Below are positions 1 through 64,000 of a stretch of DNA of 64,000 nt, one piece after another. Below the pieces are notes generated by a model. The model was not told the origin of the DNA. It worked only from the letters and a program-made list of their open reading frames with translations, and searched no databases. The translations under genes were made by a program, and so were the position numbers. The stretch is taken from positions 13,523 to 77,522 of the forward strand of contig JAVEYH010000003.1 in assembly GCA_034003585.1 (NCBI GenBank), read 5' to 3'. Position 1 is the stretch's first letter; each line of letters begins with the position of its first letter. Source of the stretch: Kiritimatiellia bacterium (lineage in GTDB: Bacteria; Verrucomicrobiota; Kiritimatiellia; RFP12; UBA1067).

Positions 1-2
1 GC

Positions 3-359
3 GACGGCTCGCAGACCCGCAGTTTCCAGTATGTCGACGATCTGATCGACGCGATCCTGCGCTTCATGGCGCTGGACCACAAAAAAGTGAAGGCCTTTTT
101 CGACGGCCAGGCCATGCGCGTGCCGGTCCTGAACATCGGCAACCCCGGCGAGTACACCATCCGCCAACTCGCCGAGGAGACCCTGCGCCTGTTGCCCGAG
201 AGCCGGAGCCGGCTGGTTTGCCATCCCCTGCCCAAGGACGACCCCCGGCGCCGCAAACCCGATATCACGCTGGCGGGCGAACTGCTCGGCTGGGCGCCGT
301 CGGTCGCCCTGCCCGAGGGGCTCACCCAGACCATCGCCTATTTCCGGAACCTCGTCTGA
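3..359 (+). CDS. NAD-dependent epimerase/dehydratase (UDP-glucuronate decarboxylase-like), C-terminal fragment; 5' end lies outside the window
   Basis: The open frame runs from the window edge. The translation DGSQTRSFQYVDDLIDAILRFM...PESRSRLVCHPLPKDDPRRRKPDITLA resembles the C-terminal region of UXS/dTDP-glucose 4,6-dehydratase family proteins. Confidence 0.6.
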   Translation, partial: DGSQTRSFQYVDDLIDAILRFMALDHKKVKAFFDGQAMRVPVLNIGNPGEYTIRQLAEETLRLLPESRSRLVCHPLPKDDPRRRKPDITLAGELLGWAPSVALPEGLTQTIAYFRNLV

Positions 360-381
360 AAAGAAAGGAACCCCACCCGTC

Positions 382-1728
382 ATGCCCCTCCCGCAAGCCG
401 TCTTCTCCCTTTTGAACCTCGCCCGTAAATCGGACGCGGGGCGCTCCCCTGCCCTCTCCGCCTTTTCCCGCCCGGCGCGCGGCGGGCTCGTCCGCCGCAC
501 CGCACTCGCCTGCGGCCTGGCGCTGGGCGCCGCGTTGCCCGCCGCGGCGCAAGCGGAGCCGCCCCCTCCTCCTTTGGGTTGGGAGGGCATCGGCCGCGTC
601 AGCATGCGGGGCGGCCTGCGGATCTTCTGGAACGTGGGCGGCAAAGACCGGGAGGCCAACGAGCGCGAGGCTCTGGCGCGCGGGTTCGAACCGGTCGATC
701 TGTTGAACACCTACTCCGACTATCCCGGGAAGCAGCGGGAAAAGATCATTCCGGACGGGAAGAATCCGTGGGCCAAGCCGCCGCAATTCGAGCGCGTCAT
801 CCGCCGTAACATCGCCATGAAACAGGGGCGCGGGCTGTTTGTCCACGATATCGAGTTTGATTTCGATGAGGAGCCGGAGGCCCTCTGGACCAACCCGGTG
901 TTGCGGGCCGCATCGGGCGCGGCCACGTTGGAGGCGTTCCGCGAGGCCTATTACCGCGAATGGGGCACCTGGTACACCCTGCCCTGCCGCTGGGCCAAAG
1001 AGGCCTTCCCGCATCTCCCGGTGGGGATTTACGGCCCGCAGCCCTTCCGGCGCGACTACTGGGGGCTGTCCGGCAAGGACGCGCAACAGATCGACGGCAC
1101 GCACAAGACCGATGCGGAATTGTGGCGGCACATCGATCCGGCGGTGGATTTCTGCATCGCGAGCCTCTACTGTTTTTACGACCGGCCGGCCTCGGTCTTC
1201 TACATGGGCGCCAACGTGGAGGAGAACGCGCTGCGGATGGCGCGGAACGGAGACAAACCGCTTTACGCCTACCTCTGGCTCCGCTACCACAACAGCAACA
1301 AAAAACTCGGCACGCGCGAGGTCGACGACTATCTGGCCGAATCCATGGCCATCCTGCCCTTTTTCTGCGGGGCGCGCGGAGTCGTCTTGTGGGGCTGGGA
1401 GCCCGCGGGCACGGGACAGCCCTACCGCACTTTGCCGCTTTTCATGAAGAGCCTGGGGCGGGTGGCCGGCGTGTCGGAGGAACTCGGCCGCGCGCGCCCG
1501 GCCCAGGACGAACCCGTGCACGCAGCCTGGAAAGCGCAACGGCCGCTGGTCCGCAGACTGCGCGTCACGGATGACGTCTGGCTGGTGCTCGCGGCCGATC
1601 CCTGGCAGGAGGAGAGCGCGGAACGCACGGTCCGCGTTTCCTGCGGCGCGCACACATTCGACCTCGCGGTCCGCGGCAAACACACCGAGATCTACCGGAT
1701 CGACGGCGGGAACGCGGAACGCCGCTGA
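382..1728 (+). CDS. hypothetical secreted protein with N-terminal signal peptide; no family recognised
   Basis: The N-terminus is Ala/Leu-rich and ends ...AAAQA. Composition is balanced with GC-rich third positions. The antisense ORF 322..1683 is Arg/Gly/Ala-rich and was rejected. Confidence 0.5.
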   Translation: MPLPQAVFSLLNLARKSDAGRSPALSAFSRPARGGLVRRTALACGLALGAALPAAAQAEPPPPPLGWEGIGRVSMRGGLRIFWNVGGKDREANEREALARGFEPVDLLNTYSDYPGKQREKIIPDGKNPWAKPPQFERVIRRNIAMKQGRGLFVHDIEFDFDEEPEALWTNPVLRAASGAATLEAFREAYYREWGTWYTLPCRWAKEAFPHLPVGIYGPQPFRRDYWGLSGKDAQQIDGTHKTDAELWRHIDPAVDFCIASLYCFYDRPASVFYMGANVEENALRMARNGDKPLYAYLWLRYHNSNKKLGTREVDDYLAESMAILPFFCGARGVVLWGWEPAGTGQPYRTLPLFMKSLGRVAGVSEELGRARPAQDEPVHAAWKAQRPLVRRLRVTDDVWLVLAADPWQEESAERTVRVSCGAHTFDLAVRGKHTEIYRIDGGNAERR

Positions 1729-1764
1729 CGCGCGCGGGATGCGGAAAACGTTCGTTGCCTTTTC

Positions 1765-1780
1765 TGGCCCGATTTATGCT
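1765..1780 (+). promoter_or_regulatory. weak sigma-54-like -24/-12 element (TGGCCC-N5-ATGCT) upstream of the hybrid kinase gene
   Basis: GG and GC dinucleotides are separated by 10 nt, the sigma-54 spacing. It is a poorer match than the three pil promoters. Confidence 0.25.
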
Positions 1781-1944
1781 TTAATCAAGATGGCCTCTTC
1801 CGGGTTTTCGGGGAAAACCGGAGGGGTAGCCAACGGAATGGCGGAGAAAGAGGGTGCGGGAGGCGTTCACAATCCCCTCACTTCTCTTTTTCTCATTCCG
1901 GTGAAGGGACAGGCAAAACAAGGCATCCGCTGTCGCGCAACCGT

Positions 1945-4659
1945 ATGAAGCCCTCTGTGATAGTCAGGGATTTGCGAAGCATCCGGACCAAGTTCGGTCT
2001 GGTGACAGGGTCAATCCTGCTGATCCTGCTCCTGGTTTTCTATTTGGGCGGACGTTTCATTCTCGTGCATATGCTTCGCAATGCTGAGAAAAACATCCAG
2101 ATGATCGGCTCCGAGGTGAAGAATGTCGTTTACGCCGAGGTCGGCAACCTGCGGAAGAGGGCGGTCATGCTGGCGGGCGCGTTTGCCGCGGCGGGGGAAT
2201 CGGACGAGGCGGCCCTGCTGCAGCGCCAGCTCGTACCGCAAGCCGGGGGCGCGGCGGCGCATTTCGCGGCGCTGCTGAATGCGGACGGGAGCTTCCGGAG
2301 GGGGTTCTTCCGGCTGCCGGACGGGCAGGCCGAGCCTGTCGCGGCCGAGGAGATGGCCCCGTATCTGCAGGCGTCGGTCCCGCTGTTCGGCGACCGCCGC
2401 ACCGCCTCGCACATCCCGACCGGCGTGATCATCCTGCGGGGGAAACCGGCCCTCATCGCCATGTCGCCTGTGGAGGAGGGCGGGGGCGGGGCCAAGGGGT
2501 TTCTGCTGATCGGCACGCTCTTCAGCAACCATCTGATTCTTGACCGCATCCACCAGGCGACCCACGGCATGCAGGTGGCCGTCTATGACAGACGCGTCAA
2601 ACCGGGCGCTTCGGACAAGCGCCTTCCGCCGGCGCAGACCACCGGCGGACTCGCGCCGATCTTCACCGAGGCGCTGAACTACTACTCGGGCGGGCTCTGG
2701 CATCTGGGCGAGAACGCCTTTGAGGCCGTGATCCCGATCCACGACATTCTGGGCCGGCAGGTCACCTCCATCTCGATCCGGCTGCCGCAGAGCTTCTCCT
2801 CGCTCGCCAGCATCGCCCTGGGGTGGCTCACCGTGTTTGTGGCGTCGGTGGGCATCATCTTCGTGCTGCCGATGTTCTGGCTGCAGACGCGGATCGTGCT
2901 GAACCCGCTCTGCACGCTGGCCAGCCAGATCCGGAAAATCGGCGAGCGGCCCCTCGACAGCCACACCCTCGCGATCGACTGGCCGCGCAAAGACGAGTTC
3001 GGCATGCTGGCGCAGAGTGTCAACGGCATGCTGGAAGCCCTCGTCCGCAAGACGCGGCAAGTCGGGCTGATCGAGCAGCGCCAGCGCGCCCTGATCGCGG
3101 GCATGCCGGACGGCCTGTGCGTGTTCGACGAGGAGGCCCATCTGATCGCCATCCACAAGCAGCCCGACAGCGAGCCGCCGATCCCCGGCCTGATCGCGGG
3201 GCATCCGGTCGGCCCGCCCTTCTTCAAGGAGAAAGAGTGCGCCACCCTGCGCCGCGCGATCGCGGAAGCCTTGGCCACGGAGAAGCCGCAACGGATCCCG
3301 CTCACGTGCCAGACCCCCGAAGGTGCGGCGCGCCAGTTGGAGACGCGCGTCTGCCGGATGGACGGGGCCTACGCGCTGGTGATTTTCCGCGATGTGACCT
3401 CCGAATGCCGTGAGCGCGAGGTCCGGGTGCAGATGGAGGACCGCCTGACCAAGATCCAGAAGATGGAGAGTCTCGGCAATCTGGCGGCCGGCATCGCGCA
3501 TGACTTCAACAACATCCTCGCGATCATCCAGAACACGGTGGAGGTGACGTGGGAGACGCCCGACCCGGAAACCCGGGAGGCGGTCACAACCATCTGCCAG
3601 GCCACGGGCAAGGGTGCCGCGCTGACGCGGGAGCTGATGACCTACGCCGGCCAGACGCGCATCTCCTTCAAGCGCGACGACCCCAACACCCTGATTCTCG
3701 ACCTGGAAAAACTCATGGGCGGCGTGGTCGCGCCCAACGTCTCCATCGAACTGAAACTGACCCCGGATCTGCCCCAGGTCGACACGGACCCGCATCAGTT
3801 CTGGAAGGTCCTGATCAACCTGCTCAAGAACGCCTCGGAAGCGATGAACGGCGCCCGCGGCCACATCTGCATCAGCACCTACCCGTTCGCCCTCACCGAA
3901 GACAACCTCGGCGCCTTTTTCAGCACGCACTCGCTCTCCCCGGGCAACGGGGTCGTGTTCCAGGTCGACGACACCGGCTCCGGCATCCCGCGCGAGATGG
4001 TCGCCCACCTGTTCGAACCCTTCTTCTCGACCAAATCCGTGGGCCGCGGACTGGGACTGGCAACGGTCTTCGCGATCATCGACGCGCACAACGGCGGCAT
4101 CGCCATCGATTCCGAGCCCGGCAAGGGCACGACGTTCCGCATCTGGCTGCCGGCCGCGGGCCGGCCCGCAGGCGAAGGCCGCGCGGAGGCCCCGCGCGCC
4201 CTTCAGACGGCCTCCGGCTCCCCGCTAAGCGGGGAACCGCCGGAGGAGCAGCCCCTCCAGCCCCCGCTTGCGCCGCCGCCCGTCCCCCGCATCCTGCTGA
4301 TCGAGGACGATCCGGCGATCCTGCTCAGCACCTCCATCGCCCTGCGCTCGCTGAACGTCGACCCGCTGACCGCCGCCACCAAGCGCGAGGCCCTGGCGAT
4401 CTTCCGCAAACAGGCCGACTCCATCGCGCTTGTGCTGCTGGACGCGCACATCGGCCATCTCGACAACGTGCGGCTGCTCTCGACCCTGCGCCTGCGTAAC
4501 CCGAACGTGCCGATCGTGGTGATCTCGGGGTATAACGAGAAACGCATCCGGGAAATGTTCGCCTCCGAGGCGTACGAGGGCTTCCTGGCCAAGCCTTACA
4601 CCCGCGACGAACTCAAGAGCCTGCTCGACCGCTTTGTCGCCAACGTGCCCGCCTCCTAA
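1945..4659 (+). CDS. hybrid sensor histidine kinase (two TM segments with periplasmic sensor, HAMP, PAS, HisKA, HATPase_c, C-terminal receiver)
   Basis: The H-box is ...LAAGIAHDFNNIL. The ATPase region shows the G-boxes GSGIPREM and GRGLGLA. The C-terminal receiver reads ILLIEDDPAILL...VLLDAHIGHLD. Confidence 0.9.
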   Translation: MKPSVIVRDLRSIRTKFGLVTGSILLILLLVFYLGGRFILVHMLRNAEKNIQMIGSEVKNVVYAEVGNLRKRAVMLAGAFAAAGESDEAALLQRQLVPQAGGAAAHFAALLNADGSFRRGFFRLPDGQAEPVAAEEMAPYLQASVPLFGDRRTASHIPTGVIILRGKPALIAMSPVEEGGGGAKGFLLIGTLFSNHLILDRIHQATHGMQVAVYDRRVKPGASDKRLPPAQTTGGLAPIFTEALNYYSGGLWHLGENAFEAVIPIHDILGRQVTSISIRLPQSFSSLASIALGWLTVFVASVGIIFVLPMFWLQTRIVLNPLCTLASQIRKIGERPLDSHTLAIDWPRKDEFGMLAQSVNGMLEALVRKTRQVGLIEQRQRALIAGMPDGLCVFDEEAHLIAIHKQPDSEPPIPGLIAGHPVGPPFFKEKECATLRRAIAEALATEKPQRIPLTCQTPEGAARQLETRVCRMDGAYALVIFRDVTSECREREVRVQMEDRLTKIQKMESLGNLAAGIAHDFNNILAIIQNTVEVTWETPDPETREAVTTICQATGKGAALTRELMTYAGQTRISFKRDDPNTLILDLEKLMGGVVAPNVSIELKLTPDLPQVDTDPHQFWKVLINLLKNASEAMNGARGHICISTYPFALTEDNLGAFFSTHSLSPGNGVVFQVDDTGSGIPREMVAHLFEPFFSTKSVGRGLGLATVFAIIDAHNGGIAIDSEPGKGTTFRIWLPAAGRPAGEGRAEAPRALQTASGSPLSGEPPEEQPLQPPLAPPPVPRILLIEDDPAILLSTSIALRSLNVDPLTAATKREALAIFRKQADSIALVLLDAHIGHLDNVRLLSTLRLRNPNVPIVVISGYNEKRIREMFASEAYEGFLAKPYTRDELKSLLDRFVANVPAS

Positions 4660-4726
4660 CGCTCCGGCTGTGGGTAGCGCATGTTCCGGGCCGCCTCATC
4701 AAAAAGGCGCGTCAGCGGGAGACACG

Positions 4727-5608
4727 CTACGCCGCAGGGGGCGCGATCTTGGAAAACACATGCTGCCAAATCTGGGGATGCGCCAGATAGAAGTGGCACG
4801 GTTTGCCGATGCGCGCGGACACCTCAGCCTGCAGATCCCGGTTCAGGGGATTCAGCACCGCGACCAGCACCTCGCCGCCGAAGAGCGCAAAGGGCAGAAC
4901 CCCCTTGACATGGACGAACACCTGAGGCAGCAGCGCGACCGCCTCCGGCTGGGGCTCGAACAGTTCGAGCGGCAGAGGCGGAACCTCGCTCAAACGCTGC
5001 ATCGACTCCATCACCCGTTCCGTCACCTCCGGATGCTGCTCGTCCAACAGCGCCAGGGCCGAGATCAAGACCGGCGTGTCCGTCACCGGCCGTTCCGTCA
5101 GCACATGGAGAACATCCATGCACATCTCCTTCGGCAGAAACTCGTTCTCCTTCCACAGCCAGACCAGATCCATCTCCGCGGCCGAGGCGGAGCGCGAAAG
5201 CGCGTGCACCTCCACCCCGGTCTCCTGAAAGGCCGGCAGCCCGCCTCCCGGCGCCTCCGTTGCCGCACCGGACACCGCGCCGGCCAGCCCGTCAACCTCC
5301 CGCCGGAACTCGCTCTTGAGGATCTGGCCCTGGACCAGCTCCGCCACACGCTCCACCGCGGCGCGCGCGCCGGGATCATCCGTAAACGCGCTCAGATACC
5401 CGGCGATCACCTGGGCGTTGTCGTAATCCTTCTCGCGCAACAGCGTATCCGCCAGCCGGATCAGACACTCGCGCCGCTTCTCCGTCTGGCCGGTCTGCTC
5501 ATAGGCCACGGACAGGAACTCGAGACTGGTCCGGTCATCCGGCATGGTCTGGAGCATCTGCTCGAAAAACGCGATCGCCTCGCCCATTTTCTGTTCTTGT
5601 TCCGCCAT
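4727..5608 (-). CDS. TPR-like N-terminal region plus GspE/PilB N-terminal (T2SSE_N)-like domain protein
   Basis: The C-terminal segment LPFALFGGEVLVAVLNPLNRDLQAEVSARIGKPCHFYLAHPQIW matches the conserved second half of T2SSE_N domains and resembles the PilB N-terminus in this window. It is transcribed divergently from pilB. Confidence 0.6.
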   Translation of the reverse strand: MAEQEQKMGEAIAFFEQMLQTMPDDRTSLEFLSVAYEQTGQTEKRRECLIRLADTLLREKDYDNAQVIAGYLSAFTDDPGARAAVERVAELVQGQILKSEFRREVDGLAGAVSGAATEAPGGGLPAFQETGVEVHALSRSASAAEMDLVWLWKENEFLPKEMCMDVLHVLTERPVTDTPVLISALALLDEQHPEVTERVMESMQRLSEVPPLPLELFEPQPEAVALLPQVFVHVKGVLPFALFGGEVLVAVLNPLNRDLQAEVSARIGKPCHFYLAHPQIWQHVFSKIAPPAA

Positions 5609-5931
5609 GTCAGCCTACGCTCCCTGCAACGCTCCTTCTGCGGGTCCGGCGCGTTCGCGACCATGCCCGCCAGCCGTTTGTCGGCGATCCGTTTCCTGGG
5701 GTTCCCATCGGCGTCGGGTCGGTATCGATATTGATTCCGATAGCGACGCCGCCTCCGATCCTTCTCGCGCCAACGCTGCCTCCCCTTACAGAATCGTAAT
5801 AAGCAAAAAACGTGCCGGAATCCGCTTTCTGCATAGAGGCACAGTCGAAATCGATATCGCCATCGGAATCGCCATCGAATCCCGTTGCATTTCGTCGATT
5901 CCGACCCCGATAGCGATTTCGGGGAAAACAC

Positions 5932-5990
5932 CATAATGAATTTCTGGGGACAGACCCCAGTTATAATGAATTGCCGGGGACAGACCCCAG
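5932..5990. repeat. two tandem approx. 29-bp direct repeats (ATAATGAATTTCTGGGGACAGACCCCAG / TATAATGAATTGCCGGGGACAGACCCCAG), each containing a palindrome CTGGGG-ACAGA-CCCCAG
   Basis: Read directly in the divergent pilB intergenic region. The repeats lie 26-84 bp upstream of the sigma-54 -24 element. Confidence 0.7.
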
Positions 5991-6015
5991 CGGTCTGACA
6001 GGCAGGTTAAGGTTA

Positions 6016-6031
6016 TGGCATCCTTTCTGCT
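6016..6031 (+). promoter_or_regulatory. sigma-54 promoter (TGGCAT-N5-CTGCT) upstream of pilB
   Basis: GG-N10-GC spacing. It has the same CTGCT -12 variant as the pilA and pilM promoters. It lies about 105 nt upstream of the pilB ATG. Confidence 0.55.
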
Positions 6032-6135
6032 AACATTTCAAACAGGAAGAGTTCGTGATTTTCACCCCGACCCGTTCCCCGGAACAGGGGGAAAGGGCAA
6101 TCTGTCCGCAACCTTGCCGAAAAACCTGAAAAACG

Positions 6136-7860
6136 ATGCCGCAACACATCCATTACCCCAGTTTCCAGAGTGCGCTGCTCCGGCGCGGGGTGCTCTCGGA
6201 AGAGCAGCTTCAGAAGGCACTGGAAGAGGCGGGCAAGGTCCCGCTGGAGCGGTTTCTGGTCCAGAACCGGCTGGTTCCGCCGGATGTGTTCGCGCTGACG
6301 GCCGCGGCCTATTTCAACATTTCACCCATCTCCCTGCCGCCCGGGCTGGTGCTGCCGGGTGAGTTGCTCGATTTGGCCTCCCCCCAGCTCTGGGGCAGAC
6401 TGAAAGCCGCGCCGCTGATGCGTCTGGGGAAACGGCTGACCGTGGCGTTCGGCGACCCGTTCGATCTGCTGGCGCAGGAGGAGGTGGCGCGGGTCACGCG
6501 GCTGGAGATCGTTCCGCTCGCGGCGCCGGAAAAAGAGGTGACGGACGCGCTGGGGCGGGTGCAGAGCCAGCGGGACGCGGAGAACCCCGGTTTGGCCATG
6601 GAGAACATCATGAAGGCGCCGGACGCCGACATCGAGTTCTCCAGCGAGCCGCAGAAGCAGGAAGAGAACATCGACAAGACGCTGGAGACCGCGGAGGAGG
6701 CGCCGGTCATCCGCATGGTGAACATGATGCTGGTCGAGGCCCTGCGCATCGGCGCCAGCGACATCCACTTCGAGGCCATGGAAAAGAGTTCCCGCCTGCG
6801 CTACCGGATCGACGGGGCGTTGATCGAACGCCCCAGCCCGCCGAAATCGCTCCACAACGCGATCGTCTCGCGCATCAAGATCATGTCGGATCTCGACATC
6901 GCGGAGCGGCGCAACCCGCAGGACGGCCGGTTCAAGGTCCGGGCGCTCAAGAAAGAGGTCGATATCCGCGTGAGCATCCTGCCCACCATCCACGGCGAAA
7001 AGGTGGTGATGCGCACGCTGGACAAGAGCAACCTCGCTCCCAGCCTGGCGGCGCTCGGCCTGGACGATTTCGCCTTCAAGGCCATGAAATTCGCGATCGA
7101 GCAGCCGCACGGCATCATTCTGGTGACCGGCCCGACCGGATCGGGAAAAACCACGACGCTTTACTCCTGCCTGCAGGATCTGAACCAGCCGGACGTCAAC
7201 ATCATCACGGCCGAAGATCCCGTGGAGTATCAGCTCCCCGGCGTGAACCAGGTCCACGTCAACCAGCAGACCGGCCTGACTTTCGCCTCGGTCCTGCGCT
7301 CCGTGCTGCGGCAGGACCCCGACATCGTGCTCGTCGGCGAGATCCGCGACGGCGAGACCGCGGACATCGCGGTCAAGGCCGCGCTCACGGGCCATCTGGT
7401 GCTGAGCACGCTGCACACCAATGACGCGGCCGGCGTGATCGCCCGCCTGATCGACATGGGGGTCCCCCCTTTCCTGATCTCCTCCTCCCTGATTCTCGCC
7501 CAGGCCCAACGCCTCTACCGCAAACTCTGCCCGCTCTGCAAGAAACCGTGCGAGGTGAACCCGGACGTGCTCGCCGCCAACCGCATCGACCCGGCCTTTT
7601 TCGAGGGCGCGACGCTCTTTGAGCCCAACGGCTGCGCCAAATGCAACGGGATCGGGTACAAAGGCCGGGGCGCCGTGATGGAGGTGCTGTCCGTCACCGA
7701 TCCGATCCGCGCCGCCATCGGCCGCGGCGCGGACTCCGCCTCCCTCCGCGACCTGGCGGTCCAAGAGGGCATGGTCACGCTGAAGGACGCGGGCATGATG
7801 AAAGTCCGCAGCGGCGTCACCTCGCTCCATGCCGCGCTCGAGGTGACCGGCGGAGAATGA
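6136..7860 (+). CDS. pilB: type IV pilus assembly ATPase PilB (GspE family) with T2SSE_N N-terminal domain
   Basis: Walker A GPTGSGKTTT. Tetracysteine motif CPLCKKPC...CAKCNGIGYKGR. N-terminal T2SSE_N domain. pilC is immediately downstream. Confidence 0.9.
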   Translation: MPQHIHYPSFQSALLRRGVLSEEQLQKALEEAGKVPLERFLVQNRLVPPDVFALTAAAYFNISPISLPPGLVLPGELLDLASPQLWGRLKAAPLMRLGKRLTVAFGDPFDLLAQEEVARVTRLEIVPLAAPEKEVTDALGRVQSQRDAENPGLAMENIMKAPDADIEFSSEPQKQEENIDKTLETAEEAPVIRMVNMMLVEALRIGASDIHFEAMEKSSRLRYRIDGALIERPSPPKSLHNAIVSRIKIMSDLDIAERRNPQDGRFKVRALKKEVDIRVSILPTIHGEKVVMRTLDKSNLAPSLAALGLDDFAFKAMKFAIEQPHGIILVTGPTGSGKTTTLYSCLQDLNQPDVNIITAEDPVEYQLPGVNQVHVNQQTGLTFASVLRSVLRQDPDIVLVGEIRDGETADIAVKAALTGHLVLSTLHTNDAAGVIARLIDMGVPPFLISSSLILAQAQRLYRKLCPLCKKPCEVNPDVLAANRIDPAFFEGATLFEPNGCAKCNGIGYKGRGAVMEVLSVTDPIRAAIGRGADSASLRDLAVQEGMVTLKDAGMMKVRSGVTSLHAALEVTGGE

Positions 7861-7880
7861 TCCGGGAAAGGGAAGCGACG

Positions 7881-8975
7881 ATGCCAGAAGTCAAACAGAA
7901 GAGCCGCGAGATCCGGGTGTCGGGTATCGGGCAGATCCGGAAGAAGGAGCTGATCCCCTTCACGCGGCAAACCGCCAGCATGCTGAACGCCGGCATGTCG
8001 GTCCTGGCCGCCATCTCCACTCTGGAGGACCAGTGCTCCCACGCCGGATTCCGCGTGGTGCTGAAAAATCTGCGCGAGAGCATCGAAAGCGGTTCGCCGG
8101 TCTCCGAGGGCCTGCGCCACTTCCCGAAAATTTTCGACGACATGTACGTCAACATGGTCGCCGCGGGCGAGAAGAGCGGACAGTTCGCCCCGGTGCTGAA
8201 ACGGCTGGCCGTGATGCTCGACTCCTCCGCGCGCCTTGTGCGCAAGGTCAAATCGGCCATGACCTATCCCGCCGTGATCATGGGCCTGGCCACCCTGATC
8301 GCGGGCGGGCTCGTGACCTTCGTGGTGCCGGTCTTCGCCGAGATGTTCTCCGGGTTCGGCGCGAAACTGCCCGCCCCCACCCAGTTCCTTGTGAACCTCA
8401 GCGACTTCATCCGGGGCCGTTGGTATGTGCTGCTCGGCGTGACGGCCGTCTCCGTCGTCGGGTTCCGCAAGTGGGTCACCACTCCGCAGGGCCGCTACAC
8501 CTTCGACAAATACATGCTGCGCCTCCCGGTCTTCGGCCTTCTTACCCAAAAAGTCGCCGTGGCGCGCTTCTGCCGGCTGTTCGCGCAGATGCTCACCAGC
8601 GGCGTGCCGATTCTGGACGCCATGCACATCGTCGCCTGTTCGATGGGCAACAAAGTCATCGAAAGCTCGATTCTCTCGGCCCGTTCCGGCATCGAGCAGG
8701 GCAACACCCTCAGCTCTTCGCTGGAGGGGAAACCCAGCCTGCCGCTGCTCATGGTCCGCATGATCGCCGCGGGCGAGAAGAGCGGCCGGATCGACGAGAT
8801 GCTCGAAAGCGTGGCCGACACCTATGATGACGAGGTCGAAACCACTCTCGCCACGCTCACCTCGCTGATGGAGCCGTTCCTCATGGTCTTCCTCGGCGTG
8901 GTCATCGGCGGCATCGCGATCGCCATGTTCCTGCCGATCTTCATGCTCGGGTCGGTGGTCAGCGGCGGCGGATGA
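7881..8975 (+). CDS. pilC: type IV pilus platform protein PilC (GspF family)
   Basis: Two T2SSF-like repeats and three TM segments. The ATG is 21 nt after the pilB stop and is preceded by GGGAAAGGGAAG. Confidence 0.85.
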   Translation: MPEVKQKSREIRVSGIGQIRKKELIPFTRQTASMLNAGMSVLAAISTLEDQCSHAGFRVVLKNLRESIESGSPVSEGLRHFPKIFDDMYVNMVAAGEKSGQFAPVLKRLAVMLDSSARLVRKVKSAMTYPAVIMGLATLIAGGLVTFVVPVFAEMFSGFGAKLPAPTQFLVNLSDFIRGRWYVLLGVTAVSVVGFRKWVTTPQGRYTFDKYMLRLPVFGLLTQKVAVARFCRLFAQMLTSGVPILDAMHIVACSMGNKVIESSILSARSGIEQGNTLSSSLEGKPSLPLLMVRMIAAGEKSGRIDEMLESVADTYDDEVETTLATLTSLMEPFLMVFLGVVIGGIAIAMFLPIFMLGSVVSGGG

Positions 8976-9074
8976 TCCCCGCCCGGATCCCGAAAAACGT
9001 GCCCTTGTGTTCGGTACCCCTTTATCCTATACTGGCTTGACTTTTATCGGGTACCCGAGTGGACATGTTTCAAT

Positions 9075-10454
9075 ATGGCTAAAATCCTGATTGTCGATGA
9101 TGAGGCGCGGATCCTCATGCTGTTGCAGAGCCTGCTGAAGGCCAACGGCTATGAGGCGTCCACGGCCAAGGATGGCCATGAGGCGCTCGCGCTCCTGAAA
9201 AAGGAGGGGTTCGATCTGGTCGTCACCGACCTGCGCATGTCCCCCATGGACGGCATGACGCTCTTCCGTGAGATCAAAACCCTCTTTCCCTCCATGCCGG
9301 TGATCCTGCTGACCGCCTACGCGTCGGTCGAGACCGCGATCGAGGCGATGAAGAGCGGGGCCTTCGATTACCTGACCAAGCCCTTCAAGGTCGACGAGAT
9401 GCTCGCCACCGTGCGCCGGGCCGAAGAGCACGCCAAGACGCACACGGCCGTGGTCTCGACCGACCCCAACGCGCCGCTGCGCTACCAGTTCGAGAACCTG
9501 ATCGCCTCCAACAGCGCCATGGTGCAGGTCTGCGAGATGATCCAGCGCGTCGCGCCCACCGCGGCCACCGTGCTCATCAACGGCGAAAGCGGCACCGGCA
9601 AAGAGGTCATCGCGCGCACCATCCACAACACCAGCCTGCGCAACGACAAGCCCTGGGTCGCCATCAACTGCGCGGCGCTCCCCGAGCCGCTGCTCGAATC
9701 GGAACTCTTCGGGCACGTCAAAGGGGCTTTCACCGGCGCCCATGTCGATAAAGAGGGGCTGTTCGAGACCGCCAGCACCGGCACGCTGTTTTTGGACGAG
9801 ATCTCCTCCCTGCCCCTGGTGCTGCAGGGCAAACTGCTGCGCGTGCTGCAGGAGAAGGAGATCCGCCGCGTGGGCGGAACGAAGAACATCCCGGTCGATG
9901 TGCGGGTGATCGCCGCCAGCAACACCAACCTGGAGCAGATGGTGGTCCAGGGCAATTTCCGGGCCGACCTCTATTACCGTTTCGCGGTCATCACCCTCGA
10001 CATCCCCCCGTTGCGCGAACGGTCCGAGGACATCCTGCCGCTCGCCCGCCACTTTATCCGCATCGAGTCCGCGGGCTCCAAAACGCTGCCCAGCATCTCC
10101 AAAGAGGCCGCCGATCTGCTGCTCGCCTACAAATGGCCGGGCAACGTGCGCGAACTCGAGAATGCCATCAAGCACGCGGTGACCTTCCTGGAGGAGGATG
10201 TCATCACCCCTGAACTCCTGCCCCCGCGCATCGTCAGCCGCGCAACGGAGGCCAAATCCCAGCAGCCCCTCCAACCCGCCCTCGCCGGCAGCAGCACGTC
10301 GCTGAAAGGGTTCCTTAAACTCAAGGAGAAGGAGTATCTCGAACAGATCCTCTCTTCCACCAACGGTGACAAGGAAAAGGCGGCCCAAACCCTTCAGGTG
10401 AGCCTGGCCACGCTCTATCGGAAACTTTCCGATGAAGAGCCCGCTTCGACCTGA
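9075..10454 (+). CDS. pilR: sigma-54-dependent response regulator (receiver + AAA+ sigma-54 activator + HTH), PilR/NtrC-like
   Basis: Receiver domain with DLRM. AAA+ motifs GESGTGKE and ESELFGH, plus GAFTGA. The gene is directly upstream of the sigma-54-promoted pilin gene. Confidence 0.85.
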   Translation: MAKILIVDDEARILMLLQSLLKANGYEASTAKDGHEALALLKKEGFDLVVTDLRMSPMDGMTLFREIKTLFPSMPVILLTAYASVETAIEAMKSGAFDYLTKPFKVDEMLATVRRAEEHAKTHTAVVSTDPNAPLRYQFENLIASNSAMVQVCEMIQRVAPTAATVLINGESGTGKEVIARTIHNTSLRNDKPWVAINCAALPEPLLESELFGHVKGAFTGAHVDKEGLFETASTGTLFLDEISSLPLVLQGKLLRVLQEKEIRRVGGTKNIPVDVRVIAASNTNLEQMVVQGNFRADLYYRFAVITLDIPPLRERSEDILPLARHFIRIESAGSKTLPSISKEAADLLLAYKWPGNVRELENAIKHAVTFLEEDVITPELLPPRIVSRATEAKSQQPLQPALAGSSTSLKGFLKLKEKEYLEQILSSTNGDKEKAAQTLQVSLATLYRKLSDEEPAST

Positions 10455-10557
10455 TGTTGCGGATTTTTTGCAGTTTTGCAAAACGGACCTTTCATTTTTG
10501 AGAAAAACGGACGCTCGGCCGCTCCCGGTTGCGGCCGAACCCTTGCGTGCCACGGCT

Positions 10558-10574
10558 TTGGCACGATGTCTGCT
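10558..10574 (+). promoter_or_regulatory. sigma-54 promoter (TTGGCACG-N4-CTGCT) upstream of pilA
   Basis: Near-consensus -24 GG and -12 GC elements. It overlaps the inverted repeat GTGCCACGGCTTTGGCAC and lies about 75 nt upstream of the pilA ATG. Confidence 0.65.
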
Positions 10575-10647
10575 GAAAACCATCTCGCTACCGACAAGGT
10601 GCCGGTCGCGCAGAAAACGAGTGAGTGAGACAGTTAAGGAATAAACC

Positions 10648-10995
10648 ATGAAACAAAACCGCAAAGGTTTTACGCTTGTTGAAATCATGATCGTGGTCGC
10701 GATCATCGGCATCTTGGCCGCCATCGCCATCCCGAACTTCATCAAGTCCCGCAAAGAGTCGCAGAAGAACGCCTGCATCGCCAACCTCAAGCAGATTGAG
10801 GGCGCGATCGAGCAGGCCCGTCTGGCCGGAATCGCCGCTCCCGCGGCGAGCGATATCTTCGGCACGACCGCCTACATCAAGGTCGCCCCGACCTGCCCGT
10901 ACGGCAAGGCCACCTACGCGATCCCGACCAGCGACACCCGTCCGGTGTGCCCGAACGTGGCGTCCGTCACGGATCACGTGCTGCCCACGACCTGA
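10648..10995 (+). CDS. pilA: type IVa major pilin (prepilin with N-methylation motif)
   Basis: Leader MKQNRKG, then FTLVEIMIVVAIIGILAAIAIPNF with Glu at +5. A C-terminal Cys pair (TCPYG...VCPN) fits a D-region disulfide. Confidence 0.9.
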   Translation: MKQNRKGFTLVEIMIVVAIIGILAAIAIPNFIKSRKESQKNACIANLKQIEGAIEQARLAGIAAPAASDIFGTTAYIKVAPTCPYGKATYAIPTSDTRPVCPNVASVTDHVLPTT

Positions 10996-11040
10996 GTTCT
11001 GTGCGCGCGCGGAACAACCCGCTCGCGATACGAAACAGAA

Positions 11041-11073
11041 AGCAGATTCCCCGACGGGGGGATCTGCTTTTTC
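11041..11073 (+). terminator. rho-independent terminator after pilA
   Basis: Hairpin AGCAGATTCCCCG-ACG-GGGGGATCTGCT followed by TTTTTCG. Confidence 0.7.
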
Positions 11074-11095
11074 GTTATGGAACGTTCCGCCGCGC

Positions 11096-11151
11096 AACCC
11101 GGAACCTGAAACCCGCAACCAGAAACCCGGAACCAGAAACCAGAAACCCGA
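11096..11151. repeat. short imperfect tandem repeat (AACCAGAAACCCGG-like units, 4-5 copies) in the convergent intergenic region
   Basis: The sequence reads AACCCGGAACCTGAAACCCGCAACCAGAAACCCGGAACCAGAAACCAGAAACCCG. Confidence 0.6.
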
Positions 11152-11214
11152 TTCCGGGCGGGGGCACCTGCGCTCCCAGTGCCAAACCGCCCCGCGTTGC
11201 GGGTTGCGGGTGAC

Positions 11215-13263
11215 TCATTCGGGCTGGTAAAACCAATACCCGAAAGCCGCGTGATCCCCGTAAAGGGTGATTTGCGGCCGTTCCTGCCGCACCGCTCCGG
11301 CCGGCAGTTCGAACGACGCCTCGCAGAACATGGGCGCGGAGGCCAGGGGCGCGAGCGGCAGCGCGACCACGCCCGCGTCGGCGCCGTCCACTTTCACGCG
11401 GATCTGCAGCGGGGTGACGAACGAGAACGTCTGCCGTTTGGCGCGCACGCCGATCCGCACCTCGGTTTCCGCGCGTTCGGCGGTCCGCACGATCACGCGC
11501 ACCGGCTTGCCCGGCGTCAGTTGCGGCGTGAACTCCACCCACCCCACCACCACGCGGCCCACATCAAAGAGGGTGTTCGTGCCCATCGCGAAGGGGAGAT
11601 GGGTCACGCCGTGGTAACGGCTCTCCGCCGCAAACGCGCACCGCCTCTCATCCTCGGCATACCCCACATCCAACCGGTCCGCAAGACGCCAGCCCCGGAC
11701 TTCTTTTCCCGCCAGATGCGGCGCGCGCGCGCCGTCGAGAGGGGACCACACGGCCTGCCGCATCTGAATCTCATCCACGCCCAACGCGGCCACCGGACCG
11801 CACAGCACGGCGATGTCGGAACCGCCGAACTCGGTCTGCGCGGAGGGCAGCGCCCAGTAGTCGAACCGGCGCTCGGGATGGTGCTTGAGCCGCTCCAGAT
11901 TCGTCACGATCTCGGGGGTCATCCAATCCGGCGAATAGAGCCCGGAGAGATGAACAAACGTCCGACCCGGCATCCCGTAGGCGAGATTGCAGGCCACCCC
12001 GCCAATCCGCGCCCCCGGCGGCAACCGCGCGTGCGCCTCTTTGGCGAATTCGTAACAGGGCTGGGTGATCAGGCTGGCCGTGTGGTACATGGTGACGAGC
12101 CACGCCGCGTTCAGCGCCTGAAACGCGGCCACAATCAGCAACGGTCCCCAGCGGCAGGCCGCGGTCCGGCCCAATCCCCAGCCGAGCCGCAGGGCGCCCG
12201 CAGCGGTGTACACCAGCCACACCGGCAGCAGCCACGCCAGATACCGGTCCACATTGGTGTTCTGCCAACCGCTCGAAGCGACCACCCCCACGCCGGCCGC
12301 ACAGGCGGCCAACCACCACACCTCTTTCCAGACCCCCCCGCGCCTCCGGGACAAAGTCACCAGCCCCACCCACGCGCAAAGCGCCCCGAGCAGCGGCACA
12401 TAAAAACTCTCGCGCGGCAAGGCGTCGGGCAGACCGAGCAGCAACTCCCGCAGAATCCGCACCGTATCGCCCAGCGTCAGGTGCAGGGCCGAAAGGAAGT
12501 CATACTGCTTGGCATACCCCTTGTGGATCACCGACTGGAACTGGACGTATCCCGTGAGTCCGTAATTGAACACAAAGAGCCCGGCGGAGGAGAGGAGGCC
12601 CGTCAGCCCCGCCACCCCCTCCAACCGCGTCACCCGCTGCCGCATGCCCCACCGCTTGAACGCCAAGGCCGCGGCGAACAGCACCGAGAGGAGCACCCCT
12701 TCCGGACGGCACCACGGCGACAGGCCCAGCAGCACCGCGAAGGCAGCCATCCTCCCGCTCAGCAGGGTGAAGAGCAATCCCGAACTCAGCGCCATGAAGA
12801 GCCCGGCATCCGACTGCGACAGCGCGCTGTAGGCGGCCTGGCCGCTCAGCGCCACCAGCGCGCAGGCCGCGGCCCGGATGCGGGGGGAGCGGAGGAACCG
12901 GCCGATGATCCCGGCCCAGGCCGCGAGAAACAGCAGATAGAAGAGGGCGTTGAGCGCGAACCCCGCGGTCAGCAGGGCGTCGCCCTTTGCCCCGAGTTTG
13001 TAGAGCAGCCCCAACACGAAGGGGTAGAGGTGCGAGGTGCTGCCGGTGGAGGGGCGGTCTCCCGGCGTGTAGACGAAAGGATGGCCCTCCGCCACCCGTT
13101 GCGCGGACTGGCAATAGAGCAGGGTGTCCGGCTGGGGCACCGCCAGATGGACGCCGTCGGTCGCCAGCGAGCCGGCCACATAATAGGCGGCGACCTGCAA
13201 CAGCCCGAACACCACCATCCCCTTGACCAGATTGTTTTTGTGAATCAGGGCTTTGCTATTCAT
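11215..13263 (-). CDS. polytopic membrane protein (about 11-13 TM helices in the N-terminal 400 aa plus an approx. 280-aa C-terminal soluble domain); function unknown, GT-C-like architecture
   Basis: Hydrophobic segments run throughout residues 15-400 and the C-terminal domain is hydrophilic. It is the last gene of the minor-pilin operon. Confidence 0.75.
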   Translation of the reverse strand: MNSKALIHKNNLVKGMVVFGLLQVAAYYVAGSLATDGVHLAVPQPDTLLYCQSAQRVAEGHPFVYTPGDRPSTGSTSHLYPFVLGLLYKLGAKGDALLTAGFALNALFYLLFLAAWAGIIGRFLRSPRIRAAACALVALSGQAAYSALSQSDAGLFMALSSGLLFTLLSGRMAAFAVLLGLSPWCRPEGVLLSVLFAAALAFKRWGMRQRVTRLEGVAGLTGLLSSAGLFVFNYGLTGYVQFQSVIHKGYAKQYDFLSALHLTLGDTVRILRELLLGLPDALPRESFYVPLLGALCAWVGLVTLSRRRGGVWKEVWWLAACAAGVGVVASSGWQNTNVDRYLAWLLPVWLVYTAAGALRLGWGLGRTAACRWGPLLIVAAFQALNAAWLVTMYHTASLITQPCYEFAKEAHARLPPGARIGGVACNLAYGMPGRTFVHLSGLYSPDWMTPEIVTNLERLKHHPERRFDYWALPSAQTEFGGSDIAVLCGPVAALGVDEIQMRQAVWSPLDGARAPHLAGKEVRGWRLADRLDVGYAEDERRCAFAAESRYHGVTHLPFAMGTNTLFDVGRVVVGWVEFTPQLTPGKPVRVIVRTAERAETEVRIGVRAKRQTFSFVTPLQIRVKVDGADAGVVALPLAPLASAPMFCEASFELPAGAVRQERPQITLYGDHAAFGYWFYQPE

Positions 13264-13274
13264 CTGTGGTTCTG

Positions 13275-14417
13275 TCAGCGATACGATTCCGAAATGATTT
13301 GCGAGTCCGGCGTGTAGGATTCCGGGAGACCCGAGATCCGGCTCATGTACGCCACCAGTTGATTGACGCGCCCGACACTCTCTTCCGCCATCTTGAGCAG
13401 ATCGCGCTGCGAAGAGGTCAACACGCCCGCGCGTTCCGATTGGAGCATTCCGATCACACCGGTCGAGACGGTCAGCGGCTGCACGATCTCCTGATTGAGT
13501 TCGGCGTACCGCTCGATCAGTTCGGCGCGGGTGAGCTTCAGGCCGATGCCGCGACGGCGCGCGGCCGATTCGATGCTGGCGATGGTCTGACGGTCGTCAT
13601 CCACCTGATTGGCCAGCGAGGAGATGTGATGTTCCGAATCAACGGTCAGGGTCGAGAGCACGTGGCGGATCCGCTCCAGCGTGTCGATCACCGTCTGATG
13701 CCGCTTTTCGGCGGACGGGCCCTCGTCTTGTTCCAGCAGCGCCGCGGTTTCGCGCAACAGCGAGGCCAAGGAAGCGGACTGCTCTTTGCGTTTCGCCGCG
13801 CGCGTGTCCGGGGCGGTATGCGGCGTTTCCGGCGCATCGTCCATCGCGAGGGCTTCCGACAAGTCCAGCACAGCGACGCCTCCCGCGGCGGGCCGCGGCC
13901 GGTTCGCGGCCGCCTGGGGGTCCGCCGGCACCGGCGCGCCGGACAGGTCACCCGTTTTCTCCTCTTTCTCCCCCGCGACGCGCTGAAACGCGACCGTCAC
14001 CACCTGCACGCTCCGCAGGCCGGCCTTGCGTACCGCGCCCTCAAACCCGTTCTCCGCTGCCAGCGCGGCGGGCGGCGTGCCCAGCAGCGTCACGCAGGTC
14101 AGGAACTCGTCCAGCACCGCAGGGGCCTGAAAAAGCAACCCGCCGATCTTGTGCAGGGTCATGCGCTCCGACAGGTTCTTGCCGGCCGCCTCCGTGATCC
14201 CGTCGGAAGAGCCGTTGACCAGGAGCTGCCGCTCGTTCAGGGCGATTTCGATCACGCCGTAGGCTCTGACCGCCTGCTCCAGTTCGGTGAACACGCTACG
14301 CGCCGCATTCTGGGTCACCTTGTGGGAAGGCCCGTACACGCTGGCCTGACTGATCAGCAACCCCAACGCCCGGATCAGCAGCACCGCATCCTTTTCCGGT
14401 ATTTTCACATACGCCAT
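13275..14417 (-). CDS. hypothetical protein (start chosen at the ATG encoding MAYVKIP, preceded by GGGAGAGGG)
   Basis: Protein-like composition and tight spacing to the flanking genes. No domain was recognised. Confidence 0.6.
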   Translation of the reverse strand: MAYVKIPEKDAVLLIRALGLLISQASVYGPSHKVTQNAARSVFTELEQAVRAYGVIEIALNERQLLVNGSSDGITEAAGKNLSERMTLHKIGGLLFQAPAVLDEFLTCVTLLGTPPAALAAENGFEGAVRKAGLRSVQVVTVAFQRVAGEKEEKTGDLSGAPVPADPQAAANRPRPAAGGVAVLDLSEALAMDDAPETPHTAPDTRAAKRKEQSASLASLLRETAALLEQDEGPSAEKRHQTVIDTLERIRHVLSTLTVDSEHHISSLANQVDDDRQTIASIESAARRRGIGLKLTRAELIERYAELNQEIVQPLTVSTGVIGMLQSERAGVLTSSQRDLLKMAEESVGRVNQLVAYMSRISGLPESYTPDSQIISESYR

Positions 14418-14447
14418 GCCGGTCGCCCTCTCCCGCAATCCGCCGTC

Positions 14448-15551
14448 TTAATGCCAAGCCGTAACCACCACATTGTCCGTCTCCGTCTGCGACGGCGGCA
14501 GGTTGAATCCCTGCCCGTCCCCGGCATACAGATCCGCCGTGCCGTTACCGGTCACCCCCTGACCGACCAGGACGGCCCCGTAGATCACGGCATGGCCGTT
14601 CAGATGGAAGCTCGCGTTCGGCATGATGACCGCGCCGCGGATCACGGCATCGGCGTTGATTTTGACCTCTCCCGTACCCAGCACGATCAGGGCCGGGTAT
14701 CCGTTCTCGGCCGTCAGATCCACCCCGCTTCCCTGCAGCGAGACATCCCCCAAAAAGATGAACGTGCCGGTCCCCTGCTTGCTCCACCCGTCCGCGGATC
14801 CGGTGCAGACCGCCACGCCCCCGGGCGGCGAGGCGGGGATCTGCGACCCGCTCGCGTAAACCGCGCCGTTTTCCTCCGCAACCGCGATGAACGCGTTGAT
14901 CGCCGCATTCAGCGCCGCGCCCAAAATCTCGACCGGCGACTGGTTGGAGAGCATGGTGACCGTGCCGTCCGCTTTCTTCCACTCGACTGTGCCCGCGCTG
15001 GACACCCGCACCGCATCCACGTTCGAACTCCCCGTCAGCGTCACGTTGCCGTTGGCATGGATATCCGTCACGGTGGCCTTGAAATTGCCTTTGAGGTCCA
15101 GGACCCCGCCGACCAGCAGGTCGAAGAGCATGTCGAAATAATCGTCCGCCAACTCGTCCTCCAGCACCTTCGGCACATTCTCCACATCGGCCGAGACGCG
15201 TGCGCGGCCGATGCCGCAGACCCCCTCGGAGACCAGCCGCGCCCGCTCGCGCCCGTCCGCCGAAGCCAGCACCTCGGCCTTGACGGTATAGGTCCCGCCG
15301 CCGAAGGCCAGCGTTTCGGCAAGCCCGTTGACCTGATCGAAGTCCGTTTTCACGGCGTTATAGGCCTTGTTCAGGCCCGACTCCGCGATCAGCCGCGCCT
15401 TGAGCATCTCGCGCGTGATCTGCGTGGCGCGCATCTGCTGCGACGCCGAATAGCCCAGCATGCCCGAGACGATCATGATGATGCTGATGACCCCGAGCAC
15501 GGCCACCACCGCCGAGCCGTTCCGCTGGCCTTGCTGTTGCCCTGTTCTCAT
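14448..15551 (-). CDS. PilX-like type IV pilus minor pilin/assembly protein
   Basis: N-terminus MRTGQQQGQRNGSAVVAVLGVISIIMIVSGMLGYSAS resembles PilX_N-type hydrophobic N-termini. It sits in the operon with prepilin-like genes. Confidence 0.6.
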   Translation of the reverse strand: MRTGQQQGQRNGSAVVAVLGVISIIMIVSGMLGYSASQQMRATQITREMLKARLIAESGLNKAYNAVKTDFDQVNGLAETLAFGGGTYTVKAEVLASADGRERARLVSEGVCGIGRARVSADVENVPKVLEDELADDYFDMLFDLLVGGVLDLKGNFKATVTDIHANGNVTLTGSSNVDAVRVSSAGTVEWKKADGTVTMLSNQSPVEILGAALNAAINAFIAVAEENGAVYASGSQIPASPPGGVAVCTGSADGWSKQGTGTFIFLGDVSLQGSGVDLTAENGYPALIVLGTGEVKINADAVIRGAVIMPNASFHLNGHAVIYGAVLVGQGVTGNGTADLYAGDGQGFNLPPSQTETDNVVVTAWH

Positions 15552-15584
15552 GCCGCACCTCCCCGCGCCGCGCGCGGTCTCCGC

Positions 15585-17780
15585 CTACTTGCCGCTGTTG
15601 CGCGGCTCGACCTCCGCGGTCATCGCGGATTTCAGCCGCTCCTGCTTGGATCCGCTCATGGCCTTGACATCCTTGAAAATCTCGATCTCCATGGTCACGC
15701 CGCGCACCAAAGGCTTGTTGTCGACCTTGACCTCGAAAATGCCGCAATCCGGGCTTTTCAGCAGCTCGGCCGTCACATCCACATATTTCTCCTCGCCGTC
15801 CCAGGTGAACCGGGCCCAACGGATTCTGGGCGTGTCGCTGCGGTAAGGTCCCGCGCTGCCCAGCCCGCCGCCGCCGGGATACTGGCTGGCCGGCTGGGCG
15901 AGAAACGTCGCGCGGAACTGCACATAACGCCCGGTGTTCCCCGAGAACCCGCCGCCGCTGGAGGCCTCCGCCACGTTCTCCCAGGACGGGGCGTCCGCGA
16001 TGACGAACCCGTCGTCGGTCAGGGTGTCGCCCGAGCGCGCGAACATCGCGAGGTCCGCGCCGGCCGGCACGTCCGCCTCCCACGCGAAGGTTTTGGCCGC
16101 GCCGGCCGCGCTCTTCGTGTCGTACGGGTGCGAGACGTACTCCCCGCCGTCCGCATAATTCACTGCCGCGAACTCCAGCGTGGGCACGAAGGGTTTGAGT
16201 TCGAGTCCTGCGATTCCCTGCCAGTTGAACACACCCAGCAGATTCGTCCCGCCCGCGGGAATCACCCAGCAGCCGGGGATGCGCACGCCGGGCTTGTCAT
16301 AGCGCACCACATCGAAGCGCGTGAAGCTGTCATCCGGCGCGGTGACGGTCGTCCGGAACTGCAGCATCAGCGTGCTGCCCATGGGGATCCGAATCAGCTC
16401 CGCCGGCCGCAGTTCCAGAAAGCTCTGTTTGGCGCAAGCGGCCCAATCCGTCTTTTTCGCCCCGTTTTGCCAAAACTCCAGGGAAATCTGCGCCTCCGGG
16501 TCGAGCTTGGGCAGCAGGTTGCTGTTGTAATCGGCGGGCACATCCTGCAGCGCCACCACCGCGAACGAGGGGTCCAGCACCTGCAGTCCGCCGTTGTACA
16601 GCGACTTGTAGAGCCGGAAGACCGGTCCGTAGCCGTCCTTCTTCAGCCCGTAGAGGACCGGCTCGCCCGATGCGGCGCTCCGGTTCGGGTCCGCCATGAC
16701 GGGGATCCGGATCACGCAGTTGGTCAACGGCCTGAAATAATCGTTGCGGTAGTGGCCGGTCTGCTCCGCACAGGTCCAGTTCTTCTCCGTGCCGAACTGG
16801 CCGTCGATGCGGGCCGCATAGGTTCCCTCCGCGAATCCCGAGGGAGGGCTGACGGCATCGAACCGCACCACGGTGTTCGAGAAGGCGACATTCCGGCCCT
16901 CGCCGATGAACTCGTACTCCTCGATGGCGTCGTTGCGCACCTTGACATGAAGCGTGTCGCCGATCCCCGCGGCGGTCGCGGCAAGCCCGTAGGCCGCGCC
17001 GGCCTTGTTCTGTCCCACGTGATAGGGCGCGGCCGCGGCGCCGGAAGTCGTGCGCCACTCGGCCTCCTGCGGCCAGCCGCTCACACTGGCCAGGATCCGG
17101 TCGAGGCGCAGGGCCCGGGAGGTCGCGGCGTTGTTCTTGCCCTTGACGGTAAAGCTCACCGTGTGCTCACCGGGGCCGAGCGGGAGGCTGCCGAAGGTGA
17201 CGCGCTCGCGCGTGTTTGCGGCCGGCGCATAGCCGTCGAACTGCGCCGACGCGTGCCAGAGCTTGCCGGTGAAGAGGTTCTCGAACATCACGATGGTCGA
17301 GGCGTTCTCGCCCGCGAGGCAGGCGGACGCGCCGTTGCCCGCGGCCACCACCGCGGCGATCTGGCCGTAGCGGTCCGCATACAGCGCATTCGGGTTGCGG
17401 TTGGCGAAGACCGTGCGCCGCATCTGATGGGGCGAGTGGTTCCAGACGTGGTAGACCACGCTTTCGCGCCAGAGGATGTTGGTGCCGCCCTCGCTCATCT
17501 CCACCGGTCCGTTGGTGCCGGAGCCGGCCAGGGCGAACCCCACCGCCTGATAGGGCTCCTGGTTCTCCGGGTAGAAGATCACCGTCTCGCGGGCGGTGTT
17601 GCGCAACTCATGGCGGAACCGTTCGATCACCTTGCGCGCGTCCATGTCCAGCGACGCCTGGGTGCTGACCCGGTTGGACTTGTACATGAACAGCAGCCAG
17701 GACGACAGGGTCATGCCCATGACCAGGCTGAACACCGCGACCGCGAAGATCGTCTCCAGTAATGTGAATCCTTTGCGCAT
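15585..17780 (-). CDS. large (731 aa) prepilin-like protein, a PilW/PilY1-like giant minor pilin
   Basis: The start was chosen at the internal ATG, giving MRKG|FTLLETIFAVAVFSLVMGM, a class III signal with Glu at +5, followed by a long extracellular domain. Confidence 0.75.
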   Translation of the reverse strand: MRKGFTLLETIFAVAVFSLVMGMTLSSWLLFMYKSNRVSTQASLDMDARKVIERFRHELRNTARETVIFYPENQEPYQAVGFALAGSGTNGPVEMSEGGTNILWRESVVYHVWNHSPHQMRRTVFANRNPNALYADRYGQIAAVVAAGNGASACLAGENASTIVMFENLFTGKLWHASAQFDGYAPAANTRERVTFGSLPLGPGEHTVSFTVKGKNNAATSRALRLDRILASVSGWPQEAEWRTTSGAAAAPYHVGQNKAGAAYGLAATAAGIGDTLHVKVRNDAIEEYEFIGEGRNVAFSNTVVRFDAVSPPSGFAEGTYAARIDGQFGTEKNWTCAEQTGHYRNDYFRPLTNCVIRIPVMADPNRSAASGEPVLYGLKKDGYGPVFRLYKSLYNGGLQVLDPSFAVVALQDVPADYNSNLLPKLDPEAQISLEFWQNGAKKTDWAACAKQSFLELRPAELIRIPMGSTLMLQFRTTVTAPDDSFTRFDVVRYDKPGVRIPGCWVIPAGGTNLLGVFNWQGIAGLELKPFVPTLEFAAVNYADGGEYVSHPYDTKSAAGAAKTFAWEADVPAGADLAMFARSGDTLTDDGFVIADAPSWENVAEASSGGGFSGNTGRYVQFRATFLAQPASQYPGGGGLGSAGPYRSDTPRIRWARFTWDGEEKYVDVTAELLKSPDCGIFEVKVDNKPLVRGVTMEIEIFKDVKAMSGSKQERLKSAMTAEVEPRNSGK

Positions 17781-17794
17781 CGCGCACCTCGCAT

Positions 17795-18271
17795 CTAAGG
17801 CGTCCGTTTCAGCTCCTCGGTGAACAGGTAGTCCATCCGCTCGCAATCCCGGTCATCGAACCGGCAGATGAACTTCCCGGTTTTGATCGGATGGAACACT
17901 TTGCGCCAACCCCAGCGGGAGCAGGTGCAGATATGGGTTGTGACCGTCATATGCGTCAGGTTGGTGGTCGGTGAATTCACGGTCACCTCTGTCTTCCGGA
18001 GGAAACGGCCGGCGGGATCCGCCGCGTTGCCGAAATCATCCACCCGCGTGCCGAGCTCGCGGTACAGGTGCAGATCCGCGTACGGCACCCCGCGCGCCCG
18101 TTCGATCCGGCCTTGGGAGAGCGATGCGGCCACATAATGGTCCCGCGCCATCTGGAAACGCGAGATCATCTGGTCGACCAAAGGGAACGCCGCCGTCAGG
18201 ATGATGACCAGCAGACCCATCGCCACCATCAGTTCGACCACCGTCATGCCGCGCTGCCCTGTTCTGCTCAT
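17795..18271 (-). CDS. PilV/FimU-like minor pilin
   Basis: MSRTGQRG|MTVVELMVAMGLLVIILTAAFP is a prepilin-type N-terminus with Glu at +5. The start was chosen at the internal ATG. Confidence 0.7.
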   Translation of the reverse strand: MSRTGQRGMTVVELMVAMGLLVIILTAAFPLVDQMISRFQMARDHYVAASLSQGRIERARGVPYADLHLYRELGTRVDDFGNAADPAGRFLRKTEVTVNSPTTNLTHMTVTTHICTCSRWGWRKVFHPIKTGKFICRFDDRDCERMDYLFTEELKRTP

Positions 18272-18281
18272 AACACCCCCG

Positions 18282-19427
18282 TCAGACCCGCCGCGACGGC
18301 ATCCGCTCCTCTTCGATCCGGAGCATGCCTTTCGTATCCCCCTGCCCGGGCAGATACGGTTCCGCCGCGTACAGCCGTTTGGCATTCATCTTCTGCAACA
18401 GGTCCCGCAACTGGATCACGGCGTCATAGCACAGGTTGATCATGTCCTGCCGCGACTTCTCGTCTTTGACGCCGCCCATCTTGAGAATTTCGATGCTGGT
18501 CAGCAGCACCGTGGCGGGCTGGCCCAGCGAATGGCACACTCCGGCCAGACTCTCCATCATCACGCGGTTGCGCTCCACCTGACTCTCGGCGATCTCGGCG
18601 CGCCGGCGCTCCGCCGTGTCGCGCAGCGAGATCACCATGCCGCGCAGCTCATCGTCGTCGTTGATATCCGGCACCGCCGCGATCTGAAGCCAGCGCGCCT
18701 GCTCGTTGACCAGCAGCCGCTGTTCGCCGATCCAGCTCTTGCGCTGCCGGACGTTGGCGAGCATCGGCACAATCACGGCCTTGTGGTCGAACCAGGCCGA
18801 CAAATGGCCGCCGAACACCTCGGTCTCCTCCCCGCCCGCCAGCAGATGCACCATCATGCGGTTGGCGTAAACGACCTTGCCCTCCATGTCCGCGATGCCG
18901 ATGCCCGAGTCGGTGTTGTCCATCGCGTGGTAGACCGAGAGCAGCCGCTGCTCGGCCTGCCACCGCGACTGGATGTCGCGGATGAGATAACAGACCGGTT
19001 CGGGAACGCGCAACCCGTTGCCCATGGCCACGATCTCCACGGCGGAGAGGCTGCCGTCCCTGCGCACCGCGAACGCCTGAATGCGCATGTACCGGCTTTC
19101 CGAGATCACCGCCAGGATCTCCTCCAGCAGCGAAGAGGTCACACCGGCCACCAGCGTGCCCAGCGGCACGCCGGACAGGCCCCGCTCCCGTTCGCCGTAC
19201 TGGAAGAACGAGGTCGCGCGGGCGTTCGCCTCCAAAACGATCCCGTGCCGGTCAGCCAGCAGGATCGCATCGTACGCGCTCTCGAACAGAAACCGGTAAT
19301 CCAACTTGCCGAAATAATCCGCCTGGACCTCTACCCCGGAACGGTCGGCCACGGTGGAACGCCCGTAACCCAATGAGCGGATATCGATTTTGATGGTCTG
19401 TGATTTGTCGTTCGTACTCATCGTCAT
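18282..19427 (-). CDS. PAS-domain protein with C-terminal DHp (HisKA)-like helix but no ATPase domain
   Basis: Two PAS-like segments, then ...MESLAGVCHSLGQPATVLLTSIEIL. No HATPase_c follows. Start at MTMSTNDK, preceded by AGGGGCGCC. This is the first gene of the minor-pilin operon. Confidence 0.6.
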   Translation of the reverse strand: MTMSTNDKSQTIKIDIRSLGYGRSTVADRSGVEVQADYFGKLDYRFLFESAYDAILLADRHGIVLEANARATSFFQYGERERGLSGVPLGTLVAGVTSSLLEEILAVISESRYMRIQAFAVRRDGSLSAVEIVAMGNGLRVPEPVCYLIRDIQSRWQAEQRLLSVYHAMDNTDSGIGIADMEGKVVYANRMMVHLLAGGEETEVFGGHLSAWFDHKAVIVPMLANVRQRKSWIGEQRLLVNEQARWLQIAAVPDINDDDELRGMVISLRDTAERRRAEIAESQVERNRVMMESLAGVCHSLGQPATVLLTSIEILKMGGVKDEKSRQDMINLCYDAVIQLRDLLQKMNAKRLYAAEPYLPGQGDTKGMLRIEEERMPSRRV

Positions 19428-19500
19428 TGGCGCCCCTGCGTTACAATCCGTCGTAAACCGCATGTGAGAATCCCGATGCGATCTCAAGCCATGTAGTATT

Positions 19501-19517
19501 AGCAAAAATCATGCCGG
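19501..19517 (-). promoter_or_regulatory. weak sigma-54-like element on the minus strand (CCGGCATGATTTTTGCT) upstream of the PAS/minor-pilin operon
   Basis: GG-N10-GC spacing with TTTGCT at -12 and a degenerate -24. Confidence 0.3.
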
Positions 19518-19566
19518 AACCATTGCCCCCCTTCTGGCACGCGGCAACCGCCTTTTTTCTCCCTTC

Positions 19567-19583
19567 TGCAAAGCCGCTTTGCA
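19567..19583. promoter_or_regulatory. perfect 8-1-8 palindrome TGCAAAGC-C-GCTTTGCA in the divergent PAS-operon/pilM intergenic region
   Basis: Read directly. Candidate regulator binding site. Confidence 0.4.
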
Positions 19584-19706
19584 AAAACGAGAATCCGGGG
19601 CGGAGCCGCGACCGGGCCCGCGCCTGACGCCGAACCCTCCGGAAGGCCGCGCGCGAACATGCCGCTTCCGTCCGGGAGCGGCGACCCGCGCTTTTTATCG
19701 TGAAAC

Positions 19707-19722
19707 TGGCACTGTTTCTGCT
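19707..19722 (+). promoter_or_regulatory. sigma-54 promoter (TGGCAC-N5-CTGCT) immediately upstream of pilM
   Basis: Same motif as the pilA and pilB promoters. The -12 GC is only about 15 nt before the pilM ATG, implying a leaderless or very short leader mRNA. Confidence 0.5.
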
Positions 19723-19734
19723 TACTTTACCCAT

Positions 19735-20751
19735 ATGACCAAGGGGTTACCCATATCCGCGCTTGCGCGGCAATCCAAGCCGCTCACCGACATTGTGGGG
19801 ATCGAGGTGGGTTCCGGTAATCAGGACGGCGTTCCCGCGGTGCGCCTGCGCAAGCGTAACAACCGGTTCGAGCTGCTGGCCGCCGGGTTCCTGCCCTTGC
19901 CGGGAACCCTGCCCCTGGATCAGGATGCCGCGCAGAAGTCCGCGCCGGTCTGGCTGTTGCCGCGGCCGTTTCAGGCCCCGCACGCCGCGCTGGCCATCTC
20001 CTCCCCGCTCGGATTCCTGCGGCATGCCGCGGGAGCGGGGGAGGAGACGCCGGACAAGCAGGCGGTCCCTTTCCGGACCGCCTCCCGCGCCTCAGCTCCG
20101 GAATCCCCGGCGCTGCTGACCGGCCTGCCCGAGTTTCAGGCCGCCTGGGCCGCCCGGCTCCTGCCCGAAGGCCGCCGCCCCACCGCCCGCTCGATCCAGT
20201 TCTCCCCGGCCGCCGCCCTCAACGCGCTGACCGCCTCACCGGGTTTCAGCGCGGTCTCCGGCACGGCCACCGCGCTCTTTGTCTTCGCCGAATTCACCTC
20301 CATCGCCGCCTTCCAGGAGGGGCATCTGATGCTGTACCGCGAACACGCCGCGGGCTATCTGCACCTCCGCAAGGTTGTCAGCCAGCAGATGGGCATTGAT
20401 ATGGCCCTGGCGGACTCCCTGCTTGACGACACGCTGGTCGACCCCACGCCGATCATCGAGCCGGTGCTCCGTCCGCTGTTCAGGCAGGTCGAGATCTCCT
20501 CGGACTTCCTGCTCCGCAGGCGAAACTGCAAGGCGGACCACTTTTTCCTGTGCGGCGTGCCTGCCGGGAACCGTTACTGGTCTTCGGTGTTCGCGCAGAT
20601 GATGAGCCATACGCTCACGCCGCTGCCGCCGTTGGACGGTGCCGAACCCCCGCCCCCGGGCCACTCTGGCGCGGACCCCCTCACGCCGGCCCAGAAACAG
20701 TTGCTGATGACCGCGTATGGCGCGGCGCGCGCCGCTTTGGAGGACGCATGA
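19735..20751 (+). CDS. pilM: type IV pilus assembly protein PilM (actin-like)
   Basis: N-terminus ...IVGIEVGSG. Size and position (first gene of the pilMNOPQ set) fit PilM. Confidence 0.7.
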   Translation: MTKGLPISALARQSKPLTDIVGIEVGSGNQDGVPAVRLRKRNNRFELLAAGFLPLPGTLPLDQDAAQKSAPVWLLPRPFQAPHAALAISSPLGFLRHAAGAGEETPDKQAVPFRTASRASAPESPALLTGLPEFQAAWAARLLPEGRRPTARSIQFSPAAALNALTASPGFSAVSGTATALFVFAEFTSIAAFQEGHLMLYREHAAGYLHLRKVVSQQMGIDMALADSLLDDTLVDPTPIIEPVLRPLFRQVEISSDFLLRRRNCKADHFFLCGVPAGNRYWSSVFAQMMSHTLTPLPPLDGAEPPPPGHSGADPLTPAQKQLLMTAYGAARAALEDA

Positions 20752-21395
20752 GCAGCGTGTACCACCTCAATCTGCTGCGGCCGGAAGAGCACCTGAGCTC
20801 CAGCCCCATCCGCCTCCGGGTGATGCTCCCGATGCTCGCCCTGCTGAGCGCGCTCGGCGTGGGGGTCTGGTGGAGCGTGCTGGCGGGACGCGCCCGCGCC
20901 ATCACCCAGCAGAAAAACGCCATCGAGGCCAACCTGTCGCAACTGAGGCCGACGCACGAAACCGTGCTCGGATTGCGCGCCGAGCAGCGGGACGTGACGG
21001 CGACGTTGGAGCAGCTTGCCTTTTACACGCGGGCGCGGCTGCGCTTCGGCCCCGCGCTTCAGGCGCTCGCGCATCATGTTCCGGACCAGATTCAACTGAC
21101 CGAACTTCATATTCCGCCGCCCCCGGAACCGCCTCCTCCCGATCCCAAAAACCCGGTGTGGGGGCCCACCAACCCGGTGGAGCGCGTCACCCTGCGCCTG
21201 ACGGGACGGACCACCGGCGCCCAACAGGTCGAAACCCTGCTGCGCGCCTTCCGCACCGAGGCCTTCACCAACCTGATCCGCTCCGCCGAAATTCCCAAGG
21301 GCGCCTACCGCCAGGACACGACCCGGCGCGGCGCAAGCAGAGAAACGCTTTTGTTTGAGTTGAACTGCGAATGCGCTTCCAGGAGGTTTGAATGA
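20748..21395 (+). CDS. pilN: PilN-like inner membrane pilus alignment protein
   Basis: YHLNLLRPEE start, a single TM helix, then a periplasmic coiled-coil domain. An ATGA overlap couples it to pilM. Confidence 0.65.
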   Translation: MSSVYHLNLLRPEEHLSSSPIRLRVMLPMLALLSALGVGVWWSVLAGRARAITQQKNAIEANLSQLRPTHETVLGLRAEQRDVTATLEQLAFYTRARLRFGPALQALAHHVPDQIQLTELHIPPPPEPPPPDPKNPVWGPTNPVERVTLRLTGRTTGAQQVETLLRAFRTEAFTNLIRSAEIPKGAYRQDTTRRGASRETLLFELNCECASRRFE

Positions 21396-22003
21396 GCCTT
21401 GACACCTCCATGCTTCACAAAATCGCCCCCTCCATGCAGCGCTCGATCCTGATCACCCTCGCCGGGCTGCTGGTTTCCGCGGCCATGGTCTTTTTCCTGG
21501 TGTGGCCCGCGCGCGCGCGCGTCCACGCGCTCGCCGCGGAGCTGAACACCCTGCGCGACACCCTCGCCACCGTGCGCGCGGATATCGCGGACACGGAAGC
21601 GCAACGGCGGAAAACCGCCGGGGTCCGCTCGCAATACGACGCCCTGGTCCAATCGGGCGTGCTTCAACCGCTCCTCAACTCGTTCGCCATGCGGGGCAAG
21701 TCGCTGCTCGACCCGCTCGCGCAGCAGACCGGGTTCGCGATCGCCAACGTCAAGGACGACCGCTTCCTGCGGCTGCAGGTGCCGAAACAGGCGCCCCTCC
21801 AGCTCCACGGGCGCCAGCTGATCGAGTTCTCGGGCCAGGGCGCCTACACCTCGATCGTGGACTTCATCGCGCTGGCCGAGGAACAGTTGCCCCTCTGCAC
21901 CCTCGCGGGGCTCAAGATCATCAGCCAAACCCAGACTCCGGAGACGCACAAGGCGTTCATCACCTTCGAATGGCCCGCCAAAGGCGAGAAACGGACCCCA
22001 TGA
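21392..22003 (+). CDS. pilO: PilO-like inner membrane pilus alignment protein
   Basis: Single N-terminal TM helix, coiled-coil and alpha/beta domain. ATGA overlap with pilN. Confidence 0.65.
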   Translation: MSLDTSMLHKIAPSMQRSILITLAGLLVSAAMVFFLVWPARARVHALAAELNTLRDTLATVRADIADTEAQRRKTAGVRSQYDALVQSGVLQPLLNSFAMRGKSLLDPLAQQTGFAIANVKDDRFLRLQVPKQAPLQLHGRQLIEFSGQGAYTSIVDFIALAEEQLPLCTLAGLKIISQTQTPETHKAFITFEWPAKGEKRTP

Positions 22004-22554
22004 GAAACGCGCAACACGCAACACGCAACGCACCACGCGCCACGTCTCTGTTCCCGGAGCCGTTTGACGCCGGCTGGGCACGGACCGCGTTTTCCCTCCT
22101 TCTGTTTTGTCTCGCCGCCCTGCCGGCGAGCGCCGCGCGCGACCCCTTCTGGCCCATCGGCTACGAACCGCCGAAACCCGAACCCGCGGTCAAAGAAACC
22201 CGCGAAGTGCCGAAAAAGGCACCGCCGCAACCCGTATCGGCCAAACCAGCCCCTCCCCGGCCCAAACCCCCGGCCGTGAAACCCGTGACCGACGGGGATT
22301 GGGCCGACGCGCGCGCCCTCATCACCGTCACGGGGTTCACCCGCGCGACACGCCCCGACACGGGCGAGACCCGCGCCCTGGCCCTGATCAACCGCCACTC
22401 CTACGCTCCCGGCGACACCCTCTGCCTCACCAACGCCGGCATCGCCTTCCTCTGGCGCATCGATTCCCTTGACAACCGTGAGCTGAAACTGGCGCCGCTC
22501 CAAGCCTCCCGGATCGCCCCGCCCGGCGCGGGCCCCTCCGGAAGCGCGCCCTGA
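22000..22554 (+). CDS. pilP: PilP-like lipoprotein
   Basis: Signal peptide, Pro/Lys-rich linker and a C-terminal beta domain (ALITVTGFTRATRPDTGETRALALINRHSYAPGDTL). ATGA overlap with pilO. Confidence 0.55.
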   Translation: MRNAQHATRNAPRATSLFPEPFDAGWARTAFSLLLFCLAALPASAARDPFWPIGYEPPKPEPAVKETREVPKKAPPQPVSAKPAPPRPKPPAVKPVTDGDWADARALITVTGFTRATRPDTGETRALALINRHSYAPGDTLCLTNAGIAFLWRIDSLDNRELKLAPLQASRIAPPGAGPSGSAP

Positions 22555-22615
22555 CACGCTTTTCCCCGCGTCTTCCCTCCCCATCGATTTTCAACCCAAA
22601 CCCAGGAGTATTCAC

Positions 22616-24484
22616 ATGAACCGTATCAGCCGACTCTGTGCGTTCGTCGCGGCCAGCCTGTGCCTGGCCTGGCAGCCCGTCACGCGCGCCGAAGAGGCCG
22701 CGGCCCCGGCCCCCGTGCCGGCGAACACCCCCTCCGAATCCGGGGCCAAGCCGCCGCAGTCCGCCAAGACCACCGCCTCGGTCCGTGTCACCGATGCCTC
22801 ATCCTCCAGCGAGCCGCTCGTTTCCATGACCTTCGACGAGGCGCCCCTGGCGGATGTGATCAAGGCCTTCCGCGACGCCACAGGGGCCAACATCATCTCC
22901 GGCGGCACCAACGTGCTGCAGGCGAACATCAGCGTCAGCCTCGACAATGTGCCGTGGCGCAAAGGGCTCTCCTCGATCCTGGACCCCCAGGGCCTGCAAC
23001 TGGTCGAGCAGCCCGCCGGATCCGGCATTTACGTGATCAACACGAAAACCGTCGAGGTCCCCAAGATCACCCGCGTGTTCTCGCTCGAGTACATCAAGGC
23101 CGAGGATGTCGCCGACCTGCTGAAAACCACCCTCGGCACCACCGGCGGGATTGTGACTCCCTTCAAAGAGGCCAATGCGGTCATCCTCACCGCCACGGAA
23201 CAGCAGATCACCGAGTGCGAGACCATCATCAAGGCCATCGACAAAGCCTCGCCACAAGTCTACATCGAGGTCCGTTTCGTCGAACTGAACGCGGCCGCCA
23301 GCCGGAAACTGGGCCTGAAATGGGACAGCCTCGGCACAAAAGAAGGCTGGGGCGTGCACGCGGGCACCACCTCCTTCGGTTTTCAGAACGATTACCTCAA
23401 AACCAAAGACAAAGGTACGGACCGCAGCCGGAGTTTCGAATCGGGCGACACCCGTTCCCTCGTGAATGACATTCTGGACATTGAAGAGAACGACGTGAGC
23501 CAGAGCGCCCTGACGCGCACGGTCAAGAGTAATGACGGCTTCACCCAGGCACGCGCCTTCACCGGCACCCTCTCGCTGGACGCCTTCTCCCTCGCCATGA
23601 ACGCCTTCGAGCAGATGGACGGCGTCTCGATCTTCTCCAACCCCAAGATCATCGTGGCCAACGAGAAAGAGGCGGTCGTGGACATGAGCCAAAAGGAGCC
23701 CAACCTGACCGTGACCTCCTCCCGTTCGGGAACCGCTGGCGACCAGCTCGACATCTCGGCCGAACTCGAGGTCATCCCGGGCGAGAAGGGGGACAAGGAC
23801 GGGAAAGGCAAAGGCCTTTTCGCGGGCGAGGCGTTCTTCAGTTACGGCATCACCCTCAAAGTCACGCCGCGCATCAGTTCCACCGGCCTGATCACCCTCA
23901 ACGTGGAACCCTCGATCAGCAAATGGGTCCGTGATTACGAGTTTAAAGGCGTCTCCGATTCCACGCCCACCCCGACATATCCCATCATCTACATGCAGCG
24001 CCTGCAGACGGTCTTCACCATGAACAGCGGCACCACAGCCGTGATCGGCGGCCTGACCACGACAACCGAAAACAACATCGATTCCGGCATCCCTTGGCTG
24101 CGCGAGCTGCCCTGGGTGGGATCGCGCCTGTTCGGCTGGAAGAGCCGCGCCAAAGAGCAGAAGGAGATCATCATCTTCGTTTCCGTCGGTCTGGCCGATC
24201 CCCTCAAACTGCCCGAATCTGTCGGCATGCCGAAAAACGCCATCCTCGGCCGGGACCTGCTGACCGGCGAACTGAAAGAGCCGGGAGACCGCACCAAAGA
24301 AGAGGTGATGAGTCTCCGTGACCCGGCCCGCAAGGCCAAACAGCGCGCGCCCGCGGACGGGACGCCCGCCGCCGCAGGCGGGGCCGCCGCGCCCGCAGCC
24401 GTACCGGCCGCATTGGTGACCGAGAGCGAAGCGGCGAAAACGGCACAGCCGGTCGACACCGCCCCGCTGCTGCAGAACCCGTAG
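22616..24484 (+). CDS. pilQ: type IV pilus secretin PilQ (GspD family)
   Basis: Signal peptide, N0-like domain and the conserved secretin C-domain ...TAVIGGLTTTTENNIDSGIPWLRELPWVGSRLFGWKSRAKEQKEIIIFVS. Confidence 0.9.
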   Translation: MNRISRLCAFVAASLCLAWQPVTRAEEAAAPAPVPANTPSESGAKPPQSAKTTASVRVTDASSSSEPLVSMTFDEAPLADVIKAFRDATGANIISGGTNVLQANISVSLDNVPWRKGLSSILDPQGLQLVEQPAGSGIYVINTKTVEVPKITRVFSLEYIKAEDVADLLKTTLGTTGGIVTPFKEANAVILTATEQQITECETIIKAIDKASPQVYIEVRFVELNAAASRKLGLKWDSLGTKEGWGVHAGTTSFGFQNDYLKTKDKGTDRSRSFESGDTRSLVNDILDIEENDVSQSALTRTVKSNDGFTQARAFTGTLSLDAFSLAMNAFEQMDGVSIFSNPKIIVANEKEAVVDMSQKEPNLTVTSSRSGTAGDQLDISAELEVIPGEKGDKDGKGKGLFAGEAFFSYGITLKVTPRISSTGLITLNVEPSISKWVRDYEFKGVSDSTPTPTYPIIYMQRLQTVFTMNSGTTAVIGGLTTTTENNIDSGIPWLRELPWVGSRLFGWKSRAKEQKEIIIFVSVGLADPLKLPESVGMPKNAILGRDLLTGELKEPGDRTKEEVMSLRDPARKAKQRAPADGTPAAAGGAAAPAAVPAALVTESEAAKTAQPVDTAPLLQNP

Positions 24485-24503
24485 TGAAGCCCGTCAGAAC
24501 GTC

Positions 24504-24533
24504 CCGGCGGCGAAGACTCTCCCGCGCCGCCGG
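24504..24533 (+). other. GC-rich hairpin (9-bp stem CCGGCGGCG/CGCCGCCGG, 12-nt loop) between pilQ and the giant gene; no U-tract
   Basis: Read directly. Possible attenuator or RNA stability element. Confidence 0.3.
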
Positions 24534-24548
24534 AAACGAGGAGCCGCC

Positions 24549-27500
24549 ATGAACACAAACGTTTTCCGCTACCGCCGTCTCGCTACCGCCGCGGCCATGC
24601 TGACCGCCGCCGCGCTCCGGGCCGCCGATTTTTATGTCGCGTCCGACGGCAGCGACACCGCGGCCGGGACCGAAGCGGCGCCGTTCCGCACGATCCAGCG
24701 CGGCGTGGACGCCGCGGCGACCGGCGACCGGGTCTGGGTCGCCCCGGGCCTGTACGCCAACCCGCCCGTCGCCGCCGCAGGAAAATCGCGCCTCGCGATC
24801 ACCAAGAACATCACGGTCCGCAGCACCGGCGGCGCCGCGCAGACCGTCATCCGCGGCCAGCCCCACAGCGACACGCTGCGCTTCGGCAGCGACGCGATCC
24901 GCTGCGTGTACCTGAGCGCGGGCACCCTGGACGGCTTCACCCTCGAAAACGGGTTCGCCAACGCCGCCTCGCCCGGCTCCGACATGACGGACCCGGTCAA
25001 GAACGGCGGCGGCGTGTACACGCCCGACGGCATCCGCGACGCCCAGGTCGTCAACTGCATCATCGCCGGGTGCGGCGCCTACCGCGGCAGCGCCGCGCAC
25101 GGCTCCACCCTGCGCAACTGCACCGTGGTCAGCAACCATGTGAGCAGCACCAGCGGCGCCGCGCTCTTCAGTTGCCATGTCTACAATTCGATCGTGATGT
25201 TCAACGGCCCCTCGAATGACGAGAACTACCCGTATGAGGCCAACAGTGTCGATCAATCGCGTTTCTTTTTCTCCTGCACCAGCCCCGCCCCGGGCCTGAA
25301 CGTGTATGGCGAGACGCGTGACGGCGGCAACAACCTCACCGAGGACCCGCTGTTCGCGGAAGGCTCGCTGCGCCTCGCCGACAACTCGCCCTGCATCAAC
25401 GCGGGCAGCAACGACCACACCAACGGCACGCGCGCCGCGGCCGGAGACGCGCGCGTGCAGGGCGGCACCGCGGATATGGGCGCTTACGAGCGCGGCCAGA
25501 CTTTCAACACCCTGACCGTGATCCACGGCACCGGCGGCGGCGACTATACGAACGGCGCGGTCGTGGCCCTCACCGCCCACCCGGGCCTCGCCTGGCAGCT
25601 CTTCGACGGCTGGACCGGGGAGGTCGCCACCGTGACCGGCACCGCCGACGCCGCAACCACCCTCATCATGCCCGACCGGGACATCACGGTGGTCGCCACC
25701 TACCGCACGCTCACGCTGGATGAGTATCTGGCCGAAGTCCTGGGACTGCCGCAGCCGGTCACGAGCGGCAACCTCGCCTACGGGGACGTCGCGCCCCAAA
25801 TCCCCGAAGTGAAACTCGGGCCGGTGGAGGACGGCGAGTCCGCCTTCCTTTCCACGGTCTACACCAATGGCGGAACCCTTTTCTTCCCGTGGCGCGTCAG
25901 CAGCGAGGCGGGATATGACGAGCTGCGGCTCCTCCTCGACGGCCTCCCCGTCCAAACCTTCTCGGGCGAAGGCTCCGGCATCGCGACGCAGGCCGTGACC
26001 GGAACAGGTCCGCACACCCTCCTTTGGGAGTACCGCAAGGATGTCGAAGCGTCCGACGGCGCGGATGCGGGCTGGGTCGGCGCCGTCACCTGGATCCCCG
26101 AACCGCTGGCCGCCGAATTGGGAGCGCCCGGACATGCGGTCCGCTTCCCGGACGGCCAGCCGGGTGCGCCGCTCCCCTTCCCGTACGGGTACGCGGCCTG
26201 TTTCCTGGACCCCGCGGCACCAGCCGGGGCCGCAGGAGGCGAAGCGGTCCGGCTGGGCGGGCTGGATGCCGGGGGCAACCCCCTCTTCCCGGACGGCTCG
26301 ACCAACCGGCTGGAGGTGACGCTGCAGGGCGCGGGACAACTCTCCTTCCAGTGGTGCGCCTCGAACCAGCTTTCAGACACGGTGATCTGCCTGATCGACG
26401 GCACGGAAGCGGCCCGCGCCAGCGGCACCAAAAACGGGTGGCTCTCCTTCACGACCAACCTGCTCACCGCCGCGGCCCACACGGTCACCTGGGTCTACAC
26501 GAAAAACGCCTCGGGGTTCGCAGGCGCCGACGCGGCCTGGATTGACAACGTCACCTGGGACCGCTTCACCCATACCCTGACCGTCGAGAACGGTCAGGGC
26601 GGCGGGGTCTTTCCTGTCGGGGATCCGGTCACCATCCTGGCGGATGACCCGCCGGCAGGTCAGATGTTCAGCGTCTGGGACGGCGACACGGCGTACCTCG
26701 CCGATCCGGCCGCGCCATCCGCCACGCTGATCATGCCCGACCGCGACATCACCCTCCGCGCGCTCTTCACGCGCGAGGTGTTCCCGCTTGCGGTGGTCAA
26801 CGGCCGCGACGCGGGCGCCTGGCCCAATGCGGTGTGCGAGGGCACAGGGGAGCCCGAGGGCGCGTACCCGGCTGGCGCCTCCGTGCGCCTGGTCGCCGCC
26901 CCCGCACCGCTCTGGTACGTGTTCGACCGCTGGACCGCCTCGGATCCGGGCGCGGCGTTCGACGACGCGCTGGCGGAGGTGACCCGTTTCACCATGCCTT
27001 CCAACGCCGTGACGGTCACCGCGTCGTACCGCGCCCTCAGCAGCAACGAGAAACTCGGCGAAGCGCTCACGATCCGGGGCCAGCCGCTGACCGTCTCCGC
27101 CTTTTCGCCCAGCGGCGTCGTGGCAATCGCCTCCGGCGGTGTCCGGTATGATGATCCGGTGGTCCAGATGGGCGGGCCCGCCGTGGGTCCGGGACAGAGC
27201 GTGACCCTCTCCACCTCTTCCTTCACCGGTGACGGCGTCCTGCTCTTCTGGTGGCACGCCGACGCCGAAGCGGAGTCCGACGGCCTCCGGCTGGAGGTGA
27301 ACGGGCTCACCGCCTCCCCGCTGTACTCCGAAAAGCGGACCAATGACACCGACAAGATCTGGCACCTTTACGGGTTCGGCCTCACCAACGTCACCGAGAT
27401 CACCTGGCGCTTCACGCGGGATGATTCGTATGCCGTGCATCAGAACATCGTGCTCGTCGACCGCGTGACCTGGATTCCCGGCGCGCTCCTCGACGCGCTC

Positions 27501-30500
27501 GGCGCGGGAGCCTGCATCCCCAACATCAATGCCGAGTATGACCCGCTCTTCCAGGGCCGGAATCACGGGGACGGCGGCTTTGACTTCGACGGCGAGGACG
27601 GCGGCGTGGCTTGGGTCGACGACGCGCCCGGCGGCGGCGGCGCCATCCGGCTGGGCCGTTTCGGTTATGTGACCAACAACCTCTGCGCGCAGGTCGCGTT
27701 CACCAACTTCGGCACCGGCGTGCTCACCTGGGAGTGGACCGCCAGCAGCGAAGCCGCGGGCGATGAACTCGCCCTCGAAATCGACGACATCCCCACGAAC
27801 TGGATCAGCGGCAAACTCAACGGCGCCTGGTACGGCAGCGCGTTCGCGGTGACCTCGGACCGCTTCCAGGGCGAATCGACCCTGAACCGGTTCGCCTTCC
27901 GCTACCGGAAGGACGGCGATGTGAGCCTGCTCGAAGACTGCGCCTGGCTGCGCAACGTGCGTTGGCATGCCACCCGTAAACTCACCGTCGAGAACGGTTC
28001 GGTCCTCACGCCCGCCGCGACCGAAGAGGGATATTACATGGCCGGCCTGCCGGTCACCATCCTGGCCGACCCGCCCGCACCCGGTTTCTATTTTGACCGC
28101 TGGACCGGAACCAACCTCACGGGGCTGGCCTCCGCAATCACGAATCCCAGCCCGACCTTCATCATGCCGGACCGCGACCTGACACTCACCGCAACCTACA
28201 CCACCAACGCGCCGCCGGTCCCGCACTATACCCTGACCGTAGCGAACGGATCCGGCAGCGGCTCGTATGAGAGCGGGACGATCGTGCCGATCCTGGCGGA
28301 TGCGCCCGGCCTGTGGCAGACCTTCACCGGATGGGCCGGCGACACTGACGCCCTCGCGGATCCCTCCGCCAGCGCGACCACCGCGCTCATCGGCAACGAA
28401 AACATCGCGGTGACCGCCACCTACAGCGTTTTGCCGGTCCCGGATCTGATCCGCGACGCGCTCGGCGTCCCCGCGCCCATCACGTTCGCCAATCTGACGG
28501 CCGACAACATCGGAGCGGACAGCGTGACTTTCGGCCCGCTCGCGGACGGCCAGACCGCCTTCTTCTCCACCGTCTACACCAATGCGGGGACCGTGAGCTT
28601 CCCGTGGTCCGTGGACAGCGAAGAGGGCTACGACTTCCTCACCTTCGCGGTGGACGGCACCAACCTCCTCGAGGCCTCCGGAACCCGCTCCGGCGTGATG
28701 ACCCATTTCGTCGCGGGCGACGGACCGCATACGCTGCAATGGTCCTACACCAAGGATGTCAGCGATGCGGCGGGCAGTGATCGCGCCGTCATCGGCCGGG
28801 TCACCTGGATTCCCGACGCCCTCGCAGCCGAACTGGGCACGCCCGGCAAGCCTCTGACCGCGCCGGACGGGTTTGACGCGATCCTGCTCGATGACGCGCC
28901 GCCCGCGGGCGCGGTCGGCGACCGGGCCGTGCGGTTCGGCGGCGGCGGCAGCGTGGATCCCGACGGATCGGTCACGCTCGGCACGCGCTTCTCGGGCAGC
29001 GGCACCCTGGCCTTCCAATGGTACGCGTCATCCGAACAGAGCCACGACTACCTGATTCTCCTCGTCAACGGGGCCGAGGCCGCGCGCATCAGCGGGACCA
29101 AGGACGGGTGGCAAACCTTCACGACCAACCTGCTGACCGTGATGGAGCACGATGTCCGCTGGCGCTATCAGAAAGACGGCAGCGGCTCCTCCGGACAGGA
29201 TTGCGGCTGGGTCGACAGCGTCACCTGGACCCAGTTCACCCAGAATCTGACCGTGGAGAACGGTTCGGGTGGCGGGGTCTATGCGGTCGGCCAGACGGTG
29301 CCTGTCCTTGCCGACACCCCGGCCGCCGGGATGGAGTTCGACCAGTGGGACGGCGACACCGAGACCCTGGCGGACCGGTACGCGGCCGGAACCTCCCTGG
29401 TGATGCCGGGCCGCGACATCACCGTGCGCGCCCTCTACCGTCCGCTGACCCTCACCGTCACGGTGGTCAACGGCCGCGACGGCGGCGCGTGGCCCAATGC
29501 AGTCCACGAGAGCACCGGTGAGCCGGAAGGCGCCTACCCGGAAGGCGCCGAGATCCGCGTGATCGCCGACCCGGCCCCGCTGTGGCAGACGTTCGACCAC
29601 TGGAGCGCCGAGCCCGCAGGCGTGGTGTTCGCGGACCCGAACGCGGCCATCACCACCTTCACCATGCCGGACGCCAGCGTCACGGTGACCGCCGTCTACC
29701 GCCAGCAGACCGTCCCCGAGCAATTGGCCGGCGCGCTGACGATCGCCGGGCAGCCCCTGACCGTCACCGCCGCCTCGGCCACCGGCGTGGTCGCCCAGGC
29801 GCAGGGCGGCATCCGGTACGACGATCCGGTCGTGGTCTTCGGCGGACCCTCGATCGGCGCGGGCCAGACGGCCGAGCTGACCTTCACCAACTTTGTCGGC
29901 GACGGCGTGCTGCTTTTCTGGTGGAAAGGCCAGTCGGAAACAGCCTACGACCGCGTGCGGGTTCTGGTGAACGGCACGGACACCGCAAGCAGCGTCTCGG
30001 CCAAGGACGCGGTCTGGCGGTTGGCGGCCAGCGCCATCACGGGCGCTTCCTCCATCACGTTGCGGTTTGAGCGCGACAGCTCCTATTTCGTGCGCGAGAA
30101 CACGATCGCCATCGACCGCGTGACCTGGATCCCGCAAGAACTGATTGACGCGTTCGGATGCGCCCCCGCGCTTCCCGACATCAACGGCGAAACGTCGGGA
30201 TTCGACGGCGAGGACGGCGGCGTGAGTTGGGTGACGGATGCGCCCGGCGGCGCGGGCGCCGTGCGCTTCGGCCGCTTCGGTTATGTCAACAACAGCCAGC
30301 ACGCCCAGGTTACGGTGACCAATTACGGCACCGGCATCCTGACCTGGCAGTGGGCCGCCAGCAGCGAAGCCTCCGCCGACAGGCTGGAGTTCTGGGCCTC
30401 CCCGGACCAGGATCCCACCGATCTGCCCCACACGTGGACCGCCGGCAAGGAGGAGAGCTGGCACGACGCCTCTCATGTGGTCCGGAGCGGGACCGAAAAC

Positions 30501-31223
30501 CGGGAGACCGCGTCCAAAACCCTGCGCACCTTCCTGTTCAAGTACAGCAAGGACAGCGATGTCAGCGTGCTTCAGGACTGCGTCTGGATGCGCCAGGGCC
30601 TCTGGACCCCGACGTTCAAACTGACGCTCGATTCCGCGGTGGTCGTCTCCTACACCCTGCCCGCCGCCTTTGCCGGCATGGCTGCGGTCATCGAAGAGGC
30701 GGAGGAGTATCAGATCTTCCCGGTCGGGACTTCTCTGACTCTCGCGCCGGAGCCGGCGCCGGACGGCATGGTTTTCGACAGTTGGGAGGGCGACGTGTTC
30801 GTGCTCACCAATGCGGTCTCGCCCGTCTGCACTTTCCTGATGCCGGAGGGCGACATCGCGCTGACCGCCACGTACGTTGACGCGCCCCTCCCGCCCTCGG
30901 GTTCCGGCCTGCGCGCCGCCTCGACCATCACTTCCCTGCGCCTGACCCCCGGCTCCCCCGATGCGCTCACCCGCAGCCTCACCGGCGAGACGCAGACACA
31001 GCCGACCGTGCTGACGCTCGACTTCACCGGCGCCCCCCAGACCGAATACCTGTTGGAATGGATCCCCTCCCTGAGCGGTGACGGCGTCTGGCAGAGTCTG
31101 CCGATCGCCTACCGCCAGGTTCTGGGCGACACGGAAGACGGCCAGCGCGCCATCCGCCTCTTCGCAACGCTCCCGGCAGACACCCCGCAGGCGTTCTTCC
31201 GGTTGCGGACCTCCGAACCGTAA
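24549..31223 (+). CDS. giant (2224 aa) secreted right-handed beta-helix protein with multiple InlB B-repeat-like beta modules; candidate adhesin
   Basis: Signal peptide ...AALRA|ADFYVASDGSDTAAGTEAAPFRTIQRGVDAA, a pectate-lyase-fold N-terminus. Recurring modules of the form TLTVENGxGGGVxxVGxxVxxLAD. Located between pilQ and pilT. Confidence 0.85.
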   Translation: MNTNVFRYRRLATAAAMLTAAALRAADFYVASDGSDTAAGTEAAPFRTIQRGVDAAATGDRVWVAPGLYANPPVAAAGKSRLAITKNITVRSTGGAAQTVIRGQPHSDTLRFGSDAIRCVYLSAGTLDGFTLENGFANAASPGSDMTDPVKNGGGVYTPDGIRDAQVVNCIIAGCGAYRGSAAHGSTLRNCTVVSNHVSSTSGAALFSCHVYNSIVMFNGPSNDENYPYEANSVDQSRFFFSCTSPAPGLNVYGETRDGGNNLTEDPLFAEGSLRLADNSPCINAGSNDHTNGTRAAAGDARVQGGTADMGAYERGQTFNTLTVIHGTGGGDYTNGAVVALTAHPGLAWQLFDGWTGEVATVTGTADAATTLIMPDRDITVVATYRTLTLDEYLAEVLGLPQPVTSGNLAYGDVAPQIPEVKLGPVEDGESAFLSTVYTNGGTLFFPWRVSSEAGYDELRLLLDGLPVQTFSGEGSGIATQAVTGTGPHTLLWEYRKDVEASDGADAGWVGAVTWIPEPLAAELGAPGHAVRFPDGQPGAPLPFPYGYAACFLDPAAPAGAAGGEAVRLGGLDAGGNPLFPDGSTNRLEVTLQGAGQLSFQWCASNQLSDTVICLIDGTEAARASGTKNGWLSFTTNLLTAAAHTVTWVYTKNASGFAGADAAWIDNVTWDRFTHTLTVENGQGGGVFPVGDPVTILADDPPAGQMFSVWDGDTAYLADPAAPSATLIMPDRDITLRALFTREVFPLAVVNGRDAGAWPNAVCEGTGEPEGAYPAGASVRLVAAPAPLWYVFDRWTASDPGAAFDDALAEVTRFTMPSNAVTVTASYRALSSNEKLGEALTIRGQPLTVSAFSPSGVVAIASGGVRYDDPVVQMGGPAVGPGQSVTLSTSSFTGDGVLLFWWHADAEAESDGLRLEVNGLTASPLYSEKRTNDTDKIWHLYGFGLTNVTEITWRFTRDDSYAVHQNIVLVDRVTWIPGALLDALGAGACIPNINAEYDPLFQGRNHGDGGFDFDGEDGGVAWVDDAPGGGGAIRLGRFGYVTNNLCAQVAFTNFGTGVLTWEWTASSEAAGDELALEIDDIPTNWISGKLNGAWYGSAFAVTSDRFQGESTLNRFAFRYRKDGDVSLLEDCAWLRNVRWHATRKLTVENGSVLTPAATEEGYYMAGLPVTILADPPAPGFYFDRWTGTNLTGLASAITNPSPTFIMPDRDLTLTATYTTNAPPVPHYTLTVANGSGSGSYESGTIVPILADAPGLWQTFTGWAGDTDALADPSASATTALIGNENIAVTATYSVLPVPDLIRDALGVPAPITFANLTADNIGADSVTFGPLADGQTAFFSTVYTNAGTVSFPWSVDSEEGYDFLTFAVDGTNLLEASGTRSGVMTHFVAGDGPHTLQWSYTKDVSDAAGSDRAVIGRVTWIPDALAAELGTPGKPLTAPDGFDAILLDDAPPAGAVGDRAVRFGGGGSVDPDGSVTLGTRFSGSGTLAFQWYASSEQSHDYLILLVNGAEAARISGTKDGWQTFTTNLLTVMEHDVRWRYQKDGSGSSGQDCGWVDSVTWTQFTQNLTVENGSGGGVYAVGQTVPVLADTPAAGMEFDQWDGDTETLADRYAAGTSLVMPGRDITVRALYRPLTLTVTVVNGRDGGAWPNAVHESTGEPEGAYPEGAEIRVIADPAPLWQTFDHWSAEPAGVVFADPNAAITTFTMPDASVTVTAVYRQQTVPEQLAGALTIAGQPLTVTAASATGVVAQAQGGIRYDDPVVVFGGPSIGAGQTAELTFTNFVGDGVLLFWWKGQSETAYDRVRVLVNGTDTASSVSAKDAVWRLAASAITGASSITLRFERDSSYFVRENTIAIDRVTWIPQELIDAFGCAPALPDINGETSGFDGEDGGVSWVTDAPGGAGAVRFGRFGYVNNSQHAQVTVTNYGTGILTWQWAASSEASADRLEFWASPDQDPTDLPHTWTAGKEESWHDASHVVRSGTENRETASKTLRTFLFKYSKDSDVSVLQDCVWMRQGLWTPTFKLTLDSAVVVSYTLPAAFAGMAAVIEEAEEYQIFPVGTSLTLAPEPAPDGMVFDSWEGDVFVLTNAVSPVCTFLMPEGDIALTATYVDAPLPPSGSGLRAASTITSLRLTPGSPDALTRSLTGETQTQPTVLTLDFTGAPQTEYLLEWIPSLSGDGVWQSLPIAYRQVLGDTEDGQRAIRLFATLPADTPQAFFRLRTSEP
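25700..31140 (+). repeat. internal tandem duplication of an approx. 2.7-kb (about 900-aa) supermodule within the giant gene (unit A about 25700-28420, unit B about 28420-31140; roughly 55-60% aa identity)
   Basis: Example pairs: LGLPQPVTSGNLAYGD...VTWIPEPLAAELGAPG versus LGVPAPITFANLTADN...VTWIPDALAAELGTPG, and LSFQWCASNQLSDTVICLIDGTEAARASGTKNGW versus LAFQWYASSEQSHDYLILLVNGAEAARISGTKDGW. Confidence 0.7.
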
Positions 31224-31242
31224 CCCCCCGATCAGGACTCCC

Positions 31243-32718
31243 ATGCCCACACTCGACCGTTTCCTCATTCCGCTCGTCACCGAATCGGGCAGCGACCTGC
31301 ACCTCAGTGCGGGCCGCCCGCCCTTCATGCGGATCCACGGCACGCTGGCGCCGGTTCCCGGCGAACCGCTTCTGACCAGCATGCGGATTTTGGAGCTGTT
31401 GCGGGAGATCATGCCGACGCAGAACATCGAGGAACTCGAGCGCGAATGGGACACCGACTGCGCCTACGAGATCCCGGGCACCGCGCGCTTCCGCGTCAAC
31501 GGGTTCCGCGACATGCACGGGTTCGGTGCCGTGATGCGCGTGATCCCCGAACTGATCCCGACGTTCGAGGAACTCAACCTCCCCGAGGTCCTGCGCGATT
31601 TCTGCCGCCTCTCCAAAGGCCTGGTCATCGTCACCGGCCCCACCGGCAGCGGCAAATCCACGACCCTGTCGGCCATGGTCGATTACATCAACCGGGAGCG
31701 CAACGAGCATATCATCACCATCGAGGACCCCATCGAGTTCGTGCACACGCCGCGGCAGTGCGTCATCAACCAGCGTGAGGTGCACCGCGACACGCACAGT
31801 TTCTCGCGGGCCCTGCGCGCCGCCCTCCGTGAAGACCCGGACATCGTGCTCGTCGGCGAAATCCGCGACCTGGAGACCATGGAGATCGCCATCGAAACCG
31901 CGGAAACCGGCCATCTGGTCTTCGCCACCCTGCACACCAACACTGCGGCCACCACCGTGGAACGCATGATCGACAAGTTCCCGGCCGAGCGCCAGAACCA
32001 GATCCGTTCCATGCTTTCCGACACGCTCAAAGGCGTGGTGGCGCAAACCCTCTGCAAAAAAATCGAGGGCGGCCGGGTGGCTGCGTTCGAGGTGCTGGTC
32101 GTCACCACACCGGTCGCCGCGCTCATCCGCGAGGCCAAGACGCACATGCTCCCCTCGGTGATGCAGACCGGACGGGCCGCAGGCATGCAGACCTTCAGCG
32201 ACGAGCTGACGCGGCTCGCCGCCAAAGGCATCATCTCGTCCGAAGACGCCTACATCAAAGCCGTGGACAAGGTGGACATCGAAACCAAATTCCGGCTCGC
32301 GGGCATCAGCCTCGACTTCAAAAAACAGGCCGAGGAGGCCGCCCGGCTCGCGCGTATGGCCAAAGCCCAGGAAGTGCTGCAGGCCGGACGCGCGGCGCTG
32401 CAGGCCGACCCCAAGAACAGCGCGGCACTGTGCGATGTGGCTTGGATTCTCGCCACCTCGCCCTTCGCGGAGCTGCGCGACGGCAAAGAGGCGGTGAAAC
32501 TCGCGGAAAAAGCCTGCAGCCTGTCACGCGACAAAGATGCGGCCGCGCTCGAGGTGCTGGGCGCGGCCCAGGCCGAATACGGATCCTTCCGGCGCGCGCT
32601 GGACGCCACACGCCGCGCCGCCGAGCTGTACAAACAGGCGGGCGACGTCGTGCGCGCGACCGCGCTCGGCAACCGCCTCGGGATGTTCGAGCAGAGCAAA
32701 CCGTACCGGGATGAGTGA
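31243..32718 (+). CDS. pilT: twitching-motility retraction ATPase PilT with approx. 135-aa C-terminal TPR-like extension
   Basis: Walker A GPTGSGKSTT and a PilT core of about 355 aa. The extra C-terminal helical TPR-like region begins ...ALCDVAWILATSPFAELRDGKEAVKLAEKACSLS. Confidence 0.85.
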   Translation: MPTLDRFLIPLVTESGSDLHLSAGRPPFMRIHGTLAPVPGEPLLTSMRILELLREIMPTQNIEELEREWDTDCAYEIPGTARFRVNGFRDMHGFGAVMRVIPELIPTFEELNLPEVLRDFCRLSKGLVIVTGPTGSGKSTTLSAMVDYINRERNEHIITIEDPIEFVHTPRQCVINQREVHRDTHSFSRALRAALREDPDIVLVGEIRDLETMEIAIETAETGHLVFATLHTNTAATTVERMIDKFPAERQNQIRSMLSDTLKGVVAQTLCKKIEGGRVAAFEVLVVTTPVAALIREAKTHMLPSVMQTGRAAGMQTFSDELTRLAAKGIISSEDAYIKAVDKVDIETKFRLAGISLDFKKQAEEAARLARMAKAQEVLQAGRAALQADPKNSAALCDVAWILATSPFAELRDGKEAVKLAEKACSLSRDKDAAALEVLGAAQAEYGSFRRALDATRRAAELYKQAGDVVRATALGNRLGMFEQSKPYRDE

Positions 32719-32777
32719 ATCCCCGCCGCAGGCCGCTTCCCCCCGCGCGCTTCCGCGCGTCCCCAAAGGGGGCGCGG

Positions 32778-34019
32778 TCAATTCTGCAGCAGCGAACCGG
32801 CCACGGCCGTGACGTTCTGGCCGCTCTGCACCGGCTGCAGCGCCAGATCCAGTTTCAGCGGCGTCCCGTTCGGCAACATCACCTTCAGCGTCTCGCGGAT
32901 CTTCTCGCCGCAGGCCGCACGCAGGAAAAACCGTGAGGCGTCCGGCAACAGGTCCATAAACCGCACACTCCTGGCCTGCGCCTCGTCCGGAATCCCGAAA
33001 GCCTCCAGCAGCGCCCGGTTGACGATCAGGAAAAGCCCCTCCGTATCGCAGACAAACGCCGGCGCCAACGCCGCATCCAGCGCGGCCCGGCTCTTGCGCA
33101 GATCCTCCATCGCGTTTTTGCGGCGCTCGACATTCCGGATCGCGAAGACCATGTTGGTGCCGCGTGTCAGGGAGAGCGTGCTCACCCCCACCTCGCCCGC
33201 GAACGAGGAACCGTCCTTCCGCACGCACCGCGCGTCAATCAGGATGTGATGGTTCTCGGCCAGGTTCTGCTTCAGATGCTCGAACATCTGGCTCGTCATG
33301 CCCGGCACGATCTTCCCGACCGGCAGATCCCACGACTCCTCGCGCGTAAACCCCAGCAACTCCTCCATCCGCCGGCTGCAATCCACCACATGCCCCTGAT
33401 CGTCCAGAATCAGCAGCGCATCGTACAAGCCGTTCATCAGCTGGTAATAGAGCACCCGCTGATCCGGCTTGGGGCGCACCACATCCGACCCCTGCCGCGC
33501 GTCCGCGGCCTTGGCCGGCGGAGCGGGAGACACGGCGGGAACCGGCCCGGTGACCGGAACCGCGGCCGCCGGTTCCGCGGCCGCGGACTGACCCCCGCGC
33601 GGCCGCAACCCGAACGCAACGGGCTTGACGGCGGCAGGCCCGGAACCCGGCAAAGCGTCCGGGGCGCCCGGAGCCCGCAGCCGCGCCACACCGTTCCCCA
33701 CCGCCTTGAGAACAACCTTGGAGCTGCCGGAGGCTTCCGGCGCCGCCACGGCGTCGCTTGAGCGCGGCACCGCCGGAGCCAGAACCGGAACGTCAGCCTT
33801 CGGCGCGGATACAGGCGCCGGTTCGGGACGCGGTTCGGGACGCGGCCCCTCTGCCGCGACAGGAGAAGATGCCCCCGGAACCTGCGCTTCAGGCACAGGC
33901 TTCTCCGCAGGCGCACCGGATGAAGACGGAGCCGAATCACCGGTCTCCCGCGGCACATCCCCGGCCATCGCCTGATCCGTCTTGGCCTCTTTTTTTCCAA
34001 ACCAGAAGTTCAACGCCAT
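32778..34019 (-). CDS. PAS-domain protein with Pro/Ala-rich low-complexity N-terminus (two PAS domains, no output domain)
   Basis: PAS cores ...YDALLILDDQGHVVDCSRRMEELLGF and ...PAFVCDTEGLFLIVNRALLEAFG. Confidence 0.7.
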   Translation of the reverse strand: MALNFWFGKKEAKTDQAMAGDVPRETGDSAPSSSGAPAEKPVPEAQVPGASSPVAAEGPRPEPRPEPAPVSAPKADVPVLAPAVPRSSDAVAAPEASGSSKVVLKAVGNGVARLRAPGAPDALPGSGPAAVKPVAFGLRPRGGQSAAAEPAAAVPVTGPVPAVSPAPPAKAADARQGSDVVRPKPDQRVLYYQLMNGLYDALLILDDQGHVVDCSRRMEELLGFTREESWDLPVGKIVPGMTSQMFEHLKQNLAENHHILIDARCVRKDGSSFAGEVGVSTLSLTRGTNMVFAIRNVERRKNAMEDLRKSRAALDAALAPAFVCDTEGLFLIVNRALLEAFGIPDEAQARSVRFMDLLPDASRFFLRAACGEKIRETLKVMLPNGTPLKLDLALQPVQSGQNVTAVAGSLLQN

Positions 34020-34143
34020 GATTCCCTTCCCGACACGCTATCTAGCAGGATCGATGCCAAGACTTGCCTCTCAAACATCCCGTCTTTGGCACAACTTCTG
34101 CTGAACAATGTATGATTATTGATTTTTCCAATGGGCGTTTGCA

Positions 34144-35112
34144 ATGAAAAAAAACCGTTACACGAAAAACATGCTGGTGCGCGAACTGGCGTTCAGCACT
34201 GGAATCACGCAGAAAACCGCCGGTTTTGTTTTGGAGGCCCTGTGCCACATCGCGTACCGCGAGGCGGCGGACCAGGGTTTCACGCTGCCGGGGTTGTGCC
34301 GCATGGACATCATCCGGCGCAAGGCGCGCCGGATGCGGAATCCTCAAACCGGAGAAAATATTCTCATTGCTGAGCATGACGCCCTGCGGGTGCGCGCGCT
34401 CAAGAAGGCGCGTGACACGATTACGCCGCAACCGAAAGACCTGATCACCGTCCTCCCCCCCGAAACCCCGGAGGCGGCCCCGCAGTCGAAGATTCTGGAC
34501 GACTTCTCGAAAGCGGTCTCGTTTTGCTGTAAGAAATGCGGCCAGGAGATCGAGGCCCCGCTCGCGGCCGCAGGAATGCAGGCCGAGTGTCCGGTTTGCG
34601 CCGAGCCGATCATGATCCCCAAGGAGTCCGAACCGGGAACCCTGCACGGTCCGGCCCTGCCGGAAGAACCGGCACCCGCGCCAAAACCCGTACCGGCAAC
34701 CGAACCGGGCGCCGCGGTCCCGGCCCCGGCTGCCGCACCCGCAAACGAATCTGCCGCACCGCCGCCCCCGCCTTCCGCAGCGGATCACGCGAAGCTCAAG
34801 AATCAGACGATCCGCATCGATCTCGGCGCGCTCGGGTTCGACACGTCCGGCACGCCCCAGCCCCAGAAGGCTCCGCCCCGCAAACGCATGCTCTCCTTTT
34901 TCTGCAAGAATTGCCGTCAGGAGATCGAGGCCCCGGCCGAAATGGCCGGTTCATCCTCGGAATGCCCCTCCTGCGGCGTCAGTTTCGAAGTCCCCTTCTT
35001 CTCGGATCCCGGAACGCTGCACGGCAGCGACCTGGATCTGAAGAAGGATGCCGCTTCCATCCAGGAGATGAAAAGCCGGACCATCCGTATCGAGGTTCCC
35101 GATGACCTTTGA
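34144..35112 (+). CDS. HU/IHF-family DNA-binding domain fused to a C-terminal region with two tandem C4 zinc-ribbon repeats
   Basis: N-terminal 90 aa match the HU fold (GFTLPGLCRMDIIRRKARRMRNPQTGENI). Two repeats of the form FCCKKCGQEIEAP...ECPVCAEP and FFCKNCRQEIEAP...ECPSCGVS, each ending in PGTLHG. Confidence 0.8.
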   Translation: MKKNRYTKNMLVRELAFSTGITQKTAGFVLEALCHIAYREAADQGFTLPGLCRMDIIRRKARRMRNPQTGENILIAEHDALRVRALKKARDTITPQPKDLITVLPPETPEAAPQSKILDDFSKAVSFCCKKCGQEIEAPLAAAGMQAECPVCAEPIMIPKESEPGTLHGPALPEEPAPAPKPVPATEPGAAVPAPAAAPANESAAPPPPPSAADHAKLKNQTIRIDLGALGFDTSGTPQPQKAPPRKRMLSFFCKNCRQEIEAPAEMAGSSSECPSCGVSFEVPFFSDPGTLHGSDLDLKKDAASIQEMKSRTIRIEVPDDL

Positions 35113-35114
35113 AT

Positions 35115-35133
35115 AACCCCGCCGCGCGGGGTT
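35115..35133 (+). other. hairpin (AACCCCGC-CGC-GCGGGGTT) immediately after the HU-like gene stop; no U-tract
   Basis: Read directly. Confidence 0.3.
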
Positions 35134-35241
35134 CCGAAATGAACGGGAGGAATGCCGGGGAACGGGGGCAAGACCGCACAGCTCCCGTTCCTGATCCCAT
35201 CCTTCCCCTCCTTCAGCAGTTTGGCGAAGTGACAGGAAAGC

Positions 35242-35766
35242 GTGTGCCACATGTGCCCGTTTCCGGACAGTCTGAACCGTTTCCGTCCCGCTCAGGGCCC
35301 CGCCCCCGCCGGAGCCTGCGGCGGGTTCACGCTGTTGGAGGTGCTGTTCGCCTCAACCGTGATGCTCGTGCTGTTTCTCGCGCTGTTCGAAACCCTGCTC
35401 TTCTGCCGCCGGAGCGCCGCGGACCTCCGCTGCCGGCTTGCGGCCGACGCGCTGGCGTATGATGTCGCCTGGGAGGTCTTCAACCGGAAAACCACCTGGT
35501 TTGACCGGCAGGTCACGGCGGACCGCTCCGCGTGGTACCCGGTCCCCCCGGATTTCTCCAGCTCCTTTCCCACCGGAACGGCGCAAACCGCCGTCTACAA
35601 CCTCACGATCCTGCGGCAGCCTGAAGGCGGTGGCGCGGTCACCCACTGGCGCATCATCACCGATGTGCGCTGGCCGCGCCCCTCCGGCGGCTGGGGCCGA
35701 CTCGCCCAACCGTATGCCGTGGACCGTTACCGCGCCGAACGCAACCTGTTCCGCACCGGACTCTGA
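35242..35766 (+). CDS. pseudopilin/minor pilin (prepilin-type N-terminus GGFTLLEVLFASTVMLVLFLAL); start codon uncertain
   Basis: Class III signal with Glu at +5. The long leader suggests the real start may lie downstream of the annotated ATG. Confidence 0.65.
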   Translation: MCHMCPFPDSLNRFRPAQGPAPAGACGGFTLLEVLFASTVMLVLFLALFETLLFCRRSAADLRCRLAADALAYDVAWEVFNRKTTWFDRQVTADRSAWYPVPPDFSSSFPTGTAQTAVYNLTILRQPEGGGAVTHWRIITDVRWPRPSGGWGRLAQPYAVDRYRAERNLFRTGL

Positions 35767-35780
35767 CCGAGGACAAAAAC

Positions 35781-36320
35781 ATGTCATCCTCTCCCGACAC
35801 CTGCCGCGACCCGCGGGCCGGCTTCACCCTGACGGAACTGGTCTTCTCCGTCGCCCTCCTCTCCCTGGTCCTCGCCCAGGCGGGAACCGCCCTGATCGCC
35901 TCGCAGCGGCTCTACGAGGCGACCGTGGCGGATCTCGAACTCACCCTCCAGTCGCGCGCGCTGCGCGAAAAACTGCTCTTCAACCTCAATGACGGCGAAG
36001 GCGGGCTCATGAACGCCAGCCTGAACGAACTCGAGATCGAGGACCCGAAACCCAACGGCAAAGGCAAGGCCCTGAAGTTCAAACCCAAGAAAGGCCCGGC
36101 CAACCGGCTGCGTCTCGGAAACAACAGGAAACTCACGGCCGACCGGGGACGGCCCGCCTGGCTGGAGAACCGCACGCCCGGCTTTCAGAGCGAGGACCTC
36201 TTTTGCGTTGTGCCGGGAAACAACGGCACGCTGCTGCTCGACCTGGATCTCGGATTCCAGATCCGGGACCGCTCCTACCGGCAGCGCAATCAGGCGAAGA
36301 TCCAGATTGTGAATCCGTGA
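35781..36320 (+). CDS. pseudopilin/minor pilin (GspJ/PilW-like)
   Basis: ...RAG|FTLTELVFSVALLSLVLAQAG, a prepilin motif with Glu at +5. Confidence 0.7.
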   Translation: MSSSPDTCRDPRAGFTLTELVFSVALLSLVLAQAGTALIASQRLYEATVADLELTLQSRALREKLLFNLNDGEGGLMNASLNELEIEDPKPNGKGKALKFKPKKGPANRLRLGNNRKLTADRGRPAWLENRTPGFQSEDLFCVVPGNNGTLLLDLDLGFQIRDRSYRQRNQAKIQIVNP

Positions 36321-36324
36321 GGCG

Positions 36325-38073
36325 GTGAACATGGACAGACACTCCAGAGCTTCCGGCTTCATCCTGCCCGTCGTGGTTTGCGGGATGCTGGTGATCGGCG
36401 TGATCGCGGGAGGCCTGCTCCAGTATGTCCTGAACGGCATCCGCGCCACCGGCGTCTTCACGACCGCCTCCGTGTGCCGCCTGTGCGCGCAAAGCGCGTT
36501 GGACCGCGAAAAAACCGAAATCTACAACGCCTTCCGGCGTTATCTGCAAACCCTCCCGACCGCTTGGAACACCTTCGCCTGGTTCGATAATTCCTCCGCG
36601 CAGAGTATCGGGACCTCTGGCTATTCCCGCACCCTGATGCGCAATGAACCGATCAACGGGTGCAGCGTCACCGTCACGCTGTGCGGGGTCACCCGCTCCG
36701 CCGCCGGCGCCCTGCGGCCGTTCGCGCGCATCACGTTGCGCGCCACGGCAAGCGCCGAAACCGCCGCGGGCATTCCGGTGGTGAAAGCCATCGAAGAGGT
36801 CATCGATTACACGCTCGACCGCTCCTCGGTTTTCGACTACGCCTACTTCGTCAACAATTTCGGCTGGTTCATGGGCGGCGGAGTCACCGCCAACGGCGAC
36901 ATCCGCGCCAACGGCAACCTCTCGCTGGACGGCAACTCCTGGGTCAACGGCGACGGGTACGCCGCCGCGAACAGCGAGTTGGGCGCGATCGGACAGGTGC
37001 TGGGCACCGCGCGGAACGCCCCGCTCACAACCTACCGCAACCAGAACAATGACCGTTCGCGCCCCACCAGCCCCACCGCGCCAGACGGCGTGGAGTGGCC
37101 CATGGGGTACGACGGTACCTGCAACCTGAACTCCTTCCAACAGACGCTGGACATGCCGTTTCTCGGCGACCTGGACGCGTACCGCGAGATCGCCAACGCT
37201 ATCGGCGGCACCGTCAAGCAACAGGGCAACACGCTGGTCGACGGCTGTTACCGGGGCCCCGGCCCCTCAGGCCTGACCAACGGCGCCGACCAGGGGTGCC
37301 TCATCCTGGACGGCACCGCGAAGCCGATCCTCCTCGACGGGCCGGTTGTGGTGGACAGCGATGTCATCATCAAAGGCACGGTCAAGGGCCAGGGCGTCAT
37401 CTACTCCGGCCGCAACATCTACATCGTCGGCGATTTGACCTACGACAATCCCCCGGAGTGGGATAAACCCGACACCAAGCCGGAACAGACAGCCAAGAAG
37501 AACGAGACCGCGGACATGCTCGGCCTGGCAGCCAAGGGCAACATCGTTCTCGGAGATTATACCGACTCCTCCTGGCTTTCCGGCGTGGATAACTATATCA
37601 CGCCGCCCTTCGTCAAACCGTACGACTGCGACCCGACCGACGCCGCCATCGGCTACAACGGCACCTTCAACGGTGATTACACCGCCCGCGACGGCGGCAA
37701 GAAGGTGGAGTATGTCTACGATAAAAAACTGAAACGATACGTCCCCTCCTCCGAGTCCAACCGGCGCTATTACGAGAGTGCGGCCGGGAACCGGGTGATC
37801 GCGCAAGAGGCCCAGTCCGGCGCCATCACGCGCATCGATGCGGTGCTCTACAACAACCACGCCACCATGGGCCGCGTCGGCGCCTGTTCGTTTAACGGCG
37901 CCCTGGTCTGCCGCGACGAAGCCATCCTCTACAACAGCTCGGTCACCTTCAACTGGGACATCCGCCTCGGCTCCGCCAGCCGGGACGGCATGGATTTCTT
38001 CATCTATCTGCCGATGTCGCCGGCTTCGCCGCAGGTGATGGAATGGCAGGAACTCACCGAGCCGGAACCATGA
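36325..38073 (+). CDS. GspK/PilX-like large minor pseudopilin
   Basis: N-terminus ...RASG|FILPVVVCGMLVIGVIAGGLLQY lacks Glu at +5, as is typical of GspK. The large extracellular domain contains Gly/Asn-rich beta-repeats. Confidence 0.65.
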   Translation: MNMDRHSRASGFILPVVVCGMLVIGVIAGGLLQYVLNGIRATGVFTTASVCRLCAQSALDREKTEIYNAFRRYLQTLPTAWNTFAWFDNSSAQSIGTSGYSRTLMRNEPINGCSVTVTLCGVTRSAAGALRPFARITLRATASAETAAGIPVVKAIEEVIDYTLDRSSVFDYAYFVNNFGWFMGGGVTANGDIRANGNLSLDGNSWVNGDGYAAANSELGAIGQVLGTARNAPLTTYRNQNNDRSRPTSPTAPDGVEWPMGYDGTCNLNSFQQTLDMPFLGDLDAYREIANAIGGTVKQQGNTLVDGCYRGPGPSGLTNGADQGCLILDGTAKPILLDGPVVVDSDVIIKGTVKGQGVIYSGRNIYIVGDLTYDNPPEWDKPDTKPEQTAKKNETADMLGLAAKGNIVLGDYTDSSWLSGVDNYITPPFVKPYDCDPTDAAIGYNGTFNGDYTARDGGKKVEYVYDKKLKRYVPSSESNRRYYESAAGNRVIAQEAQSGAITRIDAVLYNNHATMGRVGACSFNGALVCRDEAILYNSSVTFNWDIRLGSASRDGMDFFIYLPMSPASPQVMEWQELTEPEP

Positions 38074-38528
38074 GACGACCCACTCCCCTCATCCCCGCCG
38101 CCATCCGATGCCGCCGCGCGCTCCTGTGCGGCCTGCTGGCCGCGTCCGCACTCCGCGCCGCGGTGGACCAGACCCTGGTTTCCGACTATGTGGTCCGGGA
38201 TCTTCAGGAGGAGGAGACGCGCGCGGCGTTCCGCGGCAACGCGCCCGAACAGGCGGCGCGGCTGCGCGCGGAACAGCGGCAACGGATCGAGCTGATCCGT
38301 TCCCTGCCCTCCGACCGGATCCAGGAGTGGCTGGCCGGCAACCGTTCGGATGCGGTGCTCCACCGTCTGGCTGCCGCGCCCCGCGGCACGCCTTCCCGTC
38401 CGGCCGCCGCGCCACCCTTCCCGGAAGCGGGGAAAACCCTCCCCCAACGGCGGGCGCGCCTGCTGTTGGCCCTGACAGGATCCCTGATCCTCGGCTTCCT
38501 CCTCTGGCACCGGCACAGCCACCCGTGA
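38070..38528 (+). CDS. small hypothetical protein with signal peptide and C-terminal TM anchor; last gene of the pseudopilin cluster
   Basis: ATGA overlap with the preceding gene. Signal peptide ...LLAASALRAA and C-terminal LLLALTGSLILGFLLW. Confidence 0.55.
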   Translation: MRRPTPLIPAAIRCRRALLCGLLAASALRAAVDQTLVSDYVVRDLQEEETRAAFRGNAPEQAARLRAEQRQRIELIRSLPSDRIQEWLAGNRSDAVLHRLAAAPRGTPSRPAAAPPFPEAGKTLPQRRARLLLALTGSLILGFLLWHRHSHP

Positions 38529-38675
38529 TCCGGTTGCCGGGCGCGATTCAACATGGCGTTTTCCCCCGAAATCGCTATCGGGACCGGAATCGGTGAAATG
38601 CGCTGTTTTACAGGATGACGCTCCGTTCTCAATCTCCTCATTCTTCCTTGGGTGCCCGGCCGCAGCGGAATCGGA

Positions 38676-38704
38676 TTGCCTGCGGGGACTTGACCGCCTA
38701 TCAT
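38676..38704 (+). promoter_or_regulatory. sigma-70-like promoter (TTGCCT-17 nt-TATCAT) upstream of the NYN-domain gene
   Basis: Read directly. The -10 overlaps the first ATG of the ORF, so the gene probably starts at the second ATG (38718). Confidence 0.35.
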
Positions 38705-40460
38705 GTTGATTTCCGTTATGTCTCTTTGCGAAACACCCCTACCCAACACGTGCGAACAGGAGCTTCAGCGTCTGATCGCGGAGGTGCCGGACGCGGACCT
38801 GTCGCGCCTGGTCGTCACCGAACCGGCCTTCCGCGCCGGAGGTTTCCGTCCGACCGGCAAACCCGCCGTGCTCCGCGCGCGCCTGGGACAGATCGCGCTG
38901 GGCGCGGGCCCGCTTCCCGCAACCGTGCGCCGGATTCTCGCGCGCCGGTCGCGCGCCGCCGCGTTGCTGGGCCTGCTGTCACCCGGACTCCTCGCCGAAC
39001 TGCGGCACGCCCTGGTTTCCCTGCTCGGGGATCCCGCACTGCGCATCGCCATGCTGCTCGATGACCGCGATGAGGTGCGCGACCAGGCAAAAGCGTGGCT
39101 CCGGGAGTCCGACCCCTTGCCGCCCCTGAAACCGGAGGAGGCGCTCGAACGCCTGCGCGGGCGGTTCGCCCCGCTCACGGACCTCCTCGGCATCGCGCCC
39201 GCCGCAAACCATCCTCCCACGCGCGAAGCCTGGCTGACCCAGAAAACGCGCCTGGAGGAGCGGCTGCGCCACCTCCAAACCGAAAACCGCCGTCTCCAAG
39301 GCGTGGAGGACCGTCTCGCGCGGCAGGTCGCGCTCCTAAAAAAGAGTGAGACGGAACAGGGCCTCGCGCGCCAACGGGCCGAAGCCGCCGAAGCCGGCCT
39401 GCGGCGGAACACGGCGGAGCTGGAAACGGTGAGAGCCGAACTCGCGCGCGAAACCGGCCGCCGTGACGAACGTCTCGCCGCGGCCCTGGATCTCGCGCTG
39501 GCCCGGGAGTTCCACGGCTGGCTCGCGCACACGCGCAGGGTGGAGGCGGAGGCCCGCGAAACCGACCGGCACGCGGACCTCGTGGCACAGGCCGAAGCCG
39601 CCCTGCGGCATCAGCGGGAACAGGACCGGCACAGCGGGAACCGTGCCGTGCTCGGGACGCGTGCCGGGCAGCTCCGGTCCTCGCTTGCGGAGGTGCGCGA
39701 CACCCTCGCCCACGCGCTGCGGGTGACGCCCGGACTCCAGCGCGTGGAATCCGCCCTCGCCTCGGAGGTGCGGCGGATCGAACGGATCCTCAATCCCCAG
39801 CCCCCCGCCACCCCGCTGGAGCAGGCCCTTCTCGCGCACCTGCACGCCGCGCCGGATAACGACCTGCCGGGACTGCGCGACCTGCCGGAACGCTTCGCAC
39901 CCCTCGGCGTGCTGGATGACGCGGCCCTTGACCGCCTGCGCGAGGCCTTCCAGAAACGGCTGTCGGTTCTCCAAACCGCCGTGCCGCCCCCGGAACCCCA
40001 CATGGCCGAACGCCGCAGCGCCGTGGCCCAACTGGGCCGCGCCCTGGCCGGCCAGGAGCCCGCCATCCTGCTGATCGACGGACACAATGTGCTGTTCGGC
40101 CTGCCCTCCCGCTACACGCCGCCGCGCGGCGCCTCGCTTTCGGAGGCCGAGAAACGGCAGCGGCTCACCGATGACCTGACGCGGCTCACCTCCGCCACTC
40201 CCTCGATCCGCGTCTGGCTCGTGTTCGACGGGCCCACCCGCAGCGACAACCAGGCCGCCCCGAATGTGCGCGTCACCTATTCGGGCGGCGAAGGGGAACA
40301 CCGCGCCGACAACGTGCTGCTCGACACCCTGCGCTTTTTTAAAAGCTCCTCCCCGGATACCGCGGTGTTTCTGGTCAGCAATGACCAGGCTCTGTGCGTC
40401 GCCGCACGCCGCCTCGGCGCGGCCGACATCACCGTGCTGGAACTCGGAGCCTTCTTCTGA
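38703..40460 (+). CDS. coiled-coil protein with C-terminal YacP-like NYN (PIN-like) ribonuclease domain
   Basis: C-terminus ...ILLIDGHNVLFG...WLVFDGP...VTYSGGEGEHRADNVLLD...VFLVSNDQALCVAARRLGA matches the YacP/Rae1 NYN pattern. Arg/Glu/Ala-rich heptad-like coiled coil spans roughly aa 150-330 of the approx. 420-aa N-terminal region. The true start may be the downstream ATG at 38718. Confidence 0.7.
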   Translation: MLISVMSLCETPLPNTCEQELQRLIAEVPDADLSRLVVTEPAFRAGGFRPTGKPAVLRARLGQIALGAGPLPATVRRILARRSRAAALLGLLSPGLLAELRHALVSLLGDPALRIAMLLDDRDEVRDQAKAWLRESDPLPPLKPEEALERLRGRFAPLTDLLGIAPAANHPPTREAWLTQKTRLEERLRHLQTENRRLQGVEDRLARQVALLKKSETEQGLARQRAEAAEAGLRRNTAELETVRAELARETGRRDERLAAALDLALAREFHGWLAHTRRVEAEARETDRHADLVAQAEAALRHQREQDRHSGNRAVLGTRAGQLRSSLAEVRDTLAHALRVTPGLQRVESALASEVRRIERILNPQPPATPLEQALLAHLHAAPDNDLPGLRDLPERFAPLGVLDDAALDRLREAFQKRLSVLQTAVPPPEPHMAERRSAVAQLGRALAGQEPAILLIDGHNVLFGLPSRYTPPRGASLSEAEKRQRLTDDLTRLTSATPSIRVWLVFDGPTRSDNQAAPNVRVTYSGGEGEHRADNVLLDTLRFFKSSSPDTAVFLVSNDQALCVAARRLGAADITVLELGAFF

Positions 40461-40504
40461 CACGGGCGGCGCCCCCAACCCAACGGAAACACGGACACCC
40501 CGGC

Positions 40505-41731
40505 ATGACCGACACTCTCCGCATCACCGACCTCACCGGCCACAAAACCGTCCGGCAGGCGTTCCGGAACGGCGCGCTGCAAGTCATCTCCCGCTCCGGA
40601 CTGCACGCCGCCGAAAAGATGCTGCTCGACCATCTCGGGCGCCTCGCGCCTTTCCCCGCGCGCCTACTGGTCGCGGGCAACCGCACCGGCGCGGCGGCCA
40701 TGGCGGCCGCCCTGCATTTCCCGGGATGCGCCGTCACCTGCCATGCCTTCGACCTGCATCACGCGCGGGCCATCGCGCGCAATCTGACGGCCAACGCGTT
40801 TTCCTGCCGCTTCCGTTGCGACCCCTGCGTCACGGTACCGGATGCGGTGTGCGTCCCGGCCGGAAGCGGCAACGGCGGCGCCCCGGTTTCCCTCGCCTGC
40901 ACCGCGTCCCTGCCGGACGGCCCCTTTGACGCCGCGCTCTTCATGGCCACGCCGGGGAGCACCACCGGCGAGCTGCTGCTCGATCAGCTTGAGGACCTCC
41001 ACCGCGTCCTCGCTCCCGGCGGGGTCTGCCTCGCAGCCTGTGAAACCGATGTGCCGGCCCTGCTCAAACAGGTCAAGCGCACGTTCGGCCCCCCCACGGT
41101 CCATTTCCATCGCGGCCCGCTCTGCTGTCTCAGCGCGCGCAAGCGCGGCGCGCTCGCGGACCCGCGCGACTTCACCGCGCCGTTCGCGGCCTCCCTTCCC
41201 GGAGGGGTCTCCCTCACGCTTTGCTCGCTGCCGGGGGTCTTCTGCCACCGCCGCCCCGACACAGGGGGCCTCGCGCTCGCCGAAGTCGCGGTGCGCGATC
41301 TCAGGCCCGGCGCGCGCGTGCTGGACATGGGGTGCGGATGTGGTCTGGTCGGCCTCCTGCTGGCCGCGAGCCTGCCGGACGTACGGGTCACGTTCGTGGA
41401 TTCCCACAGCCGCGCCCTGGCCGCGACACGCCGCAACCTGGACGGCCTCGGCCTCGCCGCGGAGAGTCTGGTGCTCTCCGATTCGGGTCTGAGCGCAACC
41501 GGAATCGACCTGTTCGCCGGCAATCCGCCCTACTACTCCGATTTCCGCATCGCCGACTGCTTTCTCCGAACCGCCCGCGCGGTCCTCGCGCCCGGAGGCG
41601 TGTGCCTCACTGTCGCCAAAACGGCCCGCGCGCTTGCGGAACGGCAGCGCGAGCTGTTCGGGGAAGCCGAAATCCTGCCGCGCCGCGGGTACGGCGTGGT
41701 CCGGAGTGTCCAAAAAGGAGAACCGTCATGA
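40505..41731 (+). CDS. RsmC/RlmG-like rRNA (guanine-N2) methyltransferase (tandem MTase-fold domains)
   Basis: SAM motif VLDMGCGCGLVGLL and catalytic motif GNPPYY in the C-terminal domain. The N-terminal domain is a degenerate MTase-like fold. Confidence 0.7.
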   Translation: MTDTLRITDLTGHKTVRQAFRNGALQVISRSGLHAAEKMLLDHLGRLAPFPARLLVAGNRTGAAAMAAALHFPGCAVTCHAFDLHHARAIARNLTANAFSCRFRCDPCVTVPDAVCVPAGSGNGGAPVSLACTASLPDGPFDAALFMATPGSTTGELLLDQLEDLHRVLAPGGVCLAACETDVPALLKQVKRTFGPPTVHFHRGPLCCLSARKRGALADPRDFTAPFAASLPGGVSLTLCSLPGVFCHRRPDTGGLALAEVAVRDLRPGARVLDMGCGCGLVGLLLAASLPDVRVTFVDSHSRALAATRRNLDGLGLAAESLVLSDSGLSATGIDLFAGNPPYYSDFRIADCFLRTARAVLAPGGVCLTVAKTARALAERQRELFGEAEILPRRGYGVVRSVQKGEPS

Positions 41732-43101
41732 ACCTGAACCGAAGAGCCTTTCTGCAAAACTCGGTCTGTGCGTCCGCGTCCGCCGTCTGGGGGCGGCATC
41801 CGGCCGACACGCGCCCGCCGGTGACGCCCACCCCCGCCCAGCAGGCCTGGCACGATCTGGAACTGGGCATGTTCTTCCATTTCGACATCCCGGTTTACCG
41901 GCAGGAGTGGAAGTGGCGCAGCTTCACCGATTTTCCGCATCCCAACCTCTATCAGCCCGCCAAACTGGACACGGACCAGTGGATGGAGGCGGCCAAGGCC
42001 ATGGGCGCGCGGTACGCCATCTTCGTGGCCAAACACTGTAGCGGGTTCCTGCAATGGCAGTCGGATCTGTATCCCTACGGTGTCCGGCAATCCTCGTGGG
42101 AAGGCGGCAAAGGCGATGTGGTGCGCCGGTTCACGGACTCCTGCCGGCGGTACGGCATCCGTCCGGGACTTTATGCCTCGGTCTCCGCCAACGGGTATCT
42201 GGGCGTGGACAACCCCGGCCTCGTGAACCGCGGCAAAGGCGGGGATGACGCGGCCCAGGCGCGCTACGTGGCGACCTGCGAGCGGATGATGACCGAGCTC
42301 TGGACGCGCTACGGCGACCTGTTCGAGATCTGGTTCGACGGCGGCGCCATCCCGGCCGCCAAGGGCGGGCCGGATCTGGTGCCGATCCTCAAACGGCACC
42401 AACCCAACGCCATCGTTTTCCAGGGCCCGGTCGGCACGCCGAACCTGATCCGGTGGGTCGGCAACGAACGGGGTGTCGCGCCCTACCCCTGCTGGAGCAC
42501 GGCCCATGCGGGCACGGGCGAGGGCGGCACGGTCGAGAAGGTTTTCGGCGGCCACCCCGACGGCAACCTCTGGGTTCCCGGCGAATGCGACGTGCCGGTG
42601 CGCAACCACGACTGGTTCTGGAAACCGGGAGGCGAGAAACGGCTCTACGCCGATGCGCACCTCATCGAGATGTACTACAACTCTGTGGGACGCAACTGTA
42701 ATCTGCTGCTGAACGCCAACCCGGGCCCGGACGGACTGGTCCCGGAGGCGGACTTCCAGAAGTATGTGGCCTTCGGCAAAGAGATCCGCCGCCGCTTTGA
42801 CCGGCCGGCCGCCGAAACCCGCGGCGCGGGCACACTCGTCACCCTGACGCTGCCCCGGCCGCAACCCGTGAATCATGTGATGCTCATGGAGGAAATCAGC
42901 CGCGGGGAACGGATCCGCGCCTACCGTGTGGCAGGCCAGGCTCCCGGCGGCGCCTGGCAACCGCTCTGCACCGGCATCTCCGTGGGCCACAAGCGCATTC
43001 AGACCTTTGAACGGGCCGTCGTGTCCGGCATCCGCCTGCATGTGACCGAAACGGTCGGCGAGCCTCTGATCCGCCGCCTGGCCGTTTTCGACGTGACCTG
43101 A
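41728..43101 (+). CDS. alpha-L-fucosidase (GH29) with TAT signal and C-terminal beta-sandwich domain
   Basis: TAT motif NRRAFLQ. GH29-like core ...YAIFVAKHCSGFLQWQSDLYPYG...EIWFDGG.... ATGA overlap with the upstream gene. Confidence 0.75.
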   Translation: MNLNRRAFLQNSVCASASAVWGRHPADTRPPVTPTPAQQAWHDLELGMFFHFDIPVYRQEWKWRSFTDFPHPNLYQPAKLDTDQWMEAAKAMGARYAIFVAKHCSGFLQWQSDLYPYGVRQSSWEGGKGDVVRRFTDSCRRYGIRPGLYASVSANGYLGVDNPGLVNRGKGGDDAAQARYVATCERMMTELWTRYGDLFEIWFDGGAIPAAKGGPDLVPILKRHQPNAIVFQGPVGTPNLIRWVGNERGVAPYPCWSTAHAGTGEGGTVEKVFGGHPDGNLWVPGECDVPVRNHDWFWKPGGEKRLYADAHLIEMYYNSVGRNCNLLLNANPGPDGLVPEADFQKYVAFGKEIRRRFDRPAAETRGAGTLVTLTLPRPQPVNHVMLMEEISRGERIRAYRVAGQAPGGAWQPLCTGISVGHKRIQTFERAVVSGIRLHVTETVGEPLIRRLAVFDVT

Positions 43102-43182
43102 GGCGCACGGCCTGCGGCCCCGCGTTACGCGACCGCACCACGCCCGCCGTCCGCCCCATCACCCCGGCAGCCGAGCCCGGCC

Positions 43183-43216
43183 AACGCGGGCTGCGGATTT
43201 CTCCCGCGTTTTCAAT
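43183..43216 (+). terminator. rho-independent-like terminator hairpin (AACGCGGG-12 nt-CCCGCGTT followed by TTTCAATGTATTT) between convergent genes
   Basis: Read directly. Confidence 0.5.
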
Positions 43217-43261
43217 GTATTTCACATCTGGCAAGGTGTGACGATTCCCTAGACTCGGGGA

Positions 43262-44728
43262 CTACCTGTCACGCCGCATACCGGTTGGCGCGGGATTCAC
43301 CGGCTCCGCCCCGGCACCAAGGTCCGTGAACTCATAAGCGCCGATGTCCGGCGCGGCCCCCGACGGCCGCGGGTTGCCGGTGATGTCAACCGGCGGCGTC
43401 CCGGCGGCGGCGCCCCGGTCACGCGCCGCGGAATCCGCGCGAAGGCGGAAATCGCCGGCGTCCGGGGCGACGAATCCTGCCGCGCCATAGACGTTGTCGC
43501 GCTCCCACGGCCGGCCCGCCCCCGCCGGGACATCGAGCAGGTTGCGCTCGACGCGGACGGCCGGGTCATCCAGAACCATCCGCGGCTGGTCGCCCCACGA
43601 GTTCCGGAAAATGCCGATGTCAAATTCGTCACAGCGGCTGCAGAGGTTGTTCCGGATCACGATGCCGGCGGCGTTCCGGCTCGACAGCTCGATCCCGCGG
43701 CGCGTCCGGTACAGCGTGTTGTGGGTCACGGTGAGATTCGTCATCACCGGATGCCCCGGGCTGCCGTATCCCGCCAGACGGATCCCGAAATGGGTGTTGC
43801 GGATCACGTTATTGAAGATCCGGATGTTCTCGATGACGCCTGCGGTCTCGGAGGCGATGACGATGCCGTTGCCCGTGCCCTGGCCGCCGGGTTCCTCAAA
43901 CGAGGAGAAGATGTCGTGGATGGTGTTTCCGGAAATCTCGATGTCGCGCGCTGTTCCGCGGGCGTCGACATAAATGCCGAGGCTGGTGCGGTGCACATGA
44001 TTGCCGACGATCCGGCCGTGGGAGGAACCGTCTTTCGCGTCGATCCCTTCCTTGCGGTAAAGCCCGCCCCGTTTGCCCGCCAGGCTGGGTAACGTGCTGT
44101 GGACGTAGTTGCTCCGGACCTCAAACGTGTCGGTGTACATCAGCGAGATGCTCTCCTGGCCGCCGCGGGCGCAAACGTTCTGTACCCAGTTGCCGTCGAT
44201 GATGACCTTCGAGCACCGGTAGGTGAGGATTCCGGACGCGCCGGTGTTGGCGATCCGGTTCTTCTCCAGAATGAGATCCTCGCACGAGGCGGCGAAGATG
44301 CCGGCATCGTTCGCGCCCGCCGTGTTGACAATGCTCAGCCCGGAAATCCGGATGTGTTTCTTGTTGCCGATATCCACCAGGCCGAGTATGCCGCCGCGCT
44401 TGGCCAGCGCGACGCCGGTCCCGTCGATGACCACCGAATGCCCGGGATATGCGGTGTAGGTGATCGGTTTGCCCGGCAATCCGGAATGTCCCGGACTCAC
44501 GCGTTCGCAATAGGTGCCCCGCATGATGCGGACCGTGTCCCCGGCGGTCATCGTCGCGGACGCCTTGGCGATCGTCTGCCACGGACTCTGCTCCGTTCCC
44601 GGGTCCGTGTCCCGGCCTTCGGGACTGACGTAGTATTCCGCGGCACGGGCCCCGCCCCACACCGCAAACGCGGCGATGATCCGCCACAGCCCTGATCCCG
44701 TTCCGATGGCCCCGCGTGAACTCCGCAT
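43262..44728 (-). CDS. secreted right-handed parallel beta-helix (pectate-lyase fold) protein
   Basis: Signal peptide, then AEYYVSPEGRDTDPGTEQSPWQTIAKA, followed by PbH1-like repeats. Start at the ATG preceded by AAAAGGGGGGG. Confidence 0.75.
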   Translation of the reverse strand: MRSSRGAIGTGSGLWRIIAAFAVWGGARAAEYYVSPEGRDTDPGTEQSPWQTIAKASATMTAGDTVRIMRGTYCERVSPGHSGLPGKPITYTAYPGHSVVIDGTGVALAKRGGILGLVDIGNKKHIRISGLSIVNTAGANDAGIFAASCEDLILEKNRIANTGASGILTYRCSKVIIDGNWVQNVCARGGQESISLMYTDTFEVRSNYVHSTLPSLAGKRGGLYRKEGIDAKDGSSHGRIVGNHVHRTSLGIYVDARGTARDIEISGNTIHDIFSSFEEPGGQGTGNGIVIASETAGVIENIRIFNNVIRNTHFGIRLAGYGSPGHPVMTNLTVTHNTLYRTRRGIELSSRNAAGIVIRNNLCSRCDEFDIGIFRNSWGDQPRMVLDDPAVRVERNLLDVPAGAGRPWERDNVYGAAGFVAPDAGDFRLRADSAARDRGAAAGTPPVDITGNPRPSGAAPDIGAYEFTDLGAGAEPVNPAPTGMRRDR

Positions 44729-45123
44729 GTCATCCCCCCCTTTTTTGAGGCTTGGCCTCATCCAGATCGCTATCGCCATCGGGTTCAGGATCGCCAGGCG
44801 ATAGACGTCCGGTTTCTCGCCCCCGTCCTTCGTCCTCCGTCCTGACAAGCCAACCACCCCAAATCCTCAAAACCAAACCAAAACTATACCTTATGTGGGT
44901 ACAGTACGAAGGGCGGTTGATCCTGTCAACCCCTTTCACTACGGGTGCAATTCCGGGCATCCCCGTTTCCCTGACTTCCATCAACGGGTCGCGCAGGGAT
45001 GCAGCCATTCAAAGGATGAGGCGATGGGCTTCCCGGGTTCGCAGCGAAGCGTCACACGTTTCCGTACACGGGGAACCGGGCGGAGTCAGGGAGACGGGGA
45101 TGCGTCCCCACACGCTCAGCCTG

Positions 45124-48100
45124 TCACTCGATTGCCCCGCCGTTCTCCGGTTCGGCCGTCGGCAGGGCGGCCCAGCCGCCGCCCAGCGCCTTGTACACGC
45201 GGATCAGATGCTGGGTGATCGCACCCTCGCTGAGCGTCACCGCCTCTTCGAAAGCGAGCAGCGAACGTTGCGCGTCGAGCACGGCGTTGAAGTCGGCCAA
45301 GCCGTTCGCATACCGATTTTGCGCCAGCGCGACCGCGTCGCGCGCCGCGCGGGCCGCCTTGCGCAGCGCCTCGCAGCGCGCGAACTCGCGTCCGTAAGCC
45401 GCCAAAGCGTCGCGCAGCTCGCGCACCGCCTCGAGCACGGTCTGTTCATAGGCCGCCAGCGCCTGCTCCTGCAGCGCGTTCTGCACCTCGATATTGGCGC
45501 GGATCGAGCCGCCGCGGAAAACCGGCCAGACGACCGACGGGCTGATCCCGAAGAAACGGCTTCCGGACTCGAGGAAAGTCCCCTCTTCCAGCGACTCGAG
45601 ACCGACCGAACCGGTCAGCCGGAAGGTCGGGTACCGGTCCGCCTCGGCCACGCCGACACGGGCCGTCTGTGCGGCCAGCCGCCGTTCGGCGGCGCGCACG
45701 TCCGGACGGCGGCGCAACAGGTCGGCCGGAATGCCCAGCACCACGCGCGGCGCGGCGGCGGGGATCGGCGCGGCGGCCGTCAGGGCGGCATCCAGCTCGC
45801 CCGGCATGATGCCGGTCAGCACCGCCAGCGCGTTGCGCGCAGCCTCCTCCTCGCTCAGCAGACCGGGGATCGAGGCGCGCGTGCGCTCCAGGTTGTAGCG
45901 CGCCTGCTCGACGGCCAGCGCGTCACTGATCCCGGCCTTGGCGCGCGAATCCACCAGGTCAAGCGTGTCCGCCTGCACCGCCAGATTGGTGCGGGCGACC
46001 GCCAGCAGCTGGCGCACGGTCTGAAGCTGCGTGTAGGCGCGCGCGGTTTCCGCCGCCACACTAACCCACACGTTTTCCAATGTCGCGACCTGCGCTTCAA
46101 ACTCTGCCTGGGCGGCCTCGATGGCGCGGCGCCGGCGCCCGAAAAGATCGAGCTCCCAGGAGGCGTCGAACCCCGCCGTGTAGAAGTCGCCTTTGCCCGG
46201 CGCACCCGCGTTGTCGCTGTTGCGGAAGCGGCGGTAGGCGCCGGCGGCGTCCACCTCCGGCAGGAGCCCGGCGCGGCTGATGCCCAGCCGGGCGCGCGCC
46301 TCGCGCAGGCTGGCCACGCCGCCCCGCAGCGTGCGGTTGGCGCACAGCGCGCGGCCCACCAACTGGGTCAGCGCCGGATCGCCGAACACGGTCCACCACG
46401 CGGCGGCCTCCGCGCTGTCGATGGCCGCGCCGCCGATGGCCTGCGGCAACGGCGCGGCAGGCGGCGCATTCTCCGGTACCTGATAATCCGGGCCCACGGC
46501 CCGGCAGCCGGCCAGCAGCGTCAGCAGCACCGCCACCGTCGCGGCCGTCTTCGCCGCCGCCGGGTTCGGCCCGCGCCGGACGAGCCGCTTGATCCATTCA
46601 CGCCAGGTCTGGAAGAAAGCGTAGAGGCCGGGCACCAGGATGATGCCGAACACCGTGGCCGCGATCATGCCCGCGAGGGTGGTGACGCCGATCGCGCGCC
46701 GGCTGGCCGCGCCCGCGCCGGTCGCATACACCATCGGCAGCACGCCCAGCACGAAGGTCAGCGCCGTCATCAGCACCGCGCGGTAACGCTGCCCCGCGCC
46801 CTCGGCCGCCGCGGCCACGATGGGCTCGCCCTCTTCGCGCCGCACCTTGGAAAACTCCACGATCAGGATCGCGTTCTTACTGGCCAGCGCGATCAGCAGG
46901 ATCAGGCCGAGCTGCGCGTAGATGCTGAGCGACATCCCCAGCATTCTCAGCCCGAACAGCGCGCCGGCCATGGCCACGAAGATCGAGAACATCACCGGCA
47001 TCGGGATGGTCCAGCTCTCGTACTGCGCCACCAGGAAGAGATAACCGAAAACCAGCGCCGCGATCATGAGCAGCACCGTCTGCCCCGAGGCGCGCTGCTC
47101 CTGAAAACTCAGCCCCGACCATTCGAACGCGTACTGTTTGGGAAGCGTCCGCTTGGCGACCTCGTTGATCCGCGCCATCACCTCGCCGCTGCTGGCGCCC
47201 GGCACAAGCTGCGCCGTGATGCCCGCGCTCGGGAAGAGGTTGTAGCGCGGATAGAGCCGGGGACCGACCTGATTCTCCAGCGAGACCAGACTGCCCAACG
47301 GCACCATGGCGCCGCGCGAGCTGCGTACGTACAGCTTGAGCGCGTCGTCCGGCGTGCGGCGCCCAGCCCAATCCGACTGGATGATCACCTGGTTGACCTG
47401 CGTGTCCAGATTGACGTCGTTCACATAGAGCGAGCCGAAATAGTTCTGCAGGGTGGAGAACACCTTGGCGACCGGCACATCCAGCATCTCGCATTTGAGC
47501 CGGTCCACGTCCATGCGGATCGAGGGGGTCTTGGCCGTGAACCCGCTGAACGCGAAGAGCACGCCCGGCACACGGTTGATCTCACCCAGGAACTGCTGGA
47601 GCACCGCGTCCAGTTTCGCGGGGTCGCTTTCCGTCAGGGCCTGCAGCCGGATATCGAGCCCGGAGTTCGCGCCCAGACCGGGAATGGAAGGCGGCATGAA
47701 GAAGTTCAGCTCCGCCCCGGTGATGGACGCGCTCCGGCCGCGGATCGTGTTCATGATCGCGGCGGCCTGGAGGTCGGGCGCGTGGCGCTCCGCCCAGTGC
47801 GTCAGCCCGATGATCACGAAGCCCACGCTCTCCGCGCGTCCGCCCATCATGCTGAACCCGGTGATCGCCTGCACGAACTGCACGCCGGGCACGTCGCGGG
47901 CGACATCGCTGACCGCGTACATGATCTCTTCGGTCCGCGCCTTGGCCGCGCCTTCCGGCAGCCGCACATCCGCGAAGACCACCCCCTGGTCCTCATCCGG
48001 CAGAAAGGAGGAGGGCGTCTGCTTGAACCACACCCACGTCAGCAGGATCGTGCTGAAAAGCAGCAGGGCCGTCAGGGTCAGGCGACGGGCCAGAAACACG

Positions 48101-49680
48101 GCAAGGGAGACGTACCCCCGCCGGCTGCGGTCGAGCGTCGCGTTGAACCAGCCGAGCGGTCCGCGGCGGTGCATCTTGGGCGGGTTCAGCATGGTCGCGC
48201 AGATCGCGGGACTGAGGGTCAGCGCGTTGAGCGTCGAGAAACAGATCGCGACCGACATGGTCACCGCGAACTGCTGGTACACCTTGCCGGTGATGCCGGG
48301 AATGAACGCCACCGGCACGAAGATCGCGAGCAGCACCAGCGTCGTGGCGATCACGGCGCCGGTCACCTCTTTCATCGTCAGAGAGGTCGCCGCCTTGCGG
48401 TCCATGCCGCGCGTCTCCATCAGGTACTGCACGCGCTCCACCACCACGATCGCGTCATCCACGATCGACCCGATCGCCAGCACCAGGCCGAAGAGCGTCA
48501 GCGTGTTGATGCTGTACCCGAACGCCTTCATCACCGCGAAGGTGGAGAGCAGCGAAACCGGAATCGTGAGCATCGGCACCAGCGTCGCGCGCCAGTCTTG
48601 CAGGAACAGATAGCAGACGAAAACGACCAGCACGAAGGTCAACAGCAGCGTGGAAACGATCTCGCGGATGCTGGACCGCACGAACTTGGTGGCGTCGTAC
48701 GCGGTCAGCATCTCCATGTCCTCCGGCATGCGTTCGCGCAGGCGCGCCAACTCGCGCTGCACGTCGTCCATCGCCTCGATCGCGTTGCTGCCGGGTTTCT
48801 GCGCGACCGCGATCGACACGGAATCCGCGCCGTTGTAAATGCTGCTGAACCCGTAATTGCTTTCACCCAGCTCAATCTTCGCCACATCCTTGAGCCGGAC
48901 CACGCCGCCCTGTTCTTCGGTGCGGACGACGATCTCGCGGAACTCTTCCGGCTCGTTCAGCCGGCCCTGCGTCTGGAGCGTCAGGACCCGCTTGATCTCG
49001 CCGGGATTGGGCGACACGCCGGCCGAGCCCAGGGCCGCCTGGACGTTCTGACTCTGGATGGCCTGGACCACCGCATCGACGCCCAGGCCCAGCGCGGCCA
49101 GACGTTCGGCGTCGAGCCACACGCGCATGCTGCGCTTGGGCCCGTAGACCGTGGCGTCGCCCACGCCCGGCACGCGCGCGAGCACATTCCGGATGTGGTT
49201 GTAGATATAGTCCGAGAGCGCCAGCCGGTCGAAGGTCCCGTTGGGTGAACGCAGCGTCAGGAAGCCCAGCATGTCCGAAGAGCGCGTGTACACCGAGACG
49301 CCCTGCTTGGTGACCTCTTCCGGCAGCCGCGGCGTGGCCTGCTGCACGCGGTTCTGGACCTTGACCATGTCGAGGTCCAGATTGGTCCCGATCTCAAAGG
49401 TCACCGTCAGGTTGTAGTTGCCGGAATCGTCGCAGTCCGAGGCCATGTACAGCATGTCATCCACGCCGTTGATCTCCTCCTCAAGCGGGATCGCGACCGT
49501 GTTGGCCAGATCGCGCGCGTTGGCCCCCGGGTACCGGGCCCGCACCGAAACCTGGGGCGGCGTCACCTGGGGATACTGCGTGATCGGCAGGGTTTTGACC
49601 GCCAACGCCCCGGCAAGGGTCAGCACGATCGAGATGACCAGCGCGAACCGGGGGCGTTCGATAAAGACATCCGAGATCAT
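45124..49680 (-). CDS. RND multidrug efflux permease (AcrB/MexB-like, approx. 1040 aa) fused in-frame to an outer-membrane factor lipoprotein (OprM/NodT-like, approx. 470 aa)
   Basis: Full 12-TM AcrB architecture, then ...[46 protein letters not shown] (lipobox LAGC), then an OMF region. No stop codon separates them and no in-frame ATG/GTG/TTG start lies near the OMF signal peptide. Confidence 0.8.
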
Positions 49681-50888
49681 TTCCGGGGGGCCTCCTTCGC
49701 CGCCGCGACCTTCACCGGCTGTCCGGGAATCACCTTTTGAACGCCTTGCACCACCACGCGCTCTCCCGGCTTGACACCAGACCGCACCGCGACGCGCCCG
49801 TCCGCCATCGCGCCGGTGGAGACGGGACGGCGCTGCGCGACCTCGGCATCATCGACCACATAGACAAAGCTTCCCTCGCGGTCGGTCAGCAGCGCCTCCT
49901 GCGGCACCACCGGGAGCTTCGGCGCGTCGGCGAGATCGACCAGCACGGTCACATACCCGTCCGGCACCAGCAGCCCCCGCGCGTTGGGAAACCGCGCGCG
50001 CACCGACAGGGTCGCCGTATCGGCCGACATCGTGTTGTCCTCGAAATCGCGCGCGCCGACCGTGTCCGACACGGTGCCGGTGGGCAGGCGGTACCGGATG
50101 CGCAGCGCATCCCGCACCCGTTCCGTGCCGTGCCGCTCGATCGCCCGGAGATAGTCCTTGTCGGTCACCGAAAAGGCCACGCGGATGGGGTCCGTCTGCA
50201 CGATCCGCACCAGCGGCCCCAGCGACGGCGCGACGTAATCGCCCACGTTGGCGACGGTCCGGCCGATGCGCCCGCCGATCGGGGCGGTCATCCGCGTGTG
50301 CTTGAGGTCGATTTCCGCCAGCGCCAGATTCGCCACCGCCTGCTTCACCGCCGCGCGTCCCTGCGCCACATCGCTGCGCGCGGTGTCGAGGTCCGTCTGG
50401 GTGATGGCGCGCGCGTCCGACTGCTCCAGCCGCCGCAGATAACGCTCGGCCCGGTCGAGCGCCGCTTCGGCCTGACCGATTTCCGCCTTGCGCACCGCAA
50501 CCCGCGCCTCGTACTGCTCCGGATCGATGGTGAAGAGCAGATCACCGGCCCGGACCAGCGCCCCCTCCCTGAAATGCACCTGCTTGACATATCCGTCGAT
50601 CTGCGCGCGCAACTCGACATCCTGGATCGGCTCGACCCGTCCGATATAGGCTTCGGGCGGATTCAGCGCGGCCTCCCCCACTGTCCGGACCTCCACCGGC
50701 GGCGGCCCGCCTGCCCCGCCCATCATCGCCGCCATCGGCGGCGGTCCGCCCGCCGGCTTCTGCGGCGCCAGCGCGCGCGCCATCCACCCCAGCCACACCA
50801 GACAGACGGCGGTCACCCCCCACCCCAGGACCTTGACCGCGGGATGTTCCCGCTTTTCCGCTTTCGCTTTCTCCAACTCTTCGCTCAT
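49677..50888 (-). CDS. RND efflux periplasmic adaptor (membrane fusion protein, AcrA/MexA family)
   Basis: N-terminal TM anchor and an HlyD/biotinyl-lipoyl-like fold. Its stop overlaps the RND start (ATGA). Confidence 0.85.
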
Positions 50889-50918
50889 ATACGGAACCCT
50901 TTCCCAAACAAAAATCCG

Positions 50919-51536
50919 TCACGTTCTCACACGATTCCAAACCGCCTCGAACCCCAACCGGAGCGCGCGCTCCAAGTCCGTTTCCAGACAATGCGCGATC
51001 TCCTGCTCCACCAGCCCCAGCCAGATCACCATCACGACCGACGACACCGCCGCCAGATCCGTGTCGGGACGGACCGCCCCTACGCTTCGCATGCCCTCCA
51101 GCGCCGAAAAGACGATGGCGTACGGCATGGTCGACATCCGGCGTATCCGCTGATGCACCGGCACGAACTGGGAGGAGGACCAGTCAAGCCGCCTCACCAT
51201 CAGAAAAAAACGGCGGTGAGTCGGCGAATCCACAATCAGACGCGCGCGCCGCACAAAGTAGTCCGTCAGCGCCTCCAGCGAATCCAACGAGGCCGGATGC
51301 GACAGCGTGCTCGCCAACTGGGCGGTGTGCCGCTCCGTCATGAACACGACCAGTTCCGCGAGCAGTTCCGGCTTGTTCTTGAAATGCCAATAAACCGCGC
51401 CCTTGGTCAGGCCGATGTGCCGCGCCACGTCATCGAACGTCGTCCGCTCATACCCGGCCTCCACAAACAGCTTGAGCGCGGCCTTCAAAATCCGGCGGCG
51501 CGTTTTCTCTGCCTCTGCCTTGGTTTTCCGCGCCAT
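50919..51536 (-). CDS. TetR/AcrR-family transcriptional regulator
   Basis: HTH region ...KTRRRILKAALKLFVEAGYERTTFDDVARHIGLTKGAVYWHFKNK. Start chosen at MARKTKAEAEK. Confidence 0.85.
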   Translation of the reverse strand: MARKTKAEAEKTRRRILKAALKLFVEAGYERTTFDDVARHIGLTKGAVYWHFKNKPELLAELVVFMTERHTAQLASTLSHPASLDSLEALTDYFVRRARLIVDSPTHRRFFLMVRRLDWSSSQFVPVHQRIRRMSTMPYAIVFSALEGMRSVGAVRPDTDLAAVSSVVMVIWLGLVEQEIAHCLETDLERALRLGFEAVWNRVRT

Positions 51537-51572
51537 GCCTCCCCTTTCCTTCCCAAATGGACGCACAGTATA

Positions 51573-51592
51573 CATACCTACGGGTAGGTATG
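51573..51592. promoter_or_regulatory. perfect 9-2-9 palindrome CATACCTAC-GG-GTAGGTATG, candidate TetR operator about 37 bp upstream of the tetR-family gene start
   Basis: Read directly. Confidence 0.55.
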
Positions 51593-51816
51593 CAAGCCCG
51601 ATTCCGCACCCGTTTCACAACGGGGACAAACAAGGGGTGTGAGCCGCGGTTCCCGCAACTCCCGGCGCAAAACCAAGAAAGGTACGCCACCTTTTTCATG
51701 CATTATCGCGTGGAAGCCGCCAAGACTGTTTTTTGCCGCGCGGCGTTTGATTCACGCTGCGGGGCCGGGCACAGAAAGCAGGCGTGTTGGCCGAATCGCA
51801 CCACCTACCGCCCGTC

Positions 51817-54639
51817 CTACCGCATCATCGCGCCCAGTCGCATGGCGTGCTCCAGCCACGCCCGGCTGTCGCCTTTTCCGGCCAGCGCGATCACATGCGC
51901 CGGCTGCCGCAGCGTGAAGCGCTCGCCCGGCGCGACCGTGACCGCCTCTTTCCACTCCAGCCGCGCGTCCGGATGCTGCCCACCCTGCGGGTCGAACCAG
52001 AAGGCAACGTCCACGCCCCCCGTCAGCGGCGCGACTGCCCCAAAATAACGGCCGCCCTCCGCCTCCATCCAACACCCCGAAGGCGGCATGCCCCACAAGT
52101 TGGGCGGCAATTCCTCCGGCGTCTTGCGGAATGCGTTGTAGAGGCGGAAATAGAAGCCCTTCACCCGCAAAGGGTGTTCCCCCGCGTTGCGCGCGCTGAC
52201 CGCCTCCGCGACAAACCACGGCACGCCCGGCGGCAGATAGAGCCGATGCGTGATCTCCATACGGTCGCTGCCGTGCGACCCTTCGCCGGTAATGTCGATC
52301 ACGGCGACCCCCTCCTCTACCCGGCCCTCCACCGCACGCACGGTGTGGATGTCGTTCCAGCGGAATTGTCCGCCCGCATCGAGCGTCTGCAGCATGGCCG
52401 TGTAACAGCCGAGCGAAGGCTCGGCATCGTCCAGTGTCACGCGCTCGACCATCCGCCGACCGCCCACGCGGCCGGTCAGCACGATGCGCCCGTTCGTCGC
52501 GCGGAATCTTTCGCCCGCGCGCGTGAACGTTGCGGGAGCCTCTCCGGCACGGCCGCGGCGCGCCACCTGCAGCGGGGATGACGGCGGCGTGCGCACGAGC
52601 GCTCGGGGCGCAGGCACCGGACGGCAGCGCCACGCCGCCACCTCGCGGTGCAGTTCTTCGAACATGGCGGTGATCAGCGGATGCGGCACGTCCTCCTCGG
52701 TGACAAGCCCGTAGTTGGAATCCTCCGGGAACGGCGTGCTGATGCCCAGCGCGGGCTGGTCCACCCACATGAAATAATCATACCCCAGCAGGAACGGCTG
52801 GCTCAGCATCGTGCGCGCGAAAAGGCTCGTCGCCTGCGTGCGCTCGGCCTGCGTGCGGAAACGCTGCCCCGCGCCATGCACGCTCGGCACCCCGGCATCG
52901 AGCGCGGGGAACGACCATTCGGTGATCAGCATCGGACGCCGGACATAGTCATAAAACCGTTGGAAATGCTCGGGAACCGGTTCGCCCCCCTGACCCAGAT
53001 ACGTGTAGACGCGTCCCTCGTCCAGATCCGCCATCGGGTAGACGTTGAAGGTCACAACGTCGCAGAAGGTGCCTGAAACCTTCCACACCTCCGGATGCGC
53101 GCCGCCCGTACCGGCAAAGCGCGCGCCCAGCACCAGATGGTTCGGGTCGACCGCGCGGATGGCGCGCGCCGTAACCGAAAAATAGCGCTCCGCCGCATGC
53201 ACCAGAAACGCCAGCTTCGCCGCGCGCGCCTCATCGGTCGCGTGCGGCAGCCGCTCAAGGACGAGCAGTTCGTCAAAGTTTTTCGCCTGCGTGCCGAACG
53301 CAGCGTTGAACGCCGCGATCTTCCCGCCGAAGCGCGCAGACATCAAGGCTATCAGCGCGCGCTTGGCCGTATGTTCCGGACCTTTTTTCATCACGGCGTC
53401 AAAAAGACCGGTGTCCGACGCGCCCCGCCCCCACCACGCCAGTTCGTTGTCGATGAAATAGCCGAACAGCCAAGGGTCATCGCGGTACGGCTGGCAGCGC
53501 GTCCGCGCCACATACCGGCAGTAGGCTTCGAAGTCCGGATGAAAGACATTCGGGAAGGCCGAGCACGGCCGCCGCTCGTTCGGCGTGATCTCGTACTCGT
53601 CGCCCAGCGTCGCAAGATGCGAGCCGATGTTGAGGAACTCGGTGTGCACCAGTCCGCGGTGCTTGAGCCCCGACGAACAGCCCGCACCGAGCATGTTGAA
53701 GCCCCACTTTTTCAGGCGGCCCAGCGTCTCGCGCTCCCACTCGGCCTGATCGGCATACTTCTCCTTGTTTTTGCGGCCGTAGGGCGCATAGCCGAGCTTT
53801 TCACACCAATGGCCATGATAGGAAACGTGATCCACGCCCAGCAGCACCAGGCCGCGACCCAGCGGATCGATCGTCCACCAGCGTCCGTCCGGCTTCTTGA
53901 CCACGCGGAAAAACCCGGTCGCCTCGTCCCGCACTTCCGACACGCCGTTCGCCACGTCAAAAGCCGGCACGCTCTGCTGTGCCGCGGCCTGTTCAGTGGC
54001 GGGCTGCGCCCACGCCGCGCGCACCGCGCTGTAAGTGCCAGTGATCCCTGACACGCGAAGCGCGGGGCGTCCGGACCGGACCGCCGCGGCTGTGAAGGTA
54101 AAGCGCCGACGCAGGATCAACCGCCCGTCGGGCGCGAGGATCGTGCCGGTGACGCCGCCCGCATCCATGCTGAGTGTCAGGCGATGGGGCTGTCCGAACG
54201 TCCACGGCACCGCCGGTGCCTCATTGATCTCCATCTTCAGATTGTGCTGCGCCAGCCACTCACCGTCACGCATTTCGCACAGCTCCACCATCTGGCGCAA
54301 ACCGTTTTCCGGCGGCATCTGCACCAGCGCCAGATGCCAGAAATTCTCAGAGTCCGCCATGATCGCTACTGCGGCGACATTCCAGCCGAGGCTCTGCGCC
54401 TTTTGCGGCGTGAAAAACGCCTCGACTGTGACGTGGGCGGCGAGCGGTGCCGCCTCATACACAGCGATGCCGTGCCCGTTGGTGGTGGCGCACTCGACCT
54501 GGTCCGGCCGGAAACGCCACACCAACGGATTGCCGAACCACCCCTCGCCGCCGGTCGGCAGCGCCGCCAGCTCCGCGCCTGACGATCCCACGGCCGCCGC
54601 CAGCAACATCATCCATCCCGCCGCGCCTATCTGTCTCAT
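51817..54639 (-). CDS. large secreted glycoside hydrolase-like protein (TIM-barrel GH core with flanking beta-sandwich domains); family not resolved
   Basis: Signal peptide MRQIGAAGWMMLLAAAVGSSGA. The core segment ...FGYFIDNELAWW... looks like a GH5/GH42-type cellulase-like region. Confidence 0.55.
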   Translation of the reverse strand: MRQIGAAGWMMLLAAAVGSSGAELAALPTGGEGWFGNPLVWRFRPDQVECATTNGHGIAVYEAAPLAAHVTVEAFFTPQKAQSLGWNVAAVAIMADSENFWHLALVQMPPENGLRQMVELCEMRDGEWLAQHNLKMEINEAPAVPWTFGQPHRLTLSMDAGGVTGTILAPDGRLILRRRFTFTAAAVRSGRPALRVSGITGTYSAVRAAWAQPATEQAAAQQSVPAFDVANGVSEVRDEATGFFRVVKKPDGRWWTIDPLGRGLVLLGVDHVSYHGHWCEKLGYAPYGRKNKEKYADQAEWERETLGRLKKWGFNMLGAGCSSGLKHRGLVHTEFLNIGSHLATLGDEYEITPNERRPCSAFPNVFHPDFEAYCRYVARTRCQPYRDDPWLFGYFIDNELAWWGRGASDTGLFDAVMKKGPEHTAKRALIALMSARFGGKIAAFNAAFGTQAKNFDELLVLERLPHATDEARAAKLAFLVHAAERYFSVTARAIRAVDPNHLVLGARFAGTGGAHPEVWKVSGTFCDVVTFNVYPMADLDEGRVYTYLGQGGEPVPEHFQRFYDYVRRPMLITEWSFPALDAGVPSVHGAGQRFRTQAERTQATSLFARTMLSQPFLLGYDYFMWVDQPALGISTPFPEDSNYGLVTEEDVPHPLITAMFEELHREVAAWRCRPVPAPRALVRTPPSSPLQVARRGRAGEAPATFTRAGERFRATNGRIVLTGRVGGRRMVERVTLDDAEPSLGCYTAMLQTLDAGGQFRWNDIHTVRAVEGRVEEGVAVIDITGEGSHGSDRMEITHRLYLPPGVPWFVAEAVSARNAGEHPLRVKGFYFRLYNAFRKTPEELPPNLWGMPPSGCWMEAEGGRYFGAVAPLTGGVDVAFWFDPQGGQHPDARLEWKEAVTVAPGERFTLRQPAHVIALAGKGDSRAWLEHAMRLGAMMR

Positions 54640-54818
54640 CGTGTTTCTCGCATGTGACCTTGTTCGTCGATAATCCGTACAACACATGACCGTTTCTCGC
54701 GTTTCGTTTTATCTCATGATTTTTTCATTTTGACAAGGCGAACCATTACAGGCCGGCAAGCTCGGGCTTTTTGCCTTTTCCACACAGGCCCGGCGTGCTA
54801 TGCTGACGCCGATTCGAT

Positions 54819-55772
54819 ATGGCAAAGAAAAAAACACGCACGTTATACCGACGCCTGCGGCGCCCGTTCGAGTGGTGCGCCGTGTGGGTGGCGCTGGCCG
54901 TGATCCCGCGCCTTTCGTTGCGACGGCTGCTCCGTCTCTCCCGCTGGATCGCGGATGCCGCTTGGCTTTTCGACTGCCGCGGCACGGCGATCGCCCGGGC
55001 GAATCTTGCGGTCATGTTCGGGACCCGCATGACGCCGCGCCGCGAGCGCGCGCTCATCCGCGGCGCCTACCGCAACATGGCGCGGGTGCTGGTGAACGTG
55101 TTCTGGCTCTCCCGCGACGCGCGCGCGCGCGTGCTGGATCAGGTCGCGTTCGATCCGTCCGTGCTGGAGATTCTGCGCGCGGCGCACCCCGCCATCACGG
55201 TGAGCGCCCACTTCGGCAACTGGGAGATCCTCTCCCAGGCCTGCGTGGCGCACGGCATCCCGATGATGTCGGTCGCCAAAGAAATCGGCTCCCCCGAAAT
55301 GACCGCCCATCTGATCCGCCTGCGCTCGACCCTCGGCCAGGAGATCGTGCCGGCGGAAGGCGCGATCCGCCCGCTGATTTCGGCGCTGCGGCAGGGCAAA
55401 TCAATCGGGCTGCTGATCGACCAGCACACCCACCTTTGGGAGGGCGGCGCCTGGGTCTCGCTCTTCGGCATCCCGGCAGGCATCTCCCTGACGCCCGCCG
55501 CCCTCGCGCTCAAGCTGAACCGCCCGGTGCTCTTCGCCTGGTCCCGTCCGCTGCATGACGGACGTTACCGCATCGAGCCGGGCGAGCTGTTTTTGTCCGA
55601 ACCCGGCCTCGACGCCGCGGCCCTCACCCAGCGGATCGCCGCCGCGTTTGAGCGGGTGATCCGCAAACACCCCTCCTTCTGGTGCCTGAACTACCGCCGG
55701 TGGCGGTACATCCGGAACGGCGACGACCCCGCGCGCTACCCGGTTTACGCGCGGCCGGAACGCGCCCGCTGA
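54819..55772 (+). CDS. lipid A biosynthesis lauroyl/myristoyl acyltransferase (LpxL/LpxM family)
   Basis: N-terminal TM helix. HX4D/E acyltransferase motif HFGNWE. Typical LpxL length. Confidence 0.75.
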   Translation: MAKKKTRTLYRRLRRPFEWCAVWVALAVIPRLSLRRLLRLSRWIADAAWLFDCRGTAIARANLAVMFGTRMTPRRERALIRGAYRNMARVLVNVFWLSRDARARVLDQVAFDPSVLEILRAAHPAITVSAHFGNWEILSQACVAHGIPMMSVAKEIGSPEMTAHLIRLRSTLGQEIVPAEGAIRPLISALRQGKSIGLLIDQHTHLWEGGAWVSLFGIPAGISLTPAALALKLNRPVLFAWSRPLHDGRYRIEPGELFLSEPGLDAAALTQRIAAAFERVIRKHPSFWCLNYRRWRYIRNGDDPARYPVYARPERAR

Positions 55773-55800
55773 GCGCGCCCCGGCCGTGCGTCACGCGGCC

Positions 55801-57183
55801 TCACACCTCCAGCTTCCACGGGGCACGCAGATGCGGCGCGAGAAGCTTGTCGGCCGCAGCGTCGTCCACAAACCGGGTATTCGCCGCGTCCCACTTCAGG
55901 TTCGTGCGCCCGAGCCGCATCCCGATGTGGGCCAGCACGGCCGGGGTCAGCGAGGAGAACCCGGCGGTCACCGGCGAGATGTTCTGCCCGCCGCTGTAAA
56001 TGTTCTCGATGAAGTTCTTCTCCTGCTGGCCGCTGCGGATCAGCTTGATCTCGTCGTCGCGGATCTTCTCGCGGATCAGCTCCGGCGGGTTGGTCTCGAG
56101 CTTGCCCCCGCTCACATAGATCTTCTTGTCGCCTTCGCCGAAGAAATGGCAGCCGTATTTGTAATCAGAGGAGACAAACACGCGCATCCCGTCGCCGTAA
56201 ACGATCTCGAAGGAGAAAGGTTCGGCCAGCGTGTTGTAGAGGTCGGACGCGGGCGGCAGGCGCCCCTTGATGTTTTCGATGGCGACCGGTTCGACGCCGT
56301 CCTTACCCAAGGCCCACTGCATGATGTCGAGCTGATGGGCCGCGAAGTCCGTGAGCATGCCGCACGAGTAGTCCAGATTGTAGCGCCACTGCATCGGATG
56401 GTGGATTTTGGGCGTGAAACGCCGTTCCGGCGCCGGCCCGAGCCAGAGGTCGAAATTGACGTACGGCGGCGGCTTGGCCAAGGGGGTCTCGCTCAACTGC
56501 TCCGGCGTCTTGCCGAAAGTGGCGTGCCCTTTGTTCAGGCCCACCTCGACACGCCGCAGCTTGCCGATGCGGTTGTTCCGCACGAATTCGCAGGCCATGC
56601 GGCAATAATCGTTCGAGCGTGACTGCGCGCCGGTCTGGAAGGTGATACCCGCCCGTTGCACCGCGCGCACCATGGCGCGCCCCTCCCGCAACGTCAAGTA
56701 AAGCGGCTTCTGTCCGTAGATGTGCTTGCCGTATTTCGCGGCCCAGACCGTGTGCAGCGCGTGCCAGTGGTCCGGCGTGCTGATGCAGACCGCGTCCAGA
56801 TCCCGGTCCAGCAGCATCTCGCGGAAATCGTCGAACACCTTGCAGCCGTTGTACCCCGGCTGCTCCTTCTGTTTGGCATAAAACTCGTTGACCTTGCGCC
56901 GTCCCGGCTCCCGCCCGCCCACACGCTCGGCCTTGTAGCCGTAAAGCGGACCCTCGGAAACGGGATCGCAAACGGATATCACCTGCACTCTGTCATTGTG
57001 CAGAAAGTTGCCGATGTTGTCCTGCGCCATCGTGCCGTAACCCAGTATGCCGACATGGACCCGCTCCGACGGCAGCGGCCTGCGGTTCCTGCAGGGCGCC
57101 ACGCACCCCGACGGCACAATCATGGGCATCGCCAGCAGCGAGCCCGCCCCCGCCGCAAACGCGCGGCGCGATATCCTGTTCAT
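55801..57183 (-). CDS. Gfo/Idh/MocA-family oxidoreductase with TAT signal
   Basis: TAT motif SRRAFAAGAG and a Rossmann-fold N-terminal half. Start chosen at MNRISRRAF. Confidence 0.8.
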   Translation of the reverse strand: MNRISRRAFAAGAGSLLAMPMIVPSGCVAPCRNRRPLPSERVHVGILGYGTMAQDNIGNFLHNDRVQVISVCDPVSEGPLYGYKAERVGGREPGRRKVNEFYAKQKEQPGYNGCKVFDDFREMLLDRDLDAVCISTPDHWHALHTVWAAKYGKHIYGQKPLYLTLREGRAMVRAVQRAGITFQTGAQSRSNDYCRMACEFVRNNRIGKLRRVEVGLNKGHATFGKTPEQLSETPLAKPPPYVNFDLWLGPAPERRFTPKIHHPMQWRYNLDYSCGMLTDFAAHQLDIMQWALGKDGVEPVAIENIKGRLPPASDLYNTLAEPFSFEIVYGDGMRVFVSSDYKYGCHFFGEGDKKIYVSGGKLETNPPELIREKIRDDEIKLIRSGQQEKNFIENIYSGGQNISPVTAGFSSLTPAVLAHIGMRLGRTNLKWDAANTRFVDDAAADKLLAPHLRAPWKLEV

Positions 57184-57448
57184 CGTTCTTCCCCCTTCGG
57201 TTGTTTCTTTTCGCCGGGTGCGCGACCGCGCCCCCTCCCGATATCTGTTAGCATACCACCCGCCCCGCCCCCTGTCCACCGGCACGCCTCCGGGTGCGCC
57301 TCAATCTTGTTGAATCCGCACTCTTGCTTGGGTGTGATTCCGTTTCACAAGACTGGACCCGCACCCCGGGCTTTACTTCACATGACGGATGGTTATATTC
57401 TCTGTTCCACACCAATCTGTGAACACGACGCGCACAAGGAGAGAAACC

Positions 57449-58885
57449 ATGCACCGAATGAAGACCGCATTGCCTGACCGCGGGGCCGCCACGCGCCGCG
57501 CCTTTCTGAAAAACACCCTGGCCGCCTCGGCTTTCACTGCTTTTCCCGCGATCCGCGCCGCGGGCCAGACCGCGCCCGGCGACAAGGTCCGGCTCGCCTG
57601 CTGCGGCATCGGCAACCAGGGCGCCAGCGACATCAACAGCCTGTACGCGACCGGCCTGTGCGACATCGTGGCCCTGTGCGACACGGACATGGGTGCGCCC
57701 CACACGCGGAAAATCCTCGAGAAGTTCCCGAACGCGCCGCGGTTCCAGGATTTCCGGAAGATGCTGGACAAGCTGGGCAATCAGATCGACGCGCTGTGCA
57801 TCGGCGTGCCGGACCACACGCACTTCCCGATCGCCATGATGGCGATGGGCCTGGGCAAGCACGTGTACGTCGAAAAGCCGATGGCCCACACCTTCCGCGA
57901 AATCGGGCTGATGATGCGGGCCGAGAAGAAAAACAAGGTCGCCGCGCAGATGGGCAACCAGGGCCACTCCGGCGCGAACTACTTCCAGTTCAAGGCGTGG
58001 ACCGAGGCGGGCGTCATCAGGAACGTGACGCGCATCGTCGCCCACATGAACGGCGCGCGGCGCTGGCACAAGTGGAACGGCGCCGTCACGGGCCTGCGGC
58101 CGGCCCAGCCCGTGCCCGAGACCCTGGACTGGGACACCTGGCTGGGGCAGGTGCCTTTCCACGACTATCACCGCGATTACGTGCAGGGCGACTGGCGCTG
58201 CTGGTACGACTTCGGCAACGGCGCGCTCGGCGACTGGGGCGCGCACATCCTGGACACGGCCCACCAGTTCCTGCAACTGGGCCTGCCGACCGAGGTGGGT
58301 GCCCTCAACATGGAGGGCCACAACCCTTACGTCTTCCCGATGGCCTCCACGCTCTCCTTCAAGTTCGCGGCGCGCGGCGCGATGCCGCCTGTGGAAGTCC
58401 TGTGGTACGACGGCGTGAAGAACTTCCCGGAACTGCCCCCGGGGTTCGGCGGCGCGGCCAAGGCCGCGGACGACATCCCCGCGCCGGGCGGCGGCTCGTC
58501 GGCAATCAGCAAGCTGAGTCCGGGCAAAGAGATCTATGCCGAAGGCCTGACCTTCAAGGGCGGGTCGCACAGCAGCACCCTGGAGATCATCCCCAAGGAA
58601 AAGGCGCGCGACCTGGCCAACCGGCTGCCGGAATACCCGAAAGGCCAGTCGAACCACTACAAGAACTTCCTGCTGGCGTGCCAGGGCCAGGAGACGTGCC
58701 GGTCCTCCTTTGAGGTCGCGGGGCCCCTCAGCCAGGTGCTGGCGCTGGGGTGCATCGCCCAGCGGCTCAACACCACGTTCGCCCTGGATCCGGTCACGCG
58801 GCGGATCACCGGCAACAAGCTCGCCAACGACCTGCTGGACGGGCCGCCCCCGCGCAAGGGGTGGGAGCAGTACTATCGGGTCTGA
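57449..58885 (+). CDS. Gfo/Idh/MocA-family oxidoreductase with TAT signal
   Basis: TAT motif TRRAFLKN, Rossmann motif CCGIGNQGASD, an AAGGAGAG RBS, and start at MHRMKTAL. Confidence 0.8.
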   Translation: MHRMKTALPDRGAATRRAFLKNTLAASAFTAFPAIRAAGQTAPGDKVRLACCGIGNQGASDINSLYATGLCDIVALCDTDMGAPHTRKILEKFPNAPRFQDFRKMLDKLGNQIDALCIGVPDHTHFPIAMMAMGLGKHVYVEKPMAHTFREIGLMMRAEKKNKVAAQMGNQGHSGANYFQFKAWTEAGVIRNVTRIVAHMNGARRWHKWNGAVTGLRPAQPVPETLDWDTWLGQVPFHDYHRDYVQGDWRCWYDFGNGALGDWGAHILDTAHQFLQLGLPTEVGALNMEGHNPYVFPMASTLSFKFAARGAMPPVEVLWYDGVKNFPELPPGFGGAAKAADDIPAPGGGSSAISKLSPGKEIYAEGLTFKGGSHSSTLEIIPKEKARDLANRLPEYPKGQSNHYKNFLLACQGQETCRSSFEVAGPLSQVLALGCIAQRLNTTFALDPVTRRITGNKLANDLLDGPPPRKGWEQYYRV

Positions 58886-58937
58886 CCCCTTCCTTGCGGG
58901 GCCGTACCCCCGGCGGCGCGGACGGCCCCGCCCCATC

Positions 58938-59459
58938 ATGCCCTTCCCCTACATTTCCATCCGAACCGGCGCGCGCCGTTTCCGGCTCGACACCGCAGCC
59001 CTCAAGCGGCTGGCCGTCGCGCTCGCGAAACGGGCGCAGGCGCGCCTGCGGCACGGCCCCGCCTGGCGGGAGATCACGATCCACCTGCTGGACGACGCCG
59101 GCATCGCGCCGGTGAACGCCGCGATCCTGGCGCACGAGGGCCCCACCGATGTCATCACGCAGCGCTACGAGCCGATCCCCGGCGAACCCGGCGGACTGAT
59201 CGGCGAGCTGTTCGTGAACGTCGAGCGCGCCGCGCGGGCCGCGCCGCGCCGCGCGGGCTGGGACGCCGACCGCGAGCTGGCGCTCTACCTCGCGCACGGC
59301 TTCGACCACCTGACCGGCGCGGAGGACCGCGCGCCCGCGGCACGGGCGCGCATGCGACGCCGCGAGCTGGCGTGGCTGCGACACCTTTCATTGACACCCC
59401 TGTTCCGAAGCGGTACGATACCGATTCAAAACCGGTCCCCACGGGAGTCTTCCACATGA
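58938..59459 (+). CDS. ybeY: rRNA maturation endoribonuclease YbeY
   Basis: Zinc-binding motif region ...ALYLAHGFDHLTGAED... (HGxLHLxGYDH-like). Size about 170 aa. Confidence 0.7.
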   Translation: MPFPYISIRTGARRFRLDTAALKRLAVALAKRAQARLRHGPAWREITIHLLDDAGIAPVNAAILAHEGPTDVITQRYEPIPGEPGGLIGELFVNVERAARAAPRRAGWDADRELALYLAHGFDHLTGAEDRAPAARARMRRRELAWLRHLSLTPLFRSGTIPIQNRSPRESST

Positions 59460-61156
59460 ATGGCGCGTTGCTGCTGAGTCTCTGCGGTCTCCTCTTTCTG
59501 CTCGCGTATACCGTGTACGGACGCCTGATCGAACGCATTCTGGGCGTGGACCCCGGACGGCCCACCCCCGCGCACACGCTGAAAGACGGCATCGACTACG
59601 TGCCGACTCATCCGGCGATCCTCTTCGGACACCACTTCGCCAGCATCGCGGGCGCGGGGCCGATCGTCGGGCCGGTTCTCGCCGCGCAGTACGGCTGGAT
59701 GGCGGTCGCGCTCTGGGTCGTGCTCGGCTGCATTTTCATCGGCGCGGCGCATGACCTGGCCACGCTCTTTCTCTCGATCCGCCATCAGGGGCGTTCCATC
59801 GGCACGGTCATCGAATCGCTCATGGGCTATCCCGGGCGCCTGCTGTTCCTCGGCTTCTGCTGGTTCGCCCTGGTCCTCGTGGTCGCCGAATTCACGCGCA
59901 TCGTGGCCGAAACCTTTGTCGGCACGCCCGCCGTGGCCACCGCTTCCCTGCTGTTCATCGTACTGGCCGTGCTGTTCGGCCAGGTCCTCAACCGGGGCCT
60001 GATGTCCATTACCCGGGCCTCTTTCCTTTTTGTGCCGCTGACCTTCGCCTGCGTCTATCTCGGCGCGCTGATGCCGCTGGACCTGACGCAGGCGCTGGGG
60101 TGCGGACCCCGCGCCGCGTCCCGCGTCTGGACCGTCTTGCTGCTGGCCTATTGCTTTGCGGCCTCGGTGCTGCCCGTGTGGATGCTGCTGCAGCCGCGCG
60201 ACTACCTCAACTCCTTCCTGCTCTACGCCATGATGCTGCTCGGCGTGGCCGGTATCTTCGTGGCCGCGCCCCACCTCCGCCTGGACGCCGTGACCGGGTG
60301 GCGCGCGCTCAATCCCGTGACCCACGGGCGTGACCCCATGCTGCCGCTCCTCTTCGTGACCGTGGCCTGCGGCGCCTGCTCGGGCTTTCACGCGCTGGTG
60401 GCTTCCGGCACCACCGCCAAGCAGGTGGAGAACGAACGCCACATCCGGCCCATCGCCTACGGCGGCATGCTGGTCGAAGGCGTGCTCGCCATCATCGCGC
60501 TGATCGCCGTGGGGGCGCTCACCCAGACGGAATACGGCGCAGCCCTGCGCGAGCACGGCGCGGTCCGCCTGTTCGCGGGCGGGGTCGCGGGGTTCACCGG
60601 CAAGCTCGGCCTGCCGCATCAGACCGGCACGGTTTTCATCTCCCTGGCGCTCGCCGCCTTCCTGATGACCACGCTCGACACCGCCACCCGCCTCGCGCGG
60701 TTCACCTGGCAGGAGCTTTTCCTGCCGCGCGAATCCCGGGAGGGTGCCGCCGCGCCGGCCAGCCGGCTCCGCGCGTTCGGCGCCAACCGCTACACCGCCA
60801 CCCTGCTGGCGGTGCTGGCCGCAGGCTGGCTGCTGTTGGGCGGCGGGGCCGCGAGCCTCTGGCCCGTGTTCGCCTCGTCCAATCAGCTGCTCGCCGCCCT
60901 GACGCTCCTGGGGTGCGTCCTCTGGCTCCGCCGCGAACGCCGCTCCGCCAGGCTCTTCCTGCTCCCCATGCTCTTTATGATCGTGACCAGCGGCTGGGCC
61001 GTCGGCACCCTTTTCATCCGCAACCTCAGACTCTGGAGCGGGCGCGGATTCCAGGCGGGAGGCGTGATGACGCTCGCCACCGCCGTCCTCATCCTGATGG
61101 CCGCATCCCTGGTCGTATGGGGCGCGGTCAGTCTCCGGCGCTCCTCCCACAGATAG
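59456..61156 (+). CDS. cstA: carbon starvation protein CstA family transporter
   Basis: Polytopic membrane protein with the CstA N-terminal signature ...PTHPAILFGHHFASIAGAGPIVGPVLAAQYGW. ATGA overlap with ybeY. Confidence 0.8.
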   Translation: MNGALLLSLCGLLFLLAYTVYGRLIERILGVDPGRPTPAHTLKDGIDYVPTHPAILFGHHFASIAGAGPIVGPVLAAQYGWMAVALWVVLGCIFIGAAHDLATLFLSIRHQGRSIGTVIESLMGYPGRLLFLGFCWFALVLVVAEFTRIVAETFVGTPAVATASLLFIVLAVLFGQVLNRGLMSITRASFLFVPLTFACVYLGALMPLDLTQALGCGPRAASRVWTVLLLAYCFAASVLPVWMLLQPRDYLNSFLLYAMMLLGVAGIFVAAPHLRLDAVTGWRALNPVTHGRDPMLPLLFVTVACGACSGFHALVASGTTAKQVENERHIRPIAYGGMLVEGVLAIIALIAVGALTQTEYGAALREHGAVRLFAGGVAGFTGKLGLPHQTGTVFISLALAAFLMTTLDTATRLARFTWQELFLPRESREGAAAPASRLRAFGANRYTATLLAVLAAGWLLLGGGAASLWPVFASSNQLLAALTLLGCVLWLRRERRSARLFLLPMLFMIVTSGWAVGTLFIRNLRLWSGRGFQAGGVMTLATAVLILMAASLVVWGAVSLRRSSHR

Positions 61157-61168
61157 GAAAACCGCATT

Positions 61169-62334
61169 ATGGCGAAGGAACTGGCGTTCGTCCTCATCAA
61201 CCCCTACCCGATCCGGAAATCCCGCACGGGGGGCATCATCGCGCGCTATCTGGTGCGCACCGACCTCAAACTCGTGGGCGCGCGCCTGATCGGCGCCTCG
61301 CACGCGCTGACCACGGCGTTCGCCGATTACCTGAGCGCCTACGACCCCTCCGACCCCGAGAAGTGCGAGCTGTTCTCCGCCTATGTGCGCCGGGCCTTTT
61401 TGCCGGATCCCGCCAGCGGCCGGCCCCACCGTTCGATGCTGCTGCTGTTTGAGGGCGAAGACGCGGTGCGGAAAATCTTCGATGTGACCGGCAGCATCCG
61501 CCAGCGCTGGTGCAGCGGCCAAACCATCCGCGACACGTACGGCGACATGATCACCGATCCGGAAACCGGCCGCGTGGAGTATTTCGAGCCCGCCGTGCTG
61601 GTCGGCGCCTCGACCGGCGTCGTGGGCGAGGTGCTGCGCCTCTGGCTGAAACACCTGGAAACCGACGCCGGCATCGTGCGCGGCGCCATGGACGTGCCCG
61701 GCGGCGCCGACGCGCAGCAGACCCTCGTGATCATCAAACCCGACAACTGGCACCAGCCCTCCCTGCGCGCGGGCAACATCATGGACCTGCTCTCCAGTTC
61801 CGGCCTGCGCATCGTGGGCGTCAAAAAATTCTCCATGTCCGTGGCCCAGGCCGAGGCCTTCTACGGTCCGGTGCGCGAAAGCCTCAAACAGGTCTTCGGC
61901 CGCTTCGGCTCCGACCGCGCGGCCCAGGCCCTGTCGCGCGAATTCGGCTTCCCGGTCGACACCGCGCCCCTCGATGGCCTCTGCGCCTACCTCGCCCCGC
62001 TCTTCGCCGGGCGCGAGTTCGAAAACATCGTGGAATTCATGACCGGCCGCCGCCCCTCCAACTGCCTGCCCGGGGAACGCGACCTCCCCGGAGACGAGGA
62101 ATGCCTCGCCATCGTGTACGAAGGCATTGACGCCGTCAGCAAAATCCGCGATATTCTCGGCGCGACAGACCCCCTCAAGGCACGTCCCGGTTCCATCCGA
62201 CGCGAGTTCGGCACCAACATCATGGTCAATGCCGCGCACGCGTCCGACTCCGCCGAGAACGCCCGCCGCGAAATGCGGATCATTGATGTGGCCCGCGACC
62301 CGCACTTTGAGGAGCTGATCCGGAACTACTACCC

Positions 62335-62338
<4 letters not shown>
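61169..62338 (+). CDS. tandem-domain nucleoside diphosphate kinase (N-terminal degenerate NDK-like domain plus C-terminal NDK domain with approx. 60-aa insertion)
   Basis: C-terminal domain: TLVIIKPDN ... GATDPLKARPGSIRREFG ... NIMVNAAHASDSAENARREMRI (catalytic His present). N-terminal domain: LAFVLINPYPI...GGIIARYLV...LLLFEGEDAVRKIFDVTG, lacking the catalytic His. Confidence 0.75.
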
Positions 62339-63501
<1,163 letters not shown>

Positions 63502-63507
63502 CGGTCG

Positions 63508-64000
63508 TCACGGCGTAGGGGCTTCAGCCCAGCCCGCGAAGAGATTGAAGTTGCCCCCGGTGTCGTCCGCCGAGATCTCAAGTTCGCCGGTCTTGTCGAT
63601 GATCGTCTTCTCTCCGCGTGTCAGCGCGAACCGTTGCCGCCCCGGCACGAACGGCATGCCGACATGGCGGACCCCCGTATCGAAGCTGAAGGCCTGGCTG
63701 TACTCGCCGCTGGTGATCGTGAGCCGCGCGGGCGCGGCGAGGAAGAGCGTCACGAAGACGGAATCAAAGAGTGTTTCAGCATGCGCGGGATACCCGGTCG
63801 CGGAAGCGGCCTCCCGGGGCTGAAGCCGACCCGCCGCGGTTTTCGGGTGCGTCCGGTAGGCGTAGTAAAGCGTGTCAACCCGGATCGGCGGCGGTGTGCC
63901 GCGCTTGTACCACGCGATGTAATAACGGCTCAGACGCAAAAACGCCTCATGCGAGAGCATCTCGCCCCAGTGCCCATTCCAGTGCCGGGTCTCGGCAGGC
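63508..64000 (-). CDS. hypothetical protein, C-terminal part; the gene continues beyond the window end
   Basis: The open frame runs to the window edge with GC-rich third positions. No family recognised. Confidence 0.4.
   Translation of the reverse strand, partial: PAETRHWNGHWGEMLSHEAFLRLSRYYIAWYKRGTPPPIRVDTLYYAYRTHPKTAAGRLQPREAASATGYPAHAETLFDSVFVTLFLAAPARLTITSGEYSQAFSFDTGVRHVGMPFVPGRQRFALTRGEKTIIDKTGELEISADDTGGNFNLFAGWAEAPTP

Follow-up and report, generated by a model that had tools for sequence, protein, structure and literature searches.

Gene content of the pilus region

The window analysed here, by which we mean the whole stretch of 64,000 nucleotides (64 kb), comes from a MAG lineage of the Kiritimatiellia (PVC). 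The genes and elements of its two type IV pilus clusters are listed below. The sigma-54 promoters are predictions, scored in bits by the weight matrix described in the next section, and exact matches refer to the motif TGGCAY-N5-CTGCT.

1765-1780, plus: candidate sigma-54 promoter TGGCCCGATTTATGCT, lying 164 nt ahead of the hybrid kinase gene (23.0 bits)
1945-4659, plus: hybrid sensor histidine kinase, CHASE4-like/HAMP/PAS/HisKA/HATPase/REC (Pfam)
4727-5608, minus: gene with TPR and MshEN domains (Pfam)
5802-5817, minus: predicted promoter CGGCACGTTTTTTGCT of the TPR-MshEN gene, divergent from pilB (23.8 bits)
6016-6031, plus: predicted promoter TGGCATCCTTTCTGCT of pilB-pilC (exact match, 26.1 bits)
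6136-7860, plus: pilB, T2SSE and MshEN (Pfam, NCBIfam)
~7881-8975, plus: pilC, T2SSF (Pfam, NCBIfam)
9075-10454, plus: sigma-54 enhancer-binding protein (EBP), a response regulator with REC, AAA+ and Fis-type HTH (HTH_8) domains (Pfam)
10467-10504, plus: candidate pilA enhancer (UAS), TTTGC-N5-TGCAA + N8 + TTTCA-N5-GAGAA, 55-92 nt ahead of the -24 box
10559-10574, plus: predicted promoter TGGCACGATGTCTGCT of the major pilin gene (exact match, 27.0 bits)
10648-10995, plus: pilA, 115-aa type IV pilin with N-terminal methylation motif (Pfam, NCBIfam)
11215-19427, minus: operon whose first gene encodes PAS protein 1 (GC3, Pfam)
18282 to ~19427, minus: PAS protein 1
17795-18385 and 15585-17846, minus: pilin-like genes of the PAS1 operon (Pfam)
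14448-15551, 13275-14438 and 11215-13263, minus: three more genes of the PAS1 operon
19501-19516, minus: predicted promoter CGGCATGATTTTTGCT of the PAS1/minor-pilin operon (21.3 bits)
19557-19593, no strand: composite 37-bp palindromic UAS, TTCTC-N5-TGCAA + N7 + TTGCA-N5-GAGAA, flanked by the divergent promoters of PAS1 and pilM
19707-19722, plus: predicted promoter TGGCACTGTTTCTGCT of the pilM-like gene (exact match, 25.9 bits)
19735-20751, plus: pilM-like gene (Pfam, NCBIfam)
20717-21358 and 21392-22003, plus: pilN/O-like genes (Pfam, NCBIfam)
22616-24484, plus: secretin gene (Pfam, NCBIfam)
24549-31223, plus: gene for a 2224-aa Flg_new_2/DUF1565 repeat protein (Pfam, NCBIfam)
31078-32718, plus: PilT-family ATPase gene (Pfam, NCBIfam)
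32778-34019, minus: PAS protein 2
34044-34059, minus: predicted promoter TGGCATCGATCCTGCT of PAS protein 2 (exact match, 25.7 bits)
34087-34102, plus: predicted promoter TGGCACAACTTCTGCT of the HU-like/zinc-ribbon gene and the pseudopilin genes downstream (exact match, 24.3 bits)
34144-35112, plus: HU-like/zinc-ribbon gene
35242-38073, plus: pseudopilin genes downstream of the HU-like gene

Between 11.2 and 19.5 kb the coding strand is the minus strand, as judged by third-codon-position GC (GC3); by the same measure, the long plus-strand open reading frames of this interval were rejected as shadow ORFs. The gene order of the PAS1 operon is shared with relatives. The genes at 19735-32718 (plus) probably form a single transcription unit, and we found no match to the sigma-54 matrix inside it. 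What had been described as a giant pilT at the end of this unit is in fact two genes, one for the repeat protein and one for the ATPase. The gene at 19735 can be equated with PilM only tentatively: a profile built from 15 of its orthologues matches PilM of M. xanthus (3jc8) at E = 0.031, and PF11104 is matched by 2 of the 15.

Pfam confirms that the EBP beside pilA is the sole EBP in the window. The protein is intact, with the Walker A sequence GESGTGKE and a GAFTGA loop read from its translation, and it falls below every NCBIfam equivalog cut-off. Its orthologues carry GAFTGA (47) or GSFTGA (20), so that the loop is preserved in 67/67. A terminator scan places a terminator-like hairpin 3' of pilA, at 11047-11061.

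An extended -24/-12 motif in the window

The published consensus for sigma-54 promoters is YTGGCACG-N4-TTGCW (PMC2725144), and the element in the window fits its Y-relaxed form, TGGCAY-N5-YTGCW, at 11/11 specified positions, with a GG/GC spacing of exactly 10 nt. The preliminary description had pointed to three near-identical elements in front of pilB, pilA and pilM. All three are present, two at the positions given there (6016 and 19707) and the pilA element at 10559 rather than 10558, the latter having taken in one extra T.

An exact search for TGGCAY-N5-CTGCT, that is TGGCAYNNNNNCTGCT, returns five matches in the 64 kb (6016-6031, 10559-10574, 19707-19722 and 34087-34102 on the plus strand, and 34044-34059 on the minus strand), whereas 100 dinucleotide shuffles give an expectation of 0.05 and in no case as many as five. 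The bare core GG-N10-GC is not enriched in the window (1487 observed against 1469 expected); thus the signal resides in the extended motif.

We then scanned the window with a weight matrix, 26 nt long, derived from 83 distinct sites in the genomes of relatives, the window's own sites being left out. The scan yields exactly eight matches, with scores of 21.3-27.0 bits, while the ninth best scores 9.8; in 50 Markov shuffles the maximum averaged 12 bits and never exceeded 17. All eight are intergenic, oriented towards the downstream gene and located in the pilus region (1-35 kb), and none falls between 35 and 64 kb. In three of the eight the first base of the motif is C instead of T. The training sites had been chosen by consensus, so the matrix is partly circular; this is offset by the exact search, which uses no matrix, and by classes of site that lie outside the training set.

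The earlier tally of three sites and two weaker candidates is thus too low. Both weaker candidates, at 1765-1780 and 19501-19516, belong to the eight, and the sites at 5802-5817, 34044-34059 and 34087-34102 had not been listed. The least certain of the eight is the one at 1765-1780, which is probably a promoter for the hybrid kinase: its fifth motif position is C instead of A, and it is conserved in the closest relative alone (L002, with the same sequence), L005 and L010 having no more than weak counterparts of 17 bits.

Predicted transcription starts can be read from the position of each motif. For pilB the start would lie at ~6042, and transcription of pilB-pilC probably runs on into the EBP gene; upstream of pilC and of the EBP gene there is no sigma-54 motif, scores at these controls averaging 8.0-8.1. 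For pilA we predict a start at ~10585 and a 5' UTR of ~63 nt that includes AAGGA as its Shine-Dalgarno sequence, and for PAS protein 2 a 5' UTR of ~14 nt. The predicted starts are coherent: several pilB orthologues have GGAGA, a Shine-Dalgarno sequence, immediately after the predicted +1.

Conservation of the sites in related loci

We compared the window with Kiritimatiellia loci (denoted by L and a number) whose EBP is 54-94% identical, and counted a site as kept if 10 or all 11 consensus positions match within 300 nt upstream of the orthologue. By this measure 39/42 orthologues of pilA, 23/28 of pilB and 22/25 of the pilM-like gene retain the motif, against 1/66 for the EBP gene, 1/35 for pilC and 4.5% of random windows. 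Dozens of related genomes share the sites. Among relatives the N5 spacer and the flanking bases diverge while the motif persists, and the motif travels with pilB, pilA and pilM across three different gene orders. It is directional, and a start codon always lies 10-180 nt beyond it.

In 910 kb of relatives' DNA the matrix finds 133 matches of at least 16 bits. All but two of them (131) avoid mapped coding sequence, and 115 precede an orthologue of one of the window's pil-cluster genes by no more than 400 nt. The matrix, the conservation and the comparisons of gene order all bear out the sigma-54 reading first offered for pilB, pilA and pilM.

The pilB site is retained despite rearranged gene order in seven loci (L016, L020, L029, L034, L041, L044 and L052), and CGGCAY-N5-YTGCT occurs 23-56 nt upstream of the TPR-MshEN orthologues of seven relatives. 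In pilA orthologues the site lies mostly 58-81 nt ahead of the ATG. The PAS1 site has counterparts in L002, L005, L007, L008, L015, L031 and L067, six of them with a start codon 10-19 nt past the motif. In 21/23 relatives the ATG of the pilM-like gene follows the motif by 12-18 nt, and conservation of the N-terminal peptide begins at Met1. From this spacing we predict a near-leaderless pilM mRNA, starting at ~19733, 2 nt ahead of the ATG at 19735, much as the leaderless transcript proposed earlier.

The PAS2 and HU-like promoters, arranged back to back, provide an independent test, since this pair lies outside the training of the matrix. In metagenome loci spanning the region, the PAS2 site is conserved in 19/20 and the HU-like site in 20/20. 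The gap between their boxes is most commonly 27 nt, and its sequence is variable.

The composite element next to the promoters is also found in relatives. At 19557-19593 two exact TTGCA-N5-GAGAA half elements are inverted relative to each other; of the 12 pilM regions of the near clade, the window included, 10 have at least one such half element, at varying distance from the promoter, against a background of 0.076 per kb. Several relatives also have a composite of similar build ahead of pilA, among them members of the distant gut clade such as L041 and L044.

Proposed regulation, alternatives and known systems

With high confidence, we regard the eight elements as genuine sigma-54 (RpoN) -24/-12 promoters, which would front almost every unit of the two clusters. 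Sigma-54 RNA polymerase would bind each TGGCAY-N5-YTGCT as a closed complex, whose opening would need an AAA+ activator. Judging from adjacency and conservation, the EBP next to pilA most likely binds (TTCTC-N5-TGCAA)-N7/8-(TTGCA-N5-GAGAA), including the candidate UAS at 10467-10504, an element located 55-150 bp ahead of the promoters of pilA and pilM. Once phosphorylated, it would activate the palindrome-bearing promoters through DNA looping, and the pilM mRNA would have little or no leader. The phosphate might come from the syntenic hybrid kinase, whose gene adjoins the TPR-MshEN and pilB genes in two different gene orders among relatives, making it a candidate sensor and partner of the EBP. 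The whole pilus machine thus appears to be switched by sigma-54, a familiar form of control with a wider reach than usual, in a little-studied phylum.

The suggestion that the whole machine belongs to one sigma-54 regulon is supported, but its extension to one EBP for all does not follow. The palindrome is carried by pilA and pilM, and by PAS1 through the intergenic region shared with pilM; at pilB and four other sites no enhancer can be recognised, and therefore a single activator for all eight promoters is not supported. We consider such an activator unlikely: the composite is absent from pilB (0/23), TPR-MshEN (0/7) and, within 400 nt on either side, the PAS2/HU pair (0/19), and other EBPs may be encoded outside the window. 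In its favour, the window holds no second EBP gene, bacterial enhancers are able to work from afar, and the position of the EBP gene downstream of pilB-pilC, with no motif of its own, would then mean positive feedback. We presume instead that the pilB/TPR-MshEN and PAS2/HU-like pairs use another EBP or are activated without a conserved enhancer.

Other explanations dispense with sigma-54 function altogether. In Neisseria gonorrhoeae, the sigma-54-type promoter of pilE has been reported as an unused relic, and the motifs here might likewise be conserved relics, with unrecognised housekeeping promoters driving transcription. Indeed neither the window nor the near-clade loci showed an rpoN, and although we found no sigma-70-consensus promoter in the pilus intergenic regions of the window, this is weak evidence, the housekeeping promoters of Kiritimatiellia being uncharacterised. 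Nevertheless, eight sites persist across genera despite diverged spacers, the enhancer is conserved with them, the EBP loop is intact throughout, and a full rpoN (Sigma54_AID, CBD, DBD) adjoins the cluster in two gut/rumen-clade relatives (L034, at 3881-5260, and L036), so that we give the relic explanation very little probability. Even less probable is that the element binds some other factor, either an ECF-type sigma factor or a pilus-specific repressor or activator; tight confinement to pilus operons would suit a dedicated factor too, but the complete fit to the consensus at its exact spacing, the directionality with a start codon at limited distance, and a cluster that also contains an EBP gene (and rpoN, in relatives) all argue against it. 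Finally, chance matches in GC-rich DNA, to which the background frequency of the bare core might point, are refuted by the exact count, the 11-bit drop from the eighth to the ninth match, and conservation upstream of orthologues and at the PAS2/HU pair; their probability is negligible.

The proposed sigma-54 control resembles the PilS/PilR systems of P. aeruginosa, G. sulfurreducens and M. xanthus in that the gene for an NtrC-class EBP lies immediately upstream of pilA, which itself has a -24/-12 promoter and an upstream enhancer. It differs in that there is no adjacent PilS-type kinase gene, the upstream neighbour of the EBP gene being pilC and the nearest kinase, the hybrid one, 4.4 kb off, and in that pilB, pilM-Q-T, the minor-pilin operons and accessory genes would each have a sigma-54 promoter of their own. 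The PilR sites of Pseudomonas appear to be unlike the present enhancer in sequence. Some sigma-54 activators, such as CtcC of Chlamydia (the Chlamydiae are PVC bacteria) and FlgR of Helicobacter, are enhancer-independent or have no DNA-binding domain. An activator of this type would account for the enhancer-less pilB/TPR-MshEN and PAS2/HU-like promoters, a lead only; none was seen in the window, whose single EBP bears HTH_8.

That sigma-54 is associated with the synthesis of pili and flagella, the 'bacterial exterior', in many bacteria is established (PMC3162934); the text of that survey makes no mention of Verrucomicrobia, Planctomycetes or Lentisphaerae, and within the library searched no paper brings Kiritimatiell* and sigma-54 together. 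A computational screen of Geobacter sulfurreducens, summarised in PMC6058289, detected PilR sites with sigma-54 promoters ahead of several genes for type IV pili and flagella, so that extension beyond pilA has a precedent. The predicted PilR/RpoN regulon of that species, a member of the Desulfobacterota and not of the PVC group, is broad (flagella, cell envelope, metabolism), whereas the motif described here is almost confined to pilus-cluster genes across the 64 kb and ~1 Mb of relatives' loci.

Gene map of the pilus cluster

Because its GC content is high (63-70%), the window contains long shadow open reading frames (ORFs). We therefore chose the coding strand by GC content at third codon positions (GC3), and then annotated the genes with Pfam and NCBIfam.

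Genes of the pilus cluster (window positions)
1945-4659, plus strand: hybrid histidine kinase (CHASE4-like/HAMP/PAS; Pfam)
4727-5608, minus strand: protein with TPR and MshEN domains (TPR-MshEN)
6136-7860, plus strand: pilB
about 7881-8975, plus strand: pilC
9075-10454, plus strand: sigma-54 enhancer-binding protein (EBP; REC, Sigma54_activat AAA+ domain, HTH_8; Pfam)
10648-10995, plus strand: pilin gene pilA
about 19427 down to 11215, minus strand: operon led by the PAS-protein gene PAS1, with pilin-like genes and others
19735-20751, plus strand: PilM-like gene, very divergent, with PilN/O-like genes next
22616-24484, plus strand: secretin
24549-31223, plus strand: Flg_new_2/DUF1565 repeat protein, 2224 aa
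31078-32718, plus strand: PilT-family ATPase
32778-34019, minus strand: second PAS protein (PAS2)
34144-35112, plus strand: HU-like protein with a zinc ribbon; pseudopilin genes then run to 38073

This map corrects the preliminary description in two places. What had been read as a giant pilT (24549-32718) is two genes, one for the repeat protein and another for the PilT-family ATPase, which scores 458 bits with TIGR01420 (cut-off 319). Likewise, GC3 and Pfam identify the long plus-strand ORFs proposed at 11-18 kb (712 and 1498 aa, within 11179-17762) as shadows of minus-strand genes; the real content of 11215-19427 on the minus strand is six genes forming one operon, with the PAS protein first. 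The 2224-aa repeat protein looks secreted, carries eight Flg_new_2/InlB B-repeat stretches in addition to DUF1565, and is encoded between the secretin and the PilT-family ATPase.

The PilM-like protein, searched alone, matched nothing in Pfam or NCBIfam. A profile of 15 orthologues matched M. xanthus PilM (3jc8) weakly, with E = 0.031, and PF11104 was matched by two of the 15. We assign this gene to pilM tentatively, mainly on its position. A search of the window against Rfam returned no match.

The other 26 kb of the window has genes for functions unconnected with the pilus, among them an RND efflux pump, a TetR regulator, a lipid A acyltransferase and oxidoreductases. One ORF of 1518 aa (45124-49680, minus strand) joins a full AcrB-type RND transporter (ACR_tran, residues 2-1023) to a C-terminal OEP/TolC-like domain (1321-1480), a fusion that would be unusual if it is not an artefact of assembly or a frameshift. 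A protein of 389 aa (61169-62338), far exceeding the typical length of a nucleoside-diphosphate kinase, has the domain of that name at its C-terminus only (best Pfam stretch, residues 312-371).

Probable sigma-54 sites and their conservation

The preliminary description had quoted three sigma-54 motifs, lying before pilB, pilA and pilM. All three strings are present, and the set now extends from three sites to eight.

Sigma-54 motif sites in the window
1765-1780, plus strand: faces the hybrid kinase gene
5802-5817, minus strand: faces the TPR-MshEN gene
6016-6031, plus strand: TGGCATCCTTTCTGCT, faces pilB
10559-10574, plus strand: TGGCACGATGTCTGCT, faces pilA
19501-19516, minus strand: faces the PAS1/minor-pilin operon
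19707-19722, plus strand: TGGCACTGTTTCTGCT, faces the pilM-like gene
34044-34059, minus strand: faces PAS2
34087-34102, plus strand: faces the HU-like/pseudopilin operon

The string TGGCAY-N5-CTGCT has five exact matches in the 64-kb window, compared with 0.05 expected from dinucleotide-preserving shuffles, and none of 100 shuffles reached five. The two matches beyond those already quoted are the divergent pair between PAS2 and the HU-like gene. When the pattern is written as TGGCAY-N5-YTGCW, five sites in the window match all 11 specified positions, and the other three have one mismatch each (C for T at position 1 in two sites, C for A at position 5 in one). The bare GG-N10-GC core is uninformative as a search motif, with 1487 occurrences observed in the window versus 1469 expected; since the core occurs at background frequency, the signal resides in the extended motif.

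We also trained a 26-nt weight matrix on 83 distinct orthologue sites, none of which was taken from the window. The matrix finds exactly eight matches in the window, scoring 21.3-27.0 bits, where the next best sequence scores 9.8 and the null maximum is 17. All eight sites are intergenic and correctly oriented to the downstream gene, and the matrix finds none in the 35-64 kb portion. The matrix sets sites and background apart by more than 10 bits and could serve to map the sigma-54 regulon throughout the class.

Relatives were obtained by scanning species-representative genomes with the EBP, which yielded 80 loci: L002-L068, whose EBP identities are 54-94%, come from Kiritimatiellia MAGs (in some cases under the label Lentisphaerae or Verrucomicrobia), and L069 onward are outgroup paralogues. 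We placed the window proteins on these loci by tblastn and took the best TGGCAY-N5-YTGCW match within 300 nt upstream of each orthologue, counting the site as kept if at least 10 of the 11 positions agreed. By this measure the motif is kept upstream of 39 of 42 pilA, 23 of 28 pilB and 22 of 25 pilM-like orthologues, compared with 1/66 for the EBP gene, 1/35 for pilC, and 4.5% of random 303-nt windows. Across relatives the contact positions do not change, whereas the N5 spacer and its flanks are free to vary, the pattern expected of a functional footprint. For the PAS1 site, the weight matrix and translations locate equivalents in seven relatives.

Over 910 kb of relatives' sequence, the matrix gives 133 matches of at least 16 bits; 131 of these avoid mapped coding sequence, and 115 are followed within 400 nt by an orthologue of a pil-cluster gene from the window. 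The sites accompany their genes in three different gene orders.

Gene orders (> and <, gene direction; s+ and s-, sigma-54 site with its strand; HK, hybrid kinase)
Order 1: HK> TPR< s- s+ pilB> pilC> EBP> s+ pilA> ... PAS1< s- s+ pilM>
Order 2: pilQ< pilO< pilM< s- EBP> s+ pilA> s+ pilB> pilC>
Order 3: pilC< pilB< s- EBP>

A metagenome scan with the HU-like protein supplied a separate set of 28 loci, 20 of which include the upstream region. Both motifs of the PAS2/HU divergent pair are present in 19 of these 20, and because such sites had no part in building the matrix, the result is independent of it.

The published sigma-54 consensus is mrNrYTGGCACG-N4-TTGCWNNw, with GG at -24 and GC at -12 (PMC2725144). 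The window motif agrees with it, its GG and GC being exactly 10 nt apart. The EBP combines a receiver domain with a Walker A motif and an intact GAFTGA loop (Sigma54_activat, 238 bits), and either GAFTGA or GSFTGA is present in all 67 Kiritimatiellia orthologues. A tblastn search for rpoN, with E. coli RpoN as the query, gave full-length matches in two relatives. The gene in the first (L034:3881-5260) is complete by Pfam, with Sigma54_AID, CBD and DBD, and directly adjoins the pilQ-pilM operon, with the EBP gene (about 5 kb away), pilA and pilB in the same cluster; the second, at L036:3769-5175, is likewise complete and borders the pil cluster. This gut/rumen clade of Kiritimatiellia thus has sigma factor, activator and pilus targets in one cluster. 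No rpoN was seen in the window or in the near-clade loci, which span about 20 kb each.

Might the same intergenic regions instead carry ordinary housekeeping promoters? A scan of the relevant regions with the sigma-70 consensus gave no match, which is weak evidence because the housekeeping promoter of this lineage is uncharacterised. Taken together, the consensus match, the conservation among orthologues, an EBP with GAFTGA and the presence of rpoN in relatives support the sigma-54 interpretation of the motif, and we consider it very probable that the eight sites are working sigma-54 promoters.

Candidate enhancers and the likely activator

Two similar composite elements lie near the promoters of pilM and pilA.

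Composite elements
19557-19593: palindrome TTCTC-N5-TGCAA, N7, TTGCA-N5-GAGAA (37 bp), between the divergent PAS1 and pilM promoters
10467-10504: TTTGC-N5-TGCAA, N8, TTTCA-N5-GAGAA, upstream of pilA

Of 12 near-clade pilM regions (the window included), 10 keep at least one half element of the palindrome and eight keep both, at variable distances of 67-200 nt from the promoter. Several relatives, members of the distant clade among them, also have the second composite upstream of pilA (e.g. L041 and L044). Allowing one mismatch, TTGCA-N5-GAGAA is found in the window at the pilA and pilM regions and at only two unrelated places; its background rate is 0.076 per kb. The element is absent upstream of pilB (0/23) and TPR-MshEN (0/7), and within 400 nt on either side of the PAS2/HU pair (0/19). 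The two composites are candidate binding sites of the EBP. From this distribution, the EBP encoded beside pilA would activate pilA and pilM and perhaps PAS1; the remaining promoters would depend on another activator, or be activated without an enhancer. The earlier proposal of a single regulon for the whole machine is supported as far as sigma-54 is concerned, but not in its single-activator form. The hybrid kinase, which is syntenic with the pil cluster in two gene orders, may be regarded as the best candidate sensor.

When the region upstream of pilA was searched for motifs by EM, the search settled on the conserved 3' end of the EBP coding sequence, and no enhancer emerged. Between the pilA composite and the -24 box there is a GC-rich inverted repeat with a 10-bp stem (GCTCGGCCGC...GCGGCCGAAC, 10513-10540), which might be the terminator of the EBP gene or a structural element.

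The pilB intergenic region is unusually long (527 bp) and rich in CGAT-type repeats. Two tandem 28-nt copies (ATAATGAATTnCnGGGGACAGACCCCAG) occupy 5933-5990, that is, 26-83 nt upstream of the pilB -24 box, and each contains the palindrome CTGGGG-ACAGA-CCCCAG. We considered CTGGGG-N5-CCCCAG palindromes for the role of a second enhancer and rejected them: none of the 81 related loci searched has them, not even the 95%-identical L002, and for that reason they appear to be a window-specific, lineage-specific insertion. A similar sequence, CTGGGGtgtCCCCAG, occurs upstream of pilB in the relative L027.

The HU-like protein (322 aa) has a DNA-binding domain of the HU/IHF type at its N-terminus and a region resembling a zinc ribbon at its C-terminus. 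Its gene heads the pseudopilin operon behind a sigma-54 promoter and is conserved in the 28 metagenome loci. The presence of an HU/IHF-like gene under sigma-54 control, among so many other sigma-54 promoters, may point to an architectural function for its product in looping.

Control of pilA by sigma-54 and PilR is classical, and the present locus resembles the PilS/PilR arrangement in encoding an EBP of the REC, AAA+ and HTH type beside pilA, an adjacency that the window shares with more than 40 relatives. It differs in that no PilS-type membrane kinase gene is adjacent: the upstream neighbour of the EBP gene is pilC, and the nearest kinase is the hybrid kinase at 1945-4659, which is syntenic with the cluster but not next to the EBP. 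The best NCBIfam matches of the EBP are AtoC, NtrC and ZraR, all below their cut-offs, and no PilR equivalog appears among the best 25 of 121 matching families. By analogy, the locus would work like a PilR system, but we do not file the EBP as PilR.

That sigma-54 is generally linked to pili or flagella is well established (PMC3162934). The pilR gene of Geobacter immediately precedes an RpoN-dependent pilA (PMC2725144), and a computational study of Geobacter, as summarised in PMC6058289, predicted PilR sites accompanied by sigma-54 promoters ahead of several type IV pilus genes. In Pseudomonas, pilA was the only known direct target, whereas here the assembly ATPase and the alignment/secretin/retraction operon also lie behind sigma-54 sites. 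A literature search for Kiritimatiellia together with sigma-54 found no paper linking the two.

Kiritimatiellia belong to the PVC bacteria; they are abundant in guts, sediments and bioreactors and mostly uncultured, and we know of nothing reported on their transcriptional control. For their type IV pilus, the analysis provides a regulatory map that is concrete and can be tested, comprising eight promoters, a candidate enhancer with its likely activator, and a candidate sensor kinase. To this the map adds accessory genes that would be co-regulated, namely those for the two PAS proteins, the TPR-MshEN protein and the HU-like protein. It is notable that sites stand at almost every pilus operon, that they are deeply conserved in an unstudied phylum, that some transcripts are predicted to be near-leaderless, and that one pair of promoters is tightly back to back.

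PilB (6136-7860) has an N-terminal MshEN domain, and its divergent TPR-MshEN neighbour has its own conserved sigma-54 promoter, of the CGGCAY variant. MshEN is a domain type that binds c-di-GMP, and the TPR-MshEN protein may do so. The occurrence of the domain in both proteins hints at a c-di-GMP input to the pilus system.

Predicted near-leaderless starts, the divergent pair and leader elements

In the window, the ATG of pilM (19735) follows its motif after 12 nt. Placing GC at -13/-12 puts the predicted +1 near 19733 and leaves a predicted leader of 2 nt. Other predicted starts, 10-13 nt past the GC, are at about 6042, 10585 and 34113 on the plus strand and about 5791, 19490 and 34033 on the minus strand. 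An in-frame start lies 12-18 nt past the motif in 21 of 23 relatives, and conservation of the PilM-like N-terminus begins at Met1, the peptide being MKS...KP.TDVVGLE in the near clade and MEIQLTKTKTI in the distant one. Six relatives have PAS1 orthologues whose start is 10-19 nt past the motif, and several pilB orthologues begin 13-17 nt past theirs. Longer leaders carry a Shine-Dalgarno sequence, with GGAGA just 3' of the predicted +1 in pilB orthologues, which gives indirect support to the predicted start sites, and AAGGA conserved ahead of pilA; the lineage therefore uses Shine-Dalgarno sequences where room exists. The suggestion in the preliminary description that pilM is leaderless is supported by comparison: given the predicted start site, its mRNA would be leaderless or nearly so. 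A literature search for leaderless sigma-54 transcripts returned nothing directly relevant, and to our knowledge the combination of near-leaderless and sigma-54-dependent transcripts is seldom documented.

In the PAS2/HU pair (34044-34102 in the window, L082-L109 in the metagenome set), the commonest gap between the TGGCA boxes is 27 nt (9 of 21), and 18 of the 21 gaps measure 25-31 nt. The GG dinucleotides are about 31 bp apart, or three helical turns. Between the boxes the sequence is not conserved, and the 400 nt on either side contain nothing that resembles an enhancer.

A broader reading, which we hold to be rather unlikely, is that Kiritimatiellia dedicate their sigma-54 to the type IV pilus apparatus as a whole, with promoters fused to start codons and enhancer-less back-to-back divergent pairs. 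Start codons do lie 10-18 nt past the -12 box in the pilM-like gene, in PAS1 orthologues and in some pilB orthologues. If such fusion is real, the mRNAs made under activator control would be translated with no leader or almost none; at the PAS2/HU pair, a free or shared EBP ring would act on two oppositely oriented holoenzymes.

The pilA leader contains a conserved imperfect inverted repeat, ACCGRCA-N3-6-TGYCGGT, at 10596-10614, about 20 nt into the predicted leader and present in 27 orthologues. RNAalifold predicted no structure for this leader, and covariation of the repeat over the 27 orthologues was not significant. The arms are paired in 84.6% of cells, and the repeat could be either an RNA hairpin or a DNA operator.

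Follow-up and report, generated by a model that had tools for sequence, protein, structure and literature searches.

A giant modular repeat protein encoded between pilQ and pilT in uncultured Kiritimatiellia and its possible association with the type IVa pilus

Here, we describe a giant open reading frame (24549..31223, plus strand; ATG start, 2224 amino acids plus a stop codon at 31221-31223) with orthologues, located between the secretin gene and the PilT-family ATPase gene of a pilus cluster in a 64,000-nucleotide stretch of DNA from a Kiritimatiellia bacterium, which was analysed as a whole and is called the window below. Upstream on the same strand are pilM/N/O/P-like genes (~19735-20751, 20748-21395, 21392-22003, and 22000-22554; starts read by eye) that overlap by 4 nt and match the gene order of orthologous loci; PilM, PilN, and PilP were assigned from order and size only, PilO having the sole family match, a weak one to T2SSM. 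The pilQ-type secretin of 622 amino acids (22616..24484, plus strand) contains the Pfam domains Secretin and Secretin_N, and its top NCBIfam match is TIGR02515 (PilQ), yet below the cut-off. On the downstream side, a PilT/PilU-family ATPase of 491 amino acids (31243..32718, plus strand) matches TIGR01420 with 458 bits against a cut-off of 319; the match spans amino acids 4-343, i.e., about 150 amino acids extend past the family model. Domain matches also identify PilB (T2SSE+MshEN, 6136-7860) and PilC (T2SSF, 7641-8975). A candidate PilA with a prepilin-type N-terminus is encoded at 10645-10992, and candidate minor pilins with such N-termini at 15585-17846 and 17795-18385 (minus strand) and at ~35233-36317, and 14448-15551 also counts among the candidate minor pilins; at least four proteins in the window have a prepilin-type N-terminus and count as candidate minor pilins. 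The window carries a complete type IVa pilus (T4aP) set, i.e., PilB, PilC, PilMNOPQ, PilT, candidate PilA, and candidate minor pilins, together with a sigma-54 regulator, and this content of PilB, PilC, PilT, secretin, PilM/N/O/P, and major plus minor pilins is that of a type IVa pilus. An alpha-L-fucosidase gene is among the neighbours of the locus, and a second beta-helix protein is encoded at 43262-44857.

In the compact pilMNOPQ-X-pilT array, the overlaps of pilM/N/O/P are followed by spacers of 61, 64, and 19 nt. The original prediction, made from the sequence of this DNA, had placed the giant gene 64 nt after the secretin gene, behind a hairpin without a U-tract, and 19 nt before pilT. 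These junctions were reproduced exactly: the secretin ORF stops at 24484, the ATG of pilT is at 31243, and a G+C-rich hairpin with a 9-bp G+C stem and no T-tract lies at 24504..24533. A ribosome-binding site, GAGGAG, can be read from the sequence at 24538..24543, 5 nt before the ATG. The hairpin has a folding energy that is ordinary for 66% G+C DNA (z = -1.29), and it is present after pilQ in most loci with or without the giant gene, including the closest relative of this locus (L009, see below). In two loci of lower G+C content, L028 and L032, T-runs come after the hairpin, so transcription may largely end ahead of the giant gene. No terminator-like sites were found on the plus strand in either the pilQ-giant gene or the giant gene-pilT spacer, and a scan for sigma-70 promoters gave no match, the consensus being one that may not apply to this phylum. 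The spacers between the giant gene and pilT across loci are mostly 7-48 nt. From this spacing, we infer that the giant gene would be co-transcribed with the pilus genes.

The product begins with a Sec-type signal peptide (amino acids 1-25, 24549..24623), as predicted, recognised by inspection: an n-region with R7/R9/R10, an h-region LATAAAMLTAAAL, and a cleavage site ALRA-A, which orthologues keep as ALQA-A. By inspection, the signal peptide is not followed by a lipobox Cys, and the C-terminus has no hydrophobic stretch; a prepilin motif is likewise missing, and Pfam and NCBIfam give no match to a barrel or sorting-tag family. The conserved beta-helix cap, YYVA...GSD...TIQ, begins 1-3 residues past the predicted cleavage site and opens a right-handed beta-helix head (amino acids 26-318, 24624..25502) that runs from a DUF1565/Pel9A-like cap to a choice-of-anchor-Q domain (amino acids 275-315). 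The earlier call had been a pectate-lyase-fold head. DUF1565 scores 24.5 bits against a cut-off of 20.3, with a match only over ~amino acids 27-72, and Pel9A-like PF22842 scores 18.7 bits, below its cut-off of 25.2, covering profile positions 10-55 of 370 over the same ~amino acids 27-72. In a search of PDB sequences, the head profile aligned, within amino acids 26-120, with no more than the cap at the N-terminus of phage tailspikes and of beta-helix enzymes such as GH120 xylosidase 3vst, rhamnogalacturonan lyase 5olq, and Pel9A 1ru4; PelN reaches 39.8 bits against a cut-off of 740. We dropped a call of pectate lyase family 9 (PL9) enzyme, because there is no full-length Pel9A-like match above the cut-off and only the generic cap is matched. 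Most of the invariant residues in the head alignment are G, N, C, or hydrophobic positions of the repeat; acidic and basic ones are few, and no obvious catalytic cluster is found among them.

The long stalk that follows had been described as many modules of approximately 90 amino acids; repeats are indeed present, but they are of two kinds rather than one, i.e., InlB B-repeats and what we call J domains. The eight B-repeats are ~68 amino acids each, and Pfam Flg_new_2 (PF18998) matches them in eight stretches (E 3.3e-61; 203.6 bits against a cut-off of 23.6), which places them in the InlB B-repeat family; their boundaries were set with a self-built HMM. The eight J domains are beta-sandwiches with cores of 90-107 amino acids, each occupying ~140 residues in a 287-residue AlphaFold2 (AF2) model of a JJ pair (pLDDT 90.8). 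From the N-terminal side, the order is B1 (amino acids 321-388, 25509..25712; Pfam and HMM), J1 (428-517, 25830..26099), J2 (582-671, 26292..26561), B2 (676-742, 26574..26774), B3 (762-830, 26832..27038), J3 (881-977, 27189..27479), J4 (1043-1141, 27675..27971), B4 (1144-1220, 27978..28208), B5 (1228-1295, 28230..28433), the junction repeat between both supermodules, J5 (1333-1422, 28545..28814), J6 (1471-1562, 28959..29234), B6 (1566-1633, 29244..29447), B7 (1636-1720, 29454..29708), J7 (1771-1862, 29859..30134), J8 (1915-2021, 30291..30611), and B8 (2046-2111, 30684..30881), with B2 to B8 called by the HMM. In the AF2 model, the J fold is a concave jelly-roll beta-sandwich of the MAM/CBM-like type seen in the VesC C-terminal domain, and it resembles many carbohydrate-binding modules (CBMs). 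The J profile finds nothing better among PDB sequences than VesC at E 0.37, and no Pfam family at E <= 10 except a chance-level Big_3_5 match. In the reading proposed below, the J domains are probable glycan- or ligand-binding units. Taken together, the beta-helix, the B-repeats, and the MAM/CBM-like sandwiches are consistent with a binding protein that works outside the cell.

The protein ends with a Pro-rich linker and an Ig/FN3-like domain that closes with GFFRL (amino acids 2112-2224, 30882..31220). In its model, this C-terminal domain folds as an Ig-like sandwich over ~95 residues, the strands lying between residues 23 and 118; it has no sequence match in the PDB and generic Ig folds as its only structural neighbours, and these matches point to no sorting or docking role. 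Its profile, searched against 1.84 billion representatives, brought back members of the family for the most part, together with weak matches at the C-terminus of other Flg_new proteins, a distribution that clearly suits neither a general sorting tag nor a domain specific to the family. An ORF that is merely an artefact of high G+C DNA is excluded, as the protein is conserved, domain-rich, and confidently folded. The giant ORF is a real, constrained gene, given its orthologues at 38-74% identity, the well-predicted JJ pair, and the 11.7% of columns that are invariant in an alignment of 33 supermodule units.

The supermodule arises from an internal duplication, and the original prediction was right in its position and in its age, and too high in its identity. 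BLASTP of the halves aligns copy 1 (amino acids 384-1248, 25698..28292) with copy 2 (amino acids 1291-2130, 28419..30938) at E = 0; the copies share 47.9% identity over 889 aligned columns at the protein level, not the 55-60% first given, and 68% identity over 919 nt at the DNA level. An older nested duplication, absent from the original prediction, relates amino acids 324-699 to 762-1174 at 29% identity. Orthologues carry one, two, or three supermodules and are 1332-3124 amino acids long. In the supermodule tree, the S1 copies fall into one clade and the S2 copies into another, each with every two-copy orthologue in it, and the duplication is therefore old; the tree points to one old duplication, subsequent losses, and one extra gain. 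The branching within the S1 clade roughly tracks the PilQ tree in a visual comparison, which suggests long vertical co-inheritance of the giant gene at the pilQ-pilT site. The identity to one orthologous locus (L003) is 62% for the giant protein and 62% for PilQ.

All ~20 distinct loci carrying the family, with the one- and three-supermodule forms included, have the gene between pilQ and pilT, in a pilus cluster that is otherwise complete type IVa; they span 38-100% protein identity, and the carriers are a group of uncultured Kiritimatiellia. Two of the observations named in advance as counting against a link to the pilus operon were pilQ directly adjacent to pilT in relatives and the giant gene at some other place. 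The first was found in 18 related loci with an otherwise syntenic pilus cluster, and the second never among the ~20 family loci. The remainder of the cluster is the same with or without the giant gene. L009, the closest relative (79% PilQ identity), is among the 18 and retains a 28/34-nt relic of the giant gene between pilQ and pilT. Please note that this deletion scar was found by scanning windows without gaps and comparing them with shuffles, and was not detected by blastn-short; for the remaining 17 loci, tblastn revealed no relic between pilQ and pilT. With 18 such loci, one of them scarred, the giant protein is dispensable for the pilus and has been lost at least once. The giant gene is an accessory, recurrently lost, and no core part of the pilus.

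We propose, tentatively and with somewhat less than even confidence, that the gene encodes a Sec-exported glycan-binding adhesin or exoprotein that shares its expression with the pilus machine and leaves the cell by way of it, a function read from gene context. The product would be an accessory non-pilin, modular binding protein, with a short right-handed beta-helix head atop a long stalk, in which InlB-type B-repeats serve as spacers alternating with pairs of MAM/CBM-like beta-sandwiches, and with a small Ig-like domain at the end. Transcribed along with pilMNOPQ and pilT, it would be exported by Sec, fold in the periplasm, and then cross the outer membrane via the PilQ secretin, with the type IVa pilus driving or carrying it in the manner known for T2SS substrates and for TcpF and CofJ, which are T4bP exoproteins. 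Outside, it may adhere to polysaccharide surfaces, either linked to the pilus or released, with the number of ~900-amino-acid supermodules (one, two, or three) determining its reach. Co-transcription, extracellular location, PilQ passage, and binding are all inferred. Several observations speak against export via the pilus: the link to the pilus is one of gene position, 18 related pilus clusters do without the gene, its easy loss would also suit a neutral passenger, the hairpin after pilQ may stop transcription, the mature N-terminus enters the beta-helix cap directly without a disordered TcpF-like export signal, and these bacteria commonly have large beta-helix/repeat proteins. A bolder formulation, which we consider doubtful, is that the T4aP machine of Kiritimatiellia is devoted to exporting or displaying a single giant modular adhesin (150-330 kDa), whose gene lies between those for the secretin and the retraction ATPase, i.e., a T4aP counterpart of TcpF/CofJ with far larger cargo, a stalk evolving by supermodule gain and loss, and recognition without an N-terminal disordered signal.

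If the gene has no functional tie to the pilus, then the product is an ordinary large surface or secreted repeat protein that uses another export route, e.g., a separate T2SS, and its gene was inserted between pilQ and pilT by ancestral chance, to be inherited or lost there since; we hold this to be possible though rather unlikely, and it would leave one further large surface repeat protein, no more. The patchy distribution with 18 direct pilQ-pilT loci and one proven deletion, the unaltered pilus cluster, the hairpin or terminator-like element that is retained after pilQ irrespective of the giant gene, and the similar heads that numerous unrelated giant proteins have in PVC bacteria all agree with such a passenger, whereas ~20 loci so diverged without a single alternative genomic position do not. 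An insert of 4-9.4 kb placed 7-48 nt before pilT would also come at a high cost if it did not matter for the expression of pilT, and the giant protein, by identity, diverges at about the PilQ rate, unlike a decaying passenger. Kiritimatiellia are polysaccharide degraders, and the protein could be a secreted, multimodular CAZyme that degrades polysaccharides, with lyase or hydrolase activity in the head and a carbohydrate-binding module in each of the eight J domains, delivered by the pilus or a T2SS-like machine. The head matches to the N-terminal parts of 3vst, 5olq, and 1ru4, the CBM similarity of the J fold, and the neighbouring alpha-L-fucosidase gene would suit an enzyme, but those matches are limited to the generic cap, Pel9A-like and PelN are below their cut-offs, and the invariant head residues form no obvious catalytic cluster, which makes this reading improbable. 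A structural part of the pilus machine, e.g., a periplasmic or surface scaffold or a secretin cap, is very improbable even though the gene immediately follows pilQ in the pilMNOPQ operon, since it is missing from many closely related and otherwise intact clusters, its natural deletion in L009 argues for pilus function without it, its length varies so widely, and nothing in Pfam or NCBIfam resembles TsaP, FimV, PilF, or PilW-type proteins.

For the accessory binding protein that we propose to be exported by the pilus, we found nothing relevant in the literature on genes flanked by pilQ and pilT or on pilus-linked B-repeat proteins, and the known systems nearest to it each share only some of its features. 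Surface proteins of the InlB B-repeat/Listeria-Bacteroides type (Flg_new, Flg_new_2) likewise use such repeats, here eight Flg_new_2 as spacers, but the giant protein alternates them with pairs of a Pfam-less beta-sandwich and is encoded in a pilus operon of a diderm PVC host. Independently of the pilus question, this sandwich is defined here as a domain, and it appears related by fold to the uncharacterised VesC C-terminal domain. PulA and SslE/YghJ are T2SS substrates encoded beside their machine. Unlike these and V. cholerae VesC, the giant protein has no protease, pullulanase, or mucinase domain, and the machine beside its gene has PilT and the pilin set typical of pili, not the Gsp set. 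PilY1/PilC tip adhesins are also large non-pilins with a Sec signal, a genetic tie to the T4aP, and a presumed adhesive role; however, the giant protein lacks the PilY1 beta-propeller and a vWA domain, its C-terminus is Ig-like, and its gene lies between pilQ and pilT instead of with minor-pilin genes. Membership of the PilY1 family was excluded, as there is no Pfam or NCBIfam PilY1 match and the gene lies apart from the minor-pilin genes.

Proteins that are encoded by the pilus operon, exported by Sec, and taken through the secretin by type IV pili are exemplified by TcpF and CofJ (PMC10120004, PMC9565799, PMC6048534). Like TcpF of the Vibrio cholerae TCP and CofJ of ETEC CFA/III, the giant protein is a non-pilin with a Sec signal, encoded inside the pilus operon, one protein per system, with the pilus secretin as the proposed exit. 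In contrast, theirs are small and belong to type IVb systems, whereas the giant protein has 2224 amino acids and a type IVa-like system (PilMNOPQ + PilT); recognition of TcpF and CofJ involves a disordered stretch at the N-terminus, which binds the minor pilin at the tip, and the mature N-terminus of the giant protein has no such segment. Little is understood of how type IV pili and T2SS-like machines select their cargo or accessory adhesins, and only a few proteins, small ones, are known to be exported by pili; if pilus dependence were shown, then the family, strictly linked to pilQ and pilT, present or absent and in three lengths, would be a comparative system for the limits of secretin passage and the recruitment of non-pilins, and one could ask if stalk length tunes attachment in uncultured polysaccharide-degrading PVC bacteria. 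"Periscope" surface proteins shift their stalk length by whole-module copy number through near-identical DNA repeats, which let the copy number change rapidly. The stalk of the giant protein also varies by whole modules (1x, 2x, 3x), but its copies are old and diverged (48% at the amino acid level, 68% at the nucleotide level) and copy number differs between lineages only, so the length variation is one between lineages, not rapid within-strain slippage.

The window, at about 66% G+C, encodes a full type IVa-like pilus gene set, among them a hybrid kinase, PilB, PilC and a sigma-54 response regulator (9075-10454), directly downstream of which a short plus-strand ORF (10645-10992) has the canonical type IV pilin N-terminus KGFTLVEIMIVVAIIGILAAIAIP and is likely to encode the major pilin. 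An unusually large, 753-aa candidate minor pilin (15585-17846, minus strand) with a prepilin N-methylation motif is conserved whether or not a locus carries the giant gene, and prepilin-type N-termini are also found at 17795-18385 (minus strand) and about 35233-36317 (plus strand). Next to the prepilin-type genes lies a 367-aa ORF (14448-15551, minus strand), PilX/GspK-like by eye and unmatched by the prepilin motif. pilM, pilN, pilO and pilP overlap by 4 nt, followed by pilQ, the giant gene and pilT.

The giant gene is a real plus-strand ORF (24549-31223) of 2224 aa, as the original prediction had it. Reading the junctions directly in the sequence bore out the gaps of 64 nt from the secretin gene stop and 19 nt to the PilT/PilU-family ATPase gene; upstream of the ATG lies a GAGGAG ribosome-binding site. 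The secretin gene (22616-24484) matches Pfam Secretin and Secretin_N, with PilQ as best NCBIfam match, below its cut-off, and the ATPase gene (31243-32718) scores 458 bits against TIGR01420 (cut-off, 319). This PilT is 491 aa long, of which the family model spans aa 4-343 only, leaving a C-terminal extension of about 150 aa without annotation; PilT is equally long in loci that carry the giant gene and in those that lack it, and has 361 aa in the deeper one-copy clade. We infer that the giant gene is co-transcribed with the pilus genes.

Exact-protein look-ups with the giant protein and its orthologues gave pilMNOPQ-giant-pilT, or a contig-limited part of it, in 11 of 11 cases, forms with one and three supermodules (units of about 900 aa) included. 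A PilQ-anchored scan, one genome per GTDB species, yielded 80 loci, mostly labelled Kiritimatiellia/Kiritimatiellae and some Lentisphaerae or Verrucomicrobia. pilQ adjoining pilT directly, one half of what had been named beforehand as counting against the prediction, occurs in 18 of these, and the giant gene stands directly 3' of pilQ in 13, with pilT next wherever the contig continues; 42 loci, all more distant, have other genes downstream of pilQ, and seven end at a contig edge. The gene is thus strictly bound to the pilQ-pilT slot and, at the same time, optional. Carriers and non-carriers are interleaved on the PilQ tree and have the same flanking pilus genes. The branching of the first-supermodule clade broadly follows the PilQ tree (visual comparison), in keeping with vertical inheritance and repeated loss. 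In the closest relative (L009; 79% PilQ identity), which lacks the gene, the 140-nt pilQ-pilT spacer (L009:11786-11926, compared with window 24485-24548 and 31022-31242) retains the post-pilQ hairpin and a 28-of-34-nt match to C-terminal-domain coding sequence (window 31022-31055), above 200 shuffles (mean 21, maximum 26) and other window regions (at most 23). So in this lineage, at least, the gene was lost by deletion, and the spacer is the scar. No relics were found in the other pilQ-pilT spacers, so the direction of change in the other non-carrier lineages is inferred.

Three further loci may be mentioned. A more distant Lentisphaerales MAG (L054:3052-8064) has, 64 nt after pilQ, a gene for an unrelated 1670-aa CARDB/BACON-domain protein; from this single case, the post-secretin slot may host other large surface proteins. 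Gut and rumen Kiritimatiellae (L060:11445-15763) have pilQ followed by genes for a 762-aa TPR protein and a 677-aa vWA-domain protein, not pilT or the giant gene. MAG JAQVSS01 (isolate STF1_28) contains three different pilQ contigs (L010, L012, L015); the giant gene is present on two of them, and on the third pilQ directly adjoins pilT, which suggests that the bin mixes strains or includes more than one pilus cluster.

Within the gene, aa 384-1248 are identical to aa 1291-2130 in 47.9% of 889 aligned columns (E = 0; 68% identity at the DNA level), so the predicted in-gene duplication stood with its coordinates, but the predicted 55-60% identity was too high. An older duplication is nested inside (aa 324-699 versus 762-1174, 29% identity), each supermodule being itself its product. 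Orthologues vary in length by whole modules, with one (1332-1430 aa), two (2208-2351 aa) or three (3124 aa) supermodules. In a neighbour-joining tree of 33 supermodules, built without bootstrap, copy 1 and copy 2 fall into two clades, both of which include every two-copy orthologue, indicating a single old duplication, as had been proposed. The deepest lineages (P0017-19) have one supermodule; one-copy P0014 and P0016 nest in the copy-1 clade and the remaining P0015 joins copy 2, which suggests secondary losses, and the third supermodule of P0002 derives from the copy-1 lineage. A 180-nt block (window 27585-27763 versus 30201-30379; gene nt 3037-3215 versus 5653-5831) is 80.6% identical between supermodules, compared with about 68% for the rest. 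The FDGEDGG...GRFGY segment preceding J4/J8 is encoded here, and its FDGEDGG and FGY triplet are largely invariant over the 33 supermodules; strong constraint (possibly a binding site) or gene conversion could account for the higher identity.

Self-built HMMs and Pfam gave the order signal peptide (aa 1-25, by inspection), beta-helix head (aa 26-318), B-JJ-BB-JJ-BB-JJ-BB-JJ-B, and Pro-rich linker with C-terminal domain (aa 2112-2224), where B is the InlB B-repeat (Flg_new_2, eight stretches, E 3.3e-61) and J a MAM/CBM-like beta-sandwich. B and J domains were found nowhere else within the window. With its Ig/FN3-like sandwich fold (pLDDT 79), the C-terminal domain has generic structural neighbours only. 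Other B-repeat-rich proteins end in weak relatives of it: P0144, P0145, P0162, P0165, P0166 and P0149, otherwise different Listeria-Bacteroides-repeat proteins, match it weakly (E 1e-6 to 1e-3) at their extreme C-terminus, a hint that it may be a recurrent terminal module of such proteins.

The giant gene is conserved and under constraint, and its product is surface-type, modular and lineage-restricted. We tentatively favour an accessory adhesin or exoprotein dependent on the pilus machine, which would be extracellular and have a binding function. The protein would be Sec-exported, folded, and then passed out through PilQ. A secretin-type exit is proposed because this is a folded, unanchored 230-kDa Sec substrate in a diderm, and PilQ because it is the sole secretin seen in the window and the giant's neighbour down to 38% identity. 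The main alternative, a functionally unrelated passenger, is possible though rather doubtful; it draws on the frequent loss of the gene and on the hairpin 3' of pilQ. In the window this hairpin (24504-24533) is U-less as predicted, with nine G-C-rich pairs and no T-tract, and its folding energy is ordinary for the local composition (z = -1.29). Most related loci have a strong stem-loop there, not conserved in sequence (pilQ-giant spacers of L010, L014, L020, L025, L008, L028 and L032), and in the lower-G+C L028 and L032 T-runs follow it, resembling an intrinsic terminator or attenuator.

An enzymatic head with carbohydrate-binding modules is improbable and ranks below both pilus-dependent adhesin and passenger. 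Similarity of the head to beta-helix enzymes and phage tailspikes is confined to the N-terminal cap, a choice-of-anchor-Q domain lies at its end, and we withhold the name pectate lyase because most of the invariant positions are G, N and C of the repeat type, not an acidic/basic catalytic cluster. Elsewhere in the window, an alpha-L-fucosidase (41221-43101, plus strand) and a second, smaller DUF1565/NosD-type beta-helix protein (43262-44857, minus strand) are consistent with a polysaccharide-degrading lifestyle; a 1518-aa ORF (45124-49680, minus strand) matches, in a single frame, a full AcrB-type RND transporter over aa 2-1023 and, over aa 1321-1480, an outer-membrane efflux protein domain, which may reflect a fusion or a missed stop. 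A structural component of the pilus machine, also ranked below adhesin and passenger, is very improbable.

Our search found no literature on the giant protein; comparison between genomes gives a clean signal that can be tested, and the bacteria that carry the gene are uncultured. Some proteins encoded in pilus operons, TcpF and CofJ among them, are exported by type IV pili (PMC10120004), a precedent that adds to the argument for passage through PilQ. Their recognition mode, however, is a disordered N-terminus, which the giant protein lacks; unlike PilY1, it also has no beta-propeller, and its operon is the wrong one, which speaks against PilY1 membership and against recognition in the TcpF/CofJ mode. 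Each of its domain types is either known or similar to a known fold; the novelty lies in combining a regular B-JJ-B array, borne by a beta-helix head, with a constant position in a type IVa pilus operon and with forms of one, two or three supermodules. The protein may be one of the non-pilin partners that type IV filament machines have encoded in their operons.

Follow-up and report, generated by a model that had tools for sequence, protein, structure and literature searches.

Accounts of tripartite efflux pumps treat the three components as separate proteins, and cells normally synthesise inner- and outer-membrane proteins apart from one another. The MexEF-OprN and MexAB-OprM systems of Pseudomonas aeruginosa have the same three components as the locus studied here and the same gene order of regulator, adaptor, RND permease and outer-membrane factor (OMF). 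Their OMF likewise starts with a lipobox Cys and then x-VGPDY. The present locus differs from them in that RND and OMF are one polypeptide with the OMF signal internal (residues 1027–1059) rather than N-terminal, and in that a TM anchor, not a lipid, holds the adaptor in the membrane.

A parallel exists in FbcH of Bradyrhizobium japonicum, which is reportedly a cytochrome b/c1 precursor that is split at a signal peptide inside its chain. Signal peptidase I is said to make this cut, and both products are said to remain at the inner membrane. As with FbcH, one frame here runs from a polytopic inner-membrane protein through an internal signal peptide into an exported protein of the same complex, which would give two proteins from one gene. 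Unlike FbcH, the site here is a lipobox, a signal peptidase II site, and the second product is predicted for the outer membrane.

Fused dimeric adaptors such as DSY0927 (PMC4446572) and the fused SecDF of Thermus thermophilus (PMC8277102) are also gene fusions of subunits that assemble in fixed stoichiometry. However, the partners in those fusions share a compartment and do not have to be cut apart, whereas here proteins of two different membranes are joined. In the window, the whole 64,000-nucleotide stretch of Kiritimatiellia DNA that was analysed, one frame encodes a polytopic transporter of the inner membrane as well as a lipoprotein channel of the outer membrane, and apparently depends on a lipoprotein signal about 1030 residues into the chain. 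A full-text literature search, which covered the main reviews as far as their text was available, returned no description of a natural RND-OMF fusion, of an internal lipobox or of its cleavage.

The fused reading frame and its two halves

The ORF and its parts are as follows.

45124..49680, minus strand: fused RND::OMF ORF, 1518 aa plus stop, with an ATG start
46612..49680, minus strand: RND permease domain (HAE1, AcrB/MexB-type), residues 1–1023, by Pfam ACR_tran, TIGR00915 and solved pumps
46549..46602, minus strand: basic cytoplasmic linker R1027–K1044, net charge +5, in which the RND C-terminal tail meets what was once the n-region of the OMF signal peptide
46507..46548, minus strand: uncharged hydrophobic segment T1045–G1058, h-region of the internal lipoprotein signal and potential 13th membrane helix
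46504..46515, minus strand: lipobox L1056-A1057-G1058-C1059, predicted Lgt/LspA site between G1058 and C1059
45127..46506, minus strand: predicted mature NodT/OprN-type OMF, residues 1059–1518 (460 aa), by TIGR01845, OprN match and AF2 model

The order along the chain is thus permease (residues 2–1023), linker, 14 uncharged residues, L-A-G-C1059 and OMF, and a stop codon is absent from the RND-OMF junction. The earlier note had described a complete RND pump followed, without a stop, by a lipoprotein signal with its lipobox, and both the reading of the ORF and the matches to Pfam ACR_tran and TIGR01845 bear this out. The lipobox Cys is residue 1059, at nucleotides 46504–46506.

The RND half is complete. 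Residues 2–1023 match Pfam ACR_tran over model positions 1–1020 of 1021 (E = 6.6e-299), and the TIGR00915 score of 1049.7 bits exceeds its cut-off of 940.35 and places the half in that family. With the narrower NF000282 model it scores 1189.9, under the cut-off of 1250. It aligns full-length to the solved pumps 7cz9_A (E = 4.9e-234), AcrB, MexB and CmeB, reaching about 737–749 bits against MexB and AcrB, end-to-end over the 12-TM core.

In AcrB, the proton-relay residues of TM4/TM10 are D407/D408 and K940. The proton-relay motifs VDDAIVVVE and KNAILIVEF are kept in the RND half and, in the alignment, are identical in 7cz9_A. An HAE1 chain should end shortly after TM12 with both termini cytoplasmic, but 495 more residues follow here, including a further hydrophobic segment.

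The OMF half is full-length and of the NodT type that had been noted, although its mature form is 460 aa and shorter than the 470 aa or so first estimated. TIGR01845 (outer_NodT) matches residues 1051–1502 over model positions 2–460 of 460 with 347 bits against a cut-off of 210. The closest solved structure is OprN (5iuy_A, E = 8.8e-73), and OprM, OprJ, CusC and others also match by sequence. The AF2 model of residues 1014–1518 (mean pLDDT 76) has the OMF fold, with a TM-score to OprN of about 0.76 normalised to the target and matches to OprN, OprJ, OprM, CusC, VceC and MtrE at a probability of 1.00 each.

Fused and split homologues

More than 110 full-length fused homologues were found at 53–92% identity, with 50–90% in the mature OMF and 55–94% in the RND. 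They include those of the finished genomes of Tichowtungia aerotolerans (CP047593.1) and Sphingobacterium sp. SYP-B4668 (CP115483.1) as well as of Desulfobacter culture strains such as Desulfobacter curvatus DSM 3379. Fusions occur in Kiritimatiellota, Desulfobacterota, Acidobacteriota and Bacteroidota. T. aerotolerans has the same operon. No record matched the 1518-aa protein itself exactly. In RefSeq/GenBank, the fused proteins are labelled only 'efflux RND transporter permease subunit'. Since these names mention the permease alone, surveys of gene content miss the OMF half.

The fused layout cannot be a matter of chance, since each half matches its family over the full length with a high score and more than 110 homologues keep the arrangement. 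The genuine in-frame fusion, one of two options in the earlier note, is strongly supported by fused homologues down to 53% identity, among them those of finished genomes and culture-collection strains. The other option was that an assembly or sequencing error, or else a recent inactivating mutation making a pseudogene, had joined two genes. Close relatives do have split versions, and fusing them needs a 1-nt change. Nevertheless, the fused homologues come from independent samples, finished genomes and isolates, both halves are under clear constraint, and the comparison with orthologous loci, which had been proposed as a check, found the frame kept in the six nearest genomic relatives with only a 3-nt indel (one codon) at the junction. 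The error is refuted, and we give this explanation next to no credence.

The split relatives show what the unfused state looks like. The Kiritimatiellia metagenome loci L001, L002/L003 and L004 have separate RND and OMF genes, with the RND 74–84% identical. They share the operon with the fused locus, and their mature OMF starts with the same C-R/K/S-A/S-VGPDY. They differ in having a stop after the RND tail and an OMF with its own start, either behind a 52–68-nt spacer with an SD-like motif or at a GTGA overlap. The one split pair that overlaps by GTGA is one nucleotide short of fusion. Each of their OMFs starts with an ordinary lipoprotein signal peptide that is collinear with the internal segment of the fused protein. 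Another candidate for a split form, P0045, was rejected as it ends at the contig end.

Fused and split forms are interleaved in the tree. On this basis we claim that the two forms probably interconverted repeatedly, and the RND-OMF fusions look polyphyletic. Both homologue lists were ranked in ways that favour fused proteins, and our claims are kept to repeated interconversion and polyphyly.

The fusion would be only apparent if the OMF were translated independently from an internal start codon. Some in-frame ATG, GTG or TTG does lie 12–35 codons before the Cys in 46 of 61 fused loci. However, a start codon with both an SD-like motif and a basic n-region is present in only 4 of the 61, the window not among them, and with no stop codon the ribosomes translating the RND would read through anyway. 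Independent translation thus appears very unlikely.

The internal lipoprotein signal

Residues 1027–1059 match the pattern of a lipoprotein precursor, [LVI][ASTVI][GAS]C behind a basic n-region and a short h-region, with L-A-G-C, a charge of +5 and 14 residues, respectively. Their location does not match, as a signal peptide is N-terminal and this one stands behind a 12-TM protein of a 1518-residue chain. After the lipobox, the sequence resumes as in mature lipoprotein OMFs with C-x-x-VGPDY. Cys1059 aligns within one residue of Cys1 in the OprN, OprM and CusC chains. OMFs of this class are anchored in the outer membrane through their acylated N-terminal Cys, and CusC misfolds in its C1S and deltaC1 mutants (PMC4486845; PDB 4y1k, 4k34, 4k7k).

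These traits are conserved in the 113 close fused proteins. The lipobox Cys is invariant (113/113), Gly is at −1 in 112 and Asp is absent at +2. The linker has a net charge of +2 to +9 in all of them. The uncharged run measures 13–22 residues with a median of 15, next to 9–20 with a median of 13.5 in the N-terminal signal peptides of the split OMFs. From R64 to C96 of alignment A1, the lipobox Gly is the sole position conserved at 90% or more, which is expected of a signal peptide and not of a packed TM helix.

The earlier note had left two roles for this segment, a 13th TM anchor or a signal peptidase II site. The invariant Cys, the signal-length run, the interchange with split genes and the alignment with Cys1 together favour the second, so cleavage is predicted and the anchor loses ground. 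As an anchor, the segment would be a permanent 13th helix of an uncleaved single chain, with the OMF tethered to the inner-membrane pump. The continuous and conserved ORF, the predicted helicity of the segment and the runs of 19–22 residues in a minority of the proteins, the length of a TM helix, agree with this. On the other hand, the median run is 15 residues, the conserved positions are those of the lipobox only, and a plain anchor needs no invariant Cys with Gly at −1. Moreover, in OprM, CusC and CmeC the counterpart of Cys1059 is acylated and sits in the outer membrane, Cys1059 has no spacer from the inner-membrane segment, and the same OMF is a lipoprotein in its own right, free of the pump, in the split orthologues. 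An uncleaved chain is accordingly improbable.

The AF2 model gives the segment as a helix with only moderate confidence and neither supports nor excludes cleavage. One further speculation, of low probability, is that the polypeptide is uncleaved or partly cleaved and spans the envelope as a single chain, its pump and channel covalently joined via the 13th helix. In a variant of it, the signal helix left after cleavage might have gained a function on the pump, for example as a modulator like AcrZ.

Among more divergent homologues, junctions were assessed by direct inspection and profile alignment. Of 78 junction-spanning clusters, 66 have a Cys at the same column, and G, S or A precedes it in 61 of the 66. 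An AxA-type site replaces the lipobox in three, all Cys-less, which suggests that a signal-peptidase-type site is retained either way. Junction variants among the homologues include NGC and GPEY. P0257, a 1428-aa full-length protein found as a profile hit, has no clear lipobox beyond the RND C-terminus, which counts against the cleavage reading.

The three AxA-like clusters also speak for a non-canonical route, in which signal peptidase I or another protease acts, or lipidation goes with partial cleavage, and mixed forms result. It further counts for such a route that LspA action on so deep an internal signal is putative. Yet a textbook lipobox, and no AxA site, is found in the 1518-aa protein and in all 113 of its close homologues. 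We hold this route to be improbable.

Predicted processing and the operon

The preferred reading, which is probably right though drawn from sequence comparisons, is that the fused gene encodes a polyprotein whose OMF half is exported via the internal signal, lipidated and cut at Cys1059 by Lgt/LspA and moved to the outer membrane. TM12 would end in the cytoplasm as in AcrB, and the basic linker would stay inside. The hydrophobic segment would then insert N-in/C-out as an internal export signal, and the 460-aa OMF half would be threaded through Sec. Lgt would attach diacylglycerol at Cys1059, after which LspA, the signal peptidase II, would cut between G1058 and C1059. Since Asp is absent at +2, the Lol pathway would carry the acylated OMF on to the outer membrane, where it would trimerise.

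The permease product of 1058 aa would end in the used signal peptide, which would stay on as its short 13th helix. Both products and the separate TM-anchored adaptor would form a 3:6:3 pump of the ordinary kind, controlled by TetR. Through the fusion, pump and channel would necessarily be made in equimolar amounts. The fused state may just as well be near-neutral, since a 1-nt indel in overlapping RND/OMF genes makes the fusion and the internal signal keeps the function. Near-neutrality would explain the repeated interconversion of fused and split forms.

Our literature search found no documented case in which LspA acts on a signal that lies some 1030 residues along a 12-TM protein, which counts against this reading. 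If true, the predicted cleavage would show signal peptidase II working on an internal signal in nature, and recurrently across the phylogeny, with one gene supplying two membranes at a fixed 1:1 stoichiometry. The fused proteins would then be a useful system for the substrate limits of Lgt/LspA, the co-translational hand-over of a chain from membrane insertion to export, and the control of pump:channel stoichiometry.

Within the 64 kb, genes for Lgt, LspA or Lol were not seen, nor was any other clear lipoprotein. The lipobox scan of all its ORFs yielded one match, a spurious one, so the window gives no independent evidence of lipoprotein manufacture. From the split relatives of the same class, we infer that the source organism has the Lgt/LspA/Lol machinery.

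Upstream of the fused ORF, the operon has the following features.

49677..50888, minus strand: periplasmic adaptor (MFP), 403 aa, with an N-terminal TM anchor, TIGR01730 at 244 bits
50919..51536, minus strand: TetR-family regulator, with a TetR_N domain and AcrR/MtrR-like matches, upstream in the operon
51573..51592, no strand assigned: perfect inverted repeat with 9-nt arms, CATACCTAC-nn-GTAGGTATG, candidate operator at which TetR would control the operon

Adaptor, RND and OMF are encoded together as in a tripartite pump, but not as three separate polypeptides, with RND and OMF in one ORF. The ORFs and family matches agree with the earlier statement that adaptor and TetR are separate genes. 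The stop of the adaptor overlaps the fused-ORF start by ATGA, so the two are translationally coupled. The promoter and terminator scan found numbers at chance level (1 against 0.7 expected, and 6 against 5.3). For the regulator, the start at 51536 is preferred since GGGGAGG precedes it; the alternative ATG at 51575 sits inside the inverted repeat that is the candidate operator.

The fused gene and its operon

45124..49680, minus strand: fused RND::OMF ORF, 1518 codons from ATG to stop
49677..50888, minus strand: adaptor gene, matching TIGR01730 at 244 bits

The RND half is covered by Pfam ACR_tran at residues 2-1023 (model 1-1020 of 1021, E = 6.6e-299) and by the NCBIfam RND permease model TIGR00915 at 1049.7 bits (cut-off 940). 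In the same frame, the outer-membrane factor (OMF) half matches TIGR01845, the NodT-family outer-membrane subunit, at residues 1051-1502 (model 2-460 of 460) with 347 bits (cut-off 210). Thus the ORF, its domains and its junction are as an earlier note described them, and the OMF is indeed full-length, while its mature length is 460 aa rather than the proposed 470 or so. The adaptor gene overlaps the fused ORF's start via ATGA at its 3′ end and has a TetR gene 30 nt upstream, both being separate genes as claimed.

The TetR start had been placed at 51536. This is suggested by the preceding GGGGAGG and by a perfect inverted repeat of 9 nt, CATACCTAC-nn-GTAGGTATG, which is located at 51573-51592, a short way upstream of the TetR gene, and overlaps an upstream ATG at 51575. 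The repeat is a candidate TetR operator.

A homologue search covering 5.8 billion proteins gave, among the 120 matches listed, at least 112 full-length fused proteins of 1491-1527 aa with 53-92% identity. Their source names among these matches include Kiritimatiellae/Kiritimatiellales MAGs, Tichowtungia aerotolerans and Pontiellaceae, and also Desulfobacter latus, D. curvatus and D. postgatei. The fused gene resides in large contigs as well, in a TetR-adaptor-fusion operon like the window's in T. aerotolerans (CP047593.1, 3.88 Mb) and directly 3′ of an adaptor gene in Sphingobacterium sp. SYP-B4668 (CP115483.1, 5.4 Mb). A junction-profile scan of species-representative genomes found 80 loci, 60 of them with the junction in one unbroken frame, and its top junction matches (83-86%) come from MAGs with the labels Kiritimatiellae, Kiritimatiellia or Verrucomicrobia. 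A Kiritimatiellia genome is the probable source of the window. When orthologous loci are compared, as the note had proposed, numerous substitutions but a single 3-nt indel separate the window's junction from those of its six nearest genomic relatives, and the frame is kept.

Both halves are conserved: the RND parts share 55-94% identity and the mature OMFs 50-90%. In the RND half, the proton-relay motifs known from solved pumps are retained in TM4 and TM10. Against OprN the OMF half scores E = 8.8e-73, and its AlphaFold2 model (mean pLDDT 76, above 85 in most of the OMF body) matches OprN, OprJ, OprM, CusC, VceC and MtrE, each with probability 1.00; PDB 4y1k, 4k34 and 4k7k are among the structure matches. 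An assembly or sequencing error, offered earlier as the alternative to a genuine fusion, and a pseudogene are therefore ruled out. The chance that either produced the fusion appears negligible.

The fused protein has the sequence and fold features of both families, RND permease and OMF. The system would work like the MexEF-OprN/MexAB-OprM-type pumps but departs from them in two literal points, as it lacks three separate polypeptides and an N-terminal OMF signal peptide.

The junction and its predicted processing

The Cys of the lipobox stands at residue 1059 (nt 46504-46506). In the 113 close fused proteins, the window's included, TM12 is followed by a basic linker (net charge +2 to +9, median +4), 13-22 uncharged residues in a row (median 15) and the Cys, present in all 113 and followed by x-x-VGPDY. 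Gly occupies -1 in 112 and Asp occupies +2 in none. Between R64 and C96 of the 27-sequence junction alignment, conservation reaches 90% or more only at the lipobox Gly, a pattern that matches a signal peptide and not a helix packing against the pump. In alignments with the crystallised mature chains of OprN, OprM and CusC, Cys1059 falls within one residue of their Cys1. In this OMF class Cys1 is acylated, and the CusC C1S and deltaC1 mutants form no barrel (PMC4486845). Judged from its sequence, the junction has kept a lipoprotein signal.

The TM12 of RND pumps has its end in the cytoplasm, as in AcrB. The basic linker would be cytoplasmic by the positive-inside rule, and the hydrophobic segment would be inserted N-in/C-out and would initiate OMF export. 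Lgt would then attach lipid to Cys1059, the cut by LspA would fall just before this residue, and Lol would take the OMF, which lacks Asp at +2, to the outer membrane; the spent signal would stay on the pump as a short 13th helix. We consider this canonical Lgt/LspA route the probable one. If so, the OMF would be the sole lipoprotein of the pump because the adaptor N-terminus has a TM anchor, followed by a Pro/Gly/Ala/Met-rich stretch, and no lipobox.

A credible internal start codon occurs in only 4 of the 61 fused loci, so separate OMF translation is ruled out as the conserved solution. A permanent uncleaved tether, by which the OMF stays joined to the pump, is unlikely because the Cys has to be located in the outer membrane yet immediately follows the inner-membrane segment, this segment is short and otherwise unconserved, and a plain anchor would need no lipobox. 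We give just as little weight to non-canonical or partial processing, and the rest to other options.

Our literature search found no precedent for LspA acting on so deeply internal a signal. The closest functional analogy we can offer is the Bradyrhizobium FbcH cytochrome b/c1 polyprotein, where signal peptidase I is used and both products remain at the inner membrane.

Split relatives and divergent fusions

Ordinary split operons, with RND and OMF as separate genes, occur in relatives sharing 74-84% RND identity with the window. Locus L001 has the RND stop, a 68-nt spacer and the OMF start MKRRGWISVALSVFLAGC/RAVGPDYQ. L002/L003, from two independent samples, have a 52-nt spacer and MKFFYCATVVLLLFVVGC/SSVGPDY, and L004 has a GTGA overlap and VSGKERRVRTGLALLVLFAGC/KAVGPDYQ, one nucleotide short of fusion. 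The N-terminal signal peptides of the split OMFs line up with the internal segment found in fused proteins, and their uncharged runs (9-20, median 13.5) have the same lengths. Split forms take several separate positions among the fused ones in the NJ tree of RND halves, where protein P0045, truncated at a contig end, is not counted as split. By these comparisons the fused and split forms are interconvertible, which implies that the functional products are the same in either arrangement.

The fused gene at L061 3001-3573, in a MAG labelled Pseudomonadota, reads …GRARRRRRRGGVSMPLLLSIILATFLTGC/AMVGPDY. Its OMF start C-AMVGPDY is closest to the split genes of L054 and L056, Desulfobacterales and Desulfobulbia MAGs, which hints at a separate, recent fusion event.

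Among 1.84 billion cluster representatives searched with the junction profile, 58 proteins reach E ≤ 1e-30. The best 150 matches include about 19 full-length fused clusters of 1372-1557 aa, with RND C-termini and OMF N-termini quite unlike the close family's. Cys fills the lipobox column in 66 of the 78 junction-spanning representatives, and 61 of these 66 have G, S or A at -1; some exceptions are alignment slips with Cys nearby and others are Arg-rich sequences resembling mis-called genes. The divergent clusters P0136, P0144 and P0178 have no junction Cys and carry an AxA-like motif before xxxGPDY (SAKAS/FTVGPDY, SEAA/LWKIGPDY and SANAG/LTIGPDY, respectively), which suggests an internal signal peptidase I site replacing the lipobox. 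P0257 (1428 aa) matches the profile over its RND C-terminal part, has no clear lipobox after it (…GGRAALCLLLAVQRVAQSRAARMEA…) and could be a fusion that has degenerated or is organised differently.

The source names of the divergent clusters are Acidobacteriota/Bryobacteraceae, Muribaculaceae, Prevotella and Sphingobacterium. In phmmer bits against the window's RND half, fused clusters score 760, 621, 494 and 217 and unfused solved pumps 724-783; against its OMF half, fused clusters score about 100 and OprN 249. Since the distance of many fused clusters from the window's halves equals or exceeds that of the unfused solved proteins, the fused architecture looks polyphyletic. The fusion is apparently gained and lost repeatedly, the signal-peptidase site being almost always kept. 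Its selective value may be equimolar synthesis of pump and channel, and a near-neutral state, tolerable through the internal signal, fits the frequent fission and fusion equally well.

Full-text literature searches turned up no account of a natural RND-OMF fusion, and a curated note in TCDB or InterPro may already exist. The major reviews searched name only fused adaptor dimers (PMC4446572), fused SecDF (PMC8277102) and engineered constructs. Many RND-OMF fusions are present in sequence databases. At NCBI the 1500-aa fusions go by the name 'efflux RND transporter permease subunit', so the OMF half is hidden in most annotations; one partial copy is 'efflux transporter outer membrane subunit', and JGI labels some fusions with both names.

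Other features of the window

41221-43101, plus strand: alpha-L-fucosidase ORF
41533-43041, minus strand: 502-aa ORF, no Pfam match, antisense to the alpha-L-fucosidase ORF
44752-49248, plus strand: 1498-aa ORF, high-GC shadow of the fused gene
51817-54687, minus strand: 956-aa ORF without a Pfam match, upstream of the operon

The 502-aa ORF is a probable shadow ORF. ARAGORN calls a 96-nt 'tRNA-???' at 22155-22250 (minus strand) whose anticodon has two bases (tt); this call is probably a false positive because Rfam has no match anywhere in the 64-kb window. The operon is flanked by genes for an alpha-L-fucosidase and a beta-helix protein. An alpha-L-fucosidase is near the pump operon in the window (41221-43101, plus; 43262-44857, minus), at L001 (6503-7882) and at the Sphingobacterium locus L085 (11800-12566), and this proximity may be coincidence in polysaccharide-degrading genomes.
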